This document shows positions 1 through 64,000 of a DNA stretch of 64,000 bases, one piece after another (within the stretch, counting starts at the first letter, position 1; every line of letters begins with the position of its first letter). This stretch comes from Patescibacteria group bacterium (GTDB lineage Bacteria; Patescibacteriota; Gracilibacteria; BD1-5; UBA2023). The position numbers were made by a program, and so were the translations under genes. The notes beneath the pieces are model-generated. The model had not been told where the DNA came from and ran no database searches. It worked only from the letters and a program-made list of their open reading frames with translations. The stretch lies in NCBI GenBank assembly GCA_031539225.1, contig JAVKLJ010000003.1:11069-75068 (forward strand), given 5' to 3'.

Positions 1-252
1 GAAAAATCCTCGTTCATCGAGTATTCCCTGTTCGATAAGTGCGTCAATATTTTTTGTAGGGAGCTTTTTCTTTGGGAAAGCTTCCTTATTTTGCATATAT
101 CGAGTTCGCTTCTTATAGGAAAGATTGAAGCGAGATTGTTTATTTTCATTTCATGTATAGACAAGTGCTGACTTTTTCTTTCATTTAGAAAGCTTTCGTG
201 CAGCTGCTTGTTTTTTTACGAGTCGTGCAGAGAGTCCGTGACTGTTTGCCAT
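1..252 (-). CDS. hypothetical basic protein; the C-terminal part lies outside the window
   Basis: The minus frame is open from ATG (250-252) to position 1 if TGA=Gly (in-frame TGA at 181-183 and 151-153). It starts MANSHGLSARLVKKQAAARKLSKGKKK. No family recognised. Confidence 0.35.
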
Positions 253-295
253 GAGAAAAAAATAAAAATCAGAAAATATTCAAAATTGTATGAAA

Positions 296-374
296 TGGAG
301 CGGGGGAACGGGTTCGAACCGTCACACCCAAGGGTTGAAGCCTTAGTACACTCACTCTTTTATGTTACCCCCGC
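296..374 (-). tRNA. tRNA with anticodon UCA (reads UGA) and Gly-type identity elements
   Basis: Hand-folded cloverleaf. Acceptor stem GCGGGGG/CCCCCGC, T-arm GACGG-TTCGAAC-CCGTT, anticodon stem TAAGG/CCTTG, loop CUUCAAC (U33, anticodon UCA, A37). Discriminator U73 with G1:C72, C2:G71, G3:C70. Short variable loop and encoded CCA. The D-loop lacks an obvious GG. Confidence 0.85.
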
Positions 375-407
375 TTATACTTTTTTGAGAATGTTTTCAG
401 GAACAAG

Positions 408-481
408 TGGAGGCACCTGCCGGAGTCGAACCGGCCTCCAAAGCTTTGCAGGCTTCTGTATGACCGCTCTACCAAGGCGCC
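408..481 (-). tRNA. tRNA-Cys (GCA)
   Basis: Acceptor stem GGCGCCT/AGGTGCC, anticodon stem GAAGC/GCTTT with loop CTGCAAA, T-arm GCCGG-TTCGACT-CCGGC, discriminator U, encoded CCA. Confidence 0.9.
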
Positions 482-544
482 ACGCTCGGGCATTATAGAG
501 AAAATAGAGAAAAAGCAAGAAAAAATTATGGAAGGGAGGACTAT

Positions 545-1105
545 TTATTTTCCACAATGGAAAGTCGAGAAGAGTTCCTTATACTTGGCTGGATCCTTAT
601 CGAGACCGAGGGTTATATGGAGAACAAATACTTTTGTTCCGCAAACTTTCGCAGTCTGGAGGAATTTCATTCTCTGGCTCGTTGTATTATATCGAGCTTC
701 GAATATATATACTCGAGAAGTATCACTATCATTAAAAGAAATGACATCATCTTGAAGTTTTGTATATTCGAGATAGTTTTTCGTTGTTTGAATATTATTC
801 TTTTCACTATATGAGAGAGAAGTAACGGGAATATCAAGACTATCTTGCATAACAAGCATATTTTGAGAAAAACCATATTTTATCTCAGGTGAAACTCGAG
901 CGAATACAATCATTCCACGATATGGGTGTGGAAGATCTGTATTTTTAACCTCATTCCATGTTGTAGGATAGGAAATACTAAAACCAGTACCAACATACTG
1001 TGAAGATCCATCTACTTTTATTTCAACTTGAGTCCCTGGAAGACTACATGAAACAAGAGCAAACAGAGAGCCGAGAATAAGAAAGGAAAATCGTGAAATT
1101 GTCAT
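545..1105 (-). CDS. putative lipoprotein
   Basis: Complete 186-aa ORF with no TGA. The N-terminus MTISRFSFLILGSLFALVSC is a signal peptide with a lipobox-like LVSC. TAA stop. Confidence 0.7.
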   Translation of the reverse strand: MTISRFSFLILGSLFALVSCSLPGTQVEIKVDGSSQYVGTGFSISYPTTWNEVKNTDLPHPYRGMIVFARVSPEIKYGFSQNMLVMQDSLDIPVTSLSYSEKNNIQTTKNYLEYTKLQDDVISFNDSDTSRVYIFEARYNTTSQRMKFLQTAKVCGTKVFVLHITLGLDKDPAKYKELFSTFHCGK

Positions 1106-1106
1106 A

Positions 1107-1487
1107 CTAAAATATTTTTGAAATATGGGGAATAAGGAACAAAAGTCCTAGGATAGAGAAAACGCCCAGAAGAATATATTGAAAGAGTTTTTTCTGGAGA
1201 GAATACAGAGTCATATAATACTGGCACAAAGAGAATCAGAACCACAAAGAAACAATCACAAAAATGGAATACATATGAAATGTGATCTGACTCATCATTT
1301 CACGAGAAAGCCAAGAGAGATAAAATCACCCAATAGTCGCGAGAAAGAAAGTAAAATAAAGAGAAGCTGTAAGTGCAAATATTCTCTTGGCTACACCGAG
1401 TTCAATATATGCAAGCTCGTCAGGATTCTTATGTATTCTCTCATGAATGTCCTTGATTTTCATCATATATTTATATAATACCGGCAT
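1107..1487 (-). CDS. small integral membrane protein
   Basis: Track fragment 1326-1526 continues through TGA (1326-1328, 1236-1238) to TAG at 1107-1109, just upstream of the lipoprotein ATG. It has hydrophobic segments. Start uncertain (ATG at 1485-1487 or 1464-1466). Confidence 0.5.
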
Positions 1488-1500
1488 ATTATATAAAAAA

Positions 1501-1779
1501 ATGTCACTCACACAAGCACAAATCAAACATTTAAAAAAACTCTCTGCCCTTAGTGGTGAGGCTTCTCTTGAAATCTCGAGTGTTCTTGATTCTTTCTCAC
1601 TCCTCGAAAAAGCTCAAACTCAAAATACAAATAAAGCCGAACGAAGTGGGAACAATACTCTCATTCTCAGAGAGGATATATCAAAGGATTCATGAATACA
1701 AAATGCACTTCTGGATGCTAGTCCTCAGAAAATAATGGCAAATCAAATAGTTCTCGCTGGAATCATGACAGGAGAATAG
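1501..1779 (+). CDS. gatC: Asp/Glu-tRNA amidotransferase subunit C
   Basis: MSLTQAQIKHLKKLSALSG...LREDISKDSGIQNALLDASPQKIMANQIVLAGIMTGE, the GatC pattern. One in-frame TGA (1693-1695). TAG stop at 1777-1779. Confidence 0.8.
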
Positions 1780-1809
1780 TTTTCATATACCATAATTCTC
1801 CTCTACCCC

Positions 1810-2835
1810 ATGCTTACGCGATTATCGATCAAAAACTTTCGCTCATGTCCAGCATGGGATTTTTCTTTTTGAAAAAATACGCTCGCATTTGGTCCAAATG
1901 GATCATGAAAAACACATATCCTGGAATGAATTCATATTCTCGCTGGATGAAGTTCTGTGTATGGAAATATACCAATTGATGCAGGAACGCATATAGAATG
2001 ATATTTTAGTGAAAATGATCTCACACAAAAATATACACTCCATAAAGAAGAAACGAAAGAATCCTGGAGCATCAACGGAAGGGTTGGGACAAAAAGCAAG
2101 TATATGGAAAATCTCCCCTTTCGAACCGTTCTCATATCACCATTTGATATGAATCTTCTCTATTTTGAACCAAGTATCAGAAGATGAAGTATGGATAGTA
2201 TTTTAGAAAGATCATTTGCACAATTTCGAAAAATAAAACGAGACTATGAGCTCACGATGAAGCATAGAAATGCTCTTCTCAAAAAAGTACGAGAAGGATT
2301 TGCCAATAAGACAGATATAGACTACTGGGATAAGAAAGTCGGGGAACTCGGTCATATTTATCTCCTCTATCGTGATAAATACAGTGAATTTATCCAAGAA
2401 AATATATGAAATGCCACGGTTCTAGGAACAAAATATGCCATATTTTTTGAATATAAATGAAGCTGTATAGGATATGAAAATCGAGAAGAATGAATAACAC
2501 AATATCTGAAAATAAATAGAGAACGGGATATACTCACGGGACATACCCATATATGACCACATAGAGATGATTTTACATTTTCTATAAAAAATAAAACAGG
2601 AATATACGATGCAGCATCTTTTCTCTCTCGTGGTGAAATGAAAATGCTCCTCCTCGGACTCAAGACACTTGAAGTACAGTTTCTCGAAAAATATACCAAT
2701 ATACCTGTACTTTTACTTATAGATGATATATTTGCTGAACTCGATGAAAAAAATTCTTTTCAATTCATAAATTCTCTTAAAACATATCAAACTATTTTGA
2801 CAAGTCAAAAACCGCATGAAAACAGTGAAAACTGA
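1810..2835 (+). CDS. recF: DNA replication and repair protein RecF
   Basis: N-terminus MLTRLSIKNFRS. Walker A GPNGSGKT, whose last Gly is TGA at 1906-1908. Signature LSRGEMKML and Walker B LLLIDDIFAELD. Track fragments 2191-2409 and 2638-2835 are in the same frame. Confidence 0.85.
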
Positions 2836-2914
2836 GCGGATTTTATTTGCATAAATCTTGAAGATATATAGAATACGCGGGTCAAAATATTATTTCAATT
2901 CATACATTCTTTCT

Positions 2915-4558
2915 ATGAAAAAAATGCTTCTCGGGTGTATCACCCTTCTCGTATCATGTTTTATTGTGCCAGATCTCGCAGTTGCGGCAAGCGGAGCAAC
3001 AGTTACTGGATTTGAGATAACTGCGCCTACTACAGCGGTCGTCAATGAGGCTATCGATATCACTGTTCGAGCAGTAGATAAAGATAAAAAAACTGTAACA
3101 AATTATCGTGGATCTATTATTTTTGATTCTGACAATTTTTGAGATACTATACCAAGTCCAGGAAAAGCTATTGCATTCACTGCTGAAAATAATGGCGAAA
3201 TTAAGTTCAGTAAAGGTATTACTTTTAAATCTGCTGGAAAACAAAAGGTCTATGTATATGATGTAGCAGATGATAATCTCACAGGAGAAGCGGTCGTTCA
3301 AGTAGACGGCAAGGGTGGAACTTCGAGTGGAACCACTGAAACAGTGACAATTATCACGCCTGAAAACAATACACAAATTAGTGGTGACAGTATTGTCATC
3401 AGTGGAAAAGCTCGTAAGAATAGTAAAGTATCCCTTACTTTAAATGGAAAAGATATAGGAACAGTTTCATCAGATGAGTCAGGGATATTTACAAAAAATA
3501 TTTCTGGAATTACTCAAGATAAAAATATACTCGTTGCAAACTTGATTGATGCTGATGGAAAGACGATTGGCACATCTTCGAGTATAAATTTTAGTAAATC
3601 CGCGAAAACAACAGGATTCTATAATATGACTATCACTCCTGGAACGACTGTAGAAGCAGGAAGTGAGATTACTCTTACTGTAGAATCTGATCCAGCAATG
3701 AAGAGTGTCATGATCCTTATGGATAATACTCTCCTTGAGGCCAAAGAATGAGATGCAGGAAAATATACAATAAAAACTATTGCCCCAGCAGGAAGTGGAA
3801 CATATAATCTCGATGTAACTATAACGGACCCAACTGGACAAATAACAAAAAAAGAGAAGGCAGCAGTTCTGACAGTTACAGCAAAAGCTCCTATTGCTCA
3901 GCCAAGTTTTAAAAATGTAAAAGTGGAAAGTCAGGATCAGAAGATACTATTTACTTTTTCAGTAGAAAATGCACCAGTTGAACTCGATAAATTCAAGATT
4001 ATCTACGGGGAAAATGAACAAACAATGACAGGAGAAGCTATGACATATAGCACAGGTAAGATACAAAAACCTGATGGAAACTATTCATGGTATATAAGTA
4101 ACCTTGCACCAAAAACATACTTCTTTAAAATACTCGGAGTAAAAGCAGACGGGACATGAATCGATAAAATGGCATCAGAATCAGTAAGTGCAATGGTAGG
4201 TAAGACAACATGTACAATAGGAAATGTGGGAAACTTGCTTGTAGAAAAAAATGATGGTAAAAGTATCATAAGTTGGATGAGTGTCACTGGTGCAATATCA
4301 TATAATGTATACAAGGCTTCCCCAACTGGTGAATACGCTCTGTTTCAAAATACAAAAGAACCACGACTTGAGATACTTATAGCAAGTGGTGCACTAAAGA
4401 ATGAGGACTTTGTAGTGAAAGGACTCTGTGATGAAACAACTCTCTCCGCTGACTATAGCAAAGCTTCTCGAGTACAAACTGGACCGTGAATGATTGCAAT
4501 TCTTGTTATTATTTCAGGAGTAATGTCTGTAATGATTCTTCGAAGACGCGTTCGTTAA
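2915..4558 (+). CDS. exported cell-surface protein with Ig/FN3-like beta repeats and a C-terminal membrane anchor
   Basis: Four same-frame track fragments (2858-3142, 3344-3751, 3923-4159, 4169-4489) are joined by TGA. Signal peptide MKKMLLGCITLLVSCFIVPDLAVAASG. The C-terminus is VQTGPG followed by a hydrophobic helix and RRRVR. Confidence 0.7.
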
Positions 4559-4578
4559 TATTTTCATTATCTTTTCTT

Positions 4579-4606
4579 TTGACAAGTTCCATCTTTTTTA
4601 TACAAT
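4579..4606 (+). promoter_or_regulatory. sigma70-type promoter candidate for rpsT
   Basis: TTGACA (4579-4584), 16-nt spacer, TACAAT (4601-4606), about 50 nt upstream of the rpsT ATG. Confidence 0.5.
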
Positions 4607-4657
4607 ACGCCTACTTTTCCCTGTGAAAAAGAATTTTATATTGAAAAATTTTTCCCT

Positions 4658-4930
4658 ATGCCGAACACAAAATCAGCTAAAAAAGCTCTCAAAGTAAGTG
4701 AAAAAAAACGATCTCGAAATAGACACTTTCTTGCTCTTTTGAAAGAAAGCGTAAAGTCTTTCGAAGCGACACTCTCAAGTGAGAAAAAAGATGTAAAGAA
4801 GGTATCAGAAGCATTAAGCCTTGTCTACTCTCGTATTGATACTCTTGAGAAGAAAAATGTTATTCATAAAAATAACGCAGCTCGAAAGAAAAGTTCATTT
4901 GCCAAGCTCGCAAAATCAGTAACAGTCTAA
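4658..4930 (+). CDS. rpsT: 30S ribosomal protein S20
   Basis: MPNTKSAKKALKVSEKKRSRNRHF... Complete ORF with no TGA. Confidence 0.9.
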   Translation: MPNTKSAKKALKVSEKKRSRNRHFLALLKESVKSFEATLSSEKKDVKKVSEALSLVYSRIDTLEKKNVIHKNNAARKKSSFAKLAKSVTV

Positions 4931-4938
4931 TCACGCCA

Positions 4939-5478
4939 ATGCAAAAAAAAGGGTTTCAAAACAAAAAAAATGACAAGAGGATTAATGACTCTATCATTGC
5001 TCGCGAACTCATGGTGATATCTGAAACTGGGGAATCTCTCGGAAAGATGTCTCGTGACCAAGCACTTTCTCTCGCTGGAGAAAAAGATTTGGACCTCGTA
5101 GAGGTAGGCATGCAAGAGGGTATTCCTCTTACCAAAATAGTGGACTATGGAAAGTTTGTTTTTAAACAACAAAAACAAGCCTCTCAAAATAAAAGTCACC
5201 AGAAAAAGACGGAGCTAAAAACGATGAAACTTACCTACAAAATAGGTGATCATGATCTCGATGTACGAAAGTCTCAAGCTGAAAGGTGGGCAAAAGAATG
5301 AAATCCGATGAAAATCATGCTCCAACTCAGAGGTCGCGAAAATCAATACGAAGACCTTGCGTTGGGAAGAATAGAAGAATTTATCGCTTCATTGGATGGT
5401 ATCTATAAAAAAGATACAAATGGAAAAGTTCTCAAACAATGAAATACTTTCAATATCATCCTCTATCCAAAAAAATAA
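4939..5478 (+). CDS. infC: translation initiation factor IF-3
   Basis: RINDSIIARELMVISETGESLG...DLDLVEV...KIVDYGKF, then the C-domain KIMLQLRGRENQY after TGA at 5299-5301. TAA stop at 5476-5478. Confidence 0.9.
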
Positions 5479-5509
5479 TCCAAATAATTTCTAACATTTA
5501 ATTCTTATC

Positions 5510-5707
5510 ATGAAACTCAAAACTCACTCTGGCGCTAAAAAACGCGTAAAAATCACTGGAACAGGAAAATATATCGTCGATAAGACTGCTAAAAGACACC
5601 TCCTCAAAGACAAATCAACAAAAGCAAAAGGTCGTGATAAATATGGTCATGTTCTTCATGATACAAATACTCTTGAAGCACGACTCTCACTTCCATATGG
5701 AAGATAA
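5510..5707 (+). CDS. rpmI: 50S ribosomal protein L35
   Basis: MKLKTHSGAKKRVKITGTGK... Complete ORF. Confidence 0.95.
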   Translation: MKLKTHSGAKKRVKITGTGKYIVDKTAKRHLLKDKSTKAKGRDKYGHVLHDTNTLEARLSLPYGR

Positions 5708-5756
5708 TACTATTTAGAAAATTGATTTTCCTTTAATTTTATAACTCTCTCAAATT

Positions 5757-6101
5757 ATGACTCGAGTAAAACGCGGTGTAATGACCCATAAAAGACATAA
5801 GAATATCCTCGCTCTTGCAAAGGGATATCGTCGAATGAACGGGAATGTCTATTCTCGTGCAAAAACAGCTATCATGAAAGCTGGATCAAATGCTTATATT
5901 GGTCGCAAACAAAAGAAAAGACAGTTCCGTCGTCTTTGGACAGTTCGTCTCAATAACGCAGCTCGTCTCAATGGTATGACTTACTCTACATTTATCCATG
6001 CTATGTATACAAAGCGTGTGGGACTCAATCGAAAGGTTCTTTCAAATCTTGCGATTACTAATCCTGATGTCTTTGCAAAAGTTGTTGAGTTTGTAAAATA
6101 A
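5757..6101 (+). CDS. rplT: 50S ribosomal protein L20
   Basis: MTRVKRGVMTHKRHKNILALAKGYRR... Completes the conserved infC-rpmI-rplT order. Confidence 0.95.
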   Translation: MTRVKRGVMTHKRHKNILALAKGYRRMNGNVYSRAKTAIMKAGSNAYIGRKQKKRQFRRLWTVRLNNAARLNGMTYSTFIHAMYTKRVGLNRKVLSNLAITNPDVFAKVVEFVK

Positions 6102-6110
6102 TCTATATAA

Positions 6111-6140
6111 TACCCCTGACTCAATCAGGGGTATTTTTTA
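6111..6140 (+). terminator. intrinsic terminator after rplT
   Basis: Stem CCCCTGA / TCAGGGG with loop CTCAA, followed by a T-run. Confidence 0.7.
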
Positions 6141-6158
6141 TTTCTATGATAGAACCTT

Positions 6159-6758
6159 ATGGCATCCTTTCTTCTCAATCTTGATACTCATCTTCTTATT
6201 TCAGCAAGAGAACTTGTATGATGAGAATATGCTTCTATAGTACAGCTTTTGGGGGAATTTATCGTTATTTGGGGAATGATAGTCCTTGTATGACTCTGGA
6301 TTTGGGGAGTTTTTCAAAAAAACGAGACGCACAAAAAAGATGCTCTACGAATATTTTTTCTTATACTACTCATATTTATCATATATAGTATAATCAATCT
6401 TGGAGTACCACAGTGGAGGGAAAGTCCACAAATAGTAGCATGAGGTATTAAACCTCTTATCCCACACCCAATCGATAATTCTTTCCCATCATGACATGCT
6501 ATATTTGGAACGACACTTTGCATGGGAATATGGATTTTTGTAAAAAATCGAATACTTCTTGTATCTAGCATAATAATTACACTTATTACGGGAATATCGC
6601 GAGTTATCTGATGAGTACACTACCCTGGAGATATCGTTGGATGAATACTTATTGCAACTATAGGATCATATTTACTCTTCCCTATTGTGCTTTCAAAAGC
6701 TTTTGAATGATATATTTATCCTTTGTGTATAAAGATTGCACGAGTATGTAAATTATAA
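6159..6758 (+). CDS. PAP2-family phosphatase (undecaprenyl-diphosphatase-like)
   Basis: Motifs NSFPSGH (the Gly is TGA at 6492-6494) and SRVIGGVHYPGDIVGG (three TGA). Multi-pass membrane protein. TAA stop at 6756-6758. Confidence 0.8.
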
Positions 6759-6759
6759 A

Positions 6760-6795
6760 AAAGAAATCTGACTATGCTCAGATTTCTTTTTTTGT
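6760..6795. terminator. bidirectional intrinsic terminator between convergent genes
   Basis: Stem AGAAATCTGA / TCAGATTTCT with loop CTATGC, an A-run upstream and a T-run downstream. Confidence 0.6.
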
Positions 6796-8079
6796 ACATT
6801 CGACCTTTTCGATAACAGTCCCATCAATACTGAGAACTCGTAAGGAAAGTGAGTGAGTTGATGAAGCGAATTGAATACGACTATTTTCTTTTGGAAATGC
6901 TTCTTTCTCTGCCATGATAATATAGGAAATAGGTTCTCATATATATTCTTCTGGGAGTTCTATATCTTCAGGTCGTATATCATATTCTTCGAGAATATCA
7001 TCAATAAGGGCCGTTCAGACTGCTTCGATTTTGCCATCTGACTTTGAAAGCATATAAATATCCTCTTTATCTTTTTCATCTTTTATATCTCCAAATACTT
7101 CTTCAAGGACATCCTCCATAGTAACCACTCCAGCAGTCCCACCATGTTCATCGAGAACAAGAGCAATATGACGACGAGATTTCTGAAATTTTTCAAAAAG
7201 ATCATCAAGCGGCTGAGTCACTGGAACCTTCATAATTTTTTCGAGATCCAACAAAGACAGTAATTTTGATCCAAGTCATTCACTCTGAAGTTTGAATGCT
7301 TCACGAAAGGTAATAACAAAATCTATATCATCAGGAGTTTCTCCATAGATAGGTATACGAGAATGTGAGGAACGCATAAAAAATGTACAAGCATCATCGA
7401 CAGTCATATCAAGAGAAAGAAATTCAACATTCACTCGAGGGGTCATGACAGACTCAGCAGTCGTATCCGGAAGGGAGAGAAGATTCTTAATCTGTCTTCG
7501 TTCATCGGCCTCTACAGCACCAGATGAGTGTGACATATCGATAAAAGCATTGAGTTCATCTTCACTTACCTGTACACCATGAAAATCAAGTTTCCCACCA
7601 GTAATCCATGATAAAATCTTTACAAAGATTTCGACAAGCCATGTCACAGGAAGAAATATCCATATCAGAATCTGATATATTGGAGCAGAAGCCAATGCTA
7701 TCTTATCGGAAAAACGAACACCAACTATTTTTGATGTTAGTTCTCATAAGAGAAGTATTGTGATAAAAGAAAATATATAGACTATCGTTGTAGAAAGCTC
7801 AGAGGAAATTTGGAAAAATTGAGTAATTTGTGGTGCAATATATTTATCAGCGACAAGCGTCGGTGCGCTCGTCACAATGAGAGTCCCTATAAGATTTGTA
7901 ATAAGGAGTCTTTCATTATTTTTTTTGAGTTTTGCAAGTGTACGGGCTCAAAATCGTTTTTGTCGAATAAAAGTTTCGAGTTTATGAGAACTCACAGACA
8001 TGAGAGGAATCTCTGTACCAGCGAAGAAAGCAAGAGCTAAAACAAGAGCAAAAAAACCAAGTAAGGGTAAGGGGTCCAC
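6772..8079 (-). CDS. CorC/HlyC-family membrane protein (DUF21 + CBS pair + CorC_HlyC domain)
   Basis: Track fragments 7015-7254 and 7276-7695 are in the same frame. N-terminal FFAGTEIPLMSVS (DUF21), CBS region, then LVLDEHGGTAGVVTMEDVLEEVFGDI. TAG stop at 6772-6774. The start is taken as GTG at 8077-8079 (uncertain). Confidence 0.8.
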
Positions 8080-8161
8080 GAGAAAGAGAATTAAAGATTA
8101 ATTTTTAATGATTATATGAAGTATCTTTATTTTTGCAAACATCTTTCACTCTTGCAGTTTT

Positions 8162-8635
8162 ATGGGTTTTTCTTACAATCATCGAAATATCTCTCTCCAT
8201 ATGGAAAAAAATATATCAGAACAAACCCAGTTAGACAAAATCCCAACAAAGAAAAAAGTTTCTATTAAAAAACTTCCAAAAAATGAAGTAGATACAGTAG
8301 AGGGATTGATCGATGCAATAGAAGCAACAGGTCTCGAAGAATTTATGGAATATATTCGCTCTCCTTGGAAAATGCTTTGGCCAAATTTTATTGCTGGTAT
8401 AGCACGGGGATTTTGAGCATTGGTTGGGGCAACTATCGTCATAGCTCTCATATGATGGACATTGTCGATTATGATAGACTTGCCTCTCATCGGAAAACAG
8501 CTTGAACCGTATGTAGAAAAGGTGCAGACAGAATTTAAAAAATATACTGAAGCAACAAACTATAAAGAAAATTTTGTTACCATGGAACAGCGGCTCACAG
8601 AAATACGAGAGGAACTCAAAAAACAAAACAAGTAA
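8162..8635 (+). CDS. small membrane protein (DUF5665-like)
   Basis: SPWKMLWPNFIAGIARGFGALVGATIVIALIGW spans TGA at 8414-8416 and 8453-8455. Alternative start ATG at 8201. TAA stop at 8633-8635. Confidence 0.5.
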
Positions 8636-8639
8636 GTAT

Positions 8640-9359
8640 TTATTTTTTTCTTATCCAATATACCCACTCCTCATTTCCTGCTTCTCATATGAGGCAGGAT
8701 TTTTCTTTTGCGAAAATAGCGCACTGTCTTTCTTTAAGGAGATTTTCAAATCAATTCATTGCCTCTAAAATACATTTTTCATCTTTTGGTACTCCTGTTT
8801 TTCGGAGGTTTATTTTTCCTACTTCAAACTGGGGCTTAAAGAGAAGAATAATCTCCGTAGTAGGATTCGCATGGATGATAATCGCATCGAGTATCTGACA
8901 AAGAGAAATAAAAGAAGCATCGCAAACGATAACATCATATGGTATTTTTTGAAAAAAATCTCGAATATCTGTCTGCTCGTAACTCTTCACTCGGCTATTG
9001 CTTCTGATTTTTTCATGGAGTTGGTCAGTCCCGACATCCACAGCATCTATATGTTTCGCTCATTGCTCAAGGAGTACCTCGGTAAAACCGCCTGTAGAAC
9101 TCCCAACATCGAGACAATTCATTCATTGTACTGCTATTTCCTGATGATGCGCGAGGAAACCATGAAGCTTCATGGCACTTCGAGAGACCCAGTGTACTCG
9201 CTTATCTTCTGCGAGGGTTACAGAATTTCCTTCAGAGACATCTTGAGATACTTTTGTGCAAGAATCCCCATCAATAAAAACCAATCAAGCTTCGATAAGT
9301 TGTTTGGCTCTATTTCTGGATACATTATGATGCATGGAAAGATAACTATCAAGACGCAT
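8640..9359 (-). CDS. tlyA: TlyA-family rRNA 2'-O-methyltransferase (S4 + FtsJ domains)
   Basis: MRLDSYLSMHHNVSRNRAKQLIEAGLVFIDG, then [33 protein letters not shown]. TAA stop at 8640-8642. Confidence 0.85.
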
Positions 9360-9360
9360 A

Positions 9361-9873
9361 TTAGCCTTTATTCAACCAATCATGGATACTCGTTTCAACT
9401 TTTGGACAAATCTCTTTTTCAAGAAACTGGATTTCTGTATCCTGAAATTTTGACAACACCCAGTCACTCACACTATAGACTGGATTTCGTCCAATACCGA
9501 TTTTTAGACGAGCAAACTCGTTGGTACCGAGCTTTTCTATGATATCTCTGAGCCCATTTTGTCCACCATGATTTCATGATGCACGAAAACGAATCTTGCC
9601 AAATTCCATATCAATATCGTCAGAAATCACGAGAATATCATTTTTTGGATCGAGTTTATAAAAATGTACAATACTCGCAACACTCTCGCCTGAGAGATTC
9701 ATAAATGTTTGTGGCTTTACTCCGAGAATATCACCTTTTTTTGAAATATACGCCTTAAATTTTTTTTCTTCTTTAAATGTATCAAATATATGGTCAAGGA
9801 TGAAAAAGCCGGCATTATGGCGAGTGTTTTCATACTGCAATCCTGGATTTCCGAGTCAGATAATGAGTTTCAA
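9361..9873 (-). CDS. pth: peptidyl-tRNA hydrolase
   Basis: TTG start, then [23 protein letters not shown] (the Gly of IGLGNPG is TGA). C-terminal [12 protein letters not shown]. The TAA stop at 9361-9363 abuts the tlyA ATG. Confidence 0.9.
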
Positions 9874-9985
9874 GGGAGAGAGAAATATCGAATAAAGAAA
9901 TTATATGTATGATTGTATGATTTTTTGCAAAAAAGAAAAATATATGATAGGCTTTATTGGTAATCTATTTTCTATCTATTGGTTT

Positions 9986-10813
9986 ATGCGAAAAATACTC
10001 TCCTATAGCGTGATTGCTATCCTCGCGATGCACATCACTGTGAGCTTCTGAAATGCTGAAGAAAACATCGATCTCAATTCTGCGCCCATCGAACAAGTAG
10101 CTCCTATATCTGATGGAAACGGTGGTACATATAGTACTTGGGAACTCATGCATCGGACATTTATGCTCGATGGATTTACATGGACAGGTGTCGTCGCTGA
10201 ATATATTACTCCACATATGTGGACAGGAATATCAGATATCCTTAGTATAGACAATGGGGCAATATACCCTCTCGAACCAACAAACTATACTGAGTGTGTA
10301 CAATTCGAGATGAACGCTTCATTTGGAAGTGATGGCTCTATGATAGAATCAACACCAACTGCCGAGCTCAAAAACCTCGCAAAATACTGTGCAACAGAAT
10401 TCTATGGTGACTACTTTAGTGGGAAAAAGTATACAACTCGTGAAGAGATGACTATGTTCCTCCTCACAGCTCTCGGGGAAAATGTCAGCCTCGAAGGTGA
10501 ATTTGTAGATGGAGCATTTGTCACAAATGGAACTGAAACAGAAACTCCATTTAACAATGTCGTCAAAACTGCATGGTATGCGCCATTCCTCGCTCGTGGA
10601 ACTGAGGTAGACCTCCTCGCATCGACTCCACCTCGTTGGAATACTGCCCGAGAAGTATCAGATACTGATATTATGAGCATGCTTCAAGGATACTTTGGGA
10701 CAGATGAAAGTGATATAAATAATCTTGTAAAGGCATTGATTTCTACTAACTGAGTATTACTCAATGCACCAACTCCTATTGAGAGTACAAATACTGGGGT
10801 AATTACACAATAG
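9986..10813 (+). CDS. secreted protein with an SLH-like segment
   Basis: Signal-like MRKILSYSVIAILAMHITVSFGNA. Contains KYTTREEMTMFLLTALG. Track ORF 10148-10753 is extended on both sides through TGA. TAG stop at 10811-10813. Confidence 0.55.
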
Positions 10814-10878
10814 AAATAATTCTATATATATTTCTTTCATAATTTTTCGATCTACTCATTCAGATATAAATTTTCCCT

Positions 10879-11928
10879 ATGGAACTCGCAAAATTCCTCA
10901 CACTCATGGACACAGTTATCGACAAGCAATTTTTCGATCTCCATATCACTCCAAACAGTTCTCCATATGTGAGAAATAGTATGTGAGAGATTGTGCAAAT
11001 GACTGAATTTGAAGTCATATCCAATGAGGATATCAAAGAAATTTGTACAATGCTCCTATCTCGTCCATTTACCGAACGCACCCTCGATATTTCATTTGAA
11101 TATAGAGATACTCGTTTCCGTGTGAATCTCTCACATATCCTCAGATGAATTAGTCTCACATTTCGTATGATACCGAGCGTGATACCATCGGCTGAGGAAA
11201 TAGGCCTTTCTCCATATCTCCTCGAACTCTCGCTCTCAGAGAAATGAATCATCCTTATCACAGGACCGACAGGAAGTGGAAAAACTACGACTATGGCGAC
11301 GATGATAGAGTACATCAACGCTCATACAAAAAAACATATCGTCACACTCGAAGATCCAGTAGAATTTGTCTATAAAAATAAACAGTCTCTCATACATCAG
11401 CGGGAGCTCGGAAAACAATTTGATACATTCGCTGATGGTATCAGATCAGTGCTTCGTGAAGATCCTGATGTCATCGTCATCGGAGAAATGCGTGATCTCG
11501 CAACGATAGAAGCAGCCATCACACTTGCAGAAACAGGACACCTCGTCCTCTCGACACTCCATACAAATGATACTGTGCAAACGGTAGACCGCATCATACA
11601 ATCATTCCCTGCTGGTATGCAAAATCAGATTCGGATGCAATTTGGACTCTGTATGCGTGCTATCATATCACAAATGCTTCTTCCGAAAAAAGATGGAAGT
11701 GGACGAGTTGTAGCAAGAGAAATCATGCTCGCAGATGACTCAGTTCGTAATCTCATCATCCGCGGAGAAACTCAAAACATGTACTCTGTACTCGAAATCT
11801 CAAAGCAAAAATGAATGATGCTCATGGATGATGCAATCATCTATCTCTATAAAAAATGATTTGTTGATAAAAGTACTCTAGAAGTCACGATTCGAGATAG
11901 AAGTCGTCTAGAAACTATGCTCGGATAA
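10879..11928 (+). CDS. pilT: type IV pilus retraction ATPase PilT
   Basis: EKGIILITGPTGSGKTT (TGA at 11245-11247), IVTLEDPVEF, DPDVIVIGEMRD, TGHLVLSTLHTN. Confidence 0.9.
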
Positions 11929-12025
11929 ATAGATAAAACACGAACCAATTTTCATGTCAAGCGAAAATGATTTATATTTCCGCTTCTCCATGGATTTTTT
12001 CGTGTTTTTATGGTACTATAGGGGC

Positions 12026-15000
12026 ATGGCAAAGGTAAAAATCATACTCGCCTATATTACTCTTCTCTGTTTTTTCTCAACTGAGGGGATTTTACCGATT
12101 TTTGCTGATGAGTGAATAGAACTCCATTCACTCGATGAACTACCGAGTTTTCATAAAGAAATAGATACGGCTCTCGATAGTATGGAAGAGAAAACTACCG
12201 AATGAGAGAAAGAAAATACAACAATACCAAAAACCGAAGAAACTGAAACGACATCTCAGTTCATCGTCGAATGACTTCCAAAATACGACGAAACAACAAA
12301 TCTCGATGCATGGTTTGACAATATGAGTGCTCTTGTGCGCATGGGGATAGTAAAAAGAAGGATCATAAAATCTCTCGGACTTCCATGAGACAATAGCATC
12401 ACGGTAAATATCGTAGATGGAACTGAGATACGAACAAAAGACTTCGAAAAAGTACACCTCGATACACTCACAGTAGATGCATCAGCAAAAGAAAAAGCGA
12501 AAAAAACATTTCACTTTGGTCTCACAGGTAAACATCTCATATTTTCAAAGGCTGTAGAAATCAAAGCAAAAGTATCAGCAAAAGATGGAGAACTCGTAGA
12601 TATACAAGTAAAACATGCTGGAGATAAAAATTTTAATACTGCAGGGCTCTCGACTCATATCGAAACCAGCTGTAATGCAGACTGAAGTGCGAGCATCCCG
12701 AGCTCAAGTGCAATGGTCGAAAATGGAACTATTACATTTTATACCTGTGGAGCGAGTACATTTATTCTAGGTGCATGAGGCGCTGGATCATTATCTCTAT
12801 GGTTTCAAGCTGGGTCTGGTATGACTCTATCAGGGACAAATCTATCATTATGGAACGACCTATCAGGAAAATGAAACAATGCAAGCCAAGTAACGACATC
12901 AGCACAACCAAAATATGTAACAGGTGTAGTAAACGGAAATCCTATAATTCAGTTTAATGCAACGACACAATATATGCAGGGTACAAAAACAGGGACTTAT
13001 CAGACAGTGTTCGCTGTTAGAAATCTTCCCACTACAGGGTATCAGTATCTCTTCTCAGCTCCTGCATTATCAGACTTCTCCATAAGGGCAGCTGGTGGAT
13101 ATAATGGAACATCTGTTATGACATACACCGACGGACCAAATGGTTGAGATTGGTCTTTTGGATGAACTCTTGCAATAAATAGTCTTATAACAAATACCGG
13201 GAAAGTATGATATCATATTATCCGGGATACCTCTTCCTCTCCAGTTTCGAATACAACTTATTCAATCAGTAATACATTTATGTCTCGATGAATGACTGGA
13301 TGAGATTGAGTTGCAGAAATATTAGTATATTCAGGAACACTCAGTGCTACAGGGACAAATCGTATCGAATCCTACCTCGCTCTCAAATATGGTATCACTC
13401 TCGATCAGACAACAGCAACAAACTATACCCTCTCGGACGGCAGTATCGCATGGAATGGTACAGTCGCAGGAACATATAAAAATGATATTGCAGGTATCGG
13501 GCGAGATGATGCTACCACGCTCAATCAAAAGAAGTCACAATCTATAAATAATCCTGGGGATATCATAGTGGAAAGTACTGGGGGATTTATAACAAATCTC
13601 AGAGTTCTCTCTTGGGCAAATGATGGAACTGCCACAGGAACATGGATCACCTCAGAAATACCAACGACGAATCTCATGGGACAAAATGTCTATTCTCGAA
13701 TCGCTCGAGAATGGAAATTCCAGGAACCAATAGCAGATATCGGTGGGGTAAATATCTCATATCCAGTAACAGCTCTCCCTAGTGGTGGAACTGGAAGCAT
13801 ATATATGCTTGTGGATTCAGATGGAAATTTTTCAAACGGAGGAACGACATTTGTAGCAGGTACTCTTTCTGGTTCAAACTATGAATTCGCGACAAATATC
13901 ACCAATGGATATGTGATTACATTTGCACAATCAACTGGTATAGATCTCTGGCTCAAGGCAAATTCAGGAACAAATTGTAGTACAGCATCATGTAGTGTCT
14001 TATCATGGGTTTCTCAAAATGGGAAAAAAGCAACAGGAACAAACAATCCTCTCTACATAACAAGCTCATCTGTATTCAACTTCAACCCTTCTATAAGTTT
14101 TAATGGTGCTGGAACAAGTGGAACACCAACAGGAGCATACTTTTCACTTCCATCTGGATTCGACAAGTATAGTGCTGGTCTCACTACATATGTGGTCGCG
14201 AGACCATCTAGTACAAATAGTTACGCAAGGTTTTTTGACTTTGGAAATTGAAGTTCATCAAATAATATTGCATTATTTAGAGTTGGTACAACTGATAGTT
14301 TATGATATACATCATATCCTGGAACAACAGGAGTGGGAGATATTACAAGTATAACATGAGTTATCGTAAATAATCAAACAAACATATTTGGTGCTCGCCA
14401 AGCAAGCCTCTCTACAAACGCTAGCATGATAAAAAATGGTAAAATTATAACAAACGGTACTACTGGAATAATTGGAAATGTCACTCGTACGCTGAACTAT
14501 ATAGGGCGGAGCAACTGGAACGATGCAATGTATGGTGGTGCAATCGCTGAAATAATTATTTATAATAGAGATATAACTGCTGTGGAAAGAAATAAGATTG
14601 AAACATACCTCGCTCTCAAATATGGTATCACCCTCGATCAATCAACAGCAACAAACTATACCCTCTCAAATAATGGAAGTATTGCATGGAATGGAACAAC
14701 AGCAGGAACATATAAAAATGATATTGCAGGTATCGGGCGAGATGATGCTACCACACTCAATCAAAAGAAGTCACAATCTATAAATAATCCTGGGGATATC
14801 ATAGTGGAATTCACCGGAGCAACATTACTCAATCTCAGGACTCTCACCTGGGCAAATGACTGAACAGCGACAGGGGCATGGATAAATACTGAAAATCCTC
14901 CTGGATATAAACGAATAAGCAGAGAATGGAAATTCCAGGAAGCACTCGGGGATATATGATCAACAAAAATATCATATCCAGCAAGCTCTATACCCACATG

Positions 15001-15880
15001 AAGTACTGGATCAATCTATCTTTTTGTCGATATTGATGGAAATTTTTCAACTGGTTCAAATGTCGTAACTGGTTCACTTGTTGGAGCTAACTATGAATTT
15101 GGGATAAATATGGCAAGTGGGAGCTATGTTACTTTTGGATACAAAGATCTCACTCCCCCAATCATTAATATATCTGGTGTATCAAGTGGATCACTCCTTC
15201 CTATAGGCAACTGAGCCATAAACTTTATATATAGTGATGCTGATTCAGGTATTTCAACAGGCTCACTCTCTGTAACTCTTCAGCGATATAATAGCACACT
15301 TCTAGCCTATGATAGTGCCACGGGATGACTCACAGAATCATGAAGCCGTACACAAAGCGGATCGATATGGAATATGAACAATATTGGGTTTTGAAAATAC
15401 AAACTCACAGCAACTATAGCTGATAAAGCCTGAAATACTACGAGTACAGGAATAGTATTTTTCATAGATCAGATAGAATGGACGATCGACAGAGATACCT
15501 ATAATGTATGAGATATTTCTCCGGGAATATCGACATTTGGAACTGGACAGATAACGATAACTATAAAAACAGTATGAGCAGGCTTTACACTCTCATCGAC
15601 TTCTGGAAATTCTCTCGCATCAACAGAATCAAATAGTATCAACTATTGGAATGGAACAAACGGATGGTGATATGATCTGTGGAATGGTTCAGCATGGACA
15701 AATACTATCACGAGTCACTCACCAAATGCCACACTTGCAACAACTCCAGCAAATCTCAATCAAAATGGAGACAAAAATACTTATACATACAAAATACGCT
15801 ACGGCACAAAGCTCGATGAAATGCAGTCGGCATGACAATATATCGGAACAGTAAATTTTCAGATTGGAGTTTCTTACTAA
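12026..15880 (+). CDS. 1284-aa exported protein with two LamG/concanavalin-like (Laminin_G_3-type) modules and a C-terminal Ig-like region
   Basis: Signal peptide MAKVKIILAYITLLCFFSTEGILPIFA. The hallmark AEI(L/I)(V/I)Y(S/N)..(L/I)...(G/E)(T/R)N(R/K)IE(S/T)YLALKYGITLDQ occurs twice. The length is divisible by 3 and in frame with track ORFs 13568-14251 and 14426-14863. Many in-frame TGA. TAA stop at 15878-15880. Confidence 0.75.
13373..13573 (+). repeat. intragenic direct repeat, copy A
   Basis: About 200 nt that is roughly 90 percent identical to 14606-14809, including two identical runs of more than 50 nt each. Confidence 0.85.
14606..14809 (+). repeat. intragenic direct repeat, copy B
   Basis: Partner of 13373-13573, offset 1233 nt (411 codons), with a 3-nt indel. 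Confidence 0.85.
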
Positions 15881-15893
15881 TATCATTTAAAAA

Positions 15894-16817
15894 ATGCCTT
15901 ATTCTCTCGCAAAAAATAAGGAAGGCTCAGCCCTCCTCATATCACTCATAGTGCTCGTACTCCTCTCACTGGCAAGTACAGTCTTTGTTGAAAAAGTATG
16001 GAACTTTAGCAAAGCAAGTACAGGAATCAAAGATTCGAACAGGGCCTATTATTTTTCACTCTGAACCATAGAAGAATCTCTCATGAATCCAAAAGTTACA
16101 AAATATAGCCCATGGACTGTGAGTGCAACGGGAATTACACTTCCAGCACCAGATAACATCATCAAAACTCTCACGGTCTATACCGGTGGAACAAGCGTAC
16201 CCGATATCGATAAATGAAACAGTCCCTTTGATAATGATTATAATATCATTTCTATGGGATCTCCTGTTCAGCTCGTCATACCTGACTGAGTGAGTTGGGA
16301 TAGTGTAAATTTTATATTTCGAGTACCAAACATCCCAGGGACAACATCTGGGACAGGACTTGCAAATATATCATCAAACTCATGAATGATTCTTTGGTCT
16401 ATAGGATATACAGGCGCTACCCTTTTTGCAAACGGAGAAGCAAATACATTCAAAAAAAGTAATATTTGAGTATTTACAAGTAATACAATCTCGAGTTTTC
16501 AAGGTATAACAAACTGATGAACGAATACTCAATTCTCCACATTCGTTACAGATACGAATTGACTTTGATCAAGTGGAGGAAAATGTATCAATTATAACTG
16601 TATTTTAAAACTCTCTCTCATTCGACCTGTCATACTCAACGATGGACGAACTGTACCATTTCTCGAATATAAGATAGCCTTTGGCACAACGACAATTCCA
16701 GCACAGTATATGATACTCGAAAGTAATACTTATGCAGCCTGATATAGGAGAACAAAGACTCTCAAACTTCCACAAAATACATCAAGTACTGCCCTTGACT
16801 TTGCTGTACTCCAATAA
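15894..16817 (+). CDS. PilX-N-like pilus-associated protein
   Basis: N-terminus MPYSLAKNKEGSALLISLIVLVLLSLASTVF...SNRAYYFSLGTIEESL resembles the PilX N-terminal helix. Starts 14 nt after the giant gene. TAA stop at 16815-16817. Confidence 0.55.
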
Positions 16818-16822
16818 AATCT

Positions 16823-17785
16823 ATGGAAAAAATACTCATCAACGAAGCATCTGATAGCAGTCAAAAACTCGAAAAATTTATCAAAAAATACCTCCCAAAC
16901 GCACCACTTGGAGGTATTTATAAGATGCTACGAATATGAAAAATAAAAGTAAACTGAAAGAAAAAGGAAAAAAATTATACACTCGAAATGGGTGATGAAA
17001 TATCGATTTTTTTGGGTGATGACGAGCTTCTCCAGTATAAAAAAGGTGAAAGCCTGAAACCAAGATGAAATACACAAACAAAGGGCTTTTCTATACTCTA
17101 TGAAGATGAGCACCTCATGGTAGTAAATAAATCAAGCGGTCTCAATGTCCATCCAGGAGATCATAAATCGGATGAATCATCTCTGATCGAACAGGTTCAG
17201 GATTCTCTCGGGAATCAGTATAATAGTCTCACATTTCGCCCATCGCTCGTCCATCGCATAGATAGAGAAACAAGCGGATGTGTCATGATAGCAAAAGATA
17301 AGCAAAGTCTCGAATCCCTTCTCGAAGAGCTCCAATGACACAAAATAGAAAAGATATATCATGCCATCATCATTTGAATACCGAAAGAAAAAGAGTGAAC
17401 TATCAAAGCAAAAATAGAACGCATCGAAAATGCAAGAAATGAAGCCAAGGTACAAATCAGCGAAAATGGACAGAGTGCTACAACACACTATAGAGTATTA
17501 CAATCATTCGCGGTCTGAATCTCGACAGCATCACTCATAGAATGTCGCATCGAAACAGGTCGTACGCACCAGATACGAGTCCACATGAAACATATAGGAC
17601 ATCCACTCTGCGGAGATAGAGCATATTGAGATAAAGGGATGAATAGTTTTCTCCTTCGAGAATATGCTCTCTCCGGTCAGCTTCTCCATGCTCATAAACT
17701 CATATTTACCCATCCGAAAACAGGAAAAAAGCTCGAAGTGACAGCACCATATCCTGAGAGTTTCGAAAAAATAATACAAAAATAG
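16823..17785 (+). CDS. RluA-family 23S rRNA pseudouridine synthase (S4 + PseudoU_synth_2 domains)
   Basis: [15 protein letters not shown], catalytic [10 protein letters not shown], and [10 protein letters not shown]. Confidence 0.85.
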
Positions 17786-17829
17786 TACAACAAAAAAACT
17801 TCTCCAATAAGAGAAGTTTTGTTTTTTTC

Positions 17830-17913
17830 TGGTGCCCAAGATGGGACTTGAACCCACACACCCGAAGGCATACGCACCTCAAACGTACGTGTCTACCATT
17901 CCACCACCTGGGC
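17830..17913 (-). tRNA. tRNA-Leu (GAG)
   Basis: GCCCAGG acceptor stem, long variable arm, loop TTGAGGT, T-arm GGGTTCAAGTCCC, encoded CCA. Confidence 0.85.
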
Positions 17914-17982
17914 AAAAAATAGAATTACAAAGTTTGGATTGTGTAGAAAATTCCTGAGGTTGAACTTTCATCGAAAACTTTA

Positions 17983-18058
17983 TGGTGCACCCAGTAGGGT
18001 TCGAACCTACAACCAACGGTTTCGAAGACCGCTACTCTTCCAATTGAGCTATGGGTGC
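17983..18058 (-). tRNA. tRNA-Arg (UCG)
   Basis: GCACCCA acceptor stem, anticodon stem GCGGT/ACCGT with loop CTTCGAA, T-arm AGGTTCGAACCCT, encoded CCA. Confidence 0.85.
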
Positions 18059-18125
18059 GAGGCTTTCCTACTTTGGAAATGCCTGCGGATTATAGAGAAT
18101 ATGGAAAAAAAGGCAAATGTTTTTT

Positions 18126-18581
18126 CTATTTTTTAAATGTTGCAATAATTCATTTCTCAAAAGTTCAGAAAATTTGATTTTTTGTAGATTGAAAGCTCTC
18201 AATTGAAGAAATATCATATCATAAATCTAAAATTTTTCCCGCAAATTCGCTTTTTTGTTCCTGGAGTTTTTTAGCTCATGAAAGACCTAATACAGATGTA
18301 ATGCGAATAAGATTATCATAAGGGGTAAGAACATCTCCAGCCTCTTCTTCTGCCTTTCACCTAAAAACCGGAAGATATAATCACTTCTGTTCTTGAGATA
18401 TATCCGATTTTAGCCATGTTTGATAAAAATAATGTGCATTCCAAAATTCTCGAAGTTCCTCTTGTATCTTTCTCTCAAGAGTATCAATATGTTCACTTAC
18501 ATCATTAACAGTTCTCCAATATATCGGAGCATTGTTTTTTTCAGCGATTTCTGGGAGATTATCCCGTATCAGTTTTTCCAT
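18126..18581 (-). CDS. MazG-like nucleoside triphosphate pyrophosphohydrolase (tentative)
   Basis: MEKLIRDNLPEIAEKNNAPIYWRTV...LERKIQEELREF resembles small MazG-like NTP-PPases. Track ORF 18381-18581 is extended through several TGA to TAG at 18126-18128. Confidence 0.45.
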
Positions 18582-18602
18582 GAGAGAAGTATATGAAAAA
18601 AT

Positions 18603-18632
18603 AAAAATCCCCCAAATTTTTGGAGGATTTTA
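18603..18632 (-). terminator. intrinsic terminator after rpsA
   Basis: Minus-strand AAATCCTCCA / TGGGGGATTT hairpin followed by a T-run. It ends about 20 nt before the next start codon. Confidence 0.55.
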
Positions 18633-18644
18633 TATATTAGATAA

Positions 18645-19769
18645 TTATGCTTCGAGCGCTTCTGGTGGGATTTCCACAGGAGTTGCTGATGGAACATAGT
18701 TTGGATCAAGTGCCTTGAGAGAGAGACCGATTCTTTTTCCGACAGAATCGAAAGTAATAATTCGAGCCTTCATCATCTCACCAACATGAACCTTGTCTTC
18801 GATACCTGCCATCATTTCTGATTGGATTTCAGAAATATGGATAAGACCAGAGATTCCTCCATCGAGTTCGAGAAATATACCGAACTGAGAAAGACGAAGA
18901 ACTGGAGCTTCGATGATATCACCAACTTGGTACTTATCAGAGAGAACTTGCCAAGGATTTGATTTGAGTCTCTTGATAGAGAGAGAGATTTTTTCTCCTT
19001 CGATACCAATAATCTGAACTGTTACCTTATCACCGATACGAGCGTGCTTGTGAGGGTTATTTACATGACCCCAGTCGATTTCAGAGACATGAACGAGACC
19101 TTCAACTCCGTGGAATGTAACGAAGAGTCCGTATGTGAGGATTCCTGATACAACACCTTCGACAACATCACCGATTTTGATCGTCTGAAGTGCCTGTGAT
19201 CGTTGTTCTTCGATTGCTGCTTTTTCTGAGAAGATAATCTTCTTCCCTGATTGATCAACATTGATAACACGAACATGGAAAGGTTTTCCAACGAGCTTGT
19301 TGAGATGTTCGAGGATTTTTTCTGGATTTGCGTTTTCGACGCGTGGATAGTGAACTGGAGTGAGTTGAGAAACTGGGATAAAACCCTTGATTCCATCAAG
19401 ATCAATCAGAAGACCACCCTTGTTTGCTTCGTTTGGAACAACAGTAATAATTTCTTTTGTATCAAAATTTGAGTGGAGCTTTTCGATAAGTTTCACTTGT
19501 GAAGCCTTACGAAGAGAGAGGTGAATAAGTCCACTATGAGCATCATCACCAATGATGATAGACTCAATACGGTCTCCAGGCTTAATATCAGTTGTATCTT
19601 CAGTAGAAGATTGCATATGATTTCCTGTAATAATACCCGTAAATTGACCTTCGAGGTCTACGAGAATCATTTTTTGATTTGAGACAACGACACTACCACC
19701 AACCACATCACCAACATTATATGACTGAATCGGACTTGCCGATTCGAGATCTTTTGCGAAATCTGACAT
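18645..19769 (-). CDS. rpsA: 30S ribosomal protein S1 (four S1 domains)
   Basis: Complete 374-aa ORF with no TGA. Repeated S1-domain pattern (G.V..G.V......G.FV.L....G..H.SE). Confidence 0.85.
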   Translation of the reverse strand: MSDFAKDLESASPIQSYNVGDVVGGSVVVSNQKMILVDLEGQFTGIITGNHMQSSTEDTTDIKPGDRIESIIIGDDAHSGLIHLSLRKASQVKLIEKLHSNFDTKEIITVVPNEANKGGLLIDLDGIKGFIPVSQLTPVHYPRVENANPEKILEHLNKLVGKPFHVRVINVDQSGKKIIFSEKAAIEEQRSQALQTIKIGDVVEGVVSGILTYGLFVTFHGVEGLVHVSEIDWGHVNNPHKHARIGDKVTVQIIGIEGEKISLSIKRLKSNPWQVLSDKYQVGDIIEAPVLRLSQFGIFLELDGGISGLIHISEIQSEMMAGIEDKVHVGEMMKARIITFDSVGKRIGLSLKALDPNYVPSATPVEIPPEALEA

Positions 19770-19799
19770 AAAGAGATAAACGGTTAAAAAAATAAGAAA

Positions 19800-19877
19800 T
19801 GGGGCGAATAATGGGGCTCGAACCCACGACCTCCGGATTCACAGTCCGGCGTTCTAACCAACTAAACTATATTCGCC
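19800..19877 (-). tRNA. tRNA-His (GUG) with encoded G-1
   Basis: G-1 plus GCGAATA acceptor stem, loop CTGTGAA, discriminator C73, encoded CCA. Confidence 0.9.
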
Positions 19878-19896
19878 AAACAAATAAAGCCAGAGC

Positions 19897-19924
19897 AGTA
19901 TATGAAAACCGAGACCTTTTGCAA
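19897..19924 (-). promoter_or_regulatory. promoter candidate for tRNA-His/rpsA
   Basis: Minus strand: TTGCAA (19919-19924), 16-nt spacer, TATACT (19897-19902), about 20 nt upstream of the tRNA. Confidence 0.4.
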
Positions 19925-20115
19925 AAAATTTTTTGTGTTTTTTTACATTTTGACTAAGATAGTCGACCTACGGGCAAAAATGGGATAAAAAATTTTGAAA
20001 ACTTTCTCTCTACAAAGAGAAAAATAAGAAAAATCCAGTATGGCGCGTAGAGACTTCTAGGAAAGTAAGTTTCTCTTAGAAATGAACACTTTTTTAGTTC
20101 GTCAACCTATTTTTC

Positions 20116-20145
20116 TTGATTTTTGGAACAACATAGTGGTATAAT
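20116..20145 (+). promoter_or_regulatory. promoter candidate
   Basis: TTGATT (20116-20121), 18-nt spacer ending in TGG, TATAAT (20140-20145). About 150 nt upstream of the ATG at 20294. Confidence 0.5.
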
Positions 20146-20293
20146 CAAATATGTTATCACTTGTAAAAGCGAAAACATTTCTCGATTTTCACCTACTGTG
20201 ACCAATCAAGAAAAGACAAAATATCCTGTAGACACTCTATTATATGAGATCGTCGTAAAACAAATATTTTGTTTTTATCCCTAAAAAACATTC

Positions 20294-21541
20294 ATGTATT
20301 CTTTTGTATCTGGTTTCGATAGCCTCTATCTCAAGAGTCAGGTTCGCGAAGAAATATTTTCTCTTCTTGGAAACTGTGGTAAGACACTTATGTCTTCCGC
20401 GAAAAGAAGAAAAAGCACAACAATGAGTCTCCTAAACTTCTCCGAAGGAGCAATAAAAAATACTCTCAAAAAAGGTTGGTATAGTCCTTATAAAAAACTT
20501 ATCTGATACGGTCTTCTCTTCTTCTTTGGTACAATTATCTCTCCTCCAGAGACATCATTTGCAGCGACAGAAGAAAAAACATTTATCGTCACTGCCTATT
20601 ATTCACCTCTTCCAGATCAGGCGAGCTATGCTAGGTGAAGCTATGAAGCTGATAAACGCCTCAATGGAAACGGAACAAATGGTGCAAGTGGCACTCCAGT
20701 ATTTACTGGTATGATTGCGGCCCCAAAGACTTATGCCTTTGGGACGCATATTTTTTTTCCAGGACTTGGACTCGGACGAGTAGAGGATAGAGGATGAGCT
20801 ATTGTCGATGCATGGGTACGAGGACAACCGCATGATCGTATAGATATCTGGATGGGATATGGCGATGCATGATTGCGTCGGGCGAGAAGTTGGTGAGTAC
20901 GAGAGGTAAAGTGAATCATTATTGATACTACAGAAAATCTCAATCCTATCGATCTCGAGTGAATCGACATCGGACGAGTAAATCTCGGAGATTTTGCTCC
21001 AGCAAAAGCCCAATCACAGTGAGGAATCTCGAGTGATATCATCGAAGCTTTCGCAAATCTCGGTTACATCGTCGAATGAGGAGATGTAAAACGAATGATT
21101 TTCGCATTTCAAAAAGATCAATGAATCTTAGTGTCACTCGATGAAGCAGGAGCTGGGAATTTTGGACCAAAGACGAAAATGGCATTTGTTGAGGCATACA
21201 AAAAATATAGTACACTCAGAGATGCTGATATAAAAGCAATAGAACAGGCAAAAAAAGAGCTTCTCGACGAACGAGCAAGCTGGGAAAGTAGATATACTAA
21301 AGCTCAAAACTCTATTTCACAAATCGGTTTCCCGAAGATGGGAGACAAATGATCAAACATCATATCACTTCAGGAACTCCTTCGCCAAGAATGATTCTTT
21401 AAAGGAAAAAATACTGGCGTCATGGCAGGAACTACTGTTGTTGCTCTAAAAAAATATCAAAAATCTCGAGGAATAGCACCAAGTGGAATGCTTGATTCAG
21501 TAACAAAAGACGCACTTATCAGTGATGCTATAGAAGCATAA
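20294..21541 (+). CDS. 3D-domain (MltA/RlpA-like) cell-wall protein with a C-terminal peptidoglycan-binding domain
   Basis: FIVTAYYSPLPDQ...NGNGTNGASGT...AAPKTYAFGT...VEDRGGAI...RIDIWMG (3D domain), plus a PG_binding_1-like C-terminus. An internal ATG at 20390 is an alternative start. TAA stop at 21539-21541. Confidence 0.7.
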
Positions 21542-21623
21542 CTTTTTCCTTGCGTTTTCGGATTTCTCGATATAATCGGGTTATGTATATTTCTTGTCGA
21601 TTTGACGACATATTTGCACAATA

Positions 21624-21658
21624 AAAAGAGGGTTTTTACGACCCTCTTTTTTCTTTTT
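21624..21658 (+). terminator. intrinsic terminator hairpin 27 nt upstream of the pyrG ATG
   Basis: Stem AAGAGGGT / ACCCTCTT with loop TTTTACG, followed by a T-run. Confidence 0.6.
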
Positions 21659-21684
21659 ATTTTGCTGTTTTCTTTTTTTAAAAT

Positions 21685-23268
21685 ATGAAAGTTCTCTTTA
21701 TCACTGGTGGTGTATTATCTGGGATAGGAAAAGGTATCGCAGCAGCATCCATCGGAGCACTCCTCAAATGAGCTGGGAAAAAAGTATTTTGTCAGAAATT
21801 TGATGGATATCTCAATGTGGATCCTGGGACGATGTCTCCATTTCAGCATGGTGAAGTATTCGTGACAAATGACGGAACTGAAACAGATCTCGATATAGGA
21901 CACTATGAGCGATTTCTCGATACGGATATGAATCGTTTTTCATCATTCACAACCGGGAAACTCTACGAAGAAATCATATCAAAAGAACGACGAGGTGACT
22001 ATCTCGGAGGAACGGTGCAAATAGTTCCCCATCTCACAAATCTGGTAAAAGAAAAAATACAGCTCGGGCATGAATCAGCTGGAGCAGATATATCCATCGT
22101 CGAAATCGGAGGTACTGTCGGAGATATGGAAAATGAATACCTTCTCGAATCAGCTCGACAACTCAGGCATGAACTTGGCGAAGAAAATGTCAGATTTATC
22201 CATGTGGCACTCCTGCCATACCTCATGGCATCGAAAGAACTCAAATCCAAACCAATCCAACACTCTGTTCGCACTCTTATGAGCTATGGGATCAGTCCTG
22301 ATTTTCTCGTTGTCCGAGCAGATACCGATATACCTGGAGACATGATGGACAAAATAGCAAGCATGTCAGGAATATCAAGAACACATGTCATATCAGCACC
22401 AACTCTCGACTCGATATATCGTGTTCCTCTTGCTTTTCATCGCGATAATCTCGGTGAGAAAATCATGAACGCACTCGCTCTCGGAAATCCAAAAATAGAT
22501 ATGGAAAAGTGGGAGAAGCTTCTCGAAAATATAGATAATTCAGAAGAGGTTCTAAAAATCGGTATGGTCGGAAAGTACACGGAACTTGAAGATGCCTATT
22601 ATAGTCTCAATGAGTGACTCAAATGTGCATGATTTGCTCATAAAAAACGAGTAAAAATCAGATTTATTGAGGCGGAAAATATAGAAAAAAATGGGATAAC
22701 TGAATTGGAGTGACTCGATGGAATATGTATTCCATGAGGATTTGGTGATAGAGGTATAGAAGGAATGATACTCGCAGCAGAGTACGCACGAACAAAAAAA
22801 ATCCCCTATCTCGGCATCTGTCTCGGATCGCAAATTATGGCGATAGAATTCGCGAGAAATGTACTCGGAATCACTGATGCTGGAAGTGAAGAGTTTATGC
22901 CAAATGGAGTAAATAACATCATCCATATCATGGAGCACCAAAAGTGACTCACGACAAAATGAGGGAATATGCGACTTGGATCGTATACATGTATACTCAA
23001 ATCAGGGACACTTGCTGAGAAAGTCTATGGGAATCATGAAGTATTAGAAAGACACCGTCATCGTTTCGAGTTTAACAATGCCTATAGGGCAGATATGGAA
23101 AAGAATGGCTTTATAATCTCGGGAACTTCGCCAGATGGCGAACTTGTCGAAGTTGTCGAACTCAAAAATCATCCATATATGATAGCCACTCAGGCTCATC
23201 CTGAACTCATATCTCGCCCAACTCGACCGCATCCACTCTTTATGGGATTTGTCGAAGCCATGCTTTAA
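21685..23268 (+). CDS. pyrG: CTP synthase
   Basis: [34 protein letters not shown]..., [34 protein letters not shown], and the GATase C-terminus GICLG...HRHR(F)E.N. Confidence 0.95.
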
Positions 23269-23305
23269 AAAAATACTCATACCTCTCGGTATGAGTATTT
23301 TTTAT
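23268..23305. terminator. bidirectional terminator between pyrG and the S8 protease gene
   Basis: Stem AAATACTCATACC / GGTATGAGTATTT with loop TCTC, flanked by an A-run and a T-run. Confidence 0.65.
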
Positions 23306-23310
23306 CGGAT

Positions 23311-26300
23311 TTAATCGGAAAATGCCTGTCGAATATATTTGAGTCGGGCGTCTGATATTTTTTGGAATGCGATATTGAGAGTTGTCGATTCAAGTGTCGA
23401 AATTTGAAGATTTCGGCGTTTTGTATCAAGAGCATGGAGGGCAAAATCATATCCGAGGAGCTTTTGTCCACGAGTCATGCCATGGCTGACTTTTACTATA
23501 ATGGGGTCAACGAGATATTTTTGTGCGTTCTCTGATGGTTTCTTTTGACTATCATATTTGACACTCTGAAGATAGGAGAGGATAGCGTGTTTTTGGAGAG
23601 AAACGATAACTCCATCAACAGATGAGAGGATATTATTTGAAGTTGAGAGTGCTGGTGAGAGGGACTTATTCAGGATATTTTGGAGAGAAAGTTGAGCAGA
23701 ATAATTCACAACAGTACTTGTGGGTCAACCTGGACCACCTCAACCACCCCCTCATCCTATAGATACAATAGGATTCACTGGTGAAGTTGGATTTCCGAGT
23801 GCAAACTGAGAAAAATGATTCGTCGTAAAACTACATACCCCAGCTGTCACAGTACATGAGCCAATATCCGCAAATGAATCACCTATAGAATCGGAACGAT
23901 ATACTCGCATTATGATACCGTTTGGCTGAGAAGTCTTGATGTCGATATTTGCGAGTTGCCCTGAGAGTGCAAGTGGCGTTGAGGAGCTTCAAATTTGATA
24001 CAATGAATCAGCTGTAATGACGCTACCATCTATAAGACGAATCCCTGTATTTGTCGAAAGAAGTTCAGGTGACTGAAAGAGTCAGTCCCAAGATCAAGAA
24101 GCACTAATAGTAAGCCCACTGAGTACTAGCTGAATAGTTGCTGTACTTCCGGAATCTGCGAGAATCAATTTCTGTGTTCCAGTATTTGTGTATGTAATAC
24201 CAGTTGCCGTACTTCCAGAAAGGTATAAGGTAGTTCATGAAGCGATAATATTTCCAGTATTTGAGAAAGAAATAGGTTTTGGTGTATGAAATGAGCTATA
24301 TTCGAAACGAAATCCTGTAGAGTATACGAGACTATTTGCTGTAGCATAATAGTAGTATGTTGTATCTGGTTCAAGTCAGAGAATATCGATTTTTCCTATA
24401 TCATCAGCCGTATAGAATGAATGAGTATCTGTGACATCTTTCAGTTTTGCCACACAAACAGTAGTTTGATACGAGTGCCAAACTTGTAATGGGTCCATCA
24501 ACATTGGCATAGCATAGACTGGACAACCTTCATTCATTATTGATTGTCCGTAACCAGCATATTCACCTGTTCAGAATGAACTACTAATATATCCTGTTCC
24601 GGTAACTGGGCTTTTTCATAAACTCAGTAAAATCATTTTATAAAATTCAGCATTTGTAATAGTGGCATTTGGCCGAAATGTCAGAGTAGCTAAATTTAAT
24701 ACTCAACTTTGAGAAAGAGATTCTATATACCCACAGACATCCCCTATTGAACTTGTTACATCTATAAAAATATTTCCAGTACAAGCTGTTGGCATATATC
24801 CTCATACTTTTGCAATCAACTTTGCAGCTTCTGCACGAGTCATATTATTATCTACTCCTGTTTCAGTATTTGATGATAGCATACCATTCGCAAAGAGTGT
24901 TTCAATCTGCGGAAGGATTCATGATGTTCCAGAAAAATTTTTATTCTTTGAAATGAAAAACTCTTTTCAAATAGAACCATTTTTTATAGAAGCATCTATC
25001 ATAGCTTTTGCACCTGATTCTCCTGAAAGCGTAATTTTTATAGAATTAATAGTAGGCTTCTCGAGTCACTTGAGCATATTTGTGACATTGAGTCGACCAT
25101 ATATTACTTTACTCGCAAGTTGTGACTTGTAGTCACTCGACCAGAGAATTGCATTTCTGATATCGGCTATACTCACATTTGGTGCATAGCTCATAGCAAG
25201 TGCGGCAGCACCAGCGACATGAGGGGCTGCCATGGAAGTTCACTGAAGAAAATTATATCATCCTGATTCTCCATTATCAGTTCGTTCAACAAAAAATCAG
25301 CTTGTAATTCTACATCCGCCATAATACCTTCCAGTAGCAGGATCTATATCATCTATATTATCACTATGCCATCAGAGACGGACTTTAAATGTTGAATTGA
25401 GAGTATCGAAAAGATTTATACTCACATATGCGCGGACTCCTTCGCGTCCATCGAGAATGGCACCAGTCGCCCAAGATTCACTCCAAAGGGAATCCTCATC
25501 AATTTTTTTATCTTCTACATATCAATTTCCTGAATCATGTCATATAGATACATAATCTTTCCATGTTCATGTATTTGGAGTATCACACCAAATAGGTATA
25601 GACGCTACATAAGCAGACTTCATTCCACTTGAGGTAAATATTTTCTCTATATAAGCATTGGAGCCAGAAGTATATAGTGGCTCTCATGAGAGGGTAGTAC
25701 TTAAATCGTCCATAAAAAGATATCATCCATTTCAAAGGGATCCACTATTCATAAAGAGTATTCATGAGTGAGAAGCGTTTGTTTTTACCCAGCCGTCTGT
25801 CATATAATCAGTTTCAGAAGACACTGTTCGGTAAGTACTATAAATACTCGTTCATGGTGCCGCTATATGTACAGTTCCTGTACCGTAATTTGAAAAAGAT
25901 GCAAGATTATCATTCTCATCAGAAGCCGCTACAGAAATAGTATTTTGAAGTCAAGGATAAGTCACTTCACCTGAGAGGATAGCCTCACCTGATGCATTTA
26001 TTCATTCACCAGAAACAGTAAGTGAAGATCAAAATCATGCTGGATAAAATCTCCCAGTATCACTATTAAATGAATCATTTCCAGCTGCGGCAATAAATAA
26101 TCCAGGAAAATTCTGAATTGTCTGATAAGTAAGGTAATCAAATTCACCTACAGTTTTAGGAGTATATCATCATGCCCCGAAACTCGCATTAATTACCTTT
26201 GCACCATTATATCGAGCAAAATTTATACCTCGAATAATATCACTCGTACTACATCAATTATTACATACCTTCACTGCCATCAGAGTAACATTTGGTGCAA

Positions 26301-27339
26301 TTCAGACGATACCAGTACCATTATTTGTGATGGCTCATATAGTTCCCGCAACATGGGTACCATGTGAGATATATTTTCATTCTTGAGGGTCTATATCTTG
26401 ATTGGCAAAATCATATCCATGCATACATCCACCTACATATGCCCCTGTATCTGAGAGACAGTTTTGTCCGTTCCACATATGTCCTGCGAGATCAGGATGA
26501 TTGTAGGCTATACCTGTATCGAGTACCGCGACGATGACTCCCGTTCAGAGTTTTCCACTTGCATAGTTCATCGCCTCAGGATAGTCGATATCTGCATCTG
26601 GAGTACCAACAACTCATTCGACAGATTGTCCTTCATTATGCAGTCACCAAAGTTTTCAAAAGTCAGGATCATTCGCTGACTGTACAGTATAGATAAAATT
26701 TTTCTGTACATGTTCTACTCGTGGATCTTGTTTTATTTGCTCAATCATCGTTTCGATATTTCCAGAACCTGTATCAATAGTAAAAGAATCTGCAAGCTGA
26801 AATGATGAGTTCACAGTTTCAATAGGAGAAATCTCAGGTGTAACGACGACGATATTATTTTCAGATATTGTCTCAGTTATCTTTATATCATGATTGGAGG
26901 TAAAAGTATCTACCTGATATTGTCCAACCATCGTATCTATATCAGTCTTAAACTGGACGAGAATCTCATTCTCTGGTGCTGTCTCTGATTTTTTCACGAT
27001 ATTTTGATCTATGAGGATCTCACTTCCTGTTTGTGACACTATTTCATCAATAGGAGATGATACCGTCGATACTCCAGATGAAGTAGTTTCTGGAAACGAC
27101 GAACCAGTCTCAGTAAACCCAGTATTTGTTTCGAGAATCTCACCTGTCGAATCAGATACATCTGGCATGAGAGTTCCTGTATCAGTAGGAACTATCTCTC
27201 CTGGGAGATTTTCCTGAACTATGGAAGATGATCCAGAATCGGTTATTTCATCTGCCCATACGAGCGATGGAATGAACATATTTCACAGAAAAACAGTCAG
27301 TGCAATCTCTGCAATAATGATACGAAAATATCGAAACAT
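23311..27339 (-). CDS. 1342-aa secreted subtilisin-family (S8) serine protease with a long C-terminal extension
   Basis: Signal peptide MFRYFRIIIAEIALTVFLGNMFIPSLVWA. Catalytic motifs in order: VAVLDTGI (about 26500), SHGTHVAGT (26356-26370) and GTSMAAPHVAG (about 25215-25242). The two terminal track fragments (23311-23709, 26656-27279) share one frame. TAA stop at 23311-23313. Confidence 0.85.
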
Positions 27340-27342
27340 AAA

Positions 27343-27375
27343 AAAGTGGAAAAGTAATAACTCTTCCACTTTGCC
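27343..27375 (-). terminator. terminator-like hairpin after nusA, abutting the protease start codon
   Basis: Minus strand: AAGTGGAA, 12-nt loop, TTCCACTT, then TTTTT, then the ATG. Confidence 0.5.
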
Positions 27376-27438
27376 ACAACATTAAAAAATACACATATAA
27401 TTTTTATATTTTGAGGAAATTATTCCTTGACATAATTC

Positions 27439-28524
27439 TTATTCCTCTCCTTCTGTAGGCTCGACTGCAGCACCAGCGATAGTCGTCAGAGAGATACGAT
27501 ATCCGAGAAGGTCTCCCGCGATATTGATATTTGTCCCTCCTCGACCGAGTACTTTTGCCTTTTCTTCATCCTTCACTGTCGCTCGAATGATAGTATTTTC
27601 CTCATCGATTTCGATATCTTCGACGATACCAGGAACGAGTGCTCGACGAACCATTTCTTCTTGATTGGTTGTATAGTTGAGAATATCAATTTTCTCACCA
27701 AAGAGTTCATCAACAATATTGCGAACTCGCATACCTTTTGGTCAGATGAGACATCCTGCTGGATCGATATCACTATCATCAGAGGCAACGATGATTTTTG
27801 TTTTTACTCCTGGCATACGAGCAATAGAGATGATTTCTACGATACCCTCTTCAAGTTCTGGAGTATTCATTTCAAAAAGCTTCACCACGAGTTCTTTATC
27901 CTTACGAGAGAGTATAACACGAGGTCCGAGAACTGGATCGATTTCTACTTTTCGTACATAGAGATGCATTCGGTGGCCTGGAGTATACTTATCTTTTGGA
28001 TTTTGTTCGCTCTTTGGGAGGATTACTTGATTTCCATTATAATCAAAAACAACACGGTTTTTTTCCACGAGTTCTATACGCATGCTCACAATAGTATCTT
28101 CTTTATCTTTGAAAAGATGATAAAGCTTCTCTTTTTCTGTTTCTCCGATTTTTTGAACTATCACCTGTTTTGCTGCTTGTGAAGCAATTCGTCCAAATCC
28201 TTCTGAAGTCATCACCTCATCGGATACATCGATTTCGACAGTATCACCGAGGGCAAAACCACTCTCATCACCACCGATTTCTTCATAAGAAATCTCGATA
28301 CTTGGATCCATGACTTCATCAACAATTGTCTTTTCGATAGACACTTCGATAGCACCTGTAGCCATATCGAGATGGACATTCACATTTGCATCTTTACTTG
28401 CAAAGTCTTTTTTATAGGCTGTCTTGATAGCGTGCTCGATGATTTCCACGAGTTTTTCTCGTGAGATTTTCTTTTCTGCACCAATCTGATTGATAGCGGC
28501 TTCAATTTTTTGTATATCAAACAT
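27439..28524 (-). CDS. nusA: transcription termination/antitermination factor NusA
   Basis: N-terminal, S1 and KH domain sequence, with two same-frame track fragments joined by TGA at 27742-27744. Confidence 0.9.
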
Positions 28525-28627
28525 AAAAAAATGAGGGTAAAATAATAAGGGTAAAAAAAAGATTCGCTTCGTGCAAATCTTTTTACCGTATGGAGTAATT
28601 ATAGTGAATTAGATAAAAAAGCAAGCC

Positions 28628-29806
28628 TTATTTTTTTCGATTTACGAATGCCTGCTGAGCAATGACAAAAAGTGTTCCCATAAACCAATAGAGAGCAACA
28701 CCAAGTGGGAAAAAATACGCAGTAACACCAATCATAAGAGGGAAAAAATAGAGCATCATATTTTGCATCATAGCAGGATCAAGTGCCATTTCAGTCATAT
28801 CTTCATGTTTTTGTACCTCTTTCGTATCCTTTGATTTTTTTTCAGTATATGTGACAGACATGCGAGCCTGAATATACTGTACAATAGCAAGTACAACTCC
28901 TGCTCAAATACCGAAAATTCCACCAACTACCGAGAGATCCAAACCATAAAATAATGTAGAAATCTCTGTTGGACGGAAACTTGCAAAAATCGAATAGAGA
29001 TGATAAAAATTTGATGGATCATTTATCTCTGAAATCACCCAATAGAGACCTATCAATATCGGCATCTGGATAAACATAGGAGCGATAGAACCCATAGGAT
29101 TGACTCATTCAGCCTTATAGAGCTCGAGCATCTTCATACCGAGCGTTGCTTGATCATCTTTATATTCTTTTTGGAGTGCTTTGATTTTTGGTTGGATTTT
29201 CTGCATCTTTTTTTGTCATTCGAGCATATGGTTCTGTGGAACCAAGAGAATGAAGCGGATAATAATAGTCAGAATAATAATAGCCCAACCGAGAGAATGC
29301 TCTGGAAGAAATGTCAAAAGAGCGACAAAGAGATTATAAATAGGCTGATAGACGATAAATGACAAGGTATTACGAATAAGTCCTGGTTTCTCTACAGAAA
29401 ATGCCACCATTCTTTCGCCAAACTGAGTTTTGAGAGTGAGGAGATATTTTCCATCTTGCTTTGCAAAAATCGGATAGAGTTCTTTGAGGGGAATATCCTT
29501 TGTCATACCACTTGCAACGGAAAGATTTCGACAAAATGCAGGAGCAAGTCCACTCATTCCGACGAGAGGGAGAGAGTTCACTGTAATTGTGACTTCCTGA
29601 CATGGATTGATGGAAATAGTACCTGTTGATGTATTTTTGAGAGATACAACTGGAATATTTGGGATTACAACACTCTCTTTTTTCACACTCAAAATAGCTC
29701 CTACTGGGAGAGATTCTGTTGGTTTTGTCGGAACAAAGAAATACTGTACCAAAAGAGATAAGAGAAATGCAAGGATGAAGAGATTGAGAAGTTTAAGTTT
29801 TTCCAT
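28628..29806 (-). CDS. yidC: membrane protein insertase YidC
   Basis: Three same-frame fragments. WAIIILTIIIRFILLVP, QKKMQKIQPKIKALQKEYKDD, GVNPMGS..PMFIQMPILIGLY. Confidence 0.9.
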
Positions 29807-29816
29807 AAAAGAGAAT

Positions 29817-30206
29817 TTAAAGCGACGATGAAGTTTCTACTGGATTTGGTCTTTTGGGTGTACCTGATTCGCGAATAATGCGTGCAAGAAACATAATGTT
29901 TTTCTCAAATTCTGCAACACAATTTGCATCAGTATAATCGAGAATTGTTCATTTCTTTGGCACAAGGACGATATCACTCGATATATTTCCTACTTTCTGT
30001 GAAAAAATATCATAAAATTTTCTCCGAAAAAAATTCCGATTCACACTCCCATTCGCACACTTTGATGGGAGAAGAATCCCAAGACGGGGAAATGAAAGAG
30101 TATTTGGAGTAGTATTTGCAACGAACAAATACGAAAAGAAAGGCTTTTTTCGAGATAAAACCTTTCTAAATTCTCGTTCTGTAAGACGATATTTTTTTTT
30201 GATCAT
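29817..30206 (-). CDS. rnpA: RNase P protein component
   Basis: MIKKKYRLTEREFRKVLSRKKPFFS...; sits in the rpmH-rnpA-yidC order. Extended through TGA at 29949-29951 to TAA at 29817-29819. Confidence 0.8.
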
Positions 30207-30230
30207 TTGGTTGCGTACTAAAAAGGACGA

Positions 30231-30470
30231 CTAGCCACGGAATCTTTCAGTAATACCTGGAAGAGTTACGATACGCGCATTTCCACCAGCAACATTGTGG
30301 TGCTTACTTTTACCGCGCACATTTTTGAATCGATTTGGGTAGCTTACAGCGAGTACATGACGGCCTTTTCTTCGGCGAGCCTTGAGTACTTTTTGTCCGT
30401 CTACAGTTGATTTGCGTGCGAGAAATCCATGAACGCGAAGGCGTTTTCTTTTCTTGAGTTTTCCGATCAT
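30231..30470 (-). CDS. rpmH: 50S ribosomal protein L34 with an unusual 35-aa C-terminal extension
   Basis: [38 protein letters not shown] is the L34 core. The frame stays open for 35 more codons to TAG at 30231-30233. Confidence 0.8.
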
Positions 30471-30499
30471 ATATTCTAGTGTTTAAAAAAAGCTTCGGG

Positions 30500-30527
30500 A
30501 TTCTATGGAAAAAGTGAAAGTTGTCAA
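30500..30527 (-). promoter_or_regulatory. promoter candidate for rpmH-rnpA-yidC
   Basis: Minus strand: TTGACA (30522-30527), 16-nt spacer, TAGAAT (30500-30505). Confidence 0.5.
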
Positions 30528-30532
30528 TTTTT

Positions 30533-32971
30533 TTATTGAGCACCGATACGATAAATGATTTCTTTCTCGACGAATTCACGCTCTCGACCATACTTGAGCC
30601 GAGAAAGTTCCCTCAAAGCGTTTCATACCACGACATCTCATTTCTCGAGCCATGGGAAAGGGACATTCAGAGAAAACCCGGGACTTGGCTGACCATCGAT
30701 AGAAAGCTTGATAGCAGCCTTGAATTTATCCATATTTACAAAGTCTTGGTCTGAATAGACTGGAGCAAATTGCTTTGCCATCATTTCAGCATCTTCTGGA
30801 CCTATTTTATAACTCATAATTGTTCCCACATTTCCAAATATTGCGTCTTTGAGATTCAGATTGGATTTCGTGAGAGAGTCGGATTTTTGGAGTTGACCGA
30901 GGTATTGATGAGCCATGACGAGACCGAGGCGGTATTTACGAGCTTCTGAGAGGATGGATTCAATAGAATCCGTCACAAAGTTTTGGAATTCATCGATATA
31001 GAGAAAGAAGTCTTTTCTTTCAGTTGATGCCATATTTTGCCTGCGCATCGCTGCAATTTGAAATTTTGAAACGAGAATCAGGCCCAAAAGATTGGAATTG
31101 AGATCTCAGAGAGTTCCCTTCGAAAGCGTCGCAAGAAATATTTTTTCATGATTCATGATATCGACGATATCAAATGCGCTCTTCGTCTGTCCGACGATGT
31201 TTCGCATCATCGTATTCGTGATAAACTGACCAAATTTCGCAGCAAAATACGGGATAATTTCCCCTTTTTCTCGTTCACCCATCTTTGCATAGGTATAGTC
31301 CCACCACGATTTTACGATAGGATTTTTGAGTGTGGTTCGGCGTTCTCTCTGGAAATTTTCATCGGTAAAGAGACGAATCAAATCCGTAATAGCTCATCCC
31401 TGAGGATAGTCCATCAGCGTGAGACACCCATTTCGAAAATAATCCTGTATTCGCGGTCCAAATATTTCGTTTCAAAAAAGCTTGATCATGATATTCGTCG
31501 CATCTGCAACGACCATCTGTTTTTCATCATCATTCGATGCTTCGAGCATATTGAGTCACATAGGACGACCCAGATCTCCCGGATCAAAATACACGAGATC
31601 ATCCGCTCGACTTTTTGGTACAAAAGGGAGAAGATCTTTTACGAGATCACCATGGGGATCTACCACCGCGATTCAGGCACCATTTGCGAGGTCCTGACGA
31701 GCCATCACTTGGATAATAGATGATTTACCTGTACCTGTCTGTCATATCACATAGAAGTGACGGAAACGGTCCTCATTTTTGATATAGATAGGCTTCTTTT
31801 CATTTCGAAAAACATTATCACCGATATAGAGCCCCTCCTTTGCGACATTGGTTGGAGACTTTACCGCTTTAAATCTCTGCCAGCGGATTTCTGGTTGTTT
31901 ATTATATTTTGAATGTGGAAAATGAAAAAGTGTTGAGAGTTCTTCACTATTGAGGATAGGTGTATGTTGCCACCATGCAAATTGACGAAAAACATAATGT
32001 CGAATCAGGAGAGAAAGGGATTTTCTTTTTACGGGCTTGAATCGATTGTATGAAGGGGATGCAAACTGAGAAAATGCTGAGATAATATTGGCAAGTTCCG
32101 CCTCTGTTTTATCGACATCATTTCCTGTAGTGATGATACGAATAGCTGTAGAATATCCTGTCTTTTTTACTTTTTCTTTCATCATTCCCTCTTCATCCAT
32201 TGGTTCATCTTCATTTTCATTCTGATTTCCATCATTTTTGAGGGATTCATCAGGAGAATGAGCGATAATTTCGATAAATTTCCCAATCCACGCAAATGGA
32301 TTCCATGAAAAACCATGATTATGTCCTCATTTTTTTTCGGCTTTTCTGATTTTTTTTCTGATAGTATCTTGCCAGTCATCGTCGACTGGACGCAACAGTA
32401 TCTGAACCACCGCGGATTCATCTTCAGAAAGTTTTGAAAGTGCCGAGAGAATCGAGTTTATACTATCTGATTCGAGTTTCTGATAAGTACGAATAGGAAA
32501 CTCATCAGATTTTTTTAGTTTCATGATTTCACCACGAACAAATTTTCGCTTCTCAAAAATATTGAGTTCTGGAGTCTCTTCGATGACACAATCAGGATAA
32601 AAACCGATAATTTGCTTCTCCATGAGGACTTTACGCGAACGAGAAAGAGCAATATAAAAATATATCTCTTCTTTATGTGCGACATATTCGAGGGAGATAT
32701 ATTCCTGACCAAAGAGCCATCACTTGAGCGTACTCGAGTACATCGCCTTCATACTCGCAAGAAGCTGTTCCATGATGGATATTTGTTCCCGAAAATCTTT
32801 TACTGTTTCTTTTTTTTCATCAAGGTCACTATCTTTTCGAGCGATGATTACTCGCAAAAAAACCATATCCACAGAACGCGCAAGTGCTATTTTCCGTCTG
32901 ATATTGAGATAGAAAAACACGATTGCGATAAGAACAAAAACAATGATGAACAAAATTTCAGAAAGGGGCAT
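30533..32971 (-). CDS. VirD4/TraG/TrwB-like type IV coupling-protein ATPase with a membrane-anchored N-terminal domain
   Basis: Five same-frame fragments joined by TGA. N-terminal transmembrane helix, Walker A GQTGTGKSS, VVDPHGDL, Walker B LYIDEFQNF, AHQYLGQL. TAA stop at 30533-30535. Confidence 0.75.
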
Positions 32972-32999
32972 GGAGGACAAAAGTTAGAGAAAAAGACGA

Positions 33000-33989
33000 T
33001 TATCCTTTGAGAATAAAGAACCGAAATATCGCATGACTCGCGACGAGAATAGTAAATCCTATAAAAATATAGAGAACCGTATGTTTTGCTTTTTTAAGTT
33101 TCTCTTCATCACCTCATGATATGAGCACTTGCCAACCAGCATAGATAACGAGGAGAACACAGAGAACTGTCAAAAAACTATTGAAATAATTGATGATTTT
33201 TGCAATGATGCCAACAGCACCGCTCAAATCCTGAGATTTGATTTCACATGTTCCGATACTAAAAAGTCCTGAATTTTTACAATTTGGAGATCCATATAGT
33301 GCTGATACGAGTGATTCTGGAATCTTTATGAGGAAAAATCCAACGAGACCATAAATAATAGTATTTTTTCATTTCTTGAGCTTTTCTTCATCTCCTGCTC
33401 AAGCAATGATAGTATAAAAGGCATAGACCGCCATCATGAGAAAACCAAAGGATGCAAGCATTTGAAGGAGACGAACAATTGGAGCAAAGAGATTTTGCCA
33501 AATTTGAAAACCAAAGGAGCTTCCAATATACACAGTAGAATCCTTTATAATCATGAGATTCCAAAAAGAAAACGCGCTTTGCATGACAAATATGCCCACA
33601 GAAACCCATATAATATTTGATTTCCACTTTTTCACTGCCTCATCATCTCCAGGAGAAAATAGGAGCTTAATAATAGCAAGAATCAGAAAGAGAATAGCGA
33701 TAGCGATAAAGAAATTTTTTACCTGAAATGCGATACTCGTAAATGCAGCGAGTATCCCTGATCCCCCTGTTACCTCAGGCGTAAAAAAGAAATCTTTGAC
33801 TGGTCAGACAAATGCCTCAAGCTGAGAATCAGGACCCACTCCAGTATCACCGATATTTGGGTTACGAAGATTGATATCATTTTGCATGCCAATCGATGAT
33901 GTCGAAACACTGATAAGCGGAGCGGCAAATACTTCAAAAGTGGAAAAGAAAAAAAGCAGAGAGACAAGAAGAGTAAAAAGAAATTTCAT
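33000..33989 (-). CDS. TrbC/VirB2-like pilin protein with three tandem pilin-type units
   Basis: Signal peptide MKFLFTLLVSLLFFFSTFEVFAAP, then three units, each with paired transmembrane helices. The units are linked by SPGDDEAVKKWK, AGAGDEEKLKKGK and SGGDEEKLKKAK. The gene ends 28 nt before the ATPase gene. Confidence 0.55.
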
Positions 33990-34089
33990 ATGAAAAAATG
34001 ACGATTATCCTGAGTATATCGATACTTGAGGAAAAAAGCAAACATTCTCATCCCTTCATACTTTCCTTTTTCCTATTTCTTTTTATACT

Positions 34090-35052
34090 ATGAAAACTCT
34101 CGATACTATACTACTCATGCGAATCTGATTTTTTTGAACACCAAGCCTTTCTGCAAAAGTACTCCAAGACCTCCTCGATACAACAGATTGTGAGGTTGTT
34201 TTTGTCGTTACCAATCCCGACAAACCAATTGGGAGAAACCAAGATATGACACAAACTCCAGTAAAAACACTCTCCCTTGCTCATAATATTCCTGTATTTA
34301 CTCCATGAAAGATCCGTGAAAATACAGAGTTTTTTAACACACTTCGTACATTTTGATGCGACTATTATATCGTCGTAGCCTATGGGAAAATCCTCCCAAA
34401 AGAAGTACTCGAAATGCCAAAAAAAATGTGTATCAATATCCATGGTTCGATACTCCCTGCATATCGATGAGCGTCACCGATACAATCCGCACTTCTCCAC
34501 GGTGAAGAAACGACAGGAGTCACTATCATGGAAATGAGCGAAGGAATGGATGAAGGTGATATCCTCAAAATCCGTGAAATCGAAATAGCAAAAGAAGAAA
34601 TCACCGAGAGCTTATTTGAGAAATTTATGAAAATATCCGGACCAACTCTCATACAGACACTCCGTGAACTCGAAACATGAGGCATTACCCCACTTCCACA
34701 AGACGCGAGCCGAGCAACATACTGCAAAAAAATAGAGAAAGAAGACGGTCTCATTGATTGGACTCAGAGTGCAAAAGAAATCTACCAGAAATGGCAAGCC
34801 TACACACCATGGCCTGGAATATATACAACATATGAATGAAAAAGGCTCCTTCTCGAGAAAGTCAGTTTTACAGAAGAAGAGAATCTTAAGTGAAATATTG
34901 GGGAAAGTATAAAACAATCTAACTGAAACATGGGCGTGATTTGTGGCAAATGAATCTTGACACTGGAACAAGTAAAACTAGAATGAAAAAAATCACAAAA
35001 CATAAAAGATTTTGTGAATGGAAATCAGAAATTTATTTGCTATAACCTTTAA
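34090..35052 (+). CDS. fmt: methionyl-tRNA formyltransferase
   Basis: [34 protein letters not shown] (both Gly after Arg are handled by TGA and GGN). Alternative start ATG at 34117. Confidence 0.9.
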
Positions 35053-35193
35053 AAAATGAAACTAGACTTACTACCATCTCCCTTAGAGATAGATACTCCT
35101 TTTGATTGGGTTAAAACCATGGAAGAATTTCTTTCAACAAATCCCACTGCTCAACTTGTTATTCAGACTATTTCGCGAATGTGCTAATATTTT

Positions 35194-35583
35194 ATGTCCT
35201 CTCTTTTTTCCAAAATCATCGCCTGAGAAATTGCCTCATTTAAGATATATGAAGATGAGTATACTTTTGCATTTCTCGATATATTTCCGCAGACACCTGG
35301 TCATGTACTCATCGTACCAAAGTGCGAGGTAGATCATTTTTCTGAAGTACCAGAACCATACTACTCTGCTATATTTCAGACCGCAAAAAAACTTGCTCCA
35401 GCAATACAAAAAGCCACAGCATGTAATCGAGTTTGTACGCTCTTTCTCGGGTATGAGATTCCCCACTGTCACTATCACCTCCTTCCATCGCACTCGCTCG
35501 AAGATATACACTGGAAGAAAATGCCTCAAGCAGACATGGAAAATCTCAGGAATATGCAAGAAAAAATTATTTCATACCTCTAA
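35194..35583 (+). CDS. HIT-family hydrolase
   Basis: FSKIIAGEIASFKIYEDEYTFAFLDIFPQTPGHVLIVPK and the histidine triad HCHYHLLP. Confidence 0.85.
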
Positions 35584-35586
35584 AAT

Positions 35587-36351
35587 ATGTTTTCTATAGC
35601 GCTCAATACCTTTCGTGAAATACTGAGAAATCGCTTCTTTTCAGTGGTGATTCTTTTTAGTTTTACCCTTATTCTCTTATCAGTATTCCTCGATACACTC
35701 TCTTTGGGTGAATGAAATAGGATTCTCATGGATTTTTCTCTTTCCTTTATGGAAATATCGGGACTCATTCTCGTACTTTTCCTGGGCTCATATACGATTG
35801 CGCGAGAAGTAGAGTGAAAAACGCTCTATCTCGTATTTTCAAAACCTATACAGCGTGGATCTGTCATTTTTGGAAAATTCATAGGTTTTATGGCAATACT
35901 CTGAGTACTCATTTTGATAGAATCTTCTGTTTTTATGACTGTGCTCCTCATACATGAAGTGAATTTGACGAGCATATTTTTCATAGCAATACTCGGTATT
36001 TATATGAAGCTTCTCTCAATCCTTTCAATTATTCTCTTTTTTGGAGTATTTACTTCACCGATGGTGACACTCTTTACAGGCATTATGAGCTATATCATAG
36101 GGCATAGTGGGTATGCTGTCATAGAGTATGCAACGCAAATACACAACAATACTCTGTTAGTTATTGCAAAGATTATTTTAGCAATATTCCCAAATCTTTC
36201 ATCGCTCAATATAAAAAATATGATTGATATGCCTATTCCTCCATCAGTTTGAGATATAAGCCTCGGATTTTTCATAAATAGTATCTATATACTCATTCTT
36301 CTTTTTTTCTGAAAATGGGCATTCGAGAAGAAATCATTCGAAACACTATAA
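35587..36351 (+). CDS. ABC-2-type transporter permease-like membrane protein
   Basis: MFSIALNTFREILRNRFF..., then REVEGKTLYLVFSKPIQRGSVIFGKF and multiple transmembrane segments. No ATPase gene is adjacent. Confidence 0.5.
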
Positions 36352-36388
36352 AATAAAAACTTCCTTGAATGCAAGGAAGTTTTTTTAT
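36352..36388. terminator. bidirectional terminator
   Basis: Stem ACTTCCTTG / CAAGGAAGT with loop AATG, flanked by an A-run and a T-run. Confidence 0.65.
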
Positions 36389-36389
36389 G

Positions 36390-37793
36390 CTACATTCATT
36401 CCATTTCCATACTGATGAGTACATTCATCTCAGCAGCGTATTCGAGTGGGAGTTCTCGCATGAGAGGAGAGACAAACCCTCGTACAATCATCGTTTTTGC
36501 CTCGTTTTCACCGATTCCACGAGACATGAGATAAAAAAGTGTATCTTCATTGATTTTTCCCACGCTCGCCTCATGTGCGACACTTGCATCATCAGTTGCA
36601 ACACGGATATCTGGTATCGTATCACTTCGAGAAAGCTGGTCGAGGATGAGTCCATCACAATCGACTTTTGAAAAAGCACCGGTCGCGGATTTTTTGATAT
36701 CAATGAGTCATCGATATATCGACACTCCGCCATTCTTCGACAGTGACTTCGACACGACTTCTGACGAAGTATTTTTTCAGATATGGATCACCTTTGCACC
36801 CGTATCTGTTTCTTGTCATGCATTGGCGAAGGCAATACCAAAGTGAAGCGCTTTTGAATTATCTCACTTGAGGACAGAACACGGATAGAGCATCGTGACT
36901 CATGAACCGAGATTTCCACCCACCCATTCGATACTTCCGCCATCTTCGACAATTGCTCGTTTCGTATTGAGATTGTAGGTATCTATCGACCAGTTTTCGA
37001 CACTCGAGTAGCGCATCTTCGCCATTTTTCCGACATATATTTCGACACACCCAGCATGGAGACTCGCGGTTCCATATTTCGGAGCGCTGCATCATTCGAT
37101 ATAGTGTGCCTCTGCTTCATCTTCGACGACGATGAGTGTATGTTCGAACTGTCCACCCGCTTTCACATTCATTCGGAAATACGCTTGAAGTGGTGCATCT
37201 ATCTTTACTCATTTTGGTATATAGAGAAATGTTCCCCCTGACCATACTGCGCCATGGAGGGCTGCAAACATATGATCCGTCGGAGGCACTGCTCGCATAA
37301 AGTGCTTTTTGACAATCTCCTCATGTTCGACAATCGCGACAGACATATCCTCAAATATCACGCCCAAATCCTGGAGCTCTTGTCTGAGATTATGGTAGAC
37401 TACTTCGCTATCATACTGCGCTCCGACACCTGCGAGCATAGCTCGTTCAGCTTCAGGGATACCGAGTCTATCAAAAGTTGATTTTATATTTTCAGGGACA
37501 TCATCCCATGATTTTTTATCTCATCCACCCTCTGCCTTGGCAAAATAGTAGATATCATCGAGATTGAGCGCATCGAGCGATGGTCCCCATGTTGGCTTTT
37601 TTGAAGCAAGAAAAACCTCAAGAGACTTGAGTCGTTTTTCGAGCATACACTCGGGTTCCTTGTTTGAGAGTGAAATCTGACGCACTACGACTTCGTTGAT
37701 ACCAGGAAGAGCGAGAGTCGAATAAGTGATATCATCACTGCGGTCAAGTGTATCACGAGAGATATCTCAGAATGCTTGTACTTCGTCTGACAT
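36390..37793 (-). CDS. sufB: Fe-S cluster assembly protein SufB
   Basis: [13 protein letters not shown]..., [14 protein letters not shown]-terminal [19 protein letters not shown]. Confidence 0.9.
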
Positions 37794-37811
37794 AGTCTAA
37801 AAATAAATAAA

Positions 37812-38546
37812 TTAATCCTGAAAACCTGTTTTTCTGATTTCTTCGACAAGATTTCTCTCACCTTGTTTTACTATCTGTCCATCCTTCATGATGATGATAT
37901 TATCGACTGTGATAGAGTCCAGGAGATGAAAATTATGCGTAATGATAATAATCGTTTTCCCTTTTTCTTTCCATGTGTCGATACTCTCTCGCAGAAAAGA
38001 AATAGCATCGATATCAAGACCTGCATCTATCTCATCGAGAATGATACATTCTGGTTCTAGGAGGGCTATCTGGAGTATCTCAATGCGTCTTTTTTCACCA
38101 CCTGAAAATCCGACAAACAGGTCTCTTTCGAGAAATGACATATCGAGACCGATATCAGGCATCATTTTTTCTATCATTCTGCGAAAGACAAATGGTGTCG
38201 GGAGTTTTTCTCATGGATGTGTATGTGTAAAATGCTCATTATACACAGTTCGGAGGTATTCCATGAGTTTGATACCAGGAATCTCTGGAATGCTCTGGAA
38301 TGAGAGAAAAATACCCTTCTTTTGTCTCTGAGCTGGTGAGAGGGATATGATATCTTCATCACGGAAAAAAATATTTCCAGTAGAAAGATATCTCGGATGT
38401 CCCATGAGAGAGAGTGCGAGAGAGGATTTTCCAGATCCATTATGACCAAGTATCGCTGTCGTCTTCCCTTGGGCAAAATCATAATTCAAAGCTCGAAGAA
38501 TCTGCTTTTCAGAAATACTTACAGAAAAATTTTTGAGAGAAAACAT
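37812..38546 (-). CDS. sufC: Fe-S cluster assembly ATPase SufC
   Basis: GHNGSGKSSL, FSGGEKRRIEILQ, ILDEIDAGLDID. Confidence 0.95.
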
Positions 38547-38633
38547 AAAAAAGTGTGGAATAAAGAGACAATAATCAGATACCGATAATAAGAATGAATC
38601 TCAAAAAGGCAAGAATAAAATAATAACAAGACA

Positions 38634-38668
38634 ACAAAAAATCCCCCCAAAATTGGGGGGATTTTTGT
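38634..38668 (-). terminator. intrinsic terminator after the S-layer-like gene
   Basis: Stem AAAAATCCCCCC / GGGGGGATTTTT with a T-run on the minus strand. Confidence 0.7.
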
Positions 38669-38697
38669 ACCGAATAATCTGTCTTATAAAGAGAGAA

Positions 38698-41601
38698 TTA
38701 TTTTGTAAATGTAGCACTAGCACCAGCTGTACCAACATAAGTTTCAGAATCAGCAACACCACCTACAGAGTAGTAGAGTTGTTTTACAGAAATCTGAAGT
38801 TGACCACCTGCAGGAAGAAGGTTAGCAGAATCGACATATACTTCGAATTCAACCGTACCATTATTCTTGTCAGCTGTCATATTAGTCGTAAGACCAGTAA
38901 CAGCAACAGTTTTATCTATAGCAGGAACTGAACCACTACCAGAAGAGACACCAGTCTGTCCAAATGTATTTGAACTTCCAAGATCACGGAGGTAAGCAGA
39001 AGCAGTGTATGAAGTATTACCTGGAAGGGCAGTCTTGAAGTCAAACTTAGCACCTGTAAGAGTAATACCAGTATTTGAGTCAGGGTTAGTAACCTTAACC
39101 TTAAATACATTTTCAGATACAGCAGTTACGAGAACTGTTGGAGCAACAGTACCGATAGTGTAAGATTTGAATGATACACCAGCAGTTGTAGGAGTAACAG
39201 CAGTAGAGTTAGAATCACGAACTACAGTAAGATTACCAGTAGAAGTCGAGAGAATAAGTGTCTTTCCGTAAGAAGATTCAAGTGAAGTTGTAGTAAGAAC
39301 AACCTTATAGTTCTTTGTTACATCTTGACCGATAGTATCGTTCATGCTATCAATAGTAAGAGTATTATTAGAGATAGTAGCTGTAGCAGAGATCTGAGCG
39401 TTTGTAGCAACATCAACGAGTTTTACACTTGAACTACTACTTGCAATACCTGAAAGGCTTGCAGTACCACCATTTGTAAAAATAACTTTTTGAAGACGAG
39501 CAGCTTCATTACGAGCAGTGATAGCAAATCGACCGATTTCTTGGTCAGCAGAGCTATAGAGACGAGCAGTAGAAGGAGCAGCGACAGTAGCAGTCTTGAG
39601 TTCAACTTGTGAAGTATTTACAGTAATCTTGTCACCAGTGAGGTTTTGACCAGCACCGATAGAAGCTTGATTATTGCTTGAATCACGAACATCAGAGAAT
39701 GCAACTACGAATGTAAATGCACCATTTACATTAGCATTGTTCTTTACAGAACCTTCAATAGTAAGAGTACCTTTATTTGTAGAATCAACAACAAATGAAA
39801 CAGTCTTAGCTTGAGCTACACCATTTGCAAGAGTTGTGAGAGTACCGATTTCAGAACCATTAAGCTTGATAGAGAGTTGATCATTTACGAACGCGTCAAT
39901 ACCAGAACCTGTAATAGTAGGAGTAACAGTAATACCACGAACTGTAAGTGGAACAGCAGATGTTACAGTTCCGTTGAAGAGCTTAACATTGTTTGAACCA
40001 GGAGCAATAGTGAGACTACCTGTAGAGTTCTTTGTAAATGTAACTTCTACATTAGTAAACTGAAGTGATGCACCTGTAGATGGGCTTGTAACCACCTGAG
40101 TAGCATAACCAGTTGTAAGTTCAGAAGCGTTTACATCAGTACTAGAGTCAAACTTGAATCCGAGGATTGTAGAGCTAGAGTCAACGAGGACATCGGCTTT
40201 AAGTTCGTAAGTTTGAGTGTTTCCAGCTGTAAGAACATCTGAAAGACCAGATACAGAGAGCTTTTCGTTAGACATAGAGACAGTACCAACTGCTACACCA
40301 TTTCGGTAAAGAACTGGGTTAGAAAGTCGTTTTGTAAAGTCAGTAGATCCAGAACGAGTAAGAGTAAATCCAGTAACCTTAGTATCTCGTGAACCAGCAG
40401 CAACATCAACCTTAAGGATTGATTGAGCAGCCTTACCAGGAGTTACAGTACCAGCAGAAGCTGTAAGAGTTACAGTAGTCTTAGCAGTAGTGTAAGAAGT
40501 AGTATTAAGGAGACCGAGAGTTACAGGAGCACCAGTAACAGTTCCGTCAGCATTTACTGCATCAAGAGCGAATTGGTGTTGACTATTCTGAGCACCAGAG
40601 AGGTTAACGAGGATATCAACTGAAGTTGATGTTCCAGCCTTAACAACGAGTGCAGGAGAGAAGTAAACATTACCCTTTTGAGAAGTAGAGTTGTAGTAGT
40701 CAGCAGAAGAAGAGATGATAACACCACTCTGAGAAGCACGGATACCGTTAGTATCAGTAATATCAGAAGATGCACCAAGACCAGATCGGCTTACGATAAG
40801 AGATCGAACAGTAACATCCTTACCAGCAGAAGCTGTAAGTTTTACTGAACCAACCTTAACGCTTGAAGCGTTCATAGGAACATACTGTGCAACAGCTGTA
40901 CCATCGAGAGCAACTGAGAGAGCTCCACCACCAACTGTAGTAGTTGTACCAGTAGTTGTAGTAGTAGTTCCAGAACCATTAGATGGAGGAACTGTAGGCT
41001 CAGTAGTTGTAGTATCGAGTTGAGCAGCACATGCAGCCATCTTGAATGCTTCACCACGAGATGAAGTAGCATTTGGACGGAAGTATGTAGCAGAAGATGC
41101 ACATCCGAGCTCGTTAGCACGGTTTACATATCCAGCAAGATCACCAAGACCATTGAGGTCTGTGTAACCAGCATCAGTAGTACTAGCAGTTTCACCTACT
41201 GCACCAAGAAGCATTTTTGTCATTTCAGCACGAGTTACAGATGCTGTAGGGCGGAAGTTTGCATTCTTTGTAGAAACAACTCCAGCTTGAGCAAGTGCCT
41301 CGATGTAACCACAAAGGTCACCGAGCTTAGAGCTTACGTCACCGTAAACTGTACCAGAACATTCAGTAGCTGTATAACCACCGAGATTAGCAGTAACTTT
41401 TGCAAGTTCTGCACGAGTAATAGTGTCACCAAGGCGATATGCTGCCTCAGAAGACTGAGTACCGATAACAGCGTTATCAGCGAGGACTGAAGCGTAAGGG
41501 AGGAACTCACTTGCAGCAGACACAACGGAAGTACCGAGTGTAGAAGCAAGAAGAGCAACCATACTTACAGCAGAAGTCATCTTCGTAGAGAAGTTAACCA
41601 T
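38698..41601 (-). CDS. 967-aa S-layer-like surface protein (SLH-like N-terminal modules, Thr-rich linker, Ig-like beta repeats)
   Basis: Uninterrupted standard-code ORF with no TGA. Signal peptide ...ASTLGTSVVSAASEF. Contains FRPTASVTRAEMTKMLLGAVG and FRPNATSSRGEAFKM. Ser/Thr/Val/Gly-rich composition. Confidence 0.8.
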   Translation of the reverse strand: MVNFSTKMTSAVSMVALLASTLGTSVVSAASEFLPYASVLADNAVIGTQSSEAAYRLGDTITRAELAKVTANLGGYTATECSGTVYGDVSSKLGDLCGYIEALAQAGVVSTKNANFRPTASVTRAEMTKMLLGAVGETASTTDAGYTDLNGLGDLAGYVNRANELGCASSATYFRPNATSSRGEAFKMAACAAQLDTTTTEPTVPPSNGSGTTTTTTGTTTTVGGGALSVALDGTAVAQYVPMNASSVKVGSVKLTASAGKDVTVRSLIVSRSGLGASSDITDTNGIRASQSGVIISSSADYYNSTSQKGNVYFSPALVVKAGTSTSVDILVNLSGAQNSQHQFALDAVNADGTVTGAPVTLGLLNTTSYTTAKTTVTLTASAGTVTPGKAAQSILKVDVAAGSRDTKVTGFTLTRSGSTDFTKRLSNPVLYRNGVAVGTVSMSNEKLSVSGLSDVLTAGNTQTYELKADVLVDSSSTILGFKFDSSTDVNASELTTGYATQVVTSPSTGASLQFTNVEVTFTKNSTGSLTIAPGSNNVKLFNGTVTSAVPLTVRGITVTPTITGSGIDAFVNDQLSIKLNGSEIGTLTTLANGVAQAKTVSFVVDSTNKGTLTIEGSVKNNANVNGAFTFVVAFSDVRDSSNNQASIGAGQNLTGDKITVNTSQVELKTATVAAPSTARLYSSADQEIGRFAITARNEAARLQKVIFTNGGTASLSGIASSSSSVKLVDVATNAQISATATISNNTLTIDSMNDTIGQDVTKNYKVVLTTTSLESSYGKTLILSTSTGNLTVVRDSNSTAVTPTTAGVSFKSYTIGTVAPTVLVTAVSENVFKVKVTNPDSNTGITLTGAKFDFKTALPGNTSYTASAYLRDLGSSNTFGQTGVSSGSGSVPAIDKTVAVTGLTTNMTADKNNGTVEFEVYVDSANLLPAGGQLQISVKQLYYSVGGVADSETYVGTAGASATFTK

Positions 41602-41975
41602 AGAAAAGTAGGTTAAAAAAAATAAATGCGGTAAACCACCGCGGCGGGGACAGTGACAATCTTGGTCAGAGATTATCGGGTTTTGAAATTCTCTGGTCAG
41701 GAGAATCTCACCAAGCCACTTTTTTACAAGTGGTAAGGTTAAAGCTTTAACCTCAAGTTACATACATAACGAGAGGACAGACAGGGTATTTCATGAAAAA
41801 ATATACCTTCTTTCCTCCCCTTATATAGCGGTAAAGAAGTGACCAAAGCTATTATGAGCGTGATGTTAAAGAACGCCACGACACGAAGAACGCGCCGAGA
41901 TTACGCGGAAATATTATGGAGTATTGGCTTAAAGTCAAATAAAAGTAGGTCATCTTCACTCTCATTTCACGAAAG
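41602..41975 (-). ncRNA. GC-enriched structured leader or unclassified RNA element upstream of the S-layer-like gene
   Basis: A series of hand-foldable helices: GGTTAA-AGCT-TTAACC, CCACTT-GTAAAA-AAGTGG, CTTGGT...ACCAAG enclosing CAGAGA...TCTCTG, and a long GGGGAGGAAAGAAGG...CCCTGTCTGTCCTCTC hairpin. No ORF. Confidence 0.4.
41612..41642 (-). terminator. terminator-like hairpin at the 3' end of the leader, about 10 nt (to the end of the T-run; about 26 nt from the stem) upstream of the S-layer ATG
   Basis: Minus strand: GCGGT-GGTTT-ACCGC followed by ATTTATTTTTTTT. Confidence 0.4.
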
Positions 41976-42294
41976 AAAAAATTTTTACAATAAATAACAA
42001 TAAACGCAATTCCTTTGTTTTCTGATATTTAAGAGGAAAAAAAGAAAAAGTAAAAAAAGAATTCTATTTTGTTGTTTTTTTTATACAATAAGAGAGCTAC
42101 AGAAAAGATTCGAGCGTAAAGAGAACCGAAAAAACACAATAGAAAAGAATAAAAAGAAAAATAACAATCTTCTTCCAAAAAAAACGAAACACAATTCTCG
42201 CACCCATGTGAGAGAAAGTCTCATAAGATTTTCTCTCATAAGAAAAAATCGATACTTTTTCGTATGCGTTATACTCAATAAATTTATACCCGAT

Positions 42295-43809
42295 ATGAAT
42301 CCTATACTTCTCATTACCCTCCTCGCTGGAGGCATTTCTGGCGGACTCGCTGTATACTTTTACCTTCAAAATCAACTCAAGCAAAAAGCAAAGTGAATAC
42401 TTGCAGAAGCCGAAAAAGAACGCAATGACATAATCACACGAGCCGAAGAAGTCGCAAAAAACATCCGAAAAGAGATAGAAGATGCTCGAAATGACATCAA
42501 AGACAGAAAGCAAAGTGCTCTCGAACAAGAATCACGACTCTCTGAAAAAGAATGAAAAATCGATAGAAAATATGAAGAACTCGAGCAAAAAAGAAATGAA
42601 CTCATGAAAAAAGAACAGTCTATCGAAGAGCGAATATCATCTATAGATAAAAAACAATTCGAAATAGAAACAAAACTCGAACAAGTATCAAGACTCTCAT
42701 CTGAAGAAGCGAAAGAACTCCTCATGAAATATACAGAGGAACGCTATGAAAGAGATATCGTCTCACTCATCGAAAAAAAGAAAAAAGATCTCAAGGCGCG
42801 CGAAGCAGAGATATCAAAAGAAATCCTCATCAAATCTATCCAGCAATATGCTGGTGAAGTCACTGGAGAAACGACACAAACGATGGTACAACTCGAAAGT
42901 GACGATCTCAAAGGAAAGCTCATCGGAAAGGAAGGGCGAAATATCATAGCATTTGAAAAAGCAACTGGGGTTTCACTCATCATCGATGATGCACCAGATA
43001 CAGTATTTCTTTCGAGCTTTGACCTCTTTCGTAGGTATATCGCGAAAAAATCACTCGAGGATCTCATAGCCGATAAAAGAATACAACCAGCCCGTATCGA
43101 GGAAATAGTAGAAAAAAATCAACAAGATGCAGATAAACTCATCTATGATCTCGGGCGAAAAACGATAGAAGAAATGGGAGTTATCGGTATTCCTGATGAG
43201 ATTGTTCCACTTATCGGAAAATTCAGGTTTCGTACGAGTTATGGACAAAATATACTGATGCACTCAAAGGAAGTGGCGTATATCGCTGAGGGTATCGCAA
43301 AACTCATCGGGGCTGATCCAGTTCTCGCACTCAAGGGAGGACTCCTCCATGATCTCGGAAAGGCAATGGATCATGATATCGAAGGAACTCATCCAGAAAT
43401 CGGTGGTCGTATAGCACGAAAATATGGTCTCGATGAGAAAACTATCAACATCATCGAATGACACCATGACGATGTCCCACAGATTTGTATCGAAACAAAG
43501 ATCGTACAGATAGCGGATGCCATATCAGCTGTCAGACCTGGTGCAAGACGCATGAATGTAGAAGACTATATCAAACGAATCGGAGAAATGGAGAATATCG
43601 CTATGAGCTTTCCTGGAGTAAACAAGGCATATGCACTCTCTGCTGGTCGTGAAATTCGTGTATTTGTAGATGCTGATACGGTATCTGATCTCGAAGCCGA
43701 AAAACGAGCACAAGAAATCGCAACAAATATCGAAGAAAACTGTAGTTACCCTGGTGAAGTAAAGGTAATCGTATTTCGTGAAAAGAAGGCAATCCAGTAC
43801 GCAAAATAA
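42295..43809 (+). CDS. rny: ribonuclease Y
   Basis: N-terminal transmembrane helix, coiled coil, KH domain (GKLIGKEGRNI), HD domain (LLHDLGKA ... GHHDD). Confidence 0.9.
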
Positions 43810-43846
43810 TTATTCGCTGCTCATATAATTATTTACTCTTTTTGAT

Positions 43847-44641
43847 ATGTATCCACTTATCAACATCTCGGATTCCATACAAATTTATACATTTTGACTC
43901 TGCATGGTGGTTGCTTGGCTTCTCTTTTTTGGGATTCTCCACCACTTTGTTGCTGAAAAATGAATACAAAAACATCCTTTTGGAAATATTGTGAGCTTTA
44001 CTCTTTCAAGTTTCTTCTTTGCAAGAATTTTCTATATCCTCTCAGAATGGAGAAATGAAAAATTTATTTTTGTGAATGTGGTAGAATGATGAGGATTTCT
44101 CCATTTCTTGAGTGAATTTTTTATCACGGATACCTACAAGCTCTCACTCGCAGGGGCCATAGTAGGATTTCTTCTTGTATTTTTCATCATTACAAAACGA
44201 GATAAAAATCCTATAGAAAAATATATAGATGCGCTCGTTCCCGCATTTTTGATTATGGCTGGAATAGGGTACTTCGGCGCTCTCCTTGGTGGTCAAGTGT
44301 ATGGTATTCCTTTCAATTCTGTCTTTTCAATACATTATACAGATAAAAACAGCATAGTACCATTTCAAAATGAACTCTTTCCACTTCCTATACTCTATAG
44401 TATCTGATGTGCCTTGATATACCTCTATCTCAAAAGAATCGAAAAGAAACAACAGCCACCACATGGAACCATGGGGTTTCTCGGTATGGGCATATATGGT
44501 GTTATGCTTTTCTTATGAGAATTCCTGAATGGTTCAAGTGACATGCTCAGCTCAATTTTTTTCATAAATTTTAATCAAGTTATAGGACTGATTTTTATTT
44601 TGTGTGCATTTTTATGAATGATGAAAATAATCCAAAAATAG
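43847..44641 (+). CDS. lgt: prolipoprotein diacylglyceryl transferase
   Basis: Polytopic membrane protein. ARIFYILSEW, GYFGALLGGQVYG, FLGEFLNG. Confidence 0.8.
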
Positions 44642-44688
44642 AAAGAAAACAAACAAAAAAAGAAAATACCGCACGGATTTTCTTTTTT

Positions 44689-46161
44689 TTGTGGTGCATA
44701 GCATTTTTTCTTTGAGTCACGCCTGGTTCACTCGGATCAGAGATTTCTGTATGCTTGATGATGATTATTGTAGGGTTTTTGCTGATAATTTTTGAAATAA
44801 AAAATACCTATAAAATACTCATAATCCTTTGAAATTGCGCACTATGATGAATTTTTTGACTCTTATCTTATTCTGAACACACACTCGACGAATCGATATT
44901 TCTCGAAAAAATACACCAAAACAATCAAAAATTTCATGTCGAAGGAATAGTTGATTCTGTGGCATATAAGGGTGACTTTAGCACAACATATATACTCAGT
45001 ATCGACATGATCGCCAATTGATACAATGCATTGATAAAGGATTCTTCCATCAACTTCGACATACTTGTCGAAGTTCCATCAAATCTCAAAATATATCCAT
45101 GAGAATCTATCGAATTTGAGAGCAAACTCAACGCTATATCCTTATCATGAGATGATTGATTTAAGAAATATGCATTCTGAAAATGAATTTATGGGAAAGC
45201 TCAAGTGACAACATTTATTCGCAAAAATAGTACAGATAAATGAATAATACTGACTATCCAGGAACAAGCGAAACAAGCTATATTTCGGTGATTTCCAAGG
45301 GAGGAAGCGGGAGTAATACTTGGAATGGTTCTTTGAAACATAGATCTCATCACAAAAAATCTCAAAGAGCAATTTCTTTTGTCATGAACTACTCACATTC
45401 TTGTCGTCAGTGGTTCAAATATCGCTTTTGTCATGCTTATAATGAGTATGATATTTCGCTATATATCACTCTGAAGGATATTGCAAATAATCATCATGAT
45501 TCTCTCTTTATTATGATACTGATATTTGGTATGATGGGATACTCCTGTGATACGAGCAACACTTATGGGGGGAGTGAGTTTTTTTGCTATAGAATACGGG
45601 AAAAAGATATCGTCGACAGCGATAATACTCCTGATTGGATTTGTATTGGTATGGATCAATCCTTTTTCACTTGCCTATGATCCTGGATTTTGACTTTCTT
45701 TCGGAGCAACAATAGCAATCATACTCTATCACGCACCACTCGAAAAAATACTCATAACAATAAAAATACCAAAAATAGTATCATCTATCCTTGCTGTGAC
45801 ATTTTCAGCAACAATCGGGAGTCTCCCTGCAACTATATATCATTTTTGAGTGATTGCCACTGGCTCTATAGTATCAAATTTGCTTATATCCGTAGCGGTG
45901 TGATGTATTATGATACTTTGAGCCTTCTATATTATTTCTTCTCTTATTTGAGGATATTTTCTCTATAGTTTAGGATATCTCGTTTATCTGCCCACGACAT
46001 ATATCCTCACAATAACTGATATTTTTGCAAAATATCCCGTTATATCTATCCCTGAAAACTGGAAAAATATTATTTCCATAGCTCTCATTGGATATATCAG
46101 TGCATATATGATAGAACGGGAGATGGGAACTATGAGATACCAAAAAGGTCATGAGCAGTAA
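44689..46161 (+). CDS. comEC: ComEC/Rec2-family DNA internalisation channel protein (short form)
   Basis: Competence-domain motif FLLSGTTHILVVSGSNIAF (the Gly is TGA at 45385-45387), then PVIRATLMG. Ends about 260 aa after the motif with no metallo-beta-lactamase-like region. Start uncertain (TTG at 44689 or ATG at 44758). Confidence 0.7.
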
Positions 46162-46879
46162 TGGAAACATCGCCCATAATGTCACCATCATCGTTTATGG
46201 AACGGGCACTTACAGCTTTTTTTATGGTATTTCTATACTCTGAAAGGATAAAATTTGTATAAGAAATAGCAACAGACTTTGGCATGTCGATATTTCTCGA
46301 ACGAAAGAAAAATACAAAAAATATGGCGAGCGTTTCTGTGAGAATCTTCATTGTTTTCTGCTCTTCAAAGATGTTGGCAAGTTTTTTTAGAAGTATAGAA
46401 GAGGACTCTTCTTGTATGAGGTATATTTGACCATACTGGACCCATACGCTGATCCATTTACGCAGGGATGGATGGAGTGTTTTTTCTTCGAAAACGACGA
46501 ATTCATGATTTTTATGAATATCAAGAAGTGTATGAATCTCATCTTTTTTCCCAAGTGCTGTGAGCATATAGAGAGACGACTCTGGATAGAGAAATGCTGT
46601 AAGAATGAGTACAAAACGGGCAGGAAGACCCAGAACAAGAAGTTCAGTAAGGCTCGGTAATAATTCCGCATAATACGGATTTTGGATAAACCTCGCTAAA
46701 ATAGCAAAAAGTGCATCACTATCACCTTTTGCTTTTTTCTCGTCCTTTTGGGTTTTTTGTATTTGGGCTTGTGCTTTTTTATAGGATTCGCGTTGTTTTT
46801 CTGATTGTTCGCGAGCTTTTTCAGCACTTCACCCACCCTGTTCGGTTCATTCACTGATGTCGATATCGTCGAGAGACAT
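46130..46879 (-). CDS. hypothetical protein
   Basis: ATG at 46877-46879 is the first in-frame start after a TAA. Charged N-terminus (SAEKAREQSEKQRESYKKAQAQIQK), then track ORF 46130-46567 in the same frame. TAG stop. The 3' end overlaps the comEC 3' end by 32 nt. Confidence 0.45.
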
Positions 46880-46897
46880 GAAATACGGATGTATAAA

Positions 46898-48175
46898 TTA
46901 TATAAAACTATCAGGAATAGGAAATTCATGCGCAAGAGATCGAATCTTTTCACGAATGATAGATTTTTTTCAGGCATCATCTTTGTTTTTCATCGCTTCT
47001 ATCATAAGCTCGGCAACGAGTGCTGATTCGTTCTCACCGAATCCTCTTGTTGTGATGGCAGGTGTCCCAAAACGAATACCTGAAGGATCAAACATCGTTC
47101 TTGGCTCATCAGCAATAGAGTTTTTATTGAGAGTGATGCCTACTTCATCGAGGACATTTTCTGCTTCTTGTCCAGTGATACCAAGTGAACCATAGACATC
47201 AGCCAAGATAAGATGATTACTCGTTCCACCAGCAAGCATACGAACATTATGTGCGTGAAATACATTTTCCATCGCTTTTGCATTTTTTAGAATTTGCTGT
47301 GCATATGTCTGAAATGCCGGACTGAGTGCCTCACCGAAAGCGACAGCTTTCGCAGCAATCATGTGCATATGTGGGCCTCACTGAAGTCCTGGAAATATCG
47401 ATTTGTCGATTTTCTTTGCGATCTCTTCACTCTCTCGAATGAGGATGAGCCCTCACCGAGGGCCACGAAGTGTTTTATGTGTTGTTGTTGTGATAACATC
47501 AAATCCATAATCAAATGGATTTTTTACAGCTTTTCCAGCAATCAGTCCTGCAATATGAGCCATGTCAGCCATCGTATATGCTCATACCTCTCGAGCAATA
47601 TCGACAAATTTTTGGTAATCAAGTTCTCGTGAATATGCTGAAAATCCTGCGAGAATAAGCTTTGGCTTTTCACGAAGTGCTGTTTCTCTGAGTGCCTCAT
47701 AGTCGATTTCTCCAGTATTTGGATCTTTCATTTTATAGCGAATGAAATTGAAGCTCTTTGTAATATGCGTCACTGGATGCCCGTGTGTAAGGTGTCCCCC
47801 ATGAGAGAGATCCATACCGAGAATAGTATCTCCAGGATTACATAGAGCGTAGTATGCAGCTATATTTGCGGGAGCACCAGAATGCGGTTGGACATTTGCA
47901 TATTTTGCACCAAAAAGCTGACACGCTCTTTCTATAGCGATTTCTTCTATTTTATCAGTAAACTCCTGTCATCCATAATACCGCTTGTGTGGATATCCTT
48001 CGCTGTATTTATTGGTAAAAACAGAACCCATAGCTTCGTGTGTTGCACGAGAAACATAGTTTTCAGAGGGGATGAGTTCGAGACCATTTTCTTCTCGATT
48101 TTCTTCACCTCGTATGAGTTTTGCAACTTCGCTATCTTGTTTTTCGATAAATGGAATATTTTGTGGTGTAGACAT
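46898..48175 (-). CDS. glyA: serine hydroxymethyltransferase
   Basis: [19 protein letters not shown] (second Gly is TGA at 47969-47971), [25 protein letters not shown]. Confidence 0.95.
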
Positions 48176-48264
48176 AGTATAAAAAGTAATGAAAAATAAA
48201 AATCTTTCATACATCTATGGGATCAGGCAATTTGGGTTGTTTTTAAAATACATACGAAATTACA

Positions 48265-49533
48265 TTAAAAAGTAAGTGTTTTTGCTATTTCTCTGAGGTC
48301 TTTCACTGATGATTTCTTTTCAATCTGCATTTTCAAAAGTTTCTTCGCCCCCTCCATTTGTCTATCATGAGCATTTTTATAGTCATCACTCGTGAGTTCT
48401 ATTTTCACATCTGGTTCGATTCACTTTTCATCGATTCATCGCATATTTGGAGTAAACCATTTTGCTGTTGTTATTTTTATCATACTTCCATCTGAGAGGA
48501 TAAATGGAGTTTGAACAGAACCCTTTCCATATGACTTTTCTCAGATGATAAGTGCGCGGTTATAGTCTTGGAGAGCTCCAGCAGTGATTTCAGTAGCAGA
48601 AGCACTCATACTATTTATGAGAATAACCAAAGGAATTTGTATATATTTTTTGGAAGTTTTTTGTGTATAAAATGTCAGATTCTCTGTTGGATTTGTTCAT
48701 TTCGTTATTACTGCTATCTTATTCGCAGGGAGAACTGATGATACAATATTCACAGCAGCATCGAGAAATCATCATCCATTGTTTCGTACATCAAGAATAA
48801 TACCAGTTGCTCCAGAAGAAACGAGCGCATCAAGCTGTTTTTGAAAATCTCGTGCCGTATTTTCTCCAAAAATATTCATCTCAATAATACCTATTTTTTC
48901 TTTCGTCAATTCAGAAACAACCGTTGGGACAACCACTGTATCACGCTGTATAGTTATAGCTTTTTCTTTCTTTGTCTTTGCTTCTATATATTTTATACTC
49001 ACACTGGATCATTTTGGTCCGCGGATAAGATTTACCGCATCTTCAGAACTCATTCATACGACACTTTTATCTCCAACAGCTACTATAATATCACCTGCTA
49101 TAAGTCCTGCTTTAAGGGCTGGCGAACCATCGAGAACCTTCATAATCTGTATACCTTTTGGATTTTCATTGATGACTGCACCAATTCATTCAAAATCACC
49201 ATGGAGCGTATCAGTAAACTTTTTTGATTCTACAGTATTGAAATAGTTTGTATATTTATCACCAATAGCACTCGACATAGCCTCCAAAAAACTATCTTCA
49301 AGCTTTTTTTTGTCTTTTGTTGAAAATGAGTAGTAGTTTTTTTCTATAAAATCATATACTTCCCGTACTTTTTTCGAATCAAGAATATTTCATGAATATG
49401 ATTGTGTTTGTTGCTGAAGTGATTGTTTAAAAATTCCTTGTAAATCATATCCAGCATGTCATATAGATGCTACAGTATATCATAAAAAGAATAAGAAAAG
49501 TCAGAGAAAAATATTTCTAAATGAAATGTGCAT
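48265..49533 (-). CDS. S41-family C-terminal processing peptidase with a PDZ domain
   Basis: [39 protein letters not shown] segment [16 protein letters not shown]. Confidence 0.85.
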
Positions 49534-49608
49534 AATTCATATTGGTTATTTATATGGTTAGTGTAGGAAAATGACGAAAAAATACAAATAAAACTTCATG
49601 AGAAATAT

Positions 49609-49631
49609 ACAGAAAAATTATTGTAAAAAAC
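49609..49631 (+). repeat. 23-nt direct repeat, copy 1
   Basis: ACAGAAAAATTATTGTAAAAAAC, identical to 49794-49816. Confidence 0.9.
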
Positions 49632-49636
49632 TCAAA

Positions 49637-49673
49637 CTATTTACCTTAAAATAAACAAAATATAGGTAAATAG
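49637..49673. repeat. perfect 10-bp inverted repeat
   Basis: CTATTTACCT, 17 nt, AGGTAAATAG. Confidence 0.85.
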
Positions 49674-49793
49674 ATAATCGTATATGTAAAAAACTTTATT
49701 TATAAAATTACCACTCTACTTACTTTAGTTTTTCAGAAAAATTACTCTTAATAATAAAATATATTAAAATTTAAAAAACTTCGTTCAGATACT

Positions 49794-49816
49794 ACAGAAA
49801 AATTATTGTAAAAAAC
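49794..49816 (+). repeat. 23-nt direct repeat, copy 2, overlapping a promoter candidate
   Basis: Same 23-mer, followed by GAAAAAGATGTATAAT (-10 TATAAT at 49826-49831), about 9 nt before the ATG at 49840. Confidence 0.85.
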
Positions 49817-49839
49817 GAAAAAGATGTATAATCTAAATC

Positions 49840-50073
49840 ATGTTTTGACTTAGTTTTTTTTCATCGAGACTGGAGAAGAAAAAATTTCTCACAGAAATCA
49901 TAGAACGACTTCAAATTCAACAAGAAGAAAAGGATATATATAAACTTTGTCTTGATGTTCTTGATGATGCTGAATTTCATGTTTTTTATGAAAAAATATA
50001 TCTTCAGATAGAAAGAAGTGATGAACAAGAAACAATTTCCAGTATAGAACCATTTTCATCAAAACTTTTATAG
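49840..50073 (+). CDS. hypothetical 77-aa protein
   Basis: ATG to TAG with one TGA. Acidic and helical. No family recognised. Confidence 0.4.
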
Positions 50074-50074
50074 T

Positions 50075-51412
50075 ATGCAGTTTAATGCCGTATGTTCAAA
50101 ATGAAATAAGAGACTAACGCTTTCCCTTTCAGCAGCAAGTCTCGAAGAAGCCCGAGCTATTCTCCATAGTCAGGGCTATTCTATTATAGAACTTCATACA
50201 TCTGAAACGAATGAAAACAAAGAAAGTGATGAAGCAAATTTTTTTTACTTTGATATTTATATAAATGGAGAACTCAAGACTGGGAAAATACAATCAGATG
50301 ATATTTTTAAATCATATAAAAAACTCATAGAAGATCTTGGGTATAATGTTGCAGCTATCTATACTCATGAATGAATGTCTGATGATCAAAAAAAAGTAAT
50401 TACAGCAAAGGTAAAGGATACATATTCTATGTATCGAGCCTCACAATGAGAAGTTATTGTTGAAAAAAAACAGACGGAGAAGGAAAAAGAACTCAAAGAT
50501 ATATCGCCACAAATGCTCAAGGAAATAGAATTTTATAGCAAAACTATAGATTCTATACTCCTTAAAATCGAAGAGACATTTACAAAATATGGACAAATTG
50601 TAACTCCAACAAAACGAAGTGATTTAGAGAGATTTCAGCAAGTTCTCCAACAATCAAAAGGGAGTTCAAATTTATGAAAACTCAAACTCATTCTTGAAGA
50701 TACATTAAAACTTATTTGAGAAATAGAGCTTGAAGCACTCAAGAATGGAATGATAGAAGAAAAAAAGAAATTTCTTGATGGTACTAATACACTCTTGAAG
50801 CAAATATGATCCAATGAACGAGTGAAAGAACAAGGAAAAGATGATATAAATGTATCAAAAGCACTTTCATGATTTCTCGGTAAAATTTCCCCACAAAAAG
50901 AAGAAAAAAAAGTTGATTCTCATTCTTTTATTTATTATAAAAATCAACGAGAACTCAATCTCTATAAAGAAAATCTAAATAAGACTGATATTCAAATACT
51001 TAAAGCAGTTTTTACTTTCAAATTTTCTTTTGCAAAAAAACTTCTTCTCAAAAAAAAGCTCCTTCTTCAAAATATTCAAATTATTGATAATCGTATTCAT
51101 AATAAAACAATATCTTATACAAAAATTATTCATGGTTTTCATTACTATACAAACTCAATAGTTGCATGAATTGAGCAGATATCAAATATTTTTCTTTATA
51201 CACTTCTTTTGTATAGTTATTTTTTTATTATTCTTAGAACACTCGATTATATTGGTATTGTTCATTGAGATATTCAGTCAAAATCCTTTTTGTTTATTAC
51301 TATATTTTCATATATTACTTTGATTTTTTCTTTTGTCCGAAATATTTGATTTTTTCTTTTGTCCATTCCTCTTATGATTTTTATTTTTCTCTTTTTCTCT
51401 ATAAATTTTTAG
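50075..51412 (+). CDS. hypothetical 445-aa protein: soluble helical region plus C-terminal transmembrane helices
   Basis: Starts 1 nt after the previous stop. The N-terminus LSLSAASLEEARAILHSQGYSIIEL resembles the start of GspF/PilC-type proteins (weak). The C-terminal region of about 100 aa is hydrophobic. Confidence 0.5.
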
Positions 51413-51413
51413 A

Positions 51414-52577
51414 ATGTATATTCTTCTTTTTATTATTCATACTGCTTTTATTCTTTCTACTCATTTTCTTGGATATTTTTTTTTAGAATGAGTTTTTTTT
51501 ATTTCGTTTCTATTCTTTCTTCTCTATTTCTCTCCTATTTTCTTTTCGAAAAAAGAAAATAATTTTTCACTTCCAGAACTAAATTTTTCTATTAAAGATT
51601 CCATCAATCTCCCTATTATTCTTTTTTATGTAGCTTTATATTGCATTGTATATACATTGAGTATAGATTTTTCCGCATTTTTTACATTTCATCAATATAT
51701 TTTCATTTCATTTTATATTATTCTCTTTGGATATATCCTTTGATTTAATTGGAAGAAATCTATCTTTTTTGATATATCAAGAATCCATCTCGTTCTTTCT
51801 TATATTACGATTCTTATATCTTTCTTTCTTCTTATTTTTTGAAAAGAACAATCATTGTTGTTGAATGGAGTCCTCATTCTCGTGACATTCGCATATTCCT
51901 ATAGGTTTTTTTCAGCATCGCAGGAGGAGAAAATATATCTTTTCCTCTCATTTTTGTTTACGACTTTGGTTGGTATTTTTAGCATTGTATATGCTCTTTT
52001 CCCATCATTTGCTTCTCCTATAAATCTTTCCATTCTCCCTATTGTGTGTATTGTATCGTTTGAGGGAATTTGATATATATCGGTATTTCGGAGATTTTTT
52101 TCTTCAGCTCGCATATTTTTTCTCATATTTCTCATTCTTTTGAGTATACCTATACTCTTTTTATCAGTCTCATCATTCCCTCTCGTTTTTCTGCTGATAT
52201 GTATAGCTATATTTCTCTTTTCTGTACATATCAGGTATTCAAACTATGTATGTTTTTGAGGTGGTATATTTGTGATTTATTTTATATATACCATTATTTT
52301 CTTTTCTTTACTTACTACAGGATCTCTTCTATCGGCTCTTTTATTTGTATTCTTTCTTCCTCTTTGTATTATAGGAAATACATATTTTTGGGATCAAAGA
52401 TTTGAGTATGATTTTACTTTTCTTCATTACGCAAGTATTGCTTTTAGTGTAGTATTTTCCCTTTACAGTACTCTCTTTGTTCCTTGGTGAGCCCTCCTCC
52501 CTTTCTATCTCTCTTTATCGCTCTTCTTGTTTTGAATTCTGTCACTCCTTTCGTATTTTCGATTTACTTATAAATAA
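51414..52577 (+). CDS. hypothetical polytopic membrane protein (387 aa)
   Basis: Starts 1 nt after the previous stop. In frame with track ORFs 51855-52073 and 52272-52490. Extremely Phe/Leu/Ile-rich. Confidence 0.5.
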
Positions 52578-52588
52578 CTATTTTTCCT

Positions 52589-54013
52589 ATGCAATTTCCT
52601 GTTGTAAATGTTATCGCTGATATAAAAAGTGTCACAAAAGATGCACACTTGGTATTTGAAATTTCTTCACAAAATACACTAGGCTCTCTTCCAGAAATGG
52701 GACTTTCCCTTCTTCAGAAACAAAAACTTTTAGAAAATTTTGAAAAAAATGATATAGAAAAGAGAAAAACAATTACTTTTTCCCATATCCATGCTGATTC
52801 TCAGAGTATTGGATTCTTTTTTCCTGGAAAAGATGTCCTTTCTGATCGTTGTGAATTGTTTACTTCCTGGAAAGAAAATACAGTATTTGTACCTGATGGT
52901 GATGAAGTTGAGGCTTATGAAGCACTTACACTTTGTTCTTATAGATTTGAAAAATATCTTTCAAAAAAAGAAATAAAAAATCATAGTATTGTTATTTCAA
53001 AAGAGAAGCTTTGATGAATTCAGGAAAAAACACACCTTCTTGAGGCTATTTTCTGGGCGCGAGATATGATCAATATGCCACCACAAGATGCAAATCCTGA
53101 GAAACTGGTGCAAGAAATCCTCGCACATACATGGAACCATTTTGATGTGGAGATTTTTGATAAAACAAAGCTCGAAAAACTTGGTTGCAACCTCCTGCTT
53201 GCTGTATGAGCTGGAAGCAATTTCCCACCATATATGGTTATTCTGAGTCCAAAGAATCCTCCAAAAGGAGACAAATATGGTCTTATCGGAAAATGAGTCA
53301 CATTTGATGCTGGTGGAATCCAAATAAAACCAGATACTGCTATGCTCGATATGAAGTGTGATATGTCATGAGCTGCTGGTATGATAGGGGTTGCTCGATA
53401 CTTAGATGCTCTTCCAGAGCTTCCGGCCAATATTATTATCGCTATTGGTCTCACTGAAAATATGACAGGATGAAGTGCATTTAAACCACTTGATATATAT
53501 AAGGCTTATAATGGTACAACAGTCGAAATACATCATACTGATGCTGAGTGAAGGCTCGTTCTCGCTGATGTAATGTCATATGTCGAAGATACATACAATG
53601 TTGACCATCTTATCACTATGGCGACACTCACAGGCGCCTGTGTATATGCACTCGGACATGATATAGCTGGGATTATGGGTGATGATGAAGATGTTATTTC
53701 GACACTTCTTTCGACAACTTCGCCATATGAAAAAGTATGGAGACTTCCACTCAATGAAAAACTCAAAAAATCACTCAAAGCAGATATTGCTGATCTTAAA
53801 AATGTCGCAAGATCTGAGAAAGCAGGATCATCTATTGGCTGAGCATTTCTTTCATATTTTCAGGGAAAGGCGAAACTCACACATCTCGATATAGCTTGAC
53901 CTGCATATAGAGAAACCCAATTTTGATATATGCCAAAATGAGGAACTGGCTGGTGAGTCAAAATTCTTTCAGATTTTTTCTTGAAAAATAGTGAAAAATG
54001 AAACAATATATAG
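52589..54013 (+). CDS. pepA: leucyl aminopeptidase (M17)
   Basis: LIGKGVTFDAGGIQIKP (Gly is TGA at 53294-53296), MKCDMSGAAG, NTDAEGRLVLAD-type HHTDAEGRLVLAD. Confidence 0.9.
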
Positions 54014-54606
54014 ATTGTATTAGAGAATTTGTGAAAAATATCTTTCTTGAAGAAACAAGGTATACTTTTTTCGTTTCATCTCCGAGAGACCTCACAGAGT
54101 ATTATAAGGTACAACTCGAAACTCTTTATTTGGATAGTATTATTGTTGCAAGAAGATATGATGAAGTTGATTCTATTATAGAAGCATATAAATATCGTTC
54201 TGAAAGATGGCATGCTTCTGAAATTATCTGAGCCATTACTGATATATACACTATGTCACCATATGTGTCGAAGTTTGGCGAAAATATGTCGAACTTTACT
54301 ATTGTTCCTGTCCCAATGAACTCGACTCGATATGCTTTCCGATGATTTGATCATATGTCGAAGATAGCAAATTGATTGGCGAAAAAACTCAATATTTCCT
54401 GTAGTCACTGTCTCTGTGCCAGGTTTTCATGGAGACAATCTCAGCTTTCTCGGAAAAAAAGACTTGAAAATAGAAGAAATCGCTTTACTATGAATCCTCG
54501 GTGTAGTGTCCCCGAGAATGTTATTTTGATTGATGATGTTATATCTACAGGATCCACTGCCAATGAGTGTGCCAAAGTATTAAAAGAAATGTGAGCAAAA
54601 AAAGTA
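53998..54606 (+). CDS. comFC: ComF-family phosphoribosyltransferase-like protein
   Basis: VILIDDVISTGSTANECAKVLKEMGAKK. Ends at TAA (54604-54606). The expected C-terminal tail is in the +1 frame (see findings). Confidence 0.7.
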
Positions 54607-54661
54607 ATTGGTATATTTTTTGCTTCGAGTGCCAGTTAGTTTATATTCTTATTTTCCTTCT

Positions 54662-57493
54662 ATGTCAGAAACTATTGATATTATCTGAGCAGAAACACAC
54701 AATCTCAAAAATATCTCAGTATCCTTTCCAAAAAATTCACTTGTCGTTATTACTGGTGTTTCTGGTTCTGGAAAATCCTCACTTGCTTTTGATACACTCT
54801 ATGCTGAGGGACAAAAACGATATCTTGAATCTCTTTCGACCTATGCTCGAATGATTATATCAAACATCTCTGAGGCAACTCGTGTTCGTGAAATTCGAGG
54901 ACTTTCACCGACCATAGCAATACACCAAAAAACAGTTTCAAACAACCCTCGTTCGACAGTTTGAACAATCACTGAGATATATGACTTCTATAGACTTTTA
55001 TTTGCAACAATAGGAAATCCCCATTGTCCAAATCATCCAGAAATACTTCTCAAGAAAAGTACTCTTCAAGATGTTGTCGAAACAGTGTCGAAGTTTGTCG
55101 AAGGTACAAAATTTCATATCCTCGTTCCCCTTCCAGATGGTGAGTATAGAGAAGTTGCGGATGTTGCAAAAAAAGTGACTGATATGGGTTTTGTGAGATT
55201 CCAAATTTGAAATCATACTTTTTCTGTAGCGGATTTTGAGGAACAGGATATTTCTCAAAAAGAAAAAATATTTGTCGTTATCGATCGACTTGTAGTCAAA
55301 AAAGATGATGCATTCCATGTGCGTCTTACTGACTCTATTCGAGTAGCACTCGAACATGGTGGACAGATGGTTTCTTTATATGGGGAGGATTTTGGTTTTG
55401 TAGATTTTTCTTTTCACGCCGCTTGTCCGGAGTGTCATTTTTCCCTCCCAGAAGTTACGCTCTCGAATTTCTCTTTTAATTCACATCATGGTGCGTGTGA
55501 TGTGTGCCATGGACTCGGATCATCTACTACATTCCTAGAGGCTGATGTCATCAGCTCTGGGCTCAGTCTTGCCGAATGAGCAATTCTCCCATGGCAATCC
55601 CATCCATACTATACTCTTCTTTTAGAGGCTGTATGTCTGAAAGAGGGTATTCCATTTGAGAAATCATGGAAAAGCCTTTCAGAAAAAGACAAAAAAAAGA
55701 TTCTTTATGGTGTTCCTGGGAGCTTTGAGATTTCCTATATAGGGAAACACAACGACGGGAAAATACATAAATCGAAGTATGAGTGACTTATTCCAAATCT
55801 CGAACGCAGATTTGTCGAAGCAGAAAGTGCAAATGATGCGTATATGAAACGAATTGCTAACTTCGCCACCGAGCAAATTTGTCGAAGTTGTGAAGGATAT
55901 AGACTCCAGAAACCATTCCTGAGTATACGAATCAAGTGAAAAAATATTGGCGAACTTGCATCTATGAGTGTCGAAGATTCTCGAATATTCTTTCATGATC
56001 TTGTCCTGAATGCTTCAGAACAACATATCGCTGCGCCAATCCTCAAAAATATTACTGAACGGCTCGAATTTCTTGCCGGAGTCTGACTCGAATATGTTAC
56101 CCTTGCTCGACGCGCCAATACACTCTCATGAGGTGAATCTCAGCGAATCCGTCTGGCGACGCAGATAGGAACGAGACTCGAGTGAATCATCTATGTTCTC
56201 GATGAGCCATCTATATGACTTCATCCACGAGATAATGATATGCTTACTGCCAATCTTAAGAGACTTGCTTCTATAGGAAATACTGTCATAGTTGTCGAAC
56301 ATGACGAAGATATCATGCGAGAAAGTGATTATATTGTCGATATTTGACCTGGTGCTGGAGTACACGGGTGACAAGTATTATTTTCTGGTACATATAAGGA
56401 ACTTCTCAAATCCGATACAGAAACTGCCAAGTATCTCTGAAATATCAAAAAAGTTCAAAGAAAGAATCCTGTCACAAAAGCACCAAAGCAATTTATAGAA
56501 ATATATGGTGCAAGAGAAAATAACCTCAAAAATATAAATGTACGAATCCCTCTAGAATGTATGACCGTTGTTACTGGTGTTTCTGGTTCTGGAAAGTCCT
56601 CTCTGATTATGGATATTTTGGCGAATAAGCTCCTCAATTATTTTAATGGTAGTTCTATATCCGTCTGACAACATGACCGTGTCGAAGGTATGGCGAATGT
56701 CGACAAGACAATTATTATAGATCAGTCCCCTATTGGAAAAACGCCACATTCGAACATCGCCACATATACGGGAGTATTTACTTTTATCCGTGAAGTATTT
56801 GCGGCTTCACTCGATGCGCAGAAGCGAGGTTTCTGACCGGGAAGATTTTCGTTTAATACGAAGGGAGGTCGATGTGAGGTATGTGAAGGAAGTGGTACGA
56901 AAAAAATAGAGATGCACTTTCTCCCTGATGTCTATGTCGAATGTGAGTCATGTTCTGGAACTCGCTACAATCCTGAAACTCTTCAGATACAATTTAAGTG
57001 AAAAAATATCGCCGAAGTGCTCGATATGACTGTCGAAGATGCTCATGAATTTTTTGCAAATTTTCCGCGTATTCGTCGCGTACTCGATGTCCTCGTGGAT
57101 GTCTGACTTGGGTATATCCGTCTTGGACAATCAGCACCGACACTCTCAGGTGGTGAATCTCAGCGTATCAAACTCGCATTTGATCTCGCGAAGCGCTCAA
57201 CAGGAAAAACTCTCTATATCCTCGATGAACCGACAACAGGACTCCATTTTTCTGATGTACAGAAGCTCCTTGATATCCTTGATAGACTCGTCGAAAAAGG
57301 AAATACCGTATTGGTTATCGAACATAACCTCGACATCATCGCCAATGCGGATGCCATCATCGACATAGGCATGGAGTGATGACACAGATGAGGAAATCTC
57401 GTATTTGCATGACCTCGTGATAAACTCCTCTCTGTCGAAGAAAGCTATACCGCGAAGGCACTCAGAAGGTATATGGAAAATAAAAAATCATAG
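54662..57493 (+). CDS. uvrA: excinuclease ABC subunit A
   Basis: Two ABC modules ([12 protein letters not shown] twice, LSGGESQR twice) and zinc-finger Cys pairs. Confidence 0.95.
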
Positions 57494-57512
57494 GAGGCCC
57501 CTATGATTTTTC
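57482..57512. terminator. bidirectional terminator between uvrA and trxB
   Basis: Stem ATCATAGG / CCTATGAT with loop AGGCC, flanked by an A-run and a T-run. Confidence 0.6.
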
Positions 57513-58427
<915 letters not shown>

Positions 58428-58492
58428 AAGAAATTGAATATAAAAATAATGAGAATTATTCTCATTATATAAAAAAGTATTTTTTTGCAAGT

Positions 58493-59026
58493 TTATAGCG
58501 ATTCATTTTGCGATTTTCAACGATATTCATGTATAAAGCTATTGATTTTTCTCGCATTTTCTATCGGATGAGGTGCATATAGCACTATCATATCAGAATG
58601 CTCGCTCGCAGTATGAATATGCACATGTCAGTATCAAAAAATTGTTTGAAATACGCCCGAAGTTTCAGCATTGACCTCTTGTACTCTATCTATTCCGCAT
58701 TCACTGACTTTTCTTGATAAAGCTCATATTTGTTCTATTCATATAACTCGTTCACTCGTGATGATAAATAAATCGAGTTCATCGTTTATCCATGAAAGAA
58801 ATATAAAAGTTAGAAAAAGTATCCAATACAGACTCATAGATCACCAAAATAATGCCCCACCAAATATCTGTATAATCCCATCTTTCATGAGAAATATAAT
58901 TCATGATGAAATAATGAGGAAGAGAATATAAAATATTTTAAATACAAAAACAATCCAGTGTCTATGGAGTACAATTCAGATTTTTTCTGAATCTTTTAGG
59001 AATGGGACACTTTCTTTTTTGATCAT
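58493..59026 (-). CDS. membrane protein with a bacterial PH (bPH_2/YdbT-like) domain
   Basis: EKIGIVLHRHWIVF, then two transmembrane helices, then ERVIGIEQ...VQEVN. TAA stop at 58493-58495. Confidence 0.55.
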
Positions 59027-59568
59027 GTTATATGAGGAGGTTTGAAATAAATCGGACTCAGTCTCTCTTCGTTTTTCTTTCTTTTGAAAAATAGGAGTAT
59101 TTCATCAGGATTTTCTTCATATTCTATGAAAGTTTTTTTGTCTGTAAAATCTTTTCCAGAAGAAAATCATATGTATTTTCCAAGAGGGAGATTTTCTGGA
59201 GAGAATATCTTCTCAGATTCATCTATTTTGCAGATATATTCACTTGGATTTATCTGCAGTAGCGGTATTCATTTTTGTGTATCTATAATATCAAATATAT
59301 GACATCATTTAAGTTTTATATCTTTGCTGAATGCGAGAGTATTGACCGTCAGTGTCACCGTACGCATGAGAGTAAAGGCTCAGGGTCAAAGAATACACCA
59401 TACTTCTTTGATATTATATTTTTCGACAACTTCGACAATATGCCCTGGAAATGTCGAAGATGCGTTGACTGTATCAAGTTCATTTTTTGTGATAAGAGTA
59501 GTTCACTCAAAAACTAAAAGCCGGATTTTGGTCGCAAGGGGATTGATATAGAGAGAAAAAGTATCCAT
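58996..59568 (-). CDS. tsaB: TsaB-like t6A biosynthesis protein
   Basis: ILGPGAFTLMRTVTLTVNTLAF matches the GPGSFTGLRIG core. Overlaps the next gene by 31 nt. Confidence 0.55.
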
Positions 59569-59572
59569 AAAA

Positions 59573-61084
59573 TTAGGTTCATCGATATGAGAGTGCCTCA
59601 AGTATATGTTTTCATTCGACAAATTCAACATTATCTATATCTGCTATCGTACGAGCAACGCGGAGTATCCTATAGTATACTCGAGTTGAGAGTTTGAGTT
59701 TTTCTGTCGAAGATATGGCGATAGAAATTGCTTCTTCTTTTATTGATGCGAGTTTTTCTATGTCGATGTTCGACATTTCAGAGTTTGAGTGAATCTTTTT
59801 GCCAGAGAATCGAATTGCTTGTTTTGCACGAGCTTGCATCACGATTTCTTTCATTTGTTTGCTCGACATACTTCCTTTCTTGGCTCAAAGTTCTCCTACT
59901 TTTACTCGTGGAACCTGTATAAAAATGTCTACTCTATCGAGAATCGGGCCAGAGAGGCGAGACCGATATCGTTCGATCGCGAGTGGCGAACATATACAGG
60001 GTTTTTCAGGATCCCCCATAAATCAGCATGGACATGGGTTCATTGCACCGACGAGTGAAAATCGAGCTGGATACTTACATGATTGATTGACCCGATTGAT
60101 GGTGATTTCGCCATCTTCGATAGGCTGTCTGAGTGTTTCTAGAAGTGATTTACTAAATTCTAGAAATTCATCGAGAAAAAGGACTCACTTATGGGCGAGG
60201 GATATTTCACCTGGTTTTGAGTCTCGTCATCATCCGATGACAGATGCTTCACTCGCTGTATGGTGAATGATGCGAAATGGGCGATCTTCGACAAGTGGGA
60301 AGTTTTTTGTCAAAAGTCATGCTACCGAATATATTTTTGAAAGTTCAATCTTTTCCTCCAGATTCATATCAGGAAGTATGCCTGCAAGTGCCTTTCCGAG
60401 CATTGTTTTTCCAGATCCTGGAGGTCATTGCATGAGGATATTATGCCCGCCAGCTGCGGATATGAGGAGTGCTCTTTTTGCGTGTTCTTGTCCGATAATA
60501 TGTGAAAAATCCACATTATGAAAATGTGATAGGGAATTACTCTGTTTTTTATAGAGAGTTTTTTCGATTGATTTCTCTCCTGTGAGCATCGAGATACAGT
60601 CTTTTAGATTTTTTATACCGATAATGTCGACATCTGGTATGACAGATGCTTCCTCGGTATTGTCCATTGGCAAAAAAACTCGTTTTTTGCCGAGTTCTCT
60701 TGCGAGTATCGCAACAGGGAGTGCTCATTGTATGGAACGAACGGCTCCATCGAGTGCGAGTTCCCCGACAAAGAGTGATGATTCGAGGAGATCGTGTGAG
60801 AATTCTATCTCTTTTCCGAGGATTCAGAGGGCGATAGGGAGATCATAGAGTGGTCATTTTTTTCTGAGATCTGCTGGTGCGAGATTGACTGTGATGCGAG
60901 CTCAGCCAGGAAATGCATATCCAGAGTTTTTGATAGCACTGCGTACGCGTTCACGAGACTCTTGAATAGCAGTATCACCGAGTCATACAACCGTAAACTG
61001 TCACATGCCTGTGACGACATCAACCTCGACTTCTACGATATTTCCAGAGATTCATGAGAGTGATGCAGAGTAGAGTTTTTGCAT
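59573..61084 (-). CDS. comM: YifB/ComM Mg-chelatase-like ATPase
   Basis: [42 protein letters not shown]-terminal HILEALSYR reached only by reading TGA at 59612-59614 as Gly. Confidence 0.9.
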
Positions 61085-61246
61085 GAGAATATTTTAAGAT
61101 ATCCAGAAATATTATGAGAAAAATGAAAAAATAAAAGTCTTTTTTAATAAAAATAATTGTAACAAAAGTATAACATTTTGGCTTTGCATAAATAAAATGA
61201 GTGTATTCGCTTTTGCATAAAAGTATAAATTGATTATAAGTGTACC

Positions 61247-61948
61247 ATGCCTCTTTTTTTTCAAACATTCATCTGAGATGAAATTCTTTCTTGTTATTCA
61301 ACAACTGACGATATTTCCAAGCGGAAAATGTTTTTGCTCCATGGTGCATGACAATCTGATAAAAAGAGGCTTATTGGTATCTCAAAATGGTTTTCCGAAA
61401 GGGGAATTGAGGGTGTTGGTTTTGATTTTTCATGACATGGCGAAAGTACAAAAAATACCGTTTGATCAATCAAAAAAAGAGTTCTAGAAGCTGAGCATAT
61501 TATCGATAACTACTTTTCTCCTGAACAAGAGATTTTTATTTGTGCTTTTAGCATGAGTGGACAAGTGACATACGAGCTTCTGAGAAAGTTTGGTTCAAGA
61601 GTAAAAATATGTTTTCTTTGCGCACCTGCACTCTATCATAAAGATGCTATGAACATGCCTTTTTCGGAAGAATTTTCTCGCATTCTCCGTATGCCAGAAA
61701 GTTATAAAAATCATGGCGTGAATGATGTTTTGTCAGTTTATCGCGGAGATATAGTTATCATCATGGGAACTGAGGACAGTGTCATACCAAAAGATGTTCC
61801 TGATATTATCATAAAAGCACATACAGGATGAAAAAATAAAAAAATCATTCTCCAAAATGCTCCTCATATGCTGGCTGGTTGGACCATGAAATCTCCTGAA
61901 AATATGGAAAAATTATGTCAGACTATGCTGGATGAGATAAAAAAATAA
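61247..61948 (+). CDS. alpha/beta-fold hydrolase
   Basis: LLHGAGQS, FDFSGHGES, nucleophile elbow FSMSG. Confidence 0.65.
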
Positions 61949-62176
61949 ATTTTCCATTTCTCTTTTCCACCACTTTTTCTCCATCTGTAAAGCCAAAATA
62001 TACGACAATATTTTGTGAAATGTGAGCCATATGCTAATATGTTCAGTATGAAACACACTCTTTACGCTCTCATTTGATTTTTCTCGATATATTTCGATAC
62101 AGCATTTGCTATTTCGACCCGTGTAGCAACATCTACAGAAAAAGCAAAATCGTCTTTTTTTGATGATACTTTAAAT

Positions 62177-64000
62177 ATGTTTTCCCTTATAGGAAAGCAT
62201 GCCTGGGATATGATCATGTTTGTATTGATTGTATGGATTTTGCTTCGAATTATTCGACTGACATACGAAGTTCTCACGACTGATCGTATTGTCTATATGC
62301 GAATTACACTTCCTCGTGCAGATTCTAAACTCGATAAAGAAAAAGAAACAAAAAAAGACTTCAAGGAAAAGATTGGTATTATGACAGTTTTTTATAAGTC
62401 GATTCACAATATCACTCAATCGAGTGCCTGGGATACAGTCATGAATTTTATCTTTCGACATGCAAAAATCTCGTTTGAAATATTTTTTCATGATGGACAA
62501 GTACACTTCTATGTGGCAGGATACAAGGAACATGCGACTCTTCTTATACAGCAGATTACATCAAACTATCCTGATGCAGAAGTAAAAGTCATCCAGAAAA
62601 AAGATATGCCTGAGATCAAGCCTCTTGGCTATACTCTTCAAGCGGCTTCTATCGGAAAAAGAACAGATGATGTCTATCCAATAAAAACCTATAAATACTT
62701 TGAAGATGACCCACTTTCGAGTTTTACTAATAACTTTGGTTCTCTCAAAAAGACTGATGTTGCCTGTATGCAGTTTGTTCTCAAACCTCTTGGGCATAGC
62801 TGGAACAAAAAAGCTAAAAAAGCTGCAAGCCTCGTCGCCAAAGGTGAATATAAAAAATGAATCAAATTTGGGATTTTTGGAACAGCTCTTCATATTCTCA
62901 TTACACCGATTTCTTGGGTATTTTATCGTTTTCTCAAAAATGAAGAAACGAGTACCAATGCTCCTGGTGCATCAAGTGGTGACTCATATAAGATATTTAA
63001 TCAGGCAGAAACAGAGGCACAAAAAATGGTCGGTGAATCAGCAGGACAACCAGCTTTTCGTGGTTCTATACGCATTCTTGTATCTTCAGATACTCCATCA
63101 TCAGCAAAAAATGGACTTTCTACTCTTGTATCTGCGACAAATATATTTACTGATGAGTACAATAATCAGCTCGAAAATCCGCAAATGATAGAAGATCCAC
63201 TCAGGTTCATATTTACACCACTTCGGTATTTTGCGTATAGGTTTCGATTGGTATGAGTATTTCAAAATATCTCTGTATTTTCGACGGATGAACTCTCGAC
63301 CATGTTTCATTTTCCTGATATCCAATACAACAAATCGCCTATCATTTCGTGGCTCGACTATAAGATGCTTTCGACTCCACAAAACCTTAAAACACCAAAA
63401 GATCCACTTATTCTCAAGGACTATAAACGCGATACTGCTGGCAATATCTATACGCAAGATGGTTCTCTCCTCCAGGTAGATTCAAATAAAAACCTCAAAA
63501 GAGATTCAAATAAAAACCTCATTCTTCTTGATGGGACAACGATTCCATGTTTTACTGAGTGAGAAAATATAGGAAGACCAACTGATGAATGAAAGGTGCC
63601 AGTTCAGATGGATCAGCAGAGAAAACTCTGAGGGTTTCCACTCTATACAGATGCTGTTCTCATGTGATGGAATGAGTATCGAAATCAGAAAACGCCAATA
63701 TATTTTTCAAAAAAAGACAGAGGAAGACATCACTATATCATCGGTAAATCTGGTTGAGGTAAATCGGTATTTATCGGATACCTTGCTCGTCAGGATCTCT
63801 GGGCTGGAGCTGGACTTGGTGTGATTGACCCGCATGGGGATCTCGTAGAGGATATTATTGCCTATACACCAAAAGAACGCGCAAAAGATATGATTATCTT
63901 TGATCCTGCAGACTATGAACGACCAATGGGGCTCAATATGCTCGACATCATCGCGACGGATCCGGCACTTCGTTCTATAGAAAAAGATCGTGCAGCGCTC
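62177..64000 (+). CDS. second VirD4/TraG-like coupling-protein ATPase paralog (3' end outside the window)
   Basis: Same architecture as 30533-32971: transmembrane helix, RITLPRADSKLDKEKETKKDF, FHFP motif, Walker A GKSGGGKSV, VIDPHGDL. An in-frame ATG at 62048 would add a 43-aa signal-like extension. Confidence 0.7.

Follow-up and report, generated by a model that had tools for sequence, protein, structure and literature searches.

TGA as a glycine codon (translation table 25) in a 64-kb chromosomal segment of an uncultured Gracilibacteria-type bacterium

The code in which UGA specifies glycine (NCBI table 25, the Candidate Division SR1 and Gracilibacteria code) was reportedly described in 2013, by Campbell et al. 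in PNAS and by Rinke et al. in Nature. Systems of this kind have UAA and UAG as their sole stops, a tRNA(UCA) with tRNA-Gly acceptor identity, low GC content, and membership in the candidate phyla radiation (CPR). A further reference for the SR1/Gracilibacteria code is Hanke et al. 2014 (PMC4032931). Using Codetta, Shulgina and Eddy 2021 (PMC8629427) assigned to the Absconditabacteria (SR1) an extended code, in which UGA is read as Gly via tRNA-Gly(UCA) and CGA and CGG are read as Trp. UGA has also been captured as a sense codon under code 4 (i.e., in Mycoplasma, Spiroplasma, Hodgkinia, Nasuia, Zinderia, and Stammera), again in low-GC reduced genomes with a UCA decoder; release factor 2 (RF2) is likewise thought to be dispensable in these lineages.

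The stretch analyzed here (positions 1 to 64000; 37.5% GC), referred to as the window, almost certainly belongs to the chromosome of an uncultured bacterium of the Gracilibacteria type (GTDB class JAEDAM01; Patescibacteriota/CPR) whose genetic code is NCBI code 25. This use of table 25 is not novel, the code having been known since 2013, and it does not differ in kind from the systems described above; RF2 loss and tRNA glycylation are assumed for the organism of the window. It differs from code 4 in that TGA encodes Gly rather than Trp and in that the tRNA is derived from tRNA-Gly rather than from tRNA-Trp. It differs from the extended code of Absconditabacteria in that CGA and CGG specify Arg in the usual way and the tRNA(UCG) has Arg identity. 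The original prediction, that TGA is a sense glycine codon across the window, was borne out by open reading frame (ORF) tiling with controls, alignments to solved structures, Pfam profiles, a PyrG likelihood analysis, and the tRNA(UCA).

Under table 11, ORFs covered 60% of the whole window (100 ORFs; median, 102 aa), whereas freeing TGA as a sense codon raised the coverage to 94% (53 ORFs; median, 321 aa). The controls, in which TAG (75%; median, 111 aa) or TAA (73.5%; median, 121 aa) was read as sense, stayed low; the restoration of ORFs is therefore specific to TGA and well above chance. A second tiling lacked some of the membrane-protein genes. In a gene map produced by a custom script from coding log-odds, in which some start codons are uncertain, 339 in-frame TGAs were found in 18,425 codons, and 44 of the 51 genes had at least one, consistent with the claim that almost every recognizable gene is split under the standard code. 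Frames were broken by TGA alone, never by TAA or TAG, and no frameshifts were required. As predicted, the real stops are TAA (35 complete genes) and TAG (14 complete genes), and no complete gene in the map ends with TGA. Counting TGA as Gly brings the glycine content to 8.1% of codons, compared with 6.3% for GGN alone. The seven TGA-free genes encode S1, S20, L20, L34, L35, a 186-aa lipoprotein-like ORF, and a 960-aa SLH surface protein. Publicly available gene calls for this DNA contain genes fragmented under table 11, in agreement with the view that such an annotation is invalid here. This is of practical importance, given that standard gene prediction cuts these genes into pieces.

Alignment of each protein with its best solved homologue from standard-code organisms placed Gly opposite 46 of 78 residue-aligned TGAs. 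Trp was opposite none of the 78 in any displayed reference structure, and Cys was opposite only one (in the RecF alignment). Non-Gly residues (A, S, K, D, P, L, and others) faced 32 TGAs in the best reference; these sites are located in variable regions, as would be expected of any codon. For six motifs, the original prediction had located TGAs on invariant glycines; all six codons lie in the expected frame and strand within these motifs, and Gly was opposite in every case. They are found in recF (1810 to 2871, plus strand; 11 TGAs), where the TGA at 1906 to 1908 is a Walker A glycine (GxxGxGKT) and the TGAs of residues 33, 47, and 251 face Gly in the alignment to 5z67; in a PAP2-family phosphatase gene (6159 to 6758, plus strand; 9 TGAs), where the TGA at 6492 to 6494 is the G of PSGH and Gly is opposite TGA in PSGH, SRxxxGVH, and DxxGG in weak matches (E value of about 0.01) to 5jki and 7f18; and in the gene for a PilT-type pilus retraction ATPase (10879 to 11928, plus strand; 5 TGAs), where the TGA at 11245 to 11247, just before LITGPTGSGK, corresponds to Gly in both 6ojx and 2ewv. 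The other three are in the gene for a large subtilase-domain protein (23311 to 27279, minus strand; 41 TGAs), where the TGA at 25240 to 25242 is the G of GTSMA, adjoining the catalytic Ser, and corresponds to Gly in both 3vv3 and 1dbi; in glyA, encoding serine hydroxymethyltransferase (SHMT; 46898 to 48175, minus strand; 5 TGAs), where the TGA at 47969 to 47971 is the second G of YYGG and alignment to 7v3d and 3pgy gives Gly at four of the five TGAs in the best reference; and in the gene for an M17 leucyl aminopeptidase (LAP; 52589 to 54013, plus strand; 13 TGAs), where the TGA at 53294 to 53296, within GKGVTFD, faces Gly in alignments to 6ome, 8pz0, and 3h8e.

The same correspondence extends to longer alignments. 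UvrA (54662 to 57493, plus strand; 21 TGAs), aligned over residues 6 to 940 with 2r6f, has Gly at 17 of its 21 TGAs, including those in LSGGE and GPGAG. The Mg-chelatase-like AAA+ protein ComM (59573 to 61084, minus strand; 16 TGAs) aligned with 8rxd over residues 12 to 502 of its 503, across 15 TGAs, with Gly at 9 of the 14 that were residue aligned; the alignment included the C-terminal ALSYR segment, which had been said to be reached only through TGA. Two paralogous genes within the window tell the same story at the codon level. One encodes a type IV secretion system (T4SS) coupling-protein-like NTPase (30533 to 32872, minus strand; Pfam DUF87, T4SS-DNA_transf, and TrwB_AAD_bind), and its paralogue by BLASTP (62048 to 64000, plus strand) continues past the window end. 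In their conserved block, all four TGAs are matched by GGN codons for Gly in the opposite paralogue, and within the Walker A motif this holds in both directions.

Profile searches and code inference, which had been proposed as checks, gave full-length matches with TGA as sense and favored Gly over Trp. Reading TGA as Gly instead of Trp raised Pfam scores by 47.4 bits in total for ComM, 38.4 bits for LAP (Peptidase_M17, 326.0 versus 287.6 bits), and 3.3 bits for PilT (T2SSE, 150.4 versus 147.1 bits), i.e., by 89 bits in sum. The longest table-11 fragments reached 27 of 207 profile positions for ComM and 94 of 310 for LAP (13 to 30%), whereas coverage was full length with TGA read through; neither outcome named as refuting (TGA at Trp or full-length table-11 homologues) was seen. 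With X at every TGA, the methionyl-tRNA formyltransferase gene fmt (34117 to 35052, plus strand; 13 TGAs) still matched positions 1 to 179 of 181 of Formyl_trans_N and 1 to 99 of 100 of Formyl_trans_C.

The CTP synthase gene pyrG (21685 to 23268, plus strand; 7 TGAs) was used for a codon comparison across the clade. In a Codetta-style likelihood analysis with a hidden Markov model built from 20 standard-code PyrG outgroups, the 355 TGAs in 51 recoded sequences scored +430 bits for Gly and −546 bits for Trp, and the seven TGAs of the window alone scored +5.3 and −10.9 bits, respectively; control codons decoded correctly. Per codon, the Gly score in the window's PyrG was lower for TGA (0.76 bits) than for GGA (1.5) and GGT (2.4). 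Three of the seven TGAs sit on columns that are Gly in 18 to 20 of the 20 outgroups, and GGN is the main alternative codon among relatives at all seven positions. TGA alternates with GGA, GGT, GGG, and GGC in the relatives' pyrG genes, with 158 TGA codons at Gly-conserved columns. The invariant Trp column of PyrG contains 49 TGG and no TGA codons in the recoded sequences, supporting the prediction that Trp is still encoded by TGG.

A tRNA with anticodon UCA, overlooked by the original prediction, lies in the window at positions 296 to 374 (minus strand), and a tRNA-Cys(GCA) is located immediately upstream on the same strand (408 to 481). The tRNA(UCA) is 79 nt long, with the CCA encoded; its acceptor stem has 7 bp, its T stem 5 bp, and its short variable loop 4 nt, and its D loop (AAAAGAGTGA) is without the usual adjacent G18-G19 pair. 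It matches the Rfam tRNA family (RF00005; 45.8 bits) and was not reported there as tRNA-Sec. The tRNA-Gly identity elements G1:C72, C2:G71, G3:C70, and U73, taken from PMC8629427 (after Giege 1998), are all four present, as in Escherichia coli glyT but unlike trpT and selC. They are also present in a homologue (locus L025) that is 95% identical, with changes that preserve pairing. A single change (C to A at position 36) separates the anticodon from that of tRNA-Gly(UCC).

UGA almost certainly serves as a fifth glycine codon, decoded by the dedicated tRNA(UCA) from positions 296 to 374. Because this tRNA retains the bacterial tRNA-Gly acceptor-stem and discriminator identity elements, glycyl-tRNA synthetase would be expected to charge it with glycine, by extension from the literature. 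UAA and UAG are the sole terminators, UGG still specifies Trp, and CGA and CGG still specify Arg. An organism with code 25 would be expected to keep RF1 but not RF2 (prfB); RF2 has probably been lost, as the literature suggests, and no release-factor gene was recognized among the genes of the 64-kb window. In the two "Gracilibacteria" genomes that are not recoded, RF2 is present and tRNA(UCA) is absent (PMC8629427).

Code 4, known from Mycoplasmatales, Entomoplasmatales, and some insect endosymbionts, has TGA read as Trp by a tRNA-Trp(UCA); it would repair the ORFs just as fully and would fit both the low GC content and the presence of a UCA anticodon. The alignments refute it, with no Trp opposite any of the 78 TGAs, and Trp at TGA carries the Pfam and PyrG penalties given above, and the conserved PyrG Trp column is without TGA. 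A tRNA-Trp(UCA) would be expected to have A/G1:U72 and G73, and E. coli trpT has A1:U72 and G73, where the tRNA(UCA) has G1:C72 and U73; we regard this reading as exceedingly improbable. The tRNA also bears on selenocysteine, since ARAGORN calls positions 296 to 374 tRNA-SeC(tca), in which case the in-frame TGAs would be Sec codons. This label appears to be a mislabel given from the anticodon alone. A tRNA-Sec would have an extended acceptor/T helix, a long variable arm, and G73, and Sec codons would be rare and confined to Cys/Sec positions. E. coli selC has 95 nt, a long extra arm, and G73, whereas the tRNA of the window has 79 nt and U73, its acceptor and T stems are arranged 7/5, and its variable loop spans 4 nt; Rfam puts it in the general tRNA family. 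Both this architecture and the TGAs themselves, by how many there are and where they lie (339 across 44 genes, at Gly positions, with Cys facing a single aligned one) refute Sec recoding, the probability of which is close to nil. Nearly all genes do appear broken under table 11, as they would in a standard-code sequence damaged by pseudogene formation or by sequencing or assembly errors. However, TGA is the sole interrupter of frames that need no frameshift correction, identical TGA columns alternate with GGN in dozens of independent metagenome-assembled genomes (MAGs), identical genes occur in independent assemblies, and the matching decoder tRNA is present; these observations refute damage, which is scarcely conceivable as an explanation.

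An Absconditabacteria-type extension, in which CGA and/or CGG would encode Trp besides UGA encoding Gly, is very unlikely. Such reassignment is predicted for the SR1 sister clade and some Gracilibacteria (PMC8629427), and CGA occupies the invariant Trp column of PyrG in two distant loci (L049 and L051; about 55% PyrG identity). In the window, however, CGA is the commonest Arg codon (111 per 10,000 codons), and the CGA codons of pyrG decode as Arg (+20.6 bits). CGG was on a conserved Arg in six of eight positions checked against solved homologues and on Trp in none, although its rarity (26 codons in the window) leaves room for a weak or ambiguous reading. The tRNA-Arg(UCG) at 17983 to 18058 (minus strand) has A20 and A73 and is thus of the Arg type, not of the Trp type reported for Absconditabacteria; Trp-type tRNA(UCG) and tRNA(CCG) have G73 and no A20 (PMC8629427). 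That CGA and CGG still encode Arg is a further refinement of the original prediction. The organism had been placed in the Absconditabacteria/Gracilibacteria part of the CPR, and PyrG relatives support this, narrowing it to a Gracilibacteria-type rather than an SR1-type lineage. The top PyrG matches (64 to 80% identical) were Gracilibacteria-labeled MAGs, almost all of which carry in-frame TGAs in their pyrG genes, and standard-code outgroups had at most 54% identity; the TGA ORF signature was shared by the relatives and absent from the outgroups. This placement is based on PyrG as a single marker and on record labels, some of which read "Peribacteria." The GTDB species genomes included no close representative, PyrG amino acid identity reaching 80% in the best match.

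TGA was used unevenly among genes and was nearly missing from those likely to be highly expressed. It accounted for 25.6% of Gly codons in ordinary genes of the window and for 1.6% (3 of 185) in translation-factor, ribosomal-protein, S1, NusA, and surface-layer genes (Fisher P = 5e-18). The 960-aa surface protein (38698 to 41580, minus strand), which is called SLH-domain on the basis of a weak Pfam SLH hit in the public gene call on locus L080, encodes glycine 89 times with GGN and never with TGA (binomial P = 1e-10), and the rpsA-like S1 protein gene (18645 to 19769, minus strand) has no TGA among 34 glycine codons. It is possible, though we hold it only tentatively, that UGA-Gly is a second-class codon in the Gracilibacteria-type clade. 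Decoding by tRNA-Gly(UCA) could be slow or error-prone, with scarce tRNA, U34 wobble onto UGG, near-cognate tRNA-Trp on UGA, or residual termination as possible causes. If so, the captured UGA codon would still be subject to purifying selection in highly expressed genes, over ten years after this code was first reported. Alternatively, the avoidance may reflect ordinary translational selection for GGT. A shallow literature search found no published report of TGA-Gly avoidance in highly expressed genes. The bias recurs in relatives, in which TGA makes up 2 to 3% of Gly codons in S1 and NusA orthologues versus 11 to 18% in neighboring genes.

Mechanical tiling of the window under the standard code (table 11) yielded 100 ORFs that covered 60% of the sequence (median, 102 amino acids [aa]); with TGA as a sense codon, it yielded 53 ORFs that covered 94% (median, 321 aa). 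In control tilings, freeing TAG or TAA gave coverages of 75% (median, 111 aa) and 73.5% (median, 121 aa), respectively. The restoration of ORFs is therefore specific to TGA. The final gene map of the window, tiled on coding log-odds, contained 51 genes (18,425 codons; 339 in-frame TGAs), 44 of which carried at least one TGA. A length-greedy tiling with TGA as sense had counted 430 TGAs, an inflated value because it included antisense shadow ORFs (plus strand, 362-1135, 36369-38060, and 38653-41616; minus strand, 1107-1793 and 42097-43713), which were rejected on their negative codon-usage scores. Complete genes ended in TAA (35) or TAG (14), the two stops named in the original prediction. Glycine accounted for 8.1% of codons with TGA read as Gly versus 6.3% from GGN alone. 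With code 25, about 50 genes of the window are recovered at full length.

Broad homology searches were avoided because they would rank highest those relatives whose proteins had themselves been translated under table 25, and the inference of glycine would then be circular. Every TGA in eight window proteins was masked as X, the proteins were aligned to solved structures from standard-code organisms, and the alignments were read by eye. Glycine stood opposite 46 of the 78 aligned TGAs in the best reference (UvrA, 17 of 21; ComM, 9 of 14, with reference 8rxd; M17 leucyl aminopeptidase [LAP], 5 of 12; the glyA product SHMT, 4 of 5; the subtilase catalytic region, 4 of 7; RecF, 3 of 10; PAP2, 3 of 5; and PilT, 1 of 4). 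The count for LAP rose to 10 of 12 when any of three displayed references was considered, and that for PilT was 4 of 5 with a second reference. The nonglycine cases among the 78 fell in variable regions, and no tryptophan was found opposite these TGAs in any displayed structure reference. The original prediction had placed six TGAs within conserved motifs, and all six proved to be TGA in the expected frame and motif: those in the RecF Walker A, PAP2 PSGH, subtilase GTSMA, SHMT YYGG, and LAP GKGVTFD motifs face glycine in the structures, as does the PilT TGA, at the residue before LITGPTGSGK. The ComM C terminus, said to be reached only through TGA, was indeed recovered by read-through, with the alignment to 8rxd spanning residues 12 to 502 of 503.

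Profile-HMM comparisons of coverage and of the residue at TGA, a check that had been proposed with the prediction, also favored glycine. Reading TGA as Gly over Trp gained 47.4 Pfam bits for ComM (three domains), 38.4 for LAP, and 3.3 for PilT. The longest table-11 fragments reached 27 of 207 (ComM) and 94 of 310 (LAP) profile positions, and the read-through proteins matched end to end. End-to-end profile matches across TGAs were also obtained for Fmt, SufB, and a TrxB-like reductase. Within the window, all four conserved-block TGAs in two type IV secretion system (T4SS) coupling-protein-like NTPase paralogues face GGN in the other copy, and this pairing is reciprocal within the Walker A motif.

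A scan for CTP synthase (PyrG; pyrG, 21685-23268, plus strand) in one genome per GTDB species returned 77 loci, whose raw pyrG codons were read free of annotation. One to 17 in-frame TGAs were present in every locus with at least 55% identity, except for L043 and L070, and among the 77 loci none was found in the outgroups with 54% identity or less. ORF coverage of the window rose from 0.52 to 0.93 with TGA as sense, as in all its relatives, and that of the standard-code outgroups was about 0.9 under either code. By this survey, L043 is also recoded, its pyrG simply having no TGA. When the window and 50 loci, 51 recoded sequences in all, were aligned with 20 standard-code outgroups, 69 columns held a TGA in one or more sequences; 29 of the 33 TGA columns that were nongap and conserved to 80% or more among the outgroups were glycine. 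The other codons used by the clade at those conserved columns were GGA (894), GGT (417), GGG (326), and GGC (271). The invariant PyrG tryptophan column contained TGG 49 times and TGA 0 times, which bears out the claim that TGG still encodes Trp. A likelihood calculation in the style of Codetta, for which the HMM came from the outgroups only, i.e., the kind of code inference that had been suggested as a test, scored the 355 TGAs of the 51 recoded sequences at +430 bits for Gly, +38 for Ser, and -546 for Trp. The seven pyrG TGAs of the window itself scored +5.3 for Gly and -10.9 for Trp, and the control codons (GGA, GGT, TGG, CGA, AGA, AAA, and GAA) all decoded correctly.

Eight of the relatives (L030, L032, L033, L040, L045, L065, L070, and L076) have a G+C content of 53 to 60% and are still recoded. 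Their pyrG genes mostly carry one or two in-frame TGAs (none in L070), and TGA is so rare in them that their table-11 ORF coverage is already about 0.84 to 0.91. The alternative code would be easy to miss in genomes of this kind.

The window also encodes a tRNA with anticodon TCA (296-374, minus strand), which adjoins a tRNA-Cys gene and was absent from the original prediction. Rfam assigned it to the general tRNA family (45.8 bits; the other four tRNAs in the window scored higher). The 79-nt tRNA has its CCA encoded in the gene; its acceptor stem measures 7 bp, its T stem 5 bp, and its variable loop four bases, and its anticodon loop reads C-U-UCA-A-C. Its identity elements are G1:C72, C2:G71, G3:C70, and U73, exactly the identity set of Escherichia coli glyT; these four elements are the criteria by which Shulgina and Eddy (PMC8629427) recognized tRNA(UCA) as a glycine acceptor in this clade. 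Judged from its sequence, this tRNA explains the code: it is a tRNA-Gly(UCA), the predicted UGA decoder, whose anticodon departs from the UCC of tRNA-Gly(UCC) by a C-to-A change at position 36. A scan of the 77 pyrG loci for tRNA(UCA) detected one copy only, in L025, and a scan of the same loci detected no canonical tRNA-Gly. The L025 copy is 95% identical and differs in the T stem, where C-G replaces A-U and A-U replaces G·U, and at acceptor pair 7:66, where G·U replaces G-C; since these differences preserve pairing, it has the look of a functional tRNA gene under selection. The 10-nt D loop of the window tRNA (AAAAGAGTGA) is without the usual adjacent G18-G19 pair, and its anticodon stem can be extended to 6 bp via a C26-G44 pair.

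In the most likely mechanism, GlyRS would charge tRNA(UCA) via its acceptor-end identity elements, and the tRNA would read UGA as glycine, as the alignments indirectly show. RF2, to judge from the literature, would be absent, so that no termination would compete at UGA, and RF1 would end translation at UAA and UAG, in keeping with the stops found in the window. Other readings of TGA fared poorly. Code 4, in which TGA is tryptophan, conflicts with the strongly negative Trp score (-546 bits), with the lack of any Trp opposite TGA in the structure alignments, and with the tRNA itself, which is unlike E. coli trpT (A1:U72 and G73). A selenocysteine reading is what the ARAGORN label of the tRNA, "tRNA-SeC," would imply; however, the short variable loop, the 79-nt length, and U73 set it apart from E. 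coli selC (95 nt, long extra arm, and G73), and a standard tool thus mislabels the predicted decoder. The possibility that the breaks are errors due to sequence damage was also tested and rejected.

A further predicted change, in which CGA and CGG encode Trp, has been described for Absconditabacteria and some Gracilibacteria (PMC8629427). This extension was rejected for the window. CGA is the commonest arginine codon there (111 per 10,000 codons), the CGA codons of PyrG decode as Arg (+20.6 bits), and six of eight checked CGG codons lie on conserved arginines in solved homologues, with none of the eight on Trp. The tRNA(UCG) gene (17983-18058) carries A20 and A73 and is thus of the arginine type. 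On this evidence, the window uses plain table 25, and it helps to delimit the still-debated CGA/CGG-to-Trp reassignment as a lineage with UGA as Gly that keeps CGA and CGG as Arg. Every sequence-level feature that defines code 25 and was open to testing in the window was found. Two loci with about 55% PyrG identity from records titled "Peribacteria" (L049 and L051) have 7 to 17 in-frame TGAs in pyrG and CGA at a column that is Trp in 20 of 20 outgroups. This pattern fits the CGA-to-Trp change of the Absconditabacteria type predicted by Codetta and suggests that the record titles are wrong.

The code is NCBI table 25, known from SR1 and Gracilibacteria since its description in 2013; the finding is correct, useful for annotation, and already known. 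The code has been confirmed by proteomics in a BD1-5 bacterium (Hanke et al. 2014; PMC4032931), gene prediction with prodigal -g 25 is routine for this clade (PMC8406219), and the recoded groups have been united as GTDB class JAEDAM01 (PMC13092985). Recognizing code 25 places the organism in Gracilibacteria, and the closest PyrG sequences in the 77-locus scan (64 to 80% identity) agree with this predicted placement, as they belong to MAGs whose record titles read Candidatus Gracilibacteria. The titles of a few TPA records give "Peribacteria" or "Patescibacteria group" instead, and one record, at 64% PyrG identity, is titled Absconditabacteria.

TGA is strongly avoided in genes that are likely highly expressed. 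It accounts for 0 of 89 glycine codons (P = 1e-10) in a 960-aa SLH surface protein (38698-41580, minus strand), 0 of 34 in S1 (18645-19769, minus strand), and 1 of 26 in NusA, and it is not used in S20, L20, L34, or L35. The set including IF3 (the SLH and S1 genes with 27439-28524 [minus], 4658-6101 [plus], and 30231-30470 [minus]) has TGA at 3 of 185 glycine codons versus 336 of 1311 in the remaining genes (Fisher test, P = 5e-18; without the surface protein, P = 1e-8) and prefers GGT. In orthologues from relatives, the TGA share is 3% in S1 and 2% in NusA versus 11 to 18% in PyrG, PilT, RluD, and other neighbors. This avoidance may reflect ordinary translational selection or a costly UGA-Gly decoding; a shallow literature search found no published report of TGA-Gly avoidance. 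Acquisition of the SLH gene from a standard-code organism by horizontal transfer, which could account for its lack of TGA, is unlikely because no other gene in the window scores as high for native codon usage, because the GC3 of the SLH gene is only 0.20, and because the core genes S1 and NusA share the avoidance. About 700 bp of intergenic sequence (41581-42294) lies upstream of the SLH gene, with a divergent RNase Y gene on the other side, and probably contains a strong promoter and a leader.

As had been anticipated, annotating this contig with table 11 gives wrong results in every case. In public contigs of the same DNA called with table 11 (L002, L081, and L082), PyrG (261, 60, and 99 aa), NusA (260 and 97 aa), T2SSE (PilT; 170 to 173 aa), Pth (88 to 112 aa), IF3_N (120 aa), and YidC are in stubs, and contigs in which TGA was read through (L001, L083, and L080) carry full-length genes. 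The value of the finding is practical rather than conceptual: downstream users should re-predict genes with table 25 (prodigal -g 25). Fragmented calls (L002, L081, and L082) and full-length read-through (L080, contig 2352) both occur in Logan assemblies of one sample, SRR25831492; automated choice of genetic code is thus inconsistent between contigs. In the JGI contig L083 (3300081900, Ga0672987_0001015), the S1 and L20 proteins are identical to those of the window, and a 511-aa gene (4935-6470) compares with an ORF of ~270 to 300 aa at ~9900-10813 of the window, a difference of ~650 bp. The public contigs thus appear to derive from a closely related strain, not the same one.

Two other loci were observed in the window. 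A membrane protein gene (33000-33887, minus strand) encodes three T4SS_pilin (PF18895) repeats, with a GD[DE]E..KK.K motif after each repeat, and adjoins one of the coupling-protein-like NTPase genes (30533-32872, minus strand); the paralogue lies at the window end (62048-64000, plus strand). This combination suggests that the bacterium, a CPR member, has an apparatus of the type IV secretion or conjugation-like kind. Directly downstream of pilT, a 1284-aa DUF8202 protein (12026-15880, plus strand) contains a long internal duplication with two near-identical segments of ~60 aa (YLALKYGITLDQ..ATNYTLS...WNGT.AGTYKNDIAGIGRDDATTLNQKKSQSINNPGDIIVE).

Follow-up and report, generated by a model that had tools for sequence, protein, structure and literature searches.

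Which amino acid is inserted by the tRNA with anticodon UCA that is encoded near one end of the 64,000-nucleotide stretch of DNA analysed here (the window), and is UGA in the genes around it still a stop codon? We conclude that positions 296-374 are very probably the tRNA-Gly(UCA) gene of a bacterium using genetic code 25, which belongs to Ca. Gracilibacteria in the NCBI taxonomy and to the GTDB class JAEDAM01, probably the order BD1-5. The initial annotation had already described this tRNA as the glycine decoder of a recoded stop, and the claim is supported by the identity nucleotides, by UGA at glycine positions and by homologues. The gene, its parts and the adjoining tRNA gene are:

296-374, minus strand: very probable tRNA-Gly(UCA) gene, 79 nt long together with its CCA (ARAGORN; Rfam RF00005)
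368-374, minus strand: 5' strand of the acceptor stem, GCGGGGG
352-361, minus strand: D-loop AAAAGAGUGA, 10 nt, without adjacent G18G19
328-346, minus strand: anticodon arm with the 6-bp stem CUAAGG/CCUUGG (ARAGORN drawing, RNAalifold consensus)
334-340, minus strand: anticodon loop CUUCAAC (C32 U33 U34 C35 A36 A37 C38)
336-338, minus strand: anticodon U34-C35-A36, complementary to the UGA codon (direct sequence reading and ARAGORN)
299-306, minus strand: 3' strand of the acceptor stem, C66-C72, pairing with 368-374, and discriminator U73 (at 299)
296-298, minus strand: genomically encoded 3' CCA
408-481, minus strand: tRNA-Cys(GCA) (ARAGORN; Rfam, 54.1 bits)

Read on the minus strand, 296-374 divides into GCGGGGG UA ACAU AAAAGAGUGA GUGU A CUAAGG CUUCAAC CCUUGG GUGU GACGG UUCGAAC CCGUU CCCCCGC U CCA, and the 76 nt that precede the CCA exceed the usual length by 3 nt. 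ARAGORN, which the initial annotation had named as a check, returned a tRNA with the anticodon tca at tRNA position 37 (37-39), its label “SeC” being automatic; together with the direct minus-strand reading, this bears out the anticodon loop CUUCAAC (UCA) that had been folded by hand. The Rfam tRNA model RF00005 matches 299-374 on the minus strand with 45.8 bits (E=1.5e-6; gathering score 29). Both ARAGORN and RNAalifold draw a 6-bp anticodon stem, which leaves a variable loop of 4 nt; alternatively, the stem can be read as 5 bp, which adds a linker base and enlarges the variable loop to 5 nt. The acceptor pairs G1:C72, C2:G71 and G3:C70 and the discriminator U73 were read directly from the sequence. 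They are the nucleotides of the glycine rule of Shulgina & Eddy 2021 (after Giege 1998), so that the earlier assignment of a glycine identity set holds as well.

The window contains five tRNA genes according to ARAGORN, none of them on the plus strand. The CCA is encoded in all five and likewise in all of the at least 73 listed members of the tRNA(UCA) family described below. The other four window tRNAs have GG in the D-loop; the D-loop AAAAGAGUGA without GG, flagged beforehand as a structural oddity, is real and is common to all of the at least 73 listed family members. The single-sequence MFE fold of tRNA(UCA) is not the cloverleaf and is no better than the folds of shuffled sequences (z=-1.31). 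MFE folds often miss the cloverleaf of tRNAs; we give this fold no weight. What supports the cloverleaf is the match to the covariance model, together with covariation in at least 26 distinct homologues.

That UGA is a sense codon in this DNA is apparent from the genes themselves. The window has a GC content of 37.5%, and TGA is its commonest stop triplet (1472, versus 865 TAA and 654 TAG). A simple codon-bias gene caller was run on the window under two codes. With TGA as sense codon it returned 51 genes with a mean length of 368 aa and 88% coverage, and with TGA as stop 101 fragments with a mean length of 102 aa and 48.5% coverage. The called genes hold 343 in-frame TGA codons (18.3 per 1000), which would make up 22.7% of their glycine codons if TGA is counted as Gly. 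Those that end within the window stop at TAA (34) or TAG (15) only.

The identity of the amino acid was addressed by aligning conserved proteins to solved PDB homologues, one homologue for each protein, with TGA written as X. The gene with the largest number of informative positions is:

54662-57493, plus strand: uvrA, a client gene with 21 in-frame TGA codons (best PDB match 2r6f, E=1.3e-286)

In UvrA, 17 of the 21 TGA positions correspond to Gly in 2r6f, and some of the TGA positions lie in the ABC signature LSGGE and near Walker B. For CTP synthase (PyrG) Gly was found at 3 of 7 TGA positions of 1vco, and for serine hydroxymethyltransferase (GlyA) at 4 of 5 of 7v3d. Summed over the three proteins, 24 of 33 TGA positions are Gly and none is Trp or Cys. 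The remaining nine, which carry A (three times), D (twice), E, H, K and S in the one homologue compared, appear to be variable positions. The C-terminal ends of UvrA, PyrG and GlyA coincide with those of their homologues. As a second, independent test, orthologous codons in related contigs and genomes were compared. Where a TGA of the window differs in the relative, the relative has GGN in 28 of 32 cases, and in the reverse direction, with TGA in the relative and another codon in the window, GGN was found in 14 of 19. Among the orthologous codons compared there was no exchange of TGA with TGG and none with TGY. Due to the dominance of the exchange between TGA and GGN, TGA acts as a synonym of GGN. 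UGA thus stands for Gly in the genes of the window.

Contigs of the same population or of closely related ones are present in public sequence data. A Logan contig of SRR25831492, the end of which falls inside the tRNA(UCA) gene, is 100% identical over 12.7 kb, contigs of SRR35548080 and SRR24925873 are ~90% and ~93% identical, and a related contig in the JGI metagenome 3300081900 is 99% identical (L001-L004). The Logan contigs carry fragmented genes, TGA having been treated as a stop when they were called; on the JGI contig (L003) the calls are full-length.

The tRNA itself belongs to a family of which many members could be found. A scan of one genome per GTDB species with the pattern GCGG...YTTCAA...GTTCRA..C...CCGCT gave at least 120 loci. 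The family of the window tRNA, with 76 nt and the anticodon UCA, is represented at no fewer than 73 of these, in at least 26 distinct sequences. The listed hosts are nearly all Ca. Gracilibacteria, Ca. Peribacteria or Patescibacteria, and include HOT-871 (complete genome) and GN02-872. Over its 76 nt the window tRNA(UCA) is 100% identical to three members (L017, L051, L087), and by gapped alignment it is 94% identical to the gene of HOT-871 (CP017714). The comparison with Gracilibacteria tRNA-Gly(UCA) proposed in the initial annotation accordingly yielded identical genes, which are already contained in three public MAGs of Ca. Gracilibacteria (JANNCQ010000087, JAYSSB010000153, JAYVGV010000012).

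In an alignment of the at least 26 distinct sequences, 99.1% of the cells pair as the cloverleaf demands, compared with 27-58% after the partners have been slid against each other. Changes on both sides are seen in six pairs, namely 10:25 (AU/GC), 12:23 (AU/UA), 29:41 (AU/GC) and three T-stem pairs, so that compensatory changes fall in the D-stem, the anticodon stem and the T-stem. The same cloverleaf was predicted independently by RNAalifold. The D-loop reads A-A-N-N-G-A-G-Y-G-A in every listed family member and is never GG, and the 6-bp anticodon stem is constant among them. The extra C:G pair atop this stem is invariant in the listed family, and because it never varies it is beyond a covariation test. 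The search pattern fixed GCGG, YTTCAA, GTTCRA..C and CCGCT, and invariance at these positions is therefore by construction. Within the anticodon loop it fixed positions 33-37 and limited position 32 to C or T; C38, the sole position left free, is invariant in all of the at least 26 distinct listed sequences. Since the odd D-loop and the 6-bp stem are constant in the family, we regard them as traits and not as defects. Their constancy, combined with the compensating stems, argues for purifying selection on a working tRNA. Outside the acceptor stem, tRNA(UCA) is 59-63% identical to tRNA-Gly and 56-58% identical to other tRNAs. A body that is barely closer to tRNA-Gly fits the term “divergent”, which Campbell reportedly applied to this tRNA in 2013.

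Other explanations for a tRNA with this anticodon have to be weighed against these data. A tRNA-Trp(UCA), with UGA read as Trp under code 4 as in Mycoplasma and some endosymbionts, would share the anticodon and would suit a lineage of low GC (37.5%) and reduced genome, and the length of open reading frames cannot separate code 4 from code 25. However, Trp was found at 0 of the 33 TGA positions, versus 24 for Gly, the differing codons in relatives are GGN in 28 of 32 cases and TGG in none, and the tRNA has U73 instead of the G73 of bacterial tRNA-Trp, with an acceptor stem of the glycine set. We therefore consider decoding as Trp to be highly improbable. No more credible is a cysteine acceptor. 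It is true that U73, C35 and A36, which are CysRS determinants, are common to this tRNA and to the tRNA-Cys only 33 nt away, and that some CysRS enzymes charge tRNA-Cys(UCA) (Mukai 2016, PMC5389517). But Cys, too, was found at 0 of the 33 positions and exchanges between TGA and TGY are absent, the acceptor stem begins with GCG... and not with GGC... as in the window tRNA-Cys, and adjacency to tRNA-Cys is absent in relatives, whereas adjacency to tRNA-Gly(GCC) occurs in at least 12 of them.

The least probable of the alternatives, to a degree that it can practically be set aside, is a selenocysteine tRNA (selC). ARAGORN prints “tRNA-SeC”, and the anticodon UCA and a 6-bp anticodon stem would agree with it, but this label is given by ARAGORN to any UCA anticodon. 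Bacterial tRNA-Sec has an 8/5 arrangement (a 13-bp acceptor/T branch), a long variable arm and G73. The tRNA described here shows a 7/5 acceptor/T arrangement, a variable loop of 4 nt and U73, which upholds the earlier exclusion of tRNA-Sec on the ground of a short variable loop. Moreover, the Rfam clan competition was won by the general tRNA model, and TGA at 18 per 1000 codons and at glycine positions is incompatible with Sec. Finally, the gene could be a relic or a minor suppressor, with UGA being read mainly by another tRNA, for example a variant of tRNA-Gly(UCC). A D-loop lacking G18G19, on which the usual contact between D-loop and T-loop depends, an unremarkable single-sequence fold and the avoidance of UGA in highly expressed genes (see below) would be in line with this. 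Yet the odd features are constant in at least 73 listed genomes, the stems pair via compensatory changes and ~23% of the Gly codons depend on a UGA reader, and the part of PMC13293708 that summarises Campbell 2013 describes the SR1 orthologue as glycylated by GlyRS and active in vivo. A relic is therefore very unlikely in our view, although somewhat less so than the three readings before it.

With tRNA-Gly(UCA) as the preferred reading, we propose the following route from gene to glycine. The tRNA, whose gene already provides the CCA end, would be transcribed, perhaps jointly with tRNA-Cys. GlyRS would then charge it via G1:C72, C2:G71, G3:C70 and U73 together with C35, as judged from identity elements given in the literature. 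U34-C35-A36 would pair with UGA, so that UGA within genes would become glycine, while TAA and TAG would stay stop codons. Judging from published genomes of this kind, release factor 2 would presumably be lacking, and no competitor would then act at UGA. No release-factor (GGQ) gene was found within the 64-kb window, which is a part of the genome. Several points count against the glycine reading, among them the nine TGA positions aligned with other residues and the tRNA body that is hardly closer to tRNA-Gly than to other tRNAs. Among the elements by which the GlyRS of E. coli identifies its tRNA is the anticodon base C36, as compiled by Giege in 1998, and position 36 of tRNA(UCA) is A36. In addition, U34 could wobble-read UGG (Trp) as well, an issue raised by Shulgina & Eddy 2021 (PMC8629427).

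The proposed route agrees with what is described for related organisms. UGA as glycine codon and a dedicated tRNA-Gly(UCA) were reportedly described in 2013 by Campbell and by Rinke. The work of Campbell is also said to include glycylation by the SR1 GlyRS and UGA read-through in vivo. “Nearly identical genes for tRNA-UCA” were noted in SR1 genomes (Kantor 2013, PMC3812714). By the same identity rule as used here, tRNA(UCA) was assigned as a Gly acceptor in Absconditabacteria and Gracilibacteria, and Gracilibacteria without tRNA(UCA) keep RF2 (Shulgina & Eddy 2021, PMC8629427). The loss of RF2 is a hallmark of bacterial UGA reassignment (PMC8629427; gTranslate preprint), and translation table 25 is assigned to the GTDB class JAEDAM01, which comprises Absconditabacterales and BD1-5 (gTranslate preprint).

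Compared with the code-25 tRNA-Gly(UCA) of SR1 and BD1-5, the tRNA of the window has the same anticodon, the same identity set, a likewise “divergent” body and UGA at conserved Gly positions. Nothing of substance differs in this comparison, which was made with sequences of Gracilibacteria. The surroundings differ, with tRNA-Cys upstream in the window and tRNA-Gly(GCC) downstream in at least 12 relatives. The code-4 tRNA-Trp(UCA) of Mycoplasmatales, Hodgkinia and Zinderia is likewise a dedicated UCA tRNA in organisms with UGA as sense codon, and RF2 is typically lost in that lineage. It is, however, derived from tRNA-Trp, has another amino acid and another identity set, and may read UGG, whereas reading of UGG by the tRNA described here would be an error. 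Canonical tRNA-Gly (GCC/UCC) shares G1:C72, C2:G71, U73, CCA and C35 with tRNA(UCA), has G3:C70 in some copies and A3:U70 in the rest, and is presumably charged by the same GlyRS. Its D-loop AAUUGGCUA contains GG, its anticodon stem has 5 bp and its length is 74 nt, as opposed to the G-A-G D-loop, 6-bp stem and 76 nt of tRNA(UCA), to which it is only 59-63% identical. In laboratory mutants of E. coli, opal suppressors that insert glycine reportedly arose from glyT as single-base variants of tRNA-Gly(UCC), which compete with RF2. Such suppressors and the tRNA of the window are both Gly tRNAs with a UCA anticodon; here, in contrast, the tRNA is long-diverged and dedicated, and the reassignment is genome-wide.

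For practical purposes, the window needs translation table 25, as the standard table breaks its genes into about 100 fragments. Due to the fact that the sequence is already public and belongs to a known code-25 family, the gene is to be regarded as already known. By itself, tRNA(UCA) adds no new biology, the code change having been known since 2013 and the sequence being contained in public MAGs. The interest that is left lies in how a tRNA-Gly with U34 avoids UGG, and in any part that the D-loop and the 6-bp stem have in this. We think it rather doubtful that the constant non-canonical core of the family, consisting of the G-A-G D-loop in place of G18G19, the sixth anticodon-stem pair and C32/C38, is a functional adaptation rather than a product of drift. 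If it were an adaptation, the core might make UGA decoding efficient or might keep U34 from pairing with UGG, which would put Gly in place of Trp. A systematic description of this core was not found in the searched literature, a search outside which Campbell 2013 lay.

Use of the UGA codon (Gly) is strongly uneven among the genes of the window. The unevenness was seen at:

38698-41601, minus strand: coding region with uneven TGA use
18645-19769, minus strand: coding region with uneven TGA use
5510-6101, plus strand: coding region with uneven TGA use
30231-30470, minus strand: coding region with uneven TGA use
44614-46161, plus strand: coding region rich in TGA, encoding a polytopic membrane protein

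A 967-aa SLH-domain protein of the S-layer type, the SLH assignment of which was confirmed, has TGA in 0 of 89 Gly codons (binomial p=1e-10), and ribosomal protein S1 in 0 of 34. Ribosomal proteins L20, L35 and L34 have 0 TGA. At the other extreme, TGA accounts for 24 of 46 Gly codons in the polytopic membrane protein; in two small ORFs it accounts for 7 of 10 and for 6 of 9. Genes that are likely highly expressed avoid UGA, much as they would a minor codon that is slow or risky.

A further codon deserved attention, as a reassignment of CGA/CGG to Trp has been proposed for Absconditabacteria (Shulgina & Eddy 2021, PMC8629427). The corresponding tRNA gene of the window is:

17983-18058, minus strand: tRNA(UCG) with Arg-type A20 and A73

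Among the Arg codons CGA is the most frequent (109 per 10^4), and wherever it was checked in UvrA the homologue has Arg. As CGA stands for Arg in UvrA and tRNA(UCG) has A20 and A73, we reject the change of CGA/CGG to Trp for this genome.

The tRNA-Cys(GCA) that the initial annotation had placed next to tRNA(UCA) does adjoin it; the two genes share one strand, with tRNA-Cys lying 33 nt upstream, and are possibly co-transcribed. This adjacency was not found in relatives; the sole tRNA-Cys within the 8-kb loci is that of L063, more than 1.1 kb off. A scan of positions 1-1300 for promoters and terminators gave results no better than shuffled sequences; its sole -35/-10 match, a weak one, lies upstream of tRNA-Cys at 554-525 on the minus strand. 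On the other side of tRNA(UCA) there is:

1-252, minus strand: 5' part of a basic ORF of ~112 aa (MANSHGL...) that runs off the window edge, with 2 in-frame TGA

In the window this ORF starts 43 nt downstream of tRNA(UCA). The very basic protein (MANSHGL...KKGKKKNY...YGMPR) is conserved downstream of tRNA(UCA) in this sub-lineage and is present in full length in L086, L087, L030, L015, L063, L051, L012 and L084. In 7 of 8 relatives checked it starts 16-25 nt past tRNA(UCA), and in L051 149 nt past it; tRNA-Arg(GCG) comes after the ORF in relatives. The ORF has no match in Pfam or NCBIfam. In at least 12 relatives (L007, L022, L028, L057, L077, L078, L091, L092, L093, L102, L103 and L117), a canonical tRNA-Gly(GCC) lies 6-42 nt downstream of tRNA(UCA), often followed by tRNA-Arg(GCG). 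Some of these adjoining tRNA-Gly(GCC) genes have A3:U70 in place of G3:C70. The pair of tRNA(UCA) and tRNA-Gly(GCC) characterizes another part of the clade, and the lineage of the window is without it.

The pattern scan also revealed UCA anticodons outside the family. In code-11 assemblies that are not Gracilibacteria, an ordinary tRNA-Gly body with a GG D-loop and a 5-bp anticodon stem carries the anticodon UCA:

L068, 269-341: ordinary tRNA-Gly body with UCA
L123, 2860-2933: ordinary tRNA-Gly body with UCA
L121, 596-666: ordinary tRNA-Gly body with UCA
L045, 1799-1871: ordinary tRNA-Gly body with UCA
L006, 16-90: ordinary tRNA-Gly body with UCA
L020, 4985-5055: ordinary tRNA-Gly body with UCA

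In a Gemmatimonadales MAG and a Thalassotalea MAG, this tRNA occupies the slot that is normal for tRNA-Gly in the order Thr-Tyr-Gly-Thr, and in Streptococcus sp. LQJ-218 it is located inside a tRNA array. Contamination or base-call errors might explain these genes, as might strain variation or a role as natural opal suppressors that insert Gly. Three further tRNA-Gly genes (L056 6782-6854, L098 942-1011 and L111 2950-3022) have an anticodon loop of 6 nt, CUUCAA instead of CUUCCAA, and are reported by ARAGORN with a 2-base anticodon. As one of these assemblies is MinION-only, a homopolymer error is likely. In viral contigs the pattern matched 11 times, mostly in unrelated UCA tRNAs and otherwise in other tRNAs or non-tRNA sequences; none of the 11 belongs to the Gracilibacteria tRNA(UCA) family. 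UCA tRNAs with a GCGG...CCGCU acceptor, whose sequences show no relation to that family, were found on seven phage contigs of IMG/VR (L125, L127, L128, L129, L131, L133 and L135), some of them in tRNA arrays, and may represent phage opal suppressors.

Follow-up and report, generated by a model that had tools for sequence, protein, structure and literature searches.

A Gracilibacteria locus with a pilT gene, a giant DUF8202 protein gene and a pilin-like gene

Type IV pili display LamG/PF13385 modules as modular pilins, CPR bacteria included, and PilY1 is itself a modular protein that has modules in common with these pilins (PMC8179133). We analysed a stretch of 64,000 nucleotides (the window) in which three neighboring genes encode a PilT-family ATPase, a giant secreted protein (the giant) and a pilin-like protein (X). 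Like PilY1/PilC, the giant is large, Sec-exported and not a pilin, and has variable N-terminal binding modules; its gene adjoins a pilus gene and, in the sub-clade formed by the window and locus L001, a PilX-like gene as well. Unlike PilY1/PilC, it has no C-terminal β-propeller that Pfam or an ortholog model could detect, its partner is pilT instead of a minor-pilin operon, and its association with a pilus tip is hypothetical. The giant also resembles the modular lectin pilins (S. sanguinis PilC and the PF13385 pilins, those of CPR bacteria included), in which type IV pili are linked with a concanavalin-A-like/LamG module that serves adhesion (PMC8179133), but it carries a Sec-type signal peptide and neither a class III signal nor a pilin module. 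A giant residing on a pilus would have to be docked non-covalently rather than polymerised.

The giant shares its LamG–DUF8202 module, with the signature YLALKYGITLDQ…NDIAGIGRDD, with surface proteins of Bacteroidota and Chloroflexota that are 27–33% identical to it across about half of the protein. In most of those DUF8202 proteins the C-terminus is a T9SS sorting domain (PF18962), which the giant lacks. The giants of Gracilibacteria differ from other DUF8202 proteins in their own N-domain, an HSL(D/E)ELP motif, a C-terminal β-domain and their position behind pilT. Because its members are mostly T9SS cargo in Bacteroidota, the DUF8202 family is not pilus-specific. The preliminary description of the locus joined the three genes into a candidate pilus-linked adhesin module. 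We consider it moderately probable that the locus instead consists of two separately conserved Gracilibacteria units side by side, the pilT–giant pair and X.

The pilT–giant pair

The region is fragmented under translation table 11, with ORFs that total 11.0k aa, against 47.8k aa under code 25/4. At 296–374 on the minus strand lies the gene of a tRNA whose anticodon is UCA, and a conserved G of the window protein aligns with W in database homologs. The window comes from a Gracilibacteria genome in which UGA encodes Gly (code 25). The coordinates of pilT, giant and X are valid under this code, with start and stop codons checked and the start of the giant set by ortholog alignment. Each of the three has many homologs, so they are not chance ORFs. 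They follow one another on one strand with short gaps, as first described: 97 nt between pilT and giant and 13 nt between giant and X under code 25. The window also codes for two VirD4-like ATPases and a three-repeat T4SS_pilin protein. PilB, PilC and a major pilin were reported missing, and indeed none is found within the window; neither is T2SSF or a prepilin peptidase among the window ORFs scanned. Other giant secreted proteins are encoded here too, an S8 protease and an SLH S-layer protein.

The pilT gene (10879..11928, + strand) encodes a 349-aa protein with 5 in-frame UGA codons, a type IVa pilus retraction ATPase of the PilT/PilU family. It matches TIGR01420 with 366.7 bits over residues 7–332 of 349, above the cutoff of 319.1, which bears out the earlier assignment as a canonical retraction ATPase. 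It also matches PF00437 (T2SSE; E=6.9e-44), carries the Walker A motif GPTGSGKTT and fits the ~345-aa size of the class, without the long N-terminal extension of PilB; its scores with the models of PilB and GspE fall far under the respective cutoffs. It is the sole T2SSE-family gene of the window, and a second T2SSE ATPase, an N_methyl-type motif and a second X-family gene are all absent across the 64 kb. Orthologs of this pilT are 56–98% identical, and a distinct paralog group lies at 46–51%. The gene upstream, up302 (9986..10813, + strand), encodes a secreted protein of ~275 aa counted from Met28, whose N-terminus was called signal-peptide-like by inspection. It has no match in Pfam or NCBIfam and recurs 5' of this pilT, with a homolog directly upstream in L001, L004, L045, L047, L051 and L052.

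The giant gene (12026..15880, + strand) encodes 1284 aa, with 28 UGA codons. The protein consists of a Sec-type signal peptide, an HSLDELP motif, the conserved N-domain, two LamG-like/DUF8202 modules (aa ~285–634 and ~665–1037), a Big_3_2 Ig-like domain (aa 1068–1148 in Pfam) and the conserved C-terminal β-domain, an architecture kept in 12 orthologs. Of the two Laminin_G_3-like modules originally proposed, only the second passes Pfam (PF13385, aa 703–852, 29.5 bits against a threshold of 27.6), and module 1 run alone has no Laminin_G_3 match in Pfam. The modules are a tandem duplication of ~380 aa with 45% identity (E=7e-96), which makes the description of two LamG-type modules fair. PF26628 (DUF8202) is precomputed on the window product (P0081) and on almost every one of the 120 homologs listed; our local Pfam scan of the giant returned no PF26628. 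The confidently modelled domains of an ortholog resemble lectin-type jelly rolls (clostridial neurotoxin HC domains, phage tailspike, CBM). All matches of the model are to jelly-roll and Ig-like domains, and no pilus-related domain was found in it or by Pfam. The view of a secreted, lectin-like multidomain protein thus agrees with the Sec-type signal, the LamG-like modules and the Ig-like domains. Judging from the jelly-roll and Ig-like domains, the giant is most likely an extracellular adhesin that binds a receptor or glycan.

The pilT–giant spacer contains a terminator-like hairpin followed by a U-run (11935..12008, + strand; MFE −21.8 kcal/mol, z = −4.5, with 0 of 200 shuffles as stable). 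A matching hairpin and T-run is present in all eight pilT–giant spacers examined, in canonical form in L045–L048; a simple terminator scan of the window gave no call for the spacer hairpin. Next to it, 6 nt upstream of the giant ATG, is an extended −10-like box, TATGGTACTAT (12009..12019, + strand), recognized at the level of consensus. The pattern TATGG(T/C)A..AT is positionally conserved in the window, L046, L047, L048 and L016, and is weaker in L001 and L045. These promoter and terminator calls are predictions from consensus or folding energy. With both of these elements between them, pilT and giant are not a simple operon.

Their linkage is nevertheless conserved. The preliminary description expected the giant gene to stay with a pilus gene in related genomes, and pilT lies just 5' of it on the same strand in 12 of the 12 Gracilibacteria giant loci with a visible upstream region. 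The two genes are direct neighbors or have one cNMP-like gene between them; this gene, f49, accompanies the pair in six loci, and a cNMP-like relative of it is also found 3' of a PilT paralog. The pair is kept while its flanks change, with up302 or Pth upstream and MgtC, X or another gene (f32) downstream. It is also part of a block, CNNM–DUF5665–FtsJ–Pth–up302–pilT–giant, that is syntenic across genomes and in which unrelated housekeeping genes predominate. In oral and divergent clades pilT orthologs occur without the giant, and X is still there in the clades checked (L004; L037 and L051, on one contig).

X, a pilin-like protein, and its neighbors

X (15894..16817, + strand) is a type IV pilin-like protein of 307 aa with a GspK/PilX-type N-terminus lacking Glu5. 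With 80 close homologs and, in all, 505 cluster representatives of ~300 aa each, X founds a new, previously unclassified family specific to Gracilibacteria; X itself has no match in Pfam, NCBIfam or PDB. All 52 sequences compared carry Gly at −1 (36 as G, 16 as W from UGA), preceded by R or K in 42 of them; S at +1 and A at +2 are conserved at 94% and E33 at 96%. Positions 12–31 are hydrophobic and conserved, as in a class III signal. The top residues reach a mean frequency of 0.67 over positions 11–35, versus 0.59 in the head; such conservation would not be expected of a cleaved Sec signal. In the clade of the window, +1 is S and +5 is I; across the wider family +1 is F, the junctions read G/A|FS(L/I), and Glu5 is again absent. 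The C-terminus, PQITTNTALDFAVLQ, is near-invariant and unique.

X resembles GspK/PilX/ComGG in its short basic leader, the invariant Gly, the (S/V/A)-A-L-L-I start, the ~20-residue hydrophobic segment and the absence of Glu at +5. Its junction aligns with QRG|VALLIV of E. coli GspK, its size (~300 aa) is close to the 327 aa of that protein, and in many genomes it adjoins a larger N_methyl minor pilin, as gspJ adjoins gspK. Unlike GspK, X has a β-rich head without the GspK-type α-domain, GspK structures are absent from its fold matches, and homology is undetectable past 21 N-terminal columns, the only ones that hhalign aligned with E. coli GspK (probability 3%). The structure was modelled with AF2 on P0001, an 88%-identical protein carrying W at the UGA positions, in place of the window protein. 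At pLDDT 85, the model combines a ~55-residue helix (residues 9–63, pLDDT 90–96) with the β-rich head, and a structure search with it found no match of the head to any solved pilin or other solved fold.

The preliminary description had compared the N-terminus of X with that of PilX, and the N-terminal sequence it quoted is present and strongly conserved. Its pilin-type character stands, with the invariant Gly at −1, no Glu5 and the pilin-type N-terminal helix that is present in the P0001 model; a match to the Pfam family does not. At E≤10, PilX_N (PF14341) matches neither full-length X nor its first 74 residues; it hits one of 60 family members (E=0.046), and N_methyl (PF07963) has no match to X even at E≤10. 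X is most likely a minor pilin of the GspK/PilX/ComGG type, predicted to act at the tip or priming end of a type IV pilus, and would be cleaved by a prepilin peptidase.

Directly 3' of X, after 5 nt, is the gene of an RluD-type pseudouridine synthase (rluD; 16823..17785, + strand; PF00849, E=1.5e-36, and an S4 domain); rluD follows X directly in 40 of 42 X loci. This tie to a housekeeping gene makes adjacency in these genomes weak evidence of function. The upstream neighbor of X in the 42 loci is a VirB4-like ATPase in 22, an N_methyl pilin in 17 and the giant in two. The N_methyl pilin, f3, is ~400 aa long and passes the N_methyl model (30.5 bits against 21.2); besides the 17 loci where it directly precedes X, it lies 4–9 kb away in at least eight more. 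The block that stands 5' of X in the 22 loci starts at 59–64 kb in the window, 45 kb from X, which suggests that X–rluD came to lie immediately 3' of the giant through a rearrangement in the sub-clade of the window and L001. In this sub-clade giant, X and rluD are probably co-transcribed. A terminator-like hairpin with a 10-bp stem and a T-run 3' of rluD (17795..17820, + strand) likely closes the predicted unit, and tRNA-Leu and tRNA-Arg genes lie beyond it on the opposite strand.

Giant and X are direct neighbors in just the window and L001, which were the sole long contigs examined from their sub-clade. On one contig of 1.29 Mb, 84 kb separates them. In ~10 of 42 genomes they lie within 10 kb of each other, in three distinct arrangements; we estimate the chance of one pair being that close at ~2%, assuming a genome of ~1.2 Mb. 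The earlier interpretation holds in part, with the pilT–giant linkage conserved. A conserved pilT/giant/X module is not supported, and the arrangement is confined to one sub-clade.

Favored and alternative readings of the gene order

On the two-unit reading that we favor, the first unit would be PilT followed by a Sec-exported DUF8202 adhesin with its own promoter-like box behind a terminator-like hairpin. X, in the second, would cap or prime the pilus as a minor pilin, probably together with f3, and rearrangement would have made giant–X–rluD probably one transcript. The analysis establishes the genetic code, family assignments, domain architecture, synteny counts, predicted helix and RNA hairpin; processing of X by a prepilin peptidase, its place at the tip, the adhesin role of the giant and a possible physical connection of the giant to a pilus are inferences. 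The pilin assignment of X is weakened by the lack of a pilin HMM match and of a solved pilin like its head, and the VirB4-like ATPase 5' of X could mean a T4SS-like apparatus. X would then belong to the Patescibacteria machine of VirB4, VirD4 and T4SS pilins and not to a type IV pilus. It directly follows VirD4-like–SpoIIE–VirB4-like genes, with overlaps or tiny gaps, in those 22 loci; the window has VirD4-like and T4SS_pilin genes of its own, and several membrane components of the Gracilibacteria T4SS were not identified near virB4 (PMC12102498). We strongly doubt this assignment. The invariant Gly at −1 and the G|F variants are of the prepilin-peptidase type and not of the VirB2 type, in 17 loci the gene 5' of X is instead a bona fide N_methyl pilin, and the published survey of T4SS neighborhoods reports no such component (PMC12102498).

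It is also possible, though rather unlikely, that the gene order is inherited without a common function, with the giant a free-standing surface or S-layer-associated adhesin, pilT serving the main pilus coded elsewhere and X–rluD rearranged in. The mostly housekeeping syntenic block, the retention of X–rluD in 40 of 42 loci without a plausible functional tie, the predicted transcription signals of the giant, the window's S8 protease and SLH S-layer protein as further giant secreted proteins, and the many more of these reported for such genomes (PMC8080830, PMC6851277) are consistent with this. Yet the pilT–giant pair stays where the flanking genes differ, f49 moves with it, and the cNMP-like gene after a PilT paralog hints at a real PilT-centred unit. 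The persistence of the pair through changes in both flanks would suit the preliminary suggestion of display on a retractile pilus; the giant, as a PilY1-like non-pilin adhesin, would then sit on an X-capped tip complex while the adjacent PilT reels the cell onto a host or prey. Its Sec signal and lack of a pilin module recall PilY1, its lineage-specific conserved C-terminal domain could be a carrier module, the proximity of giant and X within 10 kb exceeds chance, and LamG/PF13385 modules do occur on type IV pili, including those of CPR bacteria (PMC8179133). We nonetheless consider tip display unlikely: the giant has no PilY1 β-propeller or other pilus-related domain, DUF8202 proteins are chiefly T9SS cargo in Bacteroidota, a hairpin and a separate promoter-like box split pilT from giant, giant and X adjoin in two of 42 loci and lie 84 kb apart on one contig, oral and divergent clades have pilT orthologs without the giant but keep X in the clades checked, and X–rluD illustrates that tight synteny need not be functional.

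A more elaborate version, which we hold to be quite improbable, is a new tip assembly in which X, with its new fold and no Glu5, and f3 present the DUF8202 lectin giant, an analogue of PilY1 without homology to it, and a dedicated PilT paralog, regulated through its cNMP-binding partner f49, carries out retraction. If this were true, PilT retraction would draw the cell, as an epibiont or predator, to its host.

Gene models and genetic code of the locus

When the region is read with table 11, it yields short ORFs. If UGA is treated as coding, ORFs of 100 aa or longer add up to 47.8k aa instead of 11.0k aa. A tRNA with the anticodon UCA (296–374, minus strand; labelled 'SeC' by ARAGORN) adjoins tRNA-Cys (408–481, minus strand). 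It is the UGA decoder expected under genetic code 25 and provides support for recoding within the window itself. Conserved glycines of the window proteins appear as tryptophans at exactly the same positions in database homologs, whose translations use code 4. Combining the gain in ORF length, the UCA tRNA and the Gly/Trp exchanges, we conclude that the window comes from a code-25 organism. The related loci belong to MAGs of Candidatus Gracilibacteria.

Code 25 was used for gene calling throughout the window. Once it is applied, the gene order reported in the preliminary description is recovered on the plus strand: pilT (10879–11928), the gene of the 1284-aa giant protein (12026–15880, its start fixed by orthologs) after a gap of 97 nt, and the gene of a 307-aa protein, here called X (15894–16817), after another 13 nt. 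A gene for an RluD-type pseudouridine synthase (16823–17785, plus strand) follows X after 5 nt. ORFs at 17819–18136, 36369–38060 (plus), 38653–41616 (plus) and 42097–43713 (minus) were rejected as spurious; they overlap with tRNAs or lie on the strand opposite real genes. An Rfam search matched tRNAs only.

The window has two other large genes. A 967-aa SLH-domain protein (38698–41601, minus strand), probably a highly expressed S-layer protein, has no in-frame UGA codon, which is unusual in the window; antisense ORFs of similar length that appear opposite its gene under code 25 are spurious. A secreted 1352-aa subtilisin-like (Peptidase_S8) giant (23311–27369, minus strand) has 42 UGA codons and SLH-like segments, and its gene is syntenic in L001, a locus from a related genome.

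The pilin-like protein X and its neighbors

X has 80 close homologs, and an exhaustive profile search gave 505 representatives of its family, all of about 300 aa and none with an annotated domain. Searches of Pfam and NCBIfam with X and with its N-terminus returned no match up to E=10. The leader is short and basic, and ends in an invariant glycine (36 Gly and 16 UGA-derived Trp). It is followed by S-A-[LI]-L-[IV] and then by a conserved run of hydrophobic residues that ends in the near-invariant Glu33. In distant family members the junction is G/A↓F-S-(L/I), where +1 is Phe, as it is in classical pilins, and Glu5 never occurs. The hydrophobic segment is more conserved than the head (0.67 vs 0.59), which argues against a disposable Sec signal, and X was rejected as a cleaved Sec signal-peptide protein on this ground. 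A PilN/PilO-like protein was also rejected, since the Gly junction is invariant and the β-rich head is large.

The structure of X was taken from the AF2 model of an 88%-identical homolog, P0001 (pLDDT 85, pTM 0.76), in which a continuous helix of residues 9–63 precedes a β-rich domain. The pilin-type N-terminal helix anticipated in the preliminary description is therefore present in the model. The description of the protein as PilX-like is right in that it has a prepilin-type junction and a long predicted N-terminal helix, but the protein does not fall in PilX_N. No test that we ran placed X in PilX_N, N_methyl or GspK. Its alignment with E. coli GspK is limited to the junction (QRG↓VALLIV vs KEG↓SALLIS; hhalign probability 3%), and neither Foldseek with the X model nor a sequence-profile search with X found anything significant in the PDB. 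Based on the Gly junction, the conserved hydrophobic segment and the modelled helix, X most likely functions as a Glu5-less minor pilin of the GspK/PilX type.

Synteny was analyzed in 40 species-level loci and in contigs from protein look-ups, together giving 42 distinct X loci, and families were mapped by six-frame code-25 HMM searches. Regardless of the upstream gene, rluD is located directly 3' of X, at a distance of 0–15 nt, in 40 of the 42 loci; of the remaining two, one is at a contig end and one is a frameshifted copy. The 5' neighbor of X is a VirB4-like ATPase in 22 loci, itself located after SpoIIE and a VirD4-like ATPase, and a ~400-aa pilin (f3) in 17. It is the giant in only 2 (the window and L001), and the one remaining locus is truncated. 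The f3 pilin passes the N_methyl model (30.5 bits vs 21.2), and at least 8 of the VirB4-type loci have its block at a distance of 4–9 kb from X. In the window, the VirB4-type block starts at 59–64 kb, 45 kb away from X, so X–rluD was relocated in this lineage. The region (58999–64000) includes f11 (minus strand), a Mg-chelatase-like ChlI gene (59573–61084, minus strand) and, from 62015 to the end of the window on the plus strand, a second VirD4-like/DUF8128 gene. It is the start of the VirD4–SpoIIE–VirB4 block found 5' of X in 22 other genomes.

A sortase gene (PF04203) is located directly 3' of X–rluD in 12 of 17 type-C loci and in 13 loci overall (e.g. L016:11956–12882); there is none near X–rluD in the window. 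Elsewhere in the window, a membrane protein of 329 aa that contains three T4SS_pilin (PF18895) repeats (33000–33989, minus strand) is encoded directly 5' of an 815-aa VirD4-like coupling ATPase (30533–32980, minus strand). These two look like part of a Patescibacteria T4SS-like system.

The giant protein and its link to pilT

The giant has a Sec-type signal peptide (judged by inspection), one Laminin_G_3 match above threshold, a Big_3_2 Ig-like domain and a ~380-aa module duplicated in tandem (E=7e-96), in agreement with its earlier description as a signal-peptide-bearing protein with two LamG-type modules. It belongs to DUF8202 (PF26628), a family made up largely of surface proteins of Bacteroidota that carry T9SS sorting domains; no paper found in our literature search mentions DUF8202. 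The architecture is the same in 12 Gracilibacteria orthologs: the signal peptide is followed by an HSL(D/E)ELP motif and an N-domain, LamG–DUF8202 module(s) and Ig-like domains come next, and a C-terminal strand, …AGxYxGxxxFxxNLxY, comes last. The HSL(D/E)ELP motif (aa 31–37, window 12116–12136) directly follows the predicted signal-peptide cleavage site in all 12 orthologs and may serve in sorting or anchoring. A sortase substrate was rejected, as an LPXTG-type C-terminus is not visible. For the ortholog P0091, the AF2 model (pLDDT 67 overall, >80 in the structured domains) matches lectin-type jelly rolls (clostridial neurotoxin receptor-binding domains, phage tailspike, CBM) and Ig/MG-like arrays. 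Neither a PilY1 propeller nor a pilin module was found by domain searches or among the model matches, and sequence searches of the PDB gave nothing significant. The most plausible reading of the giant is an extracellular protein that binds a receptor or a glycan.

PilT passes the PilT/PilU family model (366.7 bits vs the 319.1 cutoff), and the window has no other T2SSE-family gene, as expected from the earlier identification of a canonical retraction ATPase and the reported absence of pilB. In every Gracilibacteria giant locus with a visible upstream region, pilT is located just 5' of the giant on the same strand, immediately so in the window, L001 and L045–L048. In two clades of oral type and in one divergent genome, the pilT orthologs lack the giant. 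On the 3' side of the giant are MgtC, X or other genes, and on one 1.29-Mb contig the giant and X are 84 kb apart. Thus the proposed linkage with pilus genes holds for the pilT–giant pair, but not for the giant–X adjacency.

Proteins related to f49, a cNMP-binding-like family, come after both PilT paralogs. With the ortholog, f49 is located between pilT and the giant (L010, L011, L012, L016, L027 and L050); with the other paralog (L053:9001–13580), the cNMP-like protein is followed by a VirD4-like ATPase. The PilT–cNMP pair adjoins two different large genes. The window also encodes a ComEC-type competence channel (44602–46161, plus strand; PF03772, E=2e-40), consistent with proposals that DNA uptake is linked to pili in these lineages.

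A hairpin with a T-run follows the gene preceding the giant in all 8 spacers examined, and is canonical in L045–L048 (TGTCAAGGAAAAACCTTGGCATTTTTT). The hairpin in the pilT–giant spacer of the window had been missed by a simple terminator scan and was detected by RNA folding (z = −4.5). After the hairpin, a TATGG(T/C)A..AT box is located 6–9 nt 5' of the giant start codon, and the giant is probably transcribed from a promoter of its own. The giant, X and rluD lie close together in the window, and a terminator-like hairpin (17795–17820) closes the group. The hexamer (T)GTCAA, the reverse complement of TTGACA, occurs in every pilT/f49-to-giant spacer, even outside the predicted stem (window 11929–12025; L001, L045–L048, L016, L010), and may be a regulatory site.

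Candidate pilus accessory proteins and host attachment

The locus is rated as belonging with type IV pilus accessory proteins. We lean towards a juxtaposition of two conserved units, pilT with the giant and X with rluD, and take X for a novel minor pilin of the tip type and the giant for an adhesin. The model of the preliminary description, in which a retractile pilus carries the giant, is favored by a pilT–giant pair that outlasts the turnover of flanking genes, and by the presence of the giant and X within 10 kb of each other in about 10 of 42 genomes, where they are arranged in three different ways. The display of LamG modules on type IV pili also has precedent (PMC8179133). However, a terminator-like hairpin and a promoter-like box separate pilT from the giant, DUF8202 is not specific to pili, adjacency of X and the giant is rare, and X–rluD shows that synteny here can be non-functional. 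We consider a pilus-borne giant rather unlikely. That X instead belongs to the T4SS-like machine of Patescibacteria (PMC12102498) is more doubtful still, as its prepilin-type junction speaks against such a role. Neither X nor the pilT–giant pairing is described in the Gracilibacteria, Vampirococcus and T4SS literature that we searched. On host attachment, papers invoke 'type IV pili and giant surface proteins' only generically (PMC8080830, PMC6851277, PMC11452946).

The locus bears on the question of host attachment. Gracilibacteria and their relatives are epibionts and predators, uncultured or barely cultured. It provides three candidates for attachment: a lineage-wide pilin-like family with an unclassified head fold, a lectin-like giant whose gene tracks one specific pilT paralog, and a cNMP-binding partner found with both PilT paralogs. 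If the giant is pilus-borne, it would represent a new, PilY1-independent arming of a retractile pilus in monoderm-type cells. If it is not, the locus still warns that tight synteny in these streamlined genomes, such as that of X and rluD, is a poor sign of common function.

Follow-up and report, generated by a model that had tools for sequence, protein, structure and literature searches.

A three-unit VirB2-like pilin gene and an adjoining T4CP-type ATPase gene in a code-25 bacterium of the Patescibacteria

Two neighbouring genes of a tiny symbiotic bacterium that uses genetic code 25 (UGA = Gly) raise the question of whether a pilin-like protein and an ATPase encoded side by side belong to one transfer apparatus, and of what kind. 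Both lie on the minus strand of the 64-kb stretch of DNA analysed here (the window), at 33000..33989 and 30533..32971, flanked by rpmH/rnpA/yidC/nusA and, at the opposite end, by fmt. The original prediction had placed both reading frames and their flanks correctly, and the motifs and loops that it quoted are all found in the code-25 translations. ORF translation shows that the two genes are intact solely in this code and fragmented under table 11: the pilin gene contains 4 in-frame TGA codons and the ATPase gene 10, with no other type of "stop", and these codons occupy expected glycine sites, including the first glycine of Walker A. The GC content of the pair (0.37-0.41) is like that of the rest of the window and its composition is ordinary, which together with the housekeeping flanks argues that it is not a mobile element. 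Among the window ORFs tested, no VirB4, VirB6, VirB3, PrgI, TrsD or relaxase gene was found, in agreement with the earlier statement that VirB4, VirB6 and relaxase are absent nearby, and the window holds no PrgI or TraC-like homologue.

Three pilin units in one polypeptide

The pilin gene (33000..33989, minus strand) has 329 codons followed by TAA, and TGA encodes glycine at residues 62, 197, 207 and 292. A signal peptide with an ...EVFA/AP cleavage site is predicted from the sequence at residues 1-23 (33921..33989), where a hydrophobic segment spans residues 1-29 and the model has a helix at 2-21. Three helical hairpins follow in the AF2 model: unit 1 at residues 77-147 (33549..33761; helices 77-110 and 116-146; loop SPGDDEAVKKWK), unit 2 at residues 159-232 (33294..33515; helices 159-196 and 201-232; loop GAGDEEKLKKGK) and unit 3 at residues 255-328 (33006..33227; helices 255-290 and 295-327; loop SGGDEEKLKKAK). 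Outer linkers of 12 and 22 residues join them, and a Cys237/Cys248 pair is conserved in the linker ahead of unit 3. Hydropathy and the model (pLDDT ~77-86 across the three hairpins) agree on the layout of a pilin, that is, a signal peptide and then hydrophobic hairpins with charged loops, and leave six transmembrane helices once the signal peptide is removed.

The original prediction likened the repeats to T4SS pilin units, and profile searches bear this out. The whole protein matches PF18895 (T4SS_pilin) in three stretches (67.7 bits, E 9.5e-19), and the isolated units score 31.3, 32.0 and 28.6 bits, each above the gathering score of 26.6 bits. The NCBIfam profile NF045849 (Mbov_0395 pilin-like conjugal transfer) also finds all three (E 2e-14, 53 bits, cut-off 40). 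With PF04956 (TrbC/VirB2) unit 3 alone gives a match (profile positions 35-98, E 0.0024), at 18.5 bits against a cut-off of 27.9, and no unit reaches the gathering score of that family. The units are 26-32% identical to one another, with pairwise E values of 4e-7 to 3e-12.

A PF18895 pilin is expected to be a single unit of about 100-140 aa, whereas here three units occupy 329 aa. The signal peptide, the two hydrophobic helices and the short charged loop are shared with the VirB2/TrbC/TraA pilins (PF04956); known members of that class have one unit of about 70-130 aa, in contrast to the covalently joined units and conserved cysteine pair found here. The Mycoplasma ICE family Mbov_0395, likewise from a monoderm lineage, is described by a profile of 80 positions, as fits a single unit, and takes its name from mobile ICEs, whereas the present protein is triple and chromosomal. 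The three-unit form recurs in 118 of 120 homologues, in which the third cytoplasmic loop and the C-terminus are strongly conserved. Moreover, the homologue at locus L002 is a single three-unit ORF of 334 aa with no TGA codon at all, so that the fusion is not an artefact of the genetic code. The model of the whole three-hairpin pilin, used as query, has no PDB match at E<0.1, which counts against the explanation favoured below.

A coupling protein with a DUF8128 domain

The ATPase gene (30533..32971, minus strand; 812 codons followed by TAA, 10 TGA = Gly) encodes a single N-terminal transmembrane helix at residues 3-34 (32870..32965), seen both in hydropathy and as an AF2 helix of the same extent. 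An alpha/beta domain follows at residues 36-348 (31928..32866), with a disordered insert at 216-257 and pLDDT mostly 85-95; the database's precomputed annotation assigns DUF8128 (PF26449) to the window ATPase (P0121) and to all listed homologues. The VirD4/TrwB-like motor occupies residues 381-775 (30647..31831). Its Walker A motif, GQTGTGKS (residues 410-417, 31721..31744; first glycine TGA), and its Walker B region, DEFQNF (residues 660-665, 30977..30994; invariant throughout the family alignment), are separated by an all-alpha insert formed by the AF2 helices at residues 481-607.

The motor is assigned by T4SS-DNA_transf (E 2e-7, 30.6 bits against a cut-off of 20.1, residues 368-731) and TrwB_AAD_bind (26.2 bits, cut-off 20.5), with TraG-D_C weak; DUF87 also exceeds its cut-off (E 6e-10), over residues 389-466 only. 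With Foldseek, the motor matches TrwB at E ~4e-13, with a TM score of 0.60-0.65 (normalised to TrwB) and an rmsd of 5.5-6.9 A. The motor of TrwB directly follows a short membrane anchor of two helices. The window ATPase differs in having one transmembrane helix and then an alpha/beta domain of ~310 residues ahead of the motor, and the two are ~15% identical; nevertheless it shares with R388 TrwB (PDB 1E9R/1GKI) the RecA-like motor, the all-alpha insert and the Walker A and B motifs, over ~450 columns at an rmsd of ~6 A.

A full-length likeness is found in an actinobacterial plasmid coupling protein, WP_331738717.1 of Embleya sp. plasmid NZ_CP108778.1, which is also 812 aa long and has the same architecture and the same Pfam set. 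The two align over ~700 residues (BLASTP 8e-69; hhalign E 1e-62, columns 35-781), and the N-terminal domain of the window ATPase aligns with the N-terminal half of the plasmid protein. Their surroundings are dissimilar: the Embleya gene lies between VirB4 and Replic_Relax in a cluster whose Pfam-verified members are PrgI, VirB4, T4CP, a Replic_Relax relaxase-like protein and an SLT/NlpC_P60 cell-wall hydrolase, whereas the window ATPase gene follows a pilin gene and has none of these neighbours. The names given to homologues in source databases belong to the VirD4/TraG/conjugative DNA transfer family, and every plasmid match to the ATPase is annotated as T4CP-type, never as VirB4.

An identity as VirB4 was considered and rejected. 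PF19044 gives E 0.04 over 35 residues around Walker A, and AAA_10, CagE_TrbE_VirB and TraC_F_IV give nothing, while as a control the true Embleya VirB4 matches PF19044, AAA_10 and TraC_F_IV. PF19044 never appears in the precomputed annotation of family members, hhalign of the N-terminal domain against a TraC-like/VirB4-NTD-like protein gives a probability of 6%, and the adjacency to PrgI/VirB3 and TrsD typical of patescibacterial VirB4 (PMC12102498 Table S3) is not seen for the window ATPase. Foldseek with the full-length protein does rank TrwK/VirB4 first (E ~1e-16, ~870 columns), yet with a TM score of ~0.3 and an rmsd of ~15 A. Nor is there a profile match specific to FtsK or HerA beyond the P-loop (FtsK_SpoIIIE E 0.1-0.24, HerA_C weak, HerA equivalog 27 bits against 970). 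The NCBIfam T4CP equivalogs (TraD, CD1115 VirD4-like, MobC) score 22-34 bits and reach none of their cut-offs of 250-900, and the best NCBIfam match, CedD (NF053655), has 33.9 bits against 600, in the Walker A region only. The usual association of a T4CP with a relaxase/oriT and a T4SS channel is not found among the ORFs tested at this locus. On the Pfam matches above cut-off, the TrwB-like motor and the full-length homology to a plasmid T4CP, the protein is a coupling protein, not a VirB4 or FtsK, of a monoderm subtype with a DUF8128 N-terminal domain, and its earlier description as VirD4-like holds.

Linkage of ATPases and multi-unit pilins

The ATPase start is separated from the pilin stop by 28 nt (32972..32999, minus strand) that contain no terminator-like site, and co-transcription is probable. 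The pilin gene lies directly upstream of the ATPase gene in four related loci (L001-L004), with a spacing of 10 nt in L002 and L004. Spacers of 10-28 nt indicate an operon. At least 29 pairs of pilin and ATPase homologues also have an identical longest-contig size, and the chromosomal synteny with fmt, HIT and ABC-2 genes is kept across relatives. In L002, PrgI and TraC-like/TrsD genes are found ~6 kb away from the pair, not adjacent to it.

A second ATPase gene, ATPase-2, starts at 62039 on the plus strand and runs past the window end (62039..64000). This tblastn match, overlooked in the original prediction, is a paralogous DUF8128-type T4CP with a longer N-terminal domain and a Walker A motif, GKSGGGKS, at about residue 565; it is 24-26% identical to the first ATPase (ATPase-1) over the N-terminal domain and 45-55% around Walker A. 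Its orthologues have 934-1218 aa, and downstream of them, in 12 of 14 informative loci and also in L070, are pilin genes in the order three-unit, three-unit, one-unit. Multi-unit pilins thus lie upstream of ATPase-1 and downstream of ATPase-2, so that the ATPase-pilin linkage recurs in two paralogous modules. Single-unit relatives occur in the ATPase-2 arrays; none is found beside ATPase-1 in the window.

The ATPase has a much wider distribution than the pair. Its family comprises 18,905 representative clusters (4,412 with E<=1e-30) and extends through many classes of the phylum with conservation over the full length. Identity is 68-83% across the code-25 lineage, and is well above that of the pilin (82% against 59% in L001, 68% against 43% in L002), which suggests constraints beyond partnership with the pilin. 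Outside the sub-lineage (ATPase identity below ~68%), the orthologue is instead preceded by the gene of a small soluble protein or by housekeeping genes, and in most classes it lies amid housekeeping genes, sometimes near a POTRA_1/FtsQ-like gene. No pilin gene is detectable beside the orthologue in Gracilibacteria at 60% identity, in Peribacteria or in other classes. The co-occurrence that the original prediction looked for in relatives is therefore real in close ones, and breaks down beyond the sub-lineage in which the ATPase is at least ~68% identical. Both the difference in conservation and the pilin-free contexts weigh against the explanation preferred here.

The Saccharibacteria protein SEML1_0142 is probably a counterpart of the ATPase, as judged from its shared architecture and the same small upstream gene as ATPase orthologues, that is, from architecture and synteny, not sequence. 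Its top ECOD template is FtsK. It is a class I essential gene, whereas the T4SS and pilin genes are class II, a difference which hints at a different or broader role and again tells against our explanation.

A possible place in the patescibacterial T4SS

Published work on Patescibacteria (Wang et al. 2023 PMC10633639; Quinonero-Coronel et al. 2025 PMC12102498; review PMC12857230) describes chromosomal T4SS that lack a relaxase and have VirB2-like PF18895 pilins and numerous T4CP homologues; these systems are essential for epibiotic growth (PMC10633639, PMC12102498, PMC12857230). The window pair shares with them the PF18895 pilins in a monoderm, the lack of a relaxase, the chromosomal position near rpmH/rnpA and a VirD4-type T4CP homologue. 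However, the pilins of those systems are separate genes, in arrays of 2-11, beside PrgI-TrsD-VirB4, whereas here three units are fused, the T4CP homologue adjoins them, and none of VirB4, PrgI and TrsD was found among the ORFs tested in the 64 kb. VirD4-type T4CP homologues usually lie at a distance from virB4 and often occur two close together (PMC12102498 Table S3). Neither fused pilins nor a pilin-T4CP pairing is mentioned in these papers (PMC10633639, PMC12102498, PMC12857230). In view of this published work, the proposal of a candidate undescribed transfer system was too strong. A minimal two-gene machine is likewise unproven, with PrgI/TrsD-like genes ~6 kb from the pair in a relative and VirB4 reported elsewhere in Gracilibacteria genomes (PMC12102498).

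The explanation that we favour, though somewhat short of calling it probable, is that the pair is a co-transcribed, lineage-specific part of the chromosomal non-conjugative T4SS-like apparatus of Patescibacteria. The first gene would encode a Sec-exported polytopic protein with three diverged VirB2-like (PF18895) hairpins, each in the canonical pilin topology predicted for it (N-out, charged loop in the cytoplasm, C-out). This protein may best be seen as a hetero-trimer whose pilin subunits are covalently joined, the fused equivalent of the arrays of 2-11 separate genes in other Patescibacteria, and might form a filament. The second product would be a membrane-anchored T4CP of the FtsK/HerA-superfamily type, presumably hexameric, which could interact physically with the pilin by docking, on the cytoplasmic side, to a channel or filament that the pilin forms, and use ATP to drive or gate the transit of a macromolecular substrate. 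Given the lack of a relaxase, this substrate is probably protein or nucleic acid from the host and not a mobile element. The nature of the substrate and the direction of its passage are inferred, as is reliance on VirB4, VirB3 and further parts encoded at other loci. VirD4-type T4CPs are dispensable for pilus production in model systems, and we know of no model system in which their genes lie beside pilin genes; both points count against this explanation, as does the failure to find VirB4, VirB6, VirB3 or relaxase genes among the window ORFs tested.

Two alternatives are each unlikely. In one, the DUF8128 ATPase, perhaps with its paralogue, replaces VirB4, extracts and polymerises the triple pilin, and makes up a pilus or translocon that needs no other parts and may import nucleic acids of the host. 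The archaeal Ced/Ted systems (CedA1, CedB/CedD; PMC9905601, PMC11868833) similarly combine a two-helix VirB2-like pilin with paralogous HerA/VirB4-class ATPases having a membrane-anchored N-terminal domain, are chromosomal and lack a relaxase; CedD itself has the layout of transmembrane helix, N-terminal domain and ATPase, is one of two paralogues and is required for DNA import (PMC11868833). CedD being the best, though far sub-threshold, NCBIfam match fits such a machine, as do the two ATPase-pilin modules, the VirB4-like placement of Walker A at about residue 410 of 812, the full-length Foldseek ranking, the absence of further T4SS genes among the window ORFs tested, and the reports that VirB6 is undetected and VirB3/TrsD dispersed in Gracilibacteria (PMC12102498). 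Nevertheless, the window ATPase belongs to the T4CP and not the HerA/VirB4 type, and a partner resembling CedA/VirB6 was not identified. The ATPase is homologous, N-terminal domain included, to a T4CP whose plasmid also encodes a VirB4 of its own. VirB4 profiles barely match the window ATPase, its TM score to VirB4 is only ~0.3, a VirB4 is reported for most Gracilibacteria genomes (PMC12102498), and PrgI/TrsD-like genes lie near the pair in L002. In the other alternative, which we also consider doubtful, the ATPase has a pilin-independent essential role in all Patescibacteria, for example as an FtsK-like or other membrane-associated translocase, and its adjacency to the pilin is local synteny. 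The size and full-length conservation of the family, its pilin-free housekeeping neighbourhoods, its higher conservation than the pilin, and SEML1_0142 all speak for this. Chance is hard to invoke, however, for two paralogues independently placed beside multi-unit pilins, the short spacers imply an operon, FtsK_SpoIIIE is a weak match, among characterised contexts the nearest is that of a conjugation cluster, and SEML1_0142 is linked by architecture and synteny, not sequence.

A further reading, very unlikely in our estimate, makes the triple pilin not a filament subunit but a six-helix membrane platform or channel, a pilin-derived VirB6 surrogate on which the T4CP docks. The six helices, the strict conservation of three units and that of the third cytoplasmic loop and C-terminus agree with it; VirB6 homologues are undetectable in Gracilibacteria (PMC12102498), and the single-unit pilin of the ATPase-2 arrays could be the true filament subunit. 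Against this, no similarity to VirB6 in sequence or fold was found, the complete pilin signature and topology are retained in every unit, and ATPase-1 has no such single-unit pilin beside it in the window. That the pair is the remnant of an integrated conjugative element is scarcely credible: both gene families do derive from monoderm conjugation systems, but the fmt/HIT/ABC-2 synteny is conserved across relatives, the window ORFs tested showed no relaxase, integrase or repeats, the GC content is typical of the window and the ATPase is very strongly conserved throughout the phylum.

We found no earlier description of the three-unit fusion, of the close pairing of pilin and T4CP genes within a code-25 sub-lineage or of the second ATPase, whose orthologues are mostly followed by multi-unit pilins. 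A bolder and quite unlikely proposal is that the two DUF8128 T4CP-type ATPases and their multi-unit pilins constitute a VirB4-independent, relaxase-less pilus or translocon, a bacterial analogue of Ced, through which nucleotide-auxotrophic epibionts would draw nucleic acids or other macromolecules from their hosts, the pilin trimer being the repeating block of the conduit. Were such Ced-like import to operate, it would also account for the class I essentiality of SEML1_0142.

Reading of the two genes under code 25

The pilin gene (33000-33989, minus strand, 329 aa) and the ATPase-1 gene (30533-32971, minus strand, 812 aa) are separated by a spacer of 28 nt. ORF calling with table 11 yields short ORFs in this region and breaks both genes into fragments. 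Each is nevertheless a long frame closed by TAA, whose sole interruptions are TGA codons (4 in the pilin gene and 10 in the ATPase gene). Judged from codon placement, the window uses code 25 (TGA = Gly), because these in-frame TGA codons lie at expected glycine sites, including the first glycine of the Walker A motif (VI-G-QTGTGKSS), because the fmt gene of a relative likewise carries an in-frame TGA at a glycine position, and because the named homologues all come from 'Candidatus Gracilibacteria'. Both ORFs of the original prediction, with their spacer and the motifs quoted for the ATPase (GQTGTGKSS, VVDPHGDL, DEFQNF, AHQYLGQL), are recovered under this code.

Many public database entries for such proteins carry W at TGA positions, as in a code-4-style translation (for example IWQTGTGKSS in the Walker A of P0121, the database copy of ATPase-1), and these could mislead motif and structure analyses. 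The structure models described here were made from P0121 and from P0001, the database copy for the pilin gene, with W at the TGA sites. Neither copy led to a contig when looked up by exact sequence. An apparent '68% identity to Saccharibacteria' (label cdiviTM7_01505, loci L002/L003) was rejected: on this contig TGA is a sense codon, as an in-frame TGA divides fmt and the ATPase call ends early at TGA. The taxonomic label TM7 has therefore probably been given in error to an organism that uses code 25. Elsewhere in the window, a 967-aa SLH-domain, Thr/Ser/Gly-rich surface-layer-like protein (38698-41601, minus strand) is encoded with zero TGA; neighbouring genes of similar size contain 10-40. 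This may reflect codon avoidance in a highly expressed gene.

A three-unit pilin and a coupling-protein-type ATPase

The pilin protein begins with an N-terminal signal-like hydrophobic segment (...EVFA/AP), followed by six hydrophobic helices. It matches PF18895 (T4SS_pilin; E 9.5e-19) and the NCBIfam Mbov_0395 pilin-like conjugal transfer family (2e-14), each in three stretches, and all three units exceed the PF18895 gathering score when scanned one by one, which bears out their assignment to the T4SS pilin type. Unit 3 also gives a sub-threshold match to TrbC/VirB2 (E 0.0024). The units share 26-32% identity with one another (E 4e-7 to 3e-12). The AlphaFold2 model (pLDDT 70.7) consists of three long helical hairpins, with helices at residues 77-110/116-146, 159-196/201-232 and 255-290/295-327. 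A Foldseek search of the PDB with the whole model, uninformative for helical hairpins, returned nothing below E 0.2. The predicted topology places the three G-[DE]-E-E-K-x-K-K-x-K loops in the cytoplasm and the linkers outside, so that each hairpin would adopt the canonical VirB2 orientation.

The three-unit fusion is a conserved feature. The 35 homologues that were aligned (41-67% identity) all run collinearly with the pilin, and a Cys237/Cys248 pair is conserved in the outer linker; exactly three units occur in 118 of 120 homologues, and even a homologue that lacks TGA codons altogether is encoded by one 334-aa ORF. A [VI]-x-[AS]-[ILF]-Y-G-x-P motif, likewise conserved, lies where helix 4 ends on the outer side (residues ~226-235; ~33285-33314, minus strand). 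Its resemblance to small-x-small sites of the signal-peptidase type makes processing of the fused pilin conceivable.

ATPase-1 matches the Pfam families DUF87, T4SS-DNA_transf (residues 368-731), TrwB_AAD_bind and, weakly, TraG-D_C, and the precomputed database annotation places DUF8128 at its N-terminus. NCBIfam matches (CedD, TraD, a VirD4-like family and HerA) are all far below threshold, and sequence and profile searches of the PDB gave Walker-A-level matches alone, to HerA and TrwB. The AlphaFold2 model is confident (pLDDT 84, pTM 0.69) and comprises a transmembrane helix (residues 3-34), an alpha/beta N-domain (36-348) and a RecA-like motor (381-775) with an all-alpha insert (481-607). 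The family includes 18,905 representative clusters, 4,412 of them at E<=1e-30. Full-length members are found across Patescibacteria classes, under the source names 'conjugative DNA transfer family', 'TraG/TraD family ATPase VirD4' or 'DUF87'. Some members of 1,000-2,000 aa (e.g. database proteins P0267, P0272, P0278 and P0287) carry the ~800-aa ATPase core N-terminally, followed by very long C-terminal extensions.

The position of Walker A (~residue 410 of 812), the rpmH/rnpA neighbourhood and the top Foldseek matches suggested that ATPase-1 might be a VirB4, an identification that was rejected. The top Foldseek matches are full-length TrwK/VirB4 structures (E ~1e-16), yet with a TM-score of only ~0.3; TrwB superposes at TM 0.60-0.65 (normalised to TrwB length). 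VirB4 profiles barely match ATPase-1 (PF19044 E 0.04), and hhalign of its N-domain with a TraC-like protein of L002 gave a probability of 6%. In the available part of Table S3 of PMC12102498, patescibacterial VirB4 is a separate gene, recognised by the virb4 profile and PF19044 within a PrgI-TrsD-VirB4 triad, and type IV coupling protein (T4CP) calls are separate from it, often as nearby pairs; accessions of the ATPase-1 family did not occur in that part. Among annotated plasmids, a tblastn search with the motor domain matched T4CP-type genes only. The alignment of ATPase-1 with an 812-aa T4CP from an Embleya plasmid spans ~700 residues and takes in the N-domain (BLASTP 8e-69; hhalign E 1e-62). 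The gene of this plasmid T4CP has a verified VirB4 on one side and a Replic_Relax protein on the other, and PrgI and an SLT/NlpC_P60 hydrolase belong to the same cluster. The weak VirB4 profiles, the distinct VirB4 entries in that part of Table S3, the exclusively T4CP-type plasmid matches and the Embleya cluster were together considered decisive for a coupling protein rather than a VirB4. The combination of transmembrane helix, long N-domain and VirD4/TraG-like motor is a monoderm T4CP subtype. The original description of a VirD4/TraG-like ATPase with a long non-ATPase domain is right, in agreement with the T4SS-DNA_transf and TrwB_AAD_bind matches, the TrwB superposition and the Embleya T4CP.

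Linkage of pilins to two ATPase paralogues

The pair is flanked by rpmH-rnpA-yidC-nusA on one side and by fmt, HIT, an ABC-2 permease and sufBC on the other, as had been predicted for the rpmH and fmt sides. A near-consensus sigma-70-like promoter (TTGACA-16-TAGAAT, 11/12; 30500-30527, minus strand) lies right after the ATPase-1 stop and upstream of rpmH, so that the ATPase-1 gene would end right at the rpmH promoter; the promoter/terminator scan performed no better than shuffles. The pilin is directly upstream of ATPase-1 in every close relative examined (L001-L004; ATPase identity 68-83%), where the fmt/HIT/ABC-2 synteny is also kept, and at least 29 pilin/ATPase homologue pairs lie on contigs of identical size. 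The pairing is absent at 60% ATPase identity (L110), in Peribacteria (L109, L111) and in other classes (L107, L108), as judged with a pilin-unit HMM that converged on code-25 pilins alone and may miss divergent pilins of other classes, precomputed Pfam contexts serving as a cross-check. The expected co-occurrence in relatives thus holds in L001-L004 and fails in L107-L111. In lineages without the pairing, the upstream gene typically encodes a small soluble protein with a conserved EKEWV...DPY...ADYLKKRYGK. In relatives, the next gene after the ATPase encodes a conserved protein of ~317 aa (12462-13418 in L002/L003; 12344-13294 in L001), which contains Cys, has a hydrophobic, signal-like segment at its N-terminus and matches no Pfam family. 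This gene is missing in the window, where rpmH follows ATPase-1.

A second DUF8128/T4CP-type paralogue, ATPase-2, begins at 62039 (plus strand) and runs past the window end at 64000; its orthologues have 934-1218 aa. Multi-unit pilins directly follow the ATPase-2 orthologue in 12 of 14 informative metagenomic loci, plus locus L070, typically as [3-unit ~325 aa][3-unit ~305 aa][1-unit ~135 aa]. The first pilin of these arrays is collinear with the window pilin (30-37% identity). The closest ATPase-2 relatives (L085, L087) have no adjacent pilins; in L085 a 413-aa membrane protein and a 639-aa protein stand in their place. ComM (59573-61084, minus strand), the upstream neighbour of ATPase-2, is syntenic with L085. 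On one metagenomic contig (L091), 5.6 kb separate an ATPase-1-like gene (964-3372) from ATPase-2 (8973-13635), and a triple pilin follows ATPase-2, an arrangement that echoes the nearby 't4cp2' pairs in the available part of Table S3 (PMC12102498).

Relation to the patescibacterial T4SS

Patescibacteria possess a chromosomal type IV secretion system (T4SS) derived from monoderm (MPF-FATA) conjugation systems, which has no relaxase, uses VirB2-like pilins, unique among monoderms, encoded in arrays of 2-11 separate genes, and lies near rpmH/rnpA/dnaA (PMC12102498). T4CP homologues number 5,713 in 2,918 of 3,035 genomes, mostly distant from virB4, and no VirB6 is detected in Gracilibacteria, whose VirB3 and TrsD genes are dispersed (PMC12102498). 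Neither an undescribed system nor a minimal machine is established, the general patescibacterial system being already published; the protein families proposed for the pair stand. The fused pilin and the pilin-linked T4CP paralogues are unexpected. Neither fused pilins nor a pilin-T4CP pairing is mentioned in PMC12102498, PMC10633639 or PMC12857230, and searching the literature specifically for VirB2 pilins in fused or tandem form returned nothing relevant.

In the Saccharibacterium S. epibionticum, the T4SS cluster and pilins are essential (PMC10633639; review PMC12857230). The Tn-seq supplement includes two T4CP-like genes with the architecture of ATPase-1: SEML1_0142 (1,019 aa), which is class I essential and has the likewise essential 139-aa SEML1_0141 just upstream, and the non-essential SEML1_0293 (PMC10633639). 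Saccharibacteria loci in which a 933-1,108-aa ATPase follows a 135-168-aa soluble protein resemble SEML1_0141/0142, and architecture and synteny make a link of these loci and the ATPase family to that gene pair probable. Ten Saccharibacteria-type loci (L038, L044, L047, L053, L054, L058, L061, L064, L069 and L078) have a soluble protein of 100-170 aa before the ATPase; its ORF ends just before ~10000, its N-half is of low complexity and a C-terminal EKEWVxKAKxI...DPY...ADYLKKRYGK is conserved. Its probable equivalent in S. epibionticum is the essential SEML1_0141.

What the analysis establishes for the pair is its family membership, its architecture, a topology prediction and the linkage statistics. 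It is proposed tentatively, with somewhat less than even confidence, that the pair is a dispersed, lineage-specific operon of a non-conjugative T4SS-like apparatus. Its products would be three pilin units joined covalently as a trimer, and a membrane-anchored motor derived from a T4CP. We infer that the two interact and that the pilin enters a filament; the motor would drive or gate passage of a substrate, its nature and direction being likewise conjectural, via a pilin-built conduit, and the remaining components would be encoded elsewhere. An ICE remnant is very improbable for a pair whose close relatives keep it in chromosomal housekeeping synteny.

A stand-alone Ced-like machine, whose ATPase would also handle the pilin, seems unlikely; it has a close functional analogue in archaeal CedB/CedD with CedA1 (PMC11868833). 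To much the same degree, it is unlikely that the two proteins lack functional coupling and that the ATPase has a pilin-independent essential role. ATPase-pilin arrangements exist for two paralogues, and in different orientations, which speaks for a functional link and against chance synteny. That the triple 'pilin' is a VirB6-like platform and not a filament subunit is less probable still, its units matching T4SS_pilin.

The window also encodes a PilT-like T2SSE ATPase (10879-11928, plus strand), followed by a 1308-aa secreted repeat protein (11954-15880, plus strand) and a 307-aa protein without a Pfam match (15894-16817, plus strand), whose hydrophobic N-terminal segment is reminiscent of type IV pilins, as well as ComEC (44602-46161). 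With the PilT-like ATPase, ComEC and ComM present, type IV pilus and competence genes thus coexist with T4SS-type genes. A low-GC region (48000-52600; 0.27-0.31) holds two adjacent unannotated genes without Pfam matches, for a 445-aa protein whose N-half is coiled and whose TM helices are C-terminal (50075-51412) and a 387-aa highly hydrophobic polytopic protein (51414-52577).

Patescibacteria are host-dependent and account for much of bacterial diversity. [quoted passage not shown] Published surveys leave the abundant 'T4CP homologues' (~2 per genome, more widespread than VirB4) unexplained. The locus offers this family a concrete partner, both paralogues being physically linked to pilins in the code-25 lineage, and an unusual building block of three VirB2-like units fused in fixed order, which, if it enters a filament, limits the ways in which that filament can be assembled. 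The fused pilin and pilin-linked T4CPs thus bear on the role of the ubiquitous patescibacterial T4CP homologues, and, through the probable link to the class I essential, undiscussed SEML1_0141/0142, the question can be tested directly in S. epibionticum, which is genetically tractable.

Follow-up and report, generated by a model that had tools for sequence, protein, structure and literature searches.

A structured and covarying RNA element upstream of an S-layer-like gene in Gracilibacteria, read as a 5′ leader

The window analyzed here, a stretch of 64,000 nucleotides of contig JAVKLJ010000003.1, comes from a Gracilibacteria genome of about 1.02 Mb in which TGA is a sense codon. Translation with table 11 gave only 18 open reading frames of at least 150 aa, and table 25 gave a dense gene map. 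The close relatives of this genome are deposited as 'Candidatus Gracilibacteria' MAGs. The element described below sits in the 693 bp that separate rny on the plus strand from a divergently oriented gene for an S-layer-like protein on the minus strand. The latter contains no in-frame TGA, although the genome uses this codon as sense, and such avoidance can be taken as a sign of strong expression. Both RNase III and RNase Y are encoded in the genome, and the gene of the latter (rny) adjoins the locus.

The region 41602–41975 had been described as conspicuously GC-rich. With a GC content of 0.40 it does exceed the rest of the intergenic gap (0.26), but it stands out only against other non-coding DNA, because the genome as a whole reaches 0.369 and the S-layer-like gene 0.42; the region falls at the 75th percentile of the genome. 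The proposal of a structured RNA on the minus strand was borne out by folding. The minimum free energy was −103.2 kcal/mol, compared with −79.3 ± 5.9 kcal/mol for shuffled sequences (z = −4.07), and none of 100 shuffles did as well; the plus strand of the same region gave z = −2.96. The original prediction had given this RNA about 340 nt. The folded RNA itself was recovered, but it extends over about 300 nt, as the 5′ 70 nt (41905–41975) correspond to promoter DNA and repeats. The long hairpin, GGUUAA-AGCU-UUAACC, CCACUU...AAGUGG and GCGGU-GGUUU-ACCGC with its U-run were all found where they had been placed, and the comparison with relatives clearly established that the helices are conserved and covary. 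In total the predicted leader has nine hairpins (Table 1), eight of which were confirmed in relatives: five covary strongly, and three are compatible with pairing while barely varying. The latter are hp3, hairpin a and hairpin b, for which pairing is deduced from compatibility and not from covariation.

Table 1. Features of the locus, with coordinates counted along the window.
Feature	Position	Strand	Description and basis
rny (RNase Y)	start near 42295	+	neighbor across the 693-bp gap
Direct repeats GTGAA-N6-GTGAAGA	41953–41970	-	just upstream of the −35 box
Near-consensus sigma-70 promoter	41911–41938	-	TTGACT 41933–41938, 16-nt spacer, TAATAT 41911–41916; promoter scan
Predicted transcription start	~41904	-	deduced from promoter position
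Predicted 5′ leader RNA of the S-layer mRNA, ~303 nt	41602–41904	-	fold z-score (of the containing stretch), single copy, gene linkage
5′ segment, conserved CGUAAUCUC	41897–41905	-	conservation
hp2, first 5′ hairpin	41880–41896	-	GGCGCG / CGUGUC; covariation
hp3	41859–41880	-	loop UUCUUUAACAU (41863–41873); loop conservation
Single-stranded GCUUUGGUCAC	41839–41849	-	conserved as GCUUGGU(C/U)
P-long	41765–41825	-	GGGGAGGA.../...UCCUCUC; base UAUAAGGGGAGGA / UCCUCUCGUUAUG, conserved G.G mismatch; 61 nt
Hairpin a	41757–41770	-	GUUAU-GUAU-GUAAC; GCAA-type loop in most relatives
Hairpin b	41735–41754	-	GAGGUUAAAGCUUUAACCUU (GGUUAA-AGCU-UUAACC), inside the invariant 25-nt block AACUUGAGGUUAAAGCUUUAACCU
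Hairpin c	41716–41733	-	CCACUU-GUAAAA-AAGUGG; 6/6 pairs changed on both sides; up to 5 standard pair types per pair
Hairpin d	41685–41709	-	heptaloop CUGACCA; 6/6 modelled pairs covary
Hairpin e	41655–41677	-	second heptaloop CUGACCA; 8/8 pairs covary, 95.9% of cells paired
GC hairpin, terminator-like	41628–41642	-	GCGGU-GGUUU-ACCGC; terminator scan; stem ends 26 nt before the ATG
U-tract	41615–41627	-	AUUUAUUUUUUUU; directly after the GC hairpin
Start region	41599–41615	-	UAACC at −14 (41611–41615), AUG 41599–41601, no Shine-Dalgarno
S-layer-like gene, 967 aa	38698–41601	-	SLH domain, E = 2.3e-10; gene served by the predicted leader

A promoter and a pair of direct repeats precede the RNA. 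The −35 and −10 boxes of this promoter are kept in 39 of 40 family loci and again in the one locus recovered from a second family (f2), and across relatives a conserved promoter lies about 300–450 nt upstream of the gene. A different pair, TTGCGT/TAAAAA at 42009–41982, had previously been suggested; it is at best genus-specific, with the TTG box alone conserved within the genus, and is superseded by the promoter at 41938–41911. The GTGAA repeats are invariant in 17 of 17 genus-level loci and present in 39 of 40 family loci as well as at the f2 locus; their combination with the promoter occurs only at this locus in the genome. Judging from this pattern in the DNA, the repeats would probably be the binding site of a transcription activator, outside the RNA. 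The scan also returned an internal candidate promoter, in which CTGACC (loop of hairpin d) and GATAAT (hairpin e) are separated by 17 nt. This spacing is destroyed by insertions in three loci, namely a 12-nt hairpin in L005 and L008 and a larger insertion in L052; these insertions break the promoter-like spacing yet suit the RNA fold, which argues against an internal promoter. No conserved promoter was detected in the loci of relatives, either between the leader or its GC hairpin and the ATG or inside the element.

A DNA search in 40 relatives recovered the region in two other genera as well as in 15 of the 17 genomes from the genus itself, with identities of 65–93%, a conservation close to that of the flanking proteins (70–80% identical), and the gene order rny, 610–940 bp gap, S-layer gene was preserved. 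The family-wide search relied on a covariance model of the 3′ core (R1, 121 positions), which detected the element in 60 of 89 family genomes, never more than once in a genome, and in 18 of 24 genera. Overall, about 50 genomes of related Gracilibacteria, in which UGA is a sense codon, yielded the element upstream of a gene for an S-layer-like protein with an SLH domain. In an order-wide sample, R1 matches were confined to the family with the exception of one f2 genome. That locus possesses the GTGAA repeats, a TTGACT/TATAAT promoter and the UUCUUUAACAU loop, a long stem with the compensated sequence CUUAGGAAG / CUUCCUGAG, a hairpin b with loop GGCU, and an SLH gene downstream. The distance from core to ATG was scored in all fetched loci in which the core motif could be located and the contig reached the gene. 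In every one of them the core lay 140–350 nt upstream of the ATG of the SLH gene and on the same strand, in agreement with the long structured 5′ leader that the original prediction had put forward. This linkage holds also in ten loci where rny is not the neighbor. Since it is kept whatever the other neighbor, the element belongs to the S-layer gene.

Concerning the 5′ module, RNAalifold on plain MAFFT alignments misaligned the hairpins and gave no usable consensus, and a covariance model was used instead. In the resulting model-fitted alignment of 30 sequences, all six pairs of hp2 were changed on both sides and 77% of cells were paired; this covariation agrees with a manual reading of the alignments. 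The loop of hp2 reads UGGUCU in most relatives, a motif absent from the genome under study. The hp3 loop UUAACA is kept family-wide and in f2, and the hp3 stem is largely invariant in most genera (GAUGUU/AACAUC), hence its scant covariation. Further downstream, the UGGUCA of GCUUUGGUCAC is complementary to the CUGACCA loops of hairpins d and e, and a loop contact between them is possible on sequence grounds. All partners of the UGGUC elements and CUGACCA loops are invariant and therefore carry no covariation signal; the loop variant CUGACCC, found in loci L019, L047 and L051, was accompanied by no matching change in the UGGUC elements.

The long hairpin, P-long, is present in the minimum free energy fold of all 30 loci that were folded. 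Its tip is free to vary, with 35 nt in the genome studied and 31–153 nt in relatives, often as tandem repeats. Anchor-based ungapped counting showed that the seven core pairs GAGAGGA/UCCUCUC are paired in 42–44 of 44 loci, and the four pairs just inside the tip in 39–41 of 44 loci with 4–6 pair types each; one position is G.G in 28 loci, C-G in 14 and U-G in 2. In an alignment that was not fitted to structure, 92.5% of P-long cells were paired, as against 42–57% when the partner strand was slid. Hairpin a is paired in 98% of cells, and in distant genera AAG-GAAA-CUU occurs in its place. It uses the same GUUAU as the outer 5 pairs of P-long, so that the two helices are mutually exclusive. A similar situation was encountered with a long-range helix, P-J, formed between (C)CUCNNG(U), 7–10 nt upstream of P-long, and (A)CNNGAG(G) just upstream of hairpin b. 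The variants CUUGAGG, CAUGAGG, CAGGGG, CAGAGG and CGGAAGG of its 3′ strand are each matched by the 5′ partner; the mean z over 42 loci was −1.5, and 64% of loci were below −1, with a poor partner in the genome studied (z = +0.17). P-J and hairpin b share the same G residues and compete. Each of the alternatives (P-J or hairpin b; outer part of P-long or hairpin a) is compatible with about 98% of the sequences, and these competing pairings could stem from coaxial stacking at a junction or from a genuine switch between two states.

In the 3′ core, the block of hairpin b is invariant in 16 of 16 genus loci. Among 49 sequences, almost all changes in this hairpin lead to G-U wobble pairs (15, 7 and 3 cases), as expected for an RNA and not for a DNA palindrome. 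The 3′-core alignment comprised 51 sequences, 49 of them distinct, and was fitted to the model; 94.8% of its cells were paired, compared with 73% in shuffled alignments and 38–56% when partners were slid. Hairpins c, d and e together contained 289 cells with changes in both partners, where shuffles gave 87 ± 9. The loop CUGACCA of hairpin d is invariant in about 8 genera, to which the CUGACCA hairpins are limited. A nested element CTTGGT/CAGAGA...TCTCTG/ACCAAG had been proposed for this part of the sequence. It is perfect in the genome studied and its closest clade but decays to 3–5 of 6 pairs elsewhere, and the segment is better described as two hairpins, d and e, in which 6/6 pairs are kept and covary. 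The fitting of alignments A5 and A8 to the model structure inflates their share of paired cells. The ratio of G-U to A-C among paired cells was 75:4 in the unfitted alignment A9, and 95:18 (A5) and 36:13 (A8) in these two alignments, both model-fitted to the strand of the gene. This excess of G-U over A-C indicates an RNA transcribed on the strand of the S-layer gene.

Toward the start codon, the strict scan found the GC hairpin (4–5 GC pairs) with a U-tract in 23 of 44 loci, and inspection by eye added a comparable hairpin in L005, L008 and L043, for a total of about 26 of 44. Its stems are compensated across loci (GCGGA/UCCGC, GCGCA/UGCGC, ACGAG/CUCGU). About 40% of relatives do without the hairpin, namely one clade of the same genus and the distant genera, and the U-tract is retained even there. 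A terminator-like hairpin and U-tract are thus found 26 nt before the ATG in this genome and in about 60% of relatives. As for the start region, 41 of 44 loci have UAAC(C/U) or UACCC between −14 and −18. Over the whole genome, TAAC(C/T)/TACCC shows a sharp peak at positions −15 to −13 relative to start codons, where G is depleted, and the 16S 3′ tail (GGAUGGACUAUCUCUUU) has no CCUCC. The genome-wide peak and this tail indicate that translation in the lineage starts without Shine-Dalgarno pairing, and that UAACC serves it as a general start signal rather than being peculiar to the S-layer gene. It was also considered whether hairpin b might cover the start signal with its 5′ strand (AGGUUAAA against UUUAACCU), an attractive possibility for the genome studied; it was rejected, as there is no such pairing in the majority clades, which have UACCC as start motif.

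Known RNA families did not account for the element. The Rfam scan that had been suggested was carried out with all 4227 models of Rfam 15, and no family matched the element, even at E ≤ 10. Only five tRNAs reached the gathering threshold in the whole window, and with permissive filters the best matches within 41400–42400 (about 20 bits, E ≥ 0.75) were on the wrong strand or outside the element. The motif GGGGAGGAAAG had raised the identity of RNase P RNA, which was rejected, since the RNase P RNA was found on another contig. ARAGORN detected no tmRNA in the window. A motif search of the genome found no second occurrence of any leader motif, and the CUGACCA-loop hairpin is likewise unique. The only recurrent small open reading frame, AUG-CAA-AUA-ACU-UGA-GGU-UAA in the invariant block, was also discarded: its AUG is missing from distant genera, and no start signal precedes it.

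The best-supported reading is that the leader represents a previously undescribed RNA family of a known functional kind, the 5′ leader, and our literature search found no description of it. We think it probable, while leaving appreciable room for other readings, that it is a cis-acting structured 5′ UTR of about 300 nt of the S-layer mRNA in this Gracilibacteria lineage. As far as sequence comparison can tell, it most likely controls the amount of coat protein that is made. A single transcript is suggested because the only family-conserved promoter lies upstream of the leader, and the GC hairpin is 26 nt from the ATG. The transcription start, the read-through into the gene and every functional step are what we infer from these data. 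Transcription would begin from TTGACT/TAATAT, probably activated through the GTGAA repeats, and would proceed through the leader into the gene. The RNA would fold into two 5′ hairpins followed by a rod-like long hairpin with its freely varying tip. Then would come the invariant core, made of hairpin a, hairpin b (GGUUAAAGCUUUAACC) and hairpin c, and finally the two hairpins with identical CUGACCA loops, the short GC hairpin, the U-tract and the non-Shine-Dalgarno UAACC. Such a leader would act in cis and post-transcriptionally. Its folded 5′ part and rod may shield the mRNA or guide its processing; both RNase III and RNase Y are encoded. The invariant core may be a platform recognized by a protein or the ribosome, or used in a tertiary contact, and would thereby set the level of the most abundant protein. 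The 25-nt block, the two CUGACCA loops and UUCUUUAACAU exceed what a protective hairpin needs, which suggests that a particular partner is bound or a tertiary fold is formed. The mechanism is thus probably more specific than that of a plain stabilizer, and this counts against a mere stabilizing role. Against the leader reading itself stands the terminator-like hairpin, which, if efficient, would end the transcript short of the gene.

The same features can also be read as a conditional switch, that is, a riboswitch or a protein-responsive attenuator. Its bound core would choose between P-J and hairpin b, and between the outer part of P-long and hairpin a, with termination at the GC hairpin and U-tract, or access to the start region, as output. 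The locus does contain a conserved, covarying candidate sensor domain (18 of 24 genera and f2) with invariant loops and junctions. A deeply conserved core beside a variable downstream 'platform', here a GC hairpin in about 26 of 44 loci and CUGACCA hairpins in about 8 genera only, is a pattern typical of riboswitch families. Moreover, two mutually exclusive helix pairs are each compatible with nearly all sequences, and P-J, which competes with hairpin b for the same Gs, shows compensating changes. However, the analysis yielded no candidate ligand or protein partner, no antiterminator pairing with the 5′ half of the GC hairpin was found, and no competing helix of the core was found to involve the terminator, whose stems have merely 4–5 GC pairs. 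The P-J partner is weak in the very genome studied (z = +0.17), the idea that hairpin b covers the start signal does not hold for clades with UACCC, and S-layer genes are usually constitutive. We regard a switch as unlikely, while still giving it serious weight. A more elaborate version would be an allosteric RNA switch of a new class, through which these episymbiotic bacteria would adjust S-layer synthesis to a signal from the envelope or from host contact. Binding of an effector at AACUUGAGGUUAAAGCUUUAACCU would select either P-J or hairpin b, docking would bring the CUGACCA loops onto UGGUC, and the outcome would be termination or read-through at the GC hairpin and U-tract, or ribosome loading at UAACC; this we put forward as a speculative and improbable reading.

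The original prediction had also mentioned an independent small RNA, here a trans-acting RNA gene with its own promoter (41938–41911) and terminator (41628–41615). The promoter and the hairpin with U-run of the genome studied would indeed give an RNA of about 280–290 nt. Nevertheless, about 40% of loci lack the terminator-like hairpin although they retain the U-tract and the other parts of the element. Neither the short interval of 26 nt from the hairpin to the ATG nor the element itself contains a conserved promoter for the S-layer gene. In every genome the element accompanies the S-layer gene, regardless of what lies on the other side, and it has neither a second copy nor an obvious target elsewhere in the genome. 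These observations make a separate RNA gene very unlikely. Control at the DNA level only, by operator palindromes and promoter elements with incidental RNA folds, seems to us hardly credible. It is true that GGTTAAAGCTTTAACC is a perfect 16-bp DNA palindrome and that the GTGAA repeats clearly have the form of a direct repeat in DNA. However, pairing persists in stems c, d, e, hp2 and P-long through complete changes of sequence. Also, the changes to G-U in hairpin b break the DNA palindrome and keep the RNA helix, the excess of G-U over A-C is strand-specific, and insertions arrive as self-contained hairpins.

RNase III-processed 5′ leaders of phage and Bacillus act as stabilizers, and structure-specific double-strand RNases recognize long paired hairpins. 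P-long is similar in that it reaches 20–50 nearly perfect base pairs in relatives, with pairing kept and sequence free, and it is the kind of substrate that RNase III recognizes; its processing is thus proposed as a hypothesis. In contrast to the processed leaders, P-long is short and imperfect in the genome studied (61 nt in all).

A closer functional comparison is offered by the S-layer mRNAs of Lactobacillus, which owe half-lives of 14–15 min to long structured 5′ UTRs (PMC3666127). The slpA genes of Lactobacillus acidophilus ATCC 4356 and L. crispatus K313 likewise combine a strong promoter, a long folded leader and the gene of the most abundant surface protein (PMC3666127). As in slpA, a long untranslated stretch runs on the strand of the gene from a promoter about 300 nt upstream to the start codon, with a predicted transcription start in our case. 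The slpA leaders give an unusually stable mRNA, and the S-layer gene described here is also codon-selected (no UGA). The Gracilibacteria leader, which belongs to another phylum, has no sequence or structural relation to them. It is longer and has at least nine helices, the comparison being one of anatomy. Unlike the slpA leaders, it contains an invariant block of 25 nt and a pair of identical loops, kept family-wide and beyond, and this suggests specific recognition rather than a generic protective hairpin. With orphan riboswitch candidates and cis-regulatory motifs (Rfam), it shares a covarying multi-stem 5′ UTR core with stems of variable length, a lineage-variable downstream part and an intrinsic-terminator-like hairpin in some members. 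It differs from them in that it precedes the gene of a structural protein, not a metabolic or transport gene, and has no Rfam match or candidate ligand.

A large, strongly covarying, single-copy RNA tied to the coat gene would be a regulatory RNA in CPR bacteria, found so far in one family and at least one f2 genome. It offers a concrete object for learning how organisms with genomes of about 1 Mb control their most expensive protein. Also, the leader carries copies of the UAAC-type start signal, and it may show how translation starts without Shine-Dalgarno sequences in this lineage.

The variable tip of P-long, the long hairpin of the leader, is often repetitive in related genomes: in loci L002, L007, L010, L013 and L014, one arm consists of short tandem repeats and the other arm of complementary repeats. 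In L010, for example, four copies of AUAGGUA lie opposite four copies of UUCACUA. Repeat expansion seems to lengthen the P-long rod while pairing is retained. The leader also varies in length between its two conserved CUGACCA-loop hairpins, d and e, where an additional 12-nt hairpin, CCGCCUCGGCGG, is cleanly inserted in L005 and L008. Insertions larger than 12 nt were found at the same site in L052 and L054.

Besides the promoter conserved across the family, a weaker promoter-like pair lies upstream of the GTGAA repeats that precede it (see table), and conservation of its TTG box is limited to the genus. Two promoters are common for Lactobacillus S-layer genes, and for this reason we consider that the pair may be an extra promoter at genus level.

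Features of the window discussed in this part, with positions and strands
Feature	Position	Strand	Remark
tRNA with anticodon UCA	296-374	minus	ARAGORN
Adjoining tRNA-Cys	408-481	minus	
S-layer-like gene	38698-41601	minus	Gly-rich, 967 codons
Second promoter-like pair TTGCGT ... TAAAAA	41982-42009	minus	weaker; upstream of the GTGAA repeats
rny (RNase Y)	42295-43809	plus	

The S-layer-like gene contains no TGA codon, and TGA is freely used by its neighbours (3 in rny and 24 in the ORF at 44602-46161). Such an absence is consistent with codon selection acting on a gene whose expression is very high. In the window, the tRNA with anticodon UCA was labelled tRNA-SeC by ARAGORN. Because this genome uses UGA as a sense codon, the molecule is presumably a UGA-decoding tRNA (Gly in code 25) rather than a selenocysteine tRNA.

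Translation initiation in this genome was also considered. The 3′ tail of the 16S rRNA (contig C3 of the same genome, near 30344) reads GGAUGGACUAUCUCUUUAUC, and the anti-Shine-Dalgarno core CCUCC is therefore lost. Genome-wide, G is depleted ahead of start codons, amounting to only 7-10% at positions -20 to -3. Among about 880 genes, the motif TAAC(C/T)/TACCC peaks at -15 to -13 from the start codon, with 46 hits over these three positions and 1-6 hits at other positions. A search confined to the 16S 3′ tail found no complementarity to this motif, which appears to be a start signal of a non-Shine-Dalgarno type.

RNase Y is encoded divergently beside the S-layer gene in the majority of the family's genera (g1, g4, g7, g18, g20, g25, g28 and g8) and does not adjoin it in the more distant ones.
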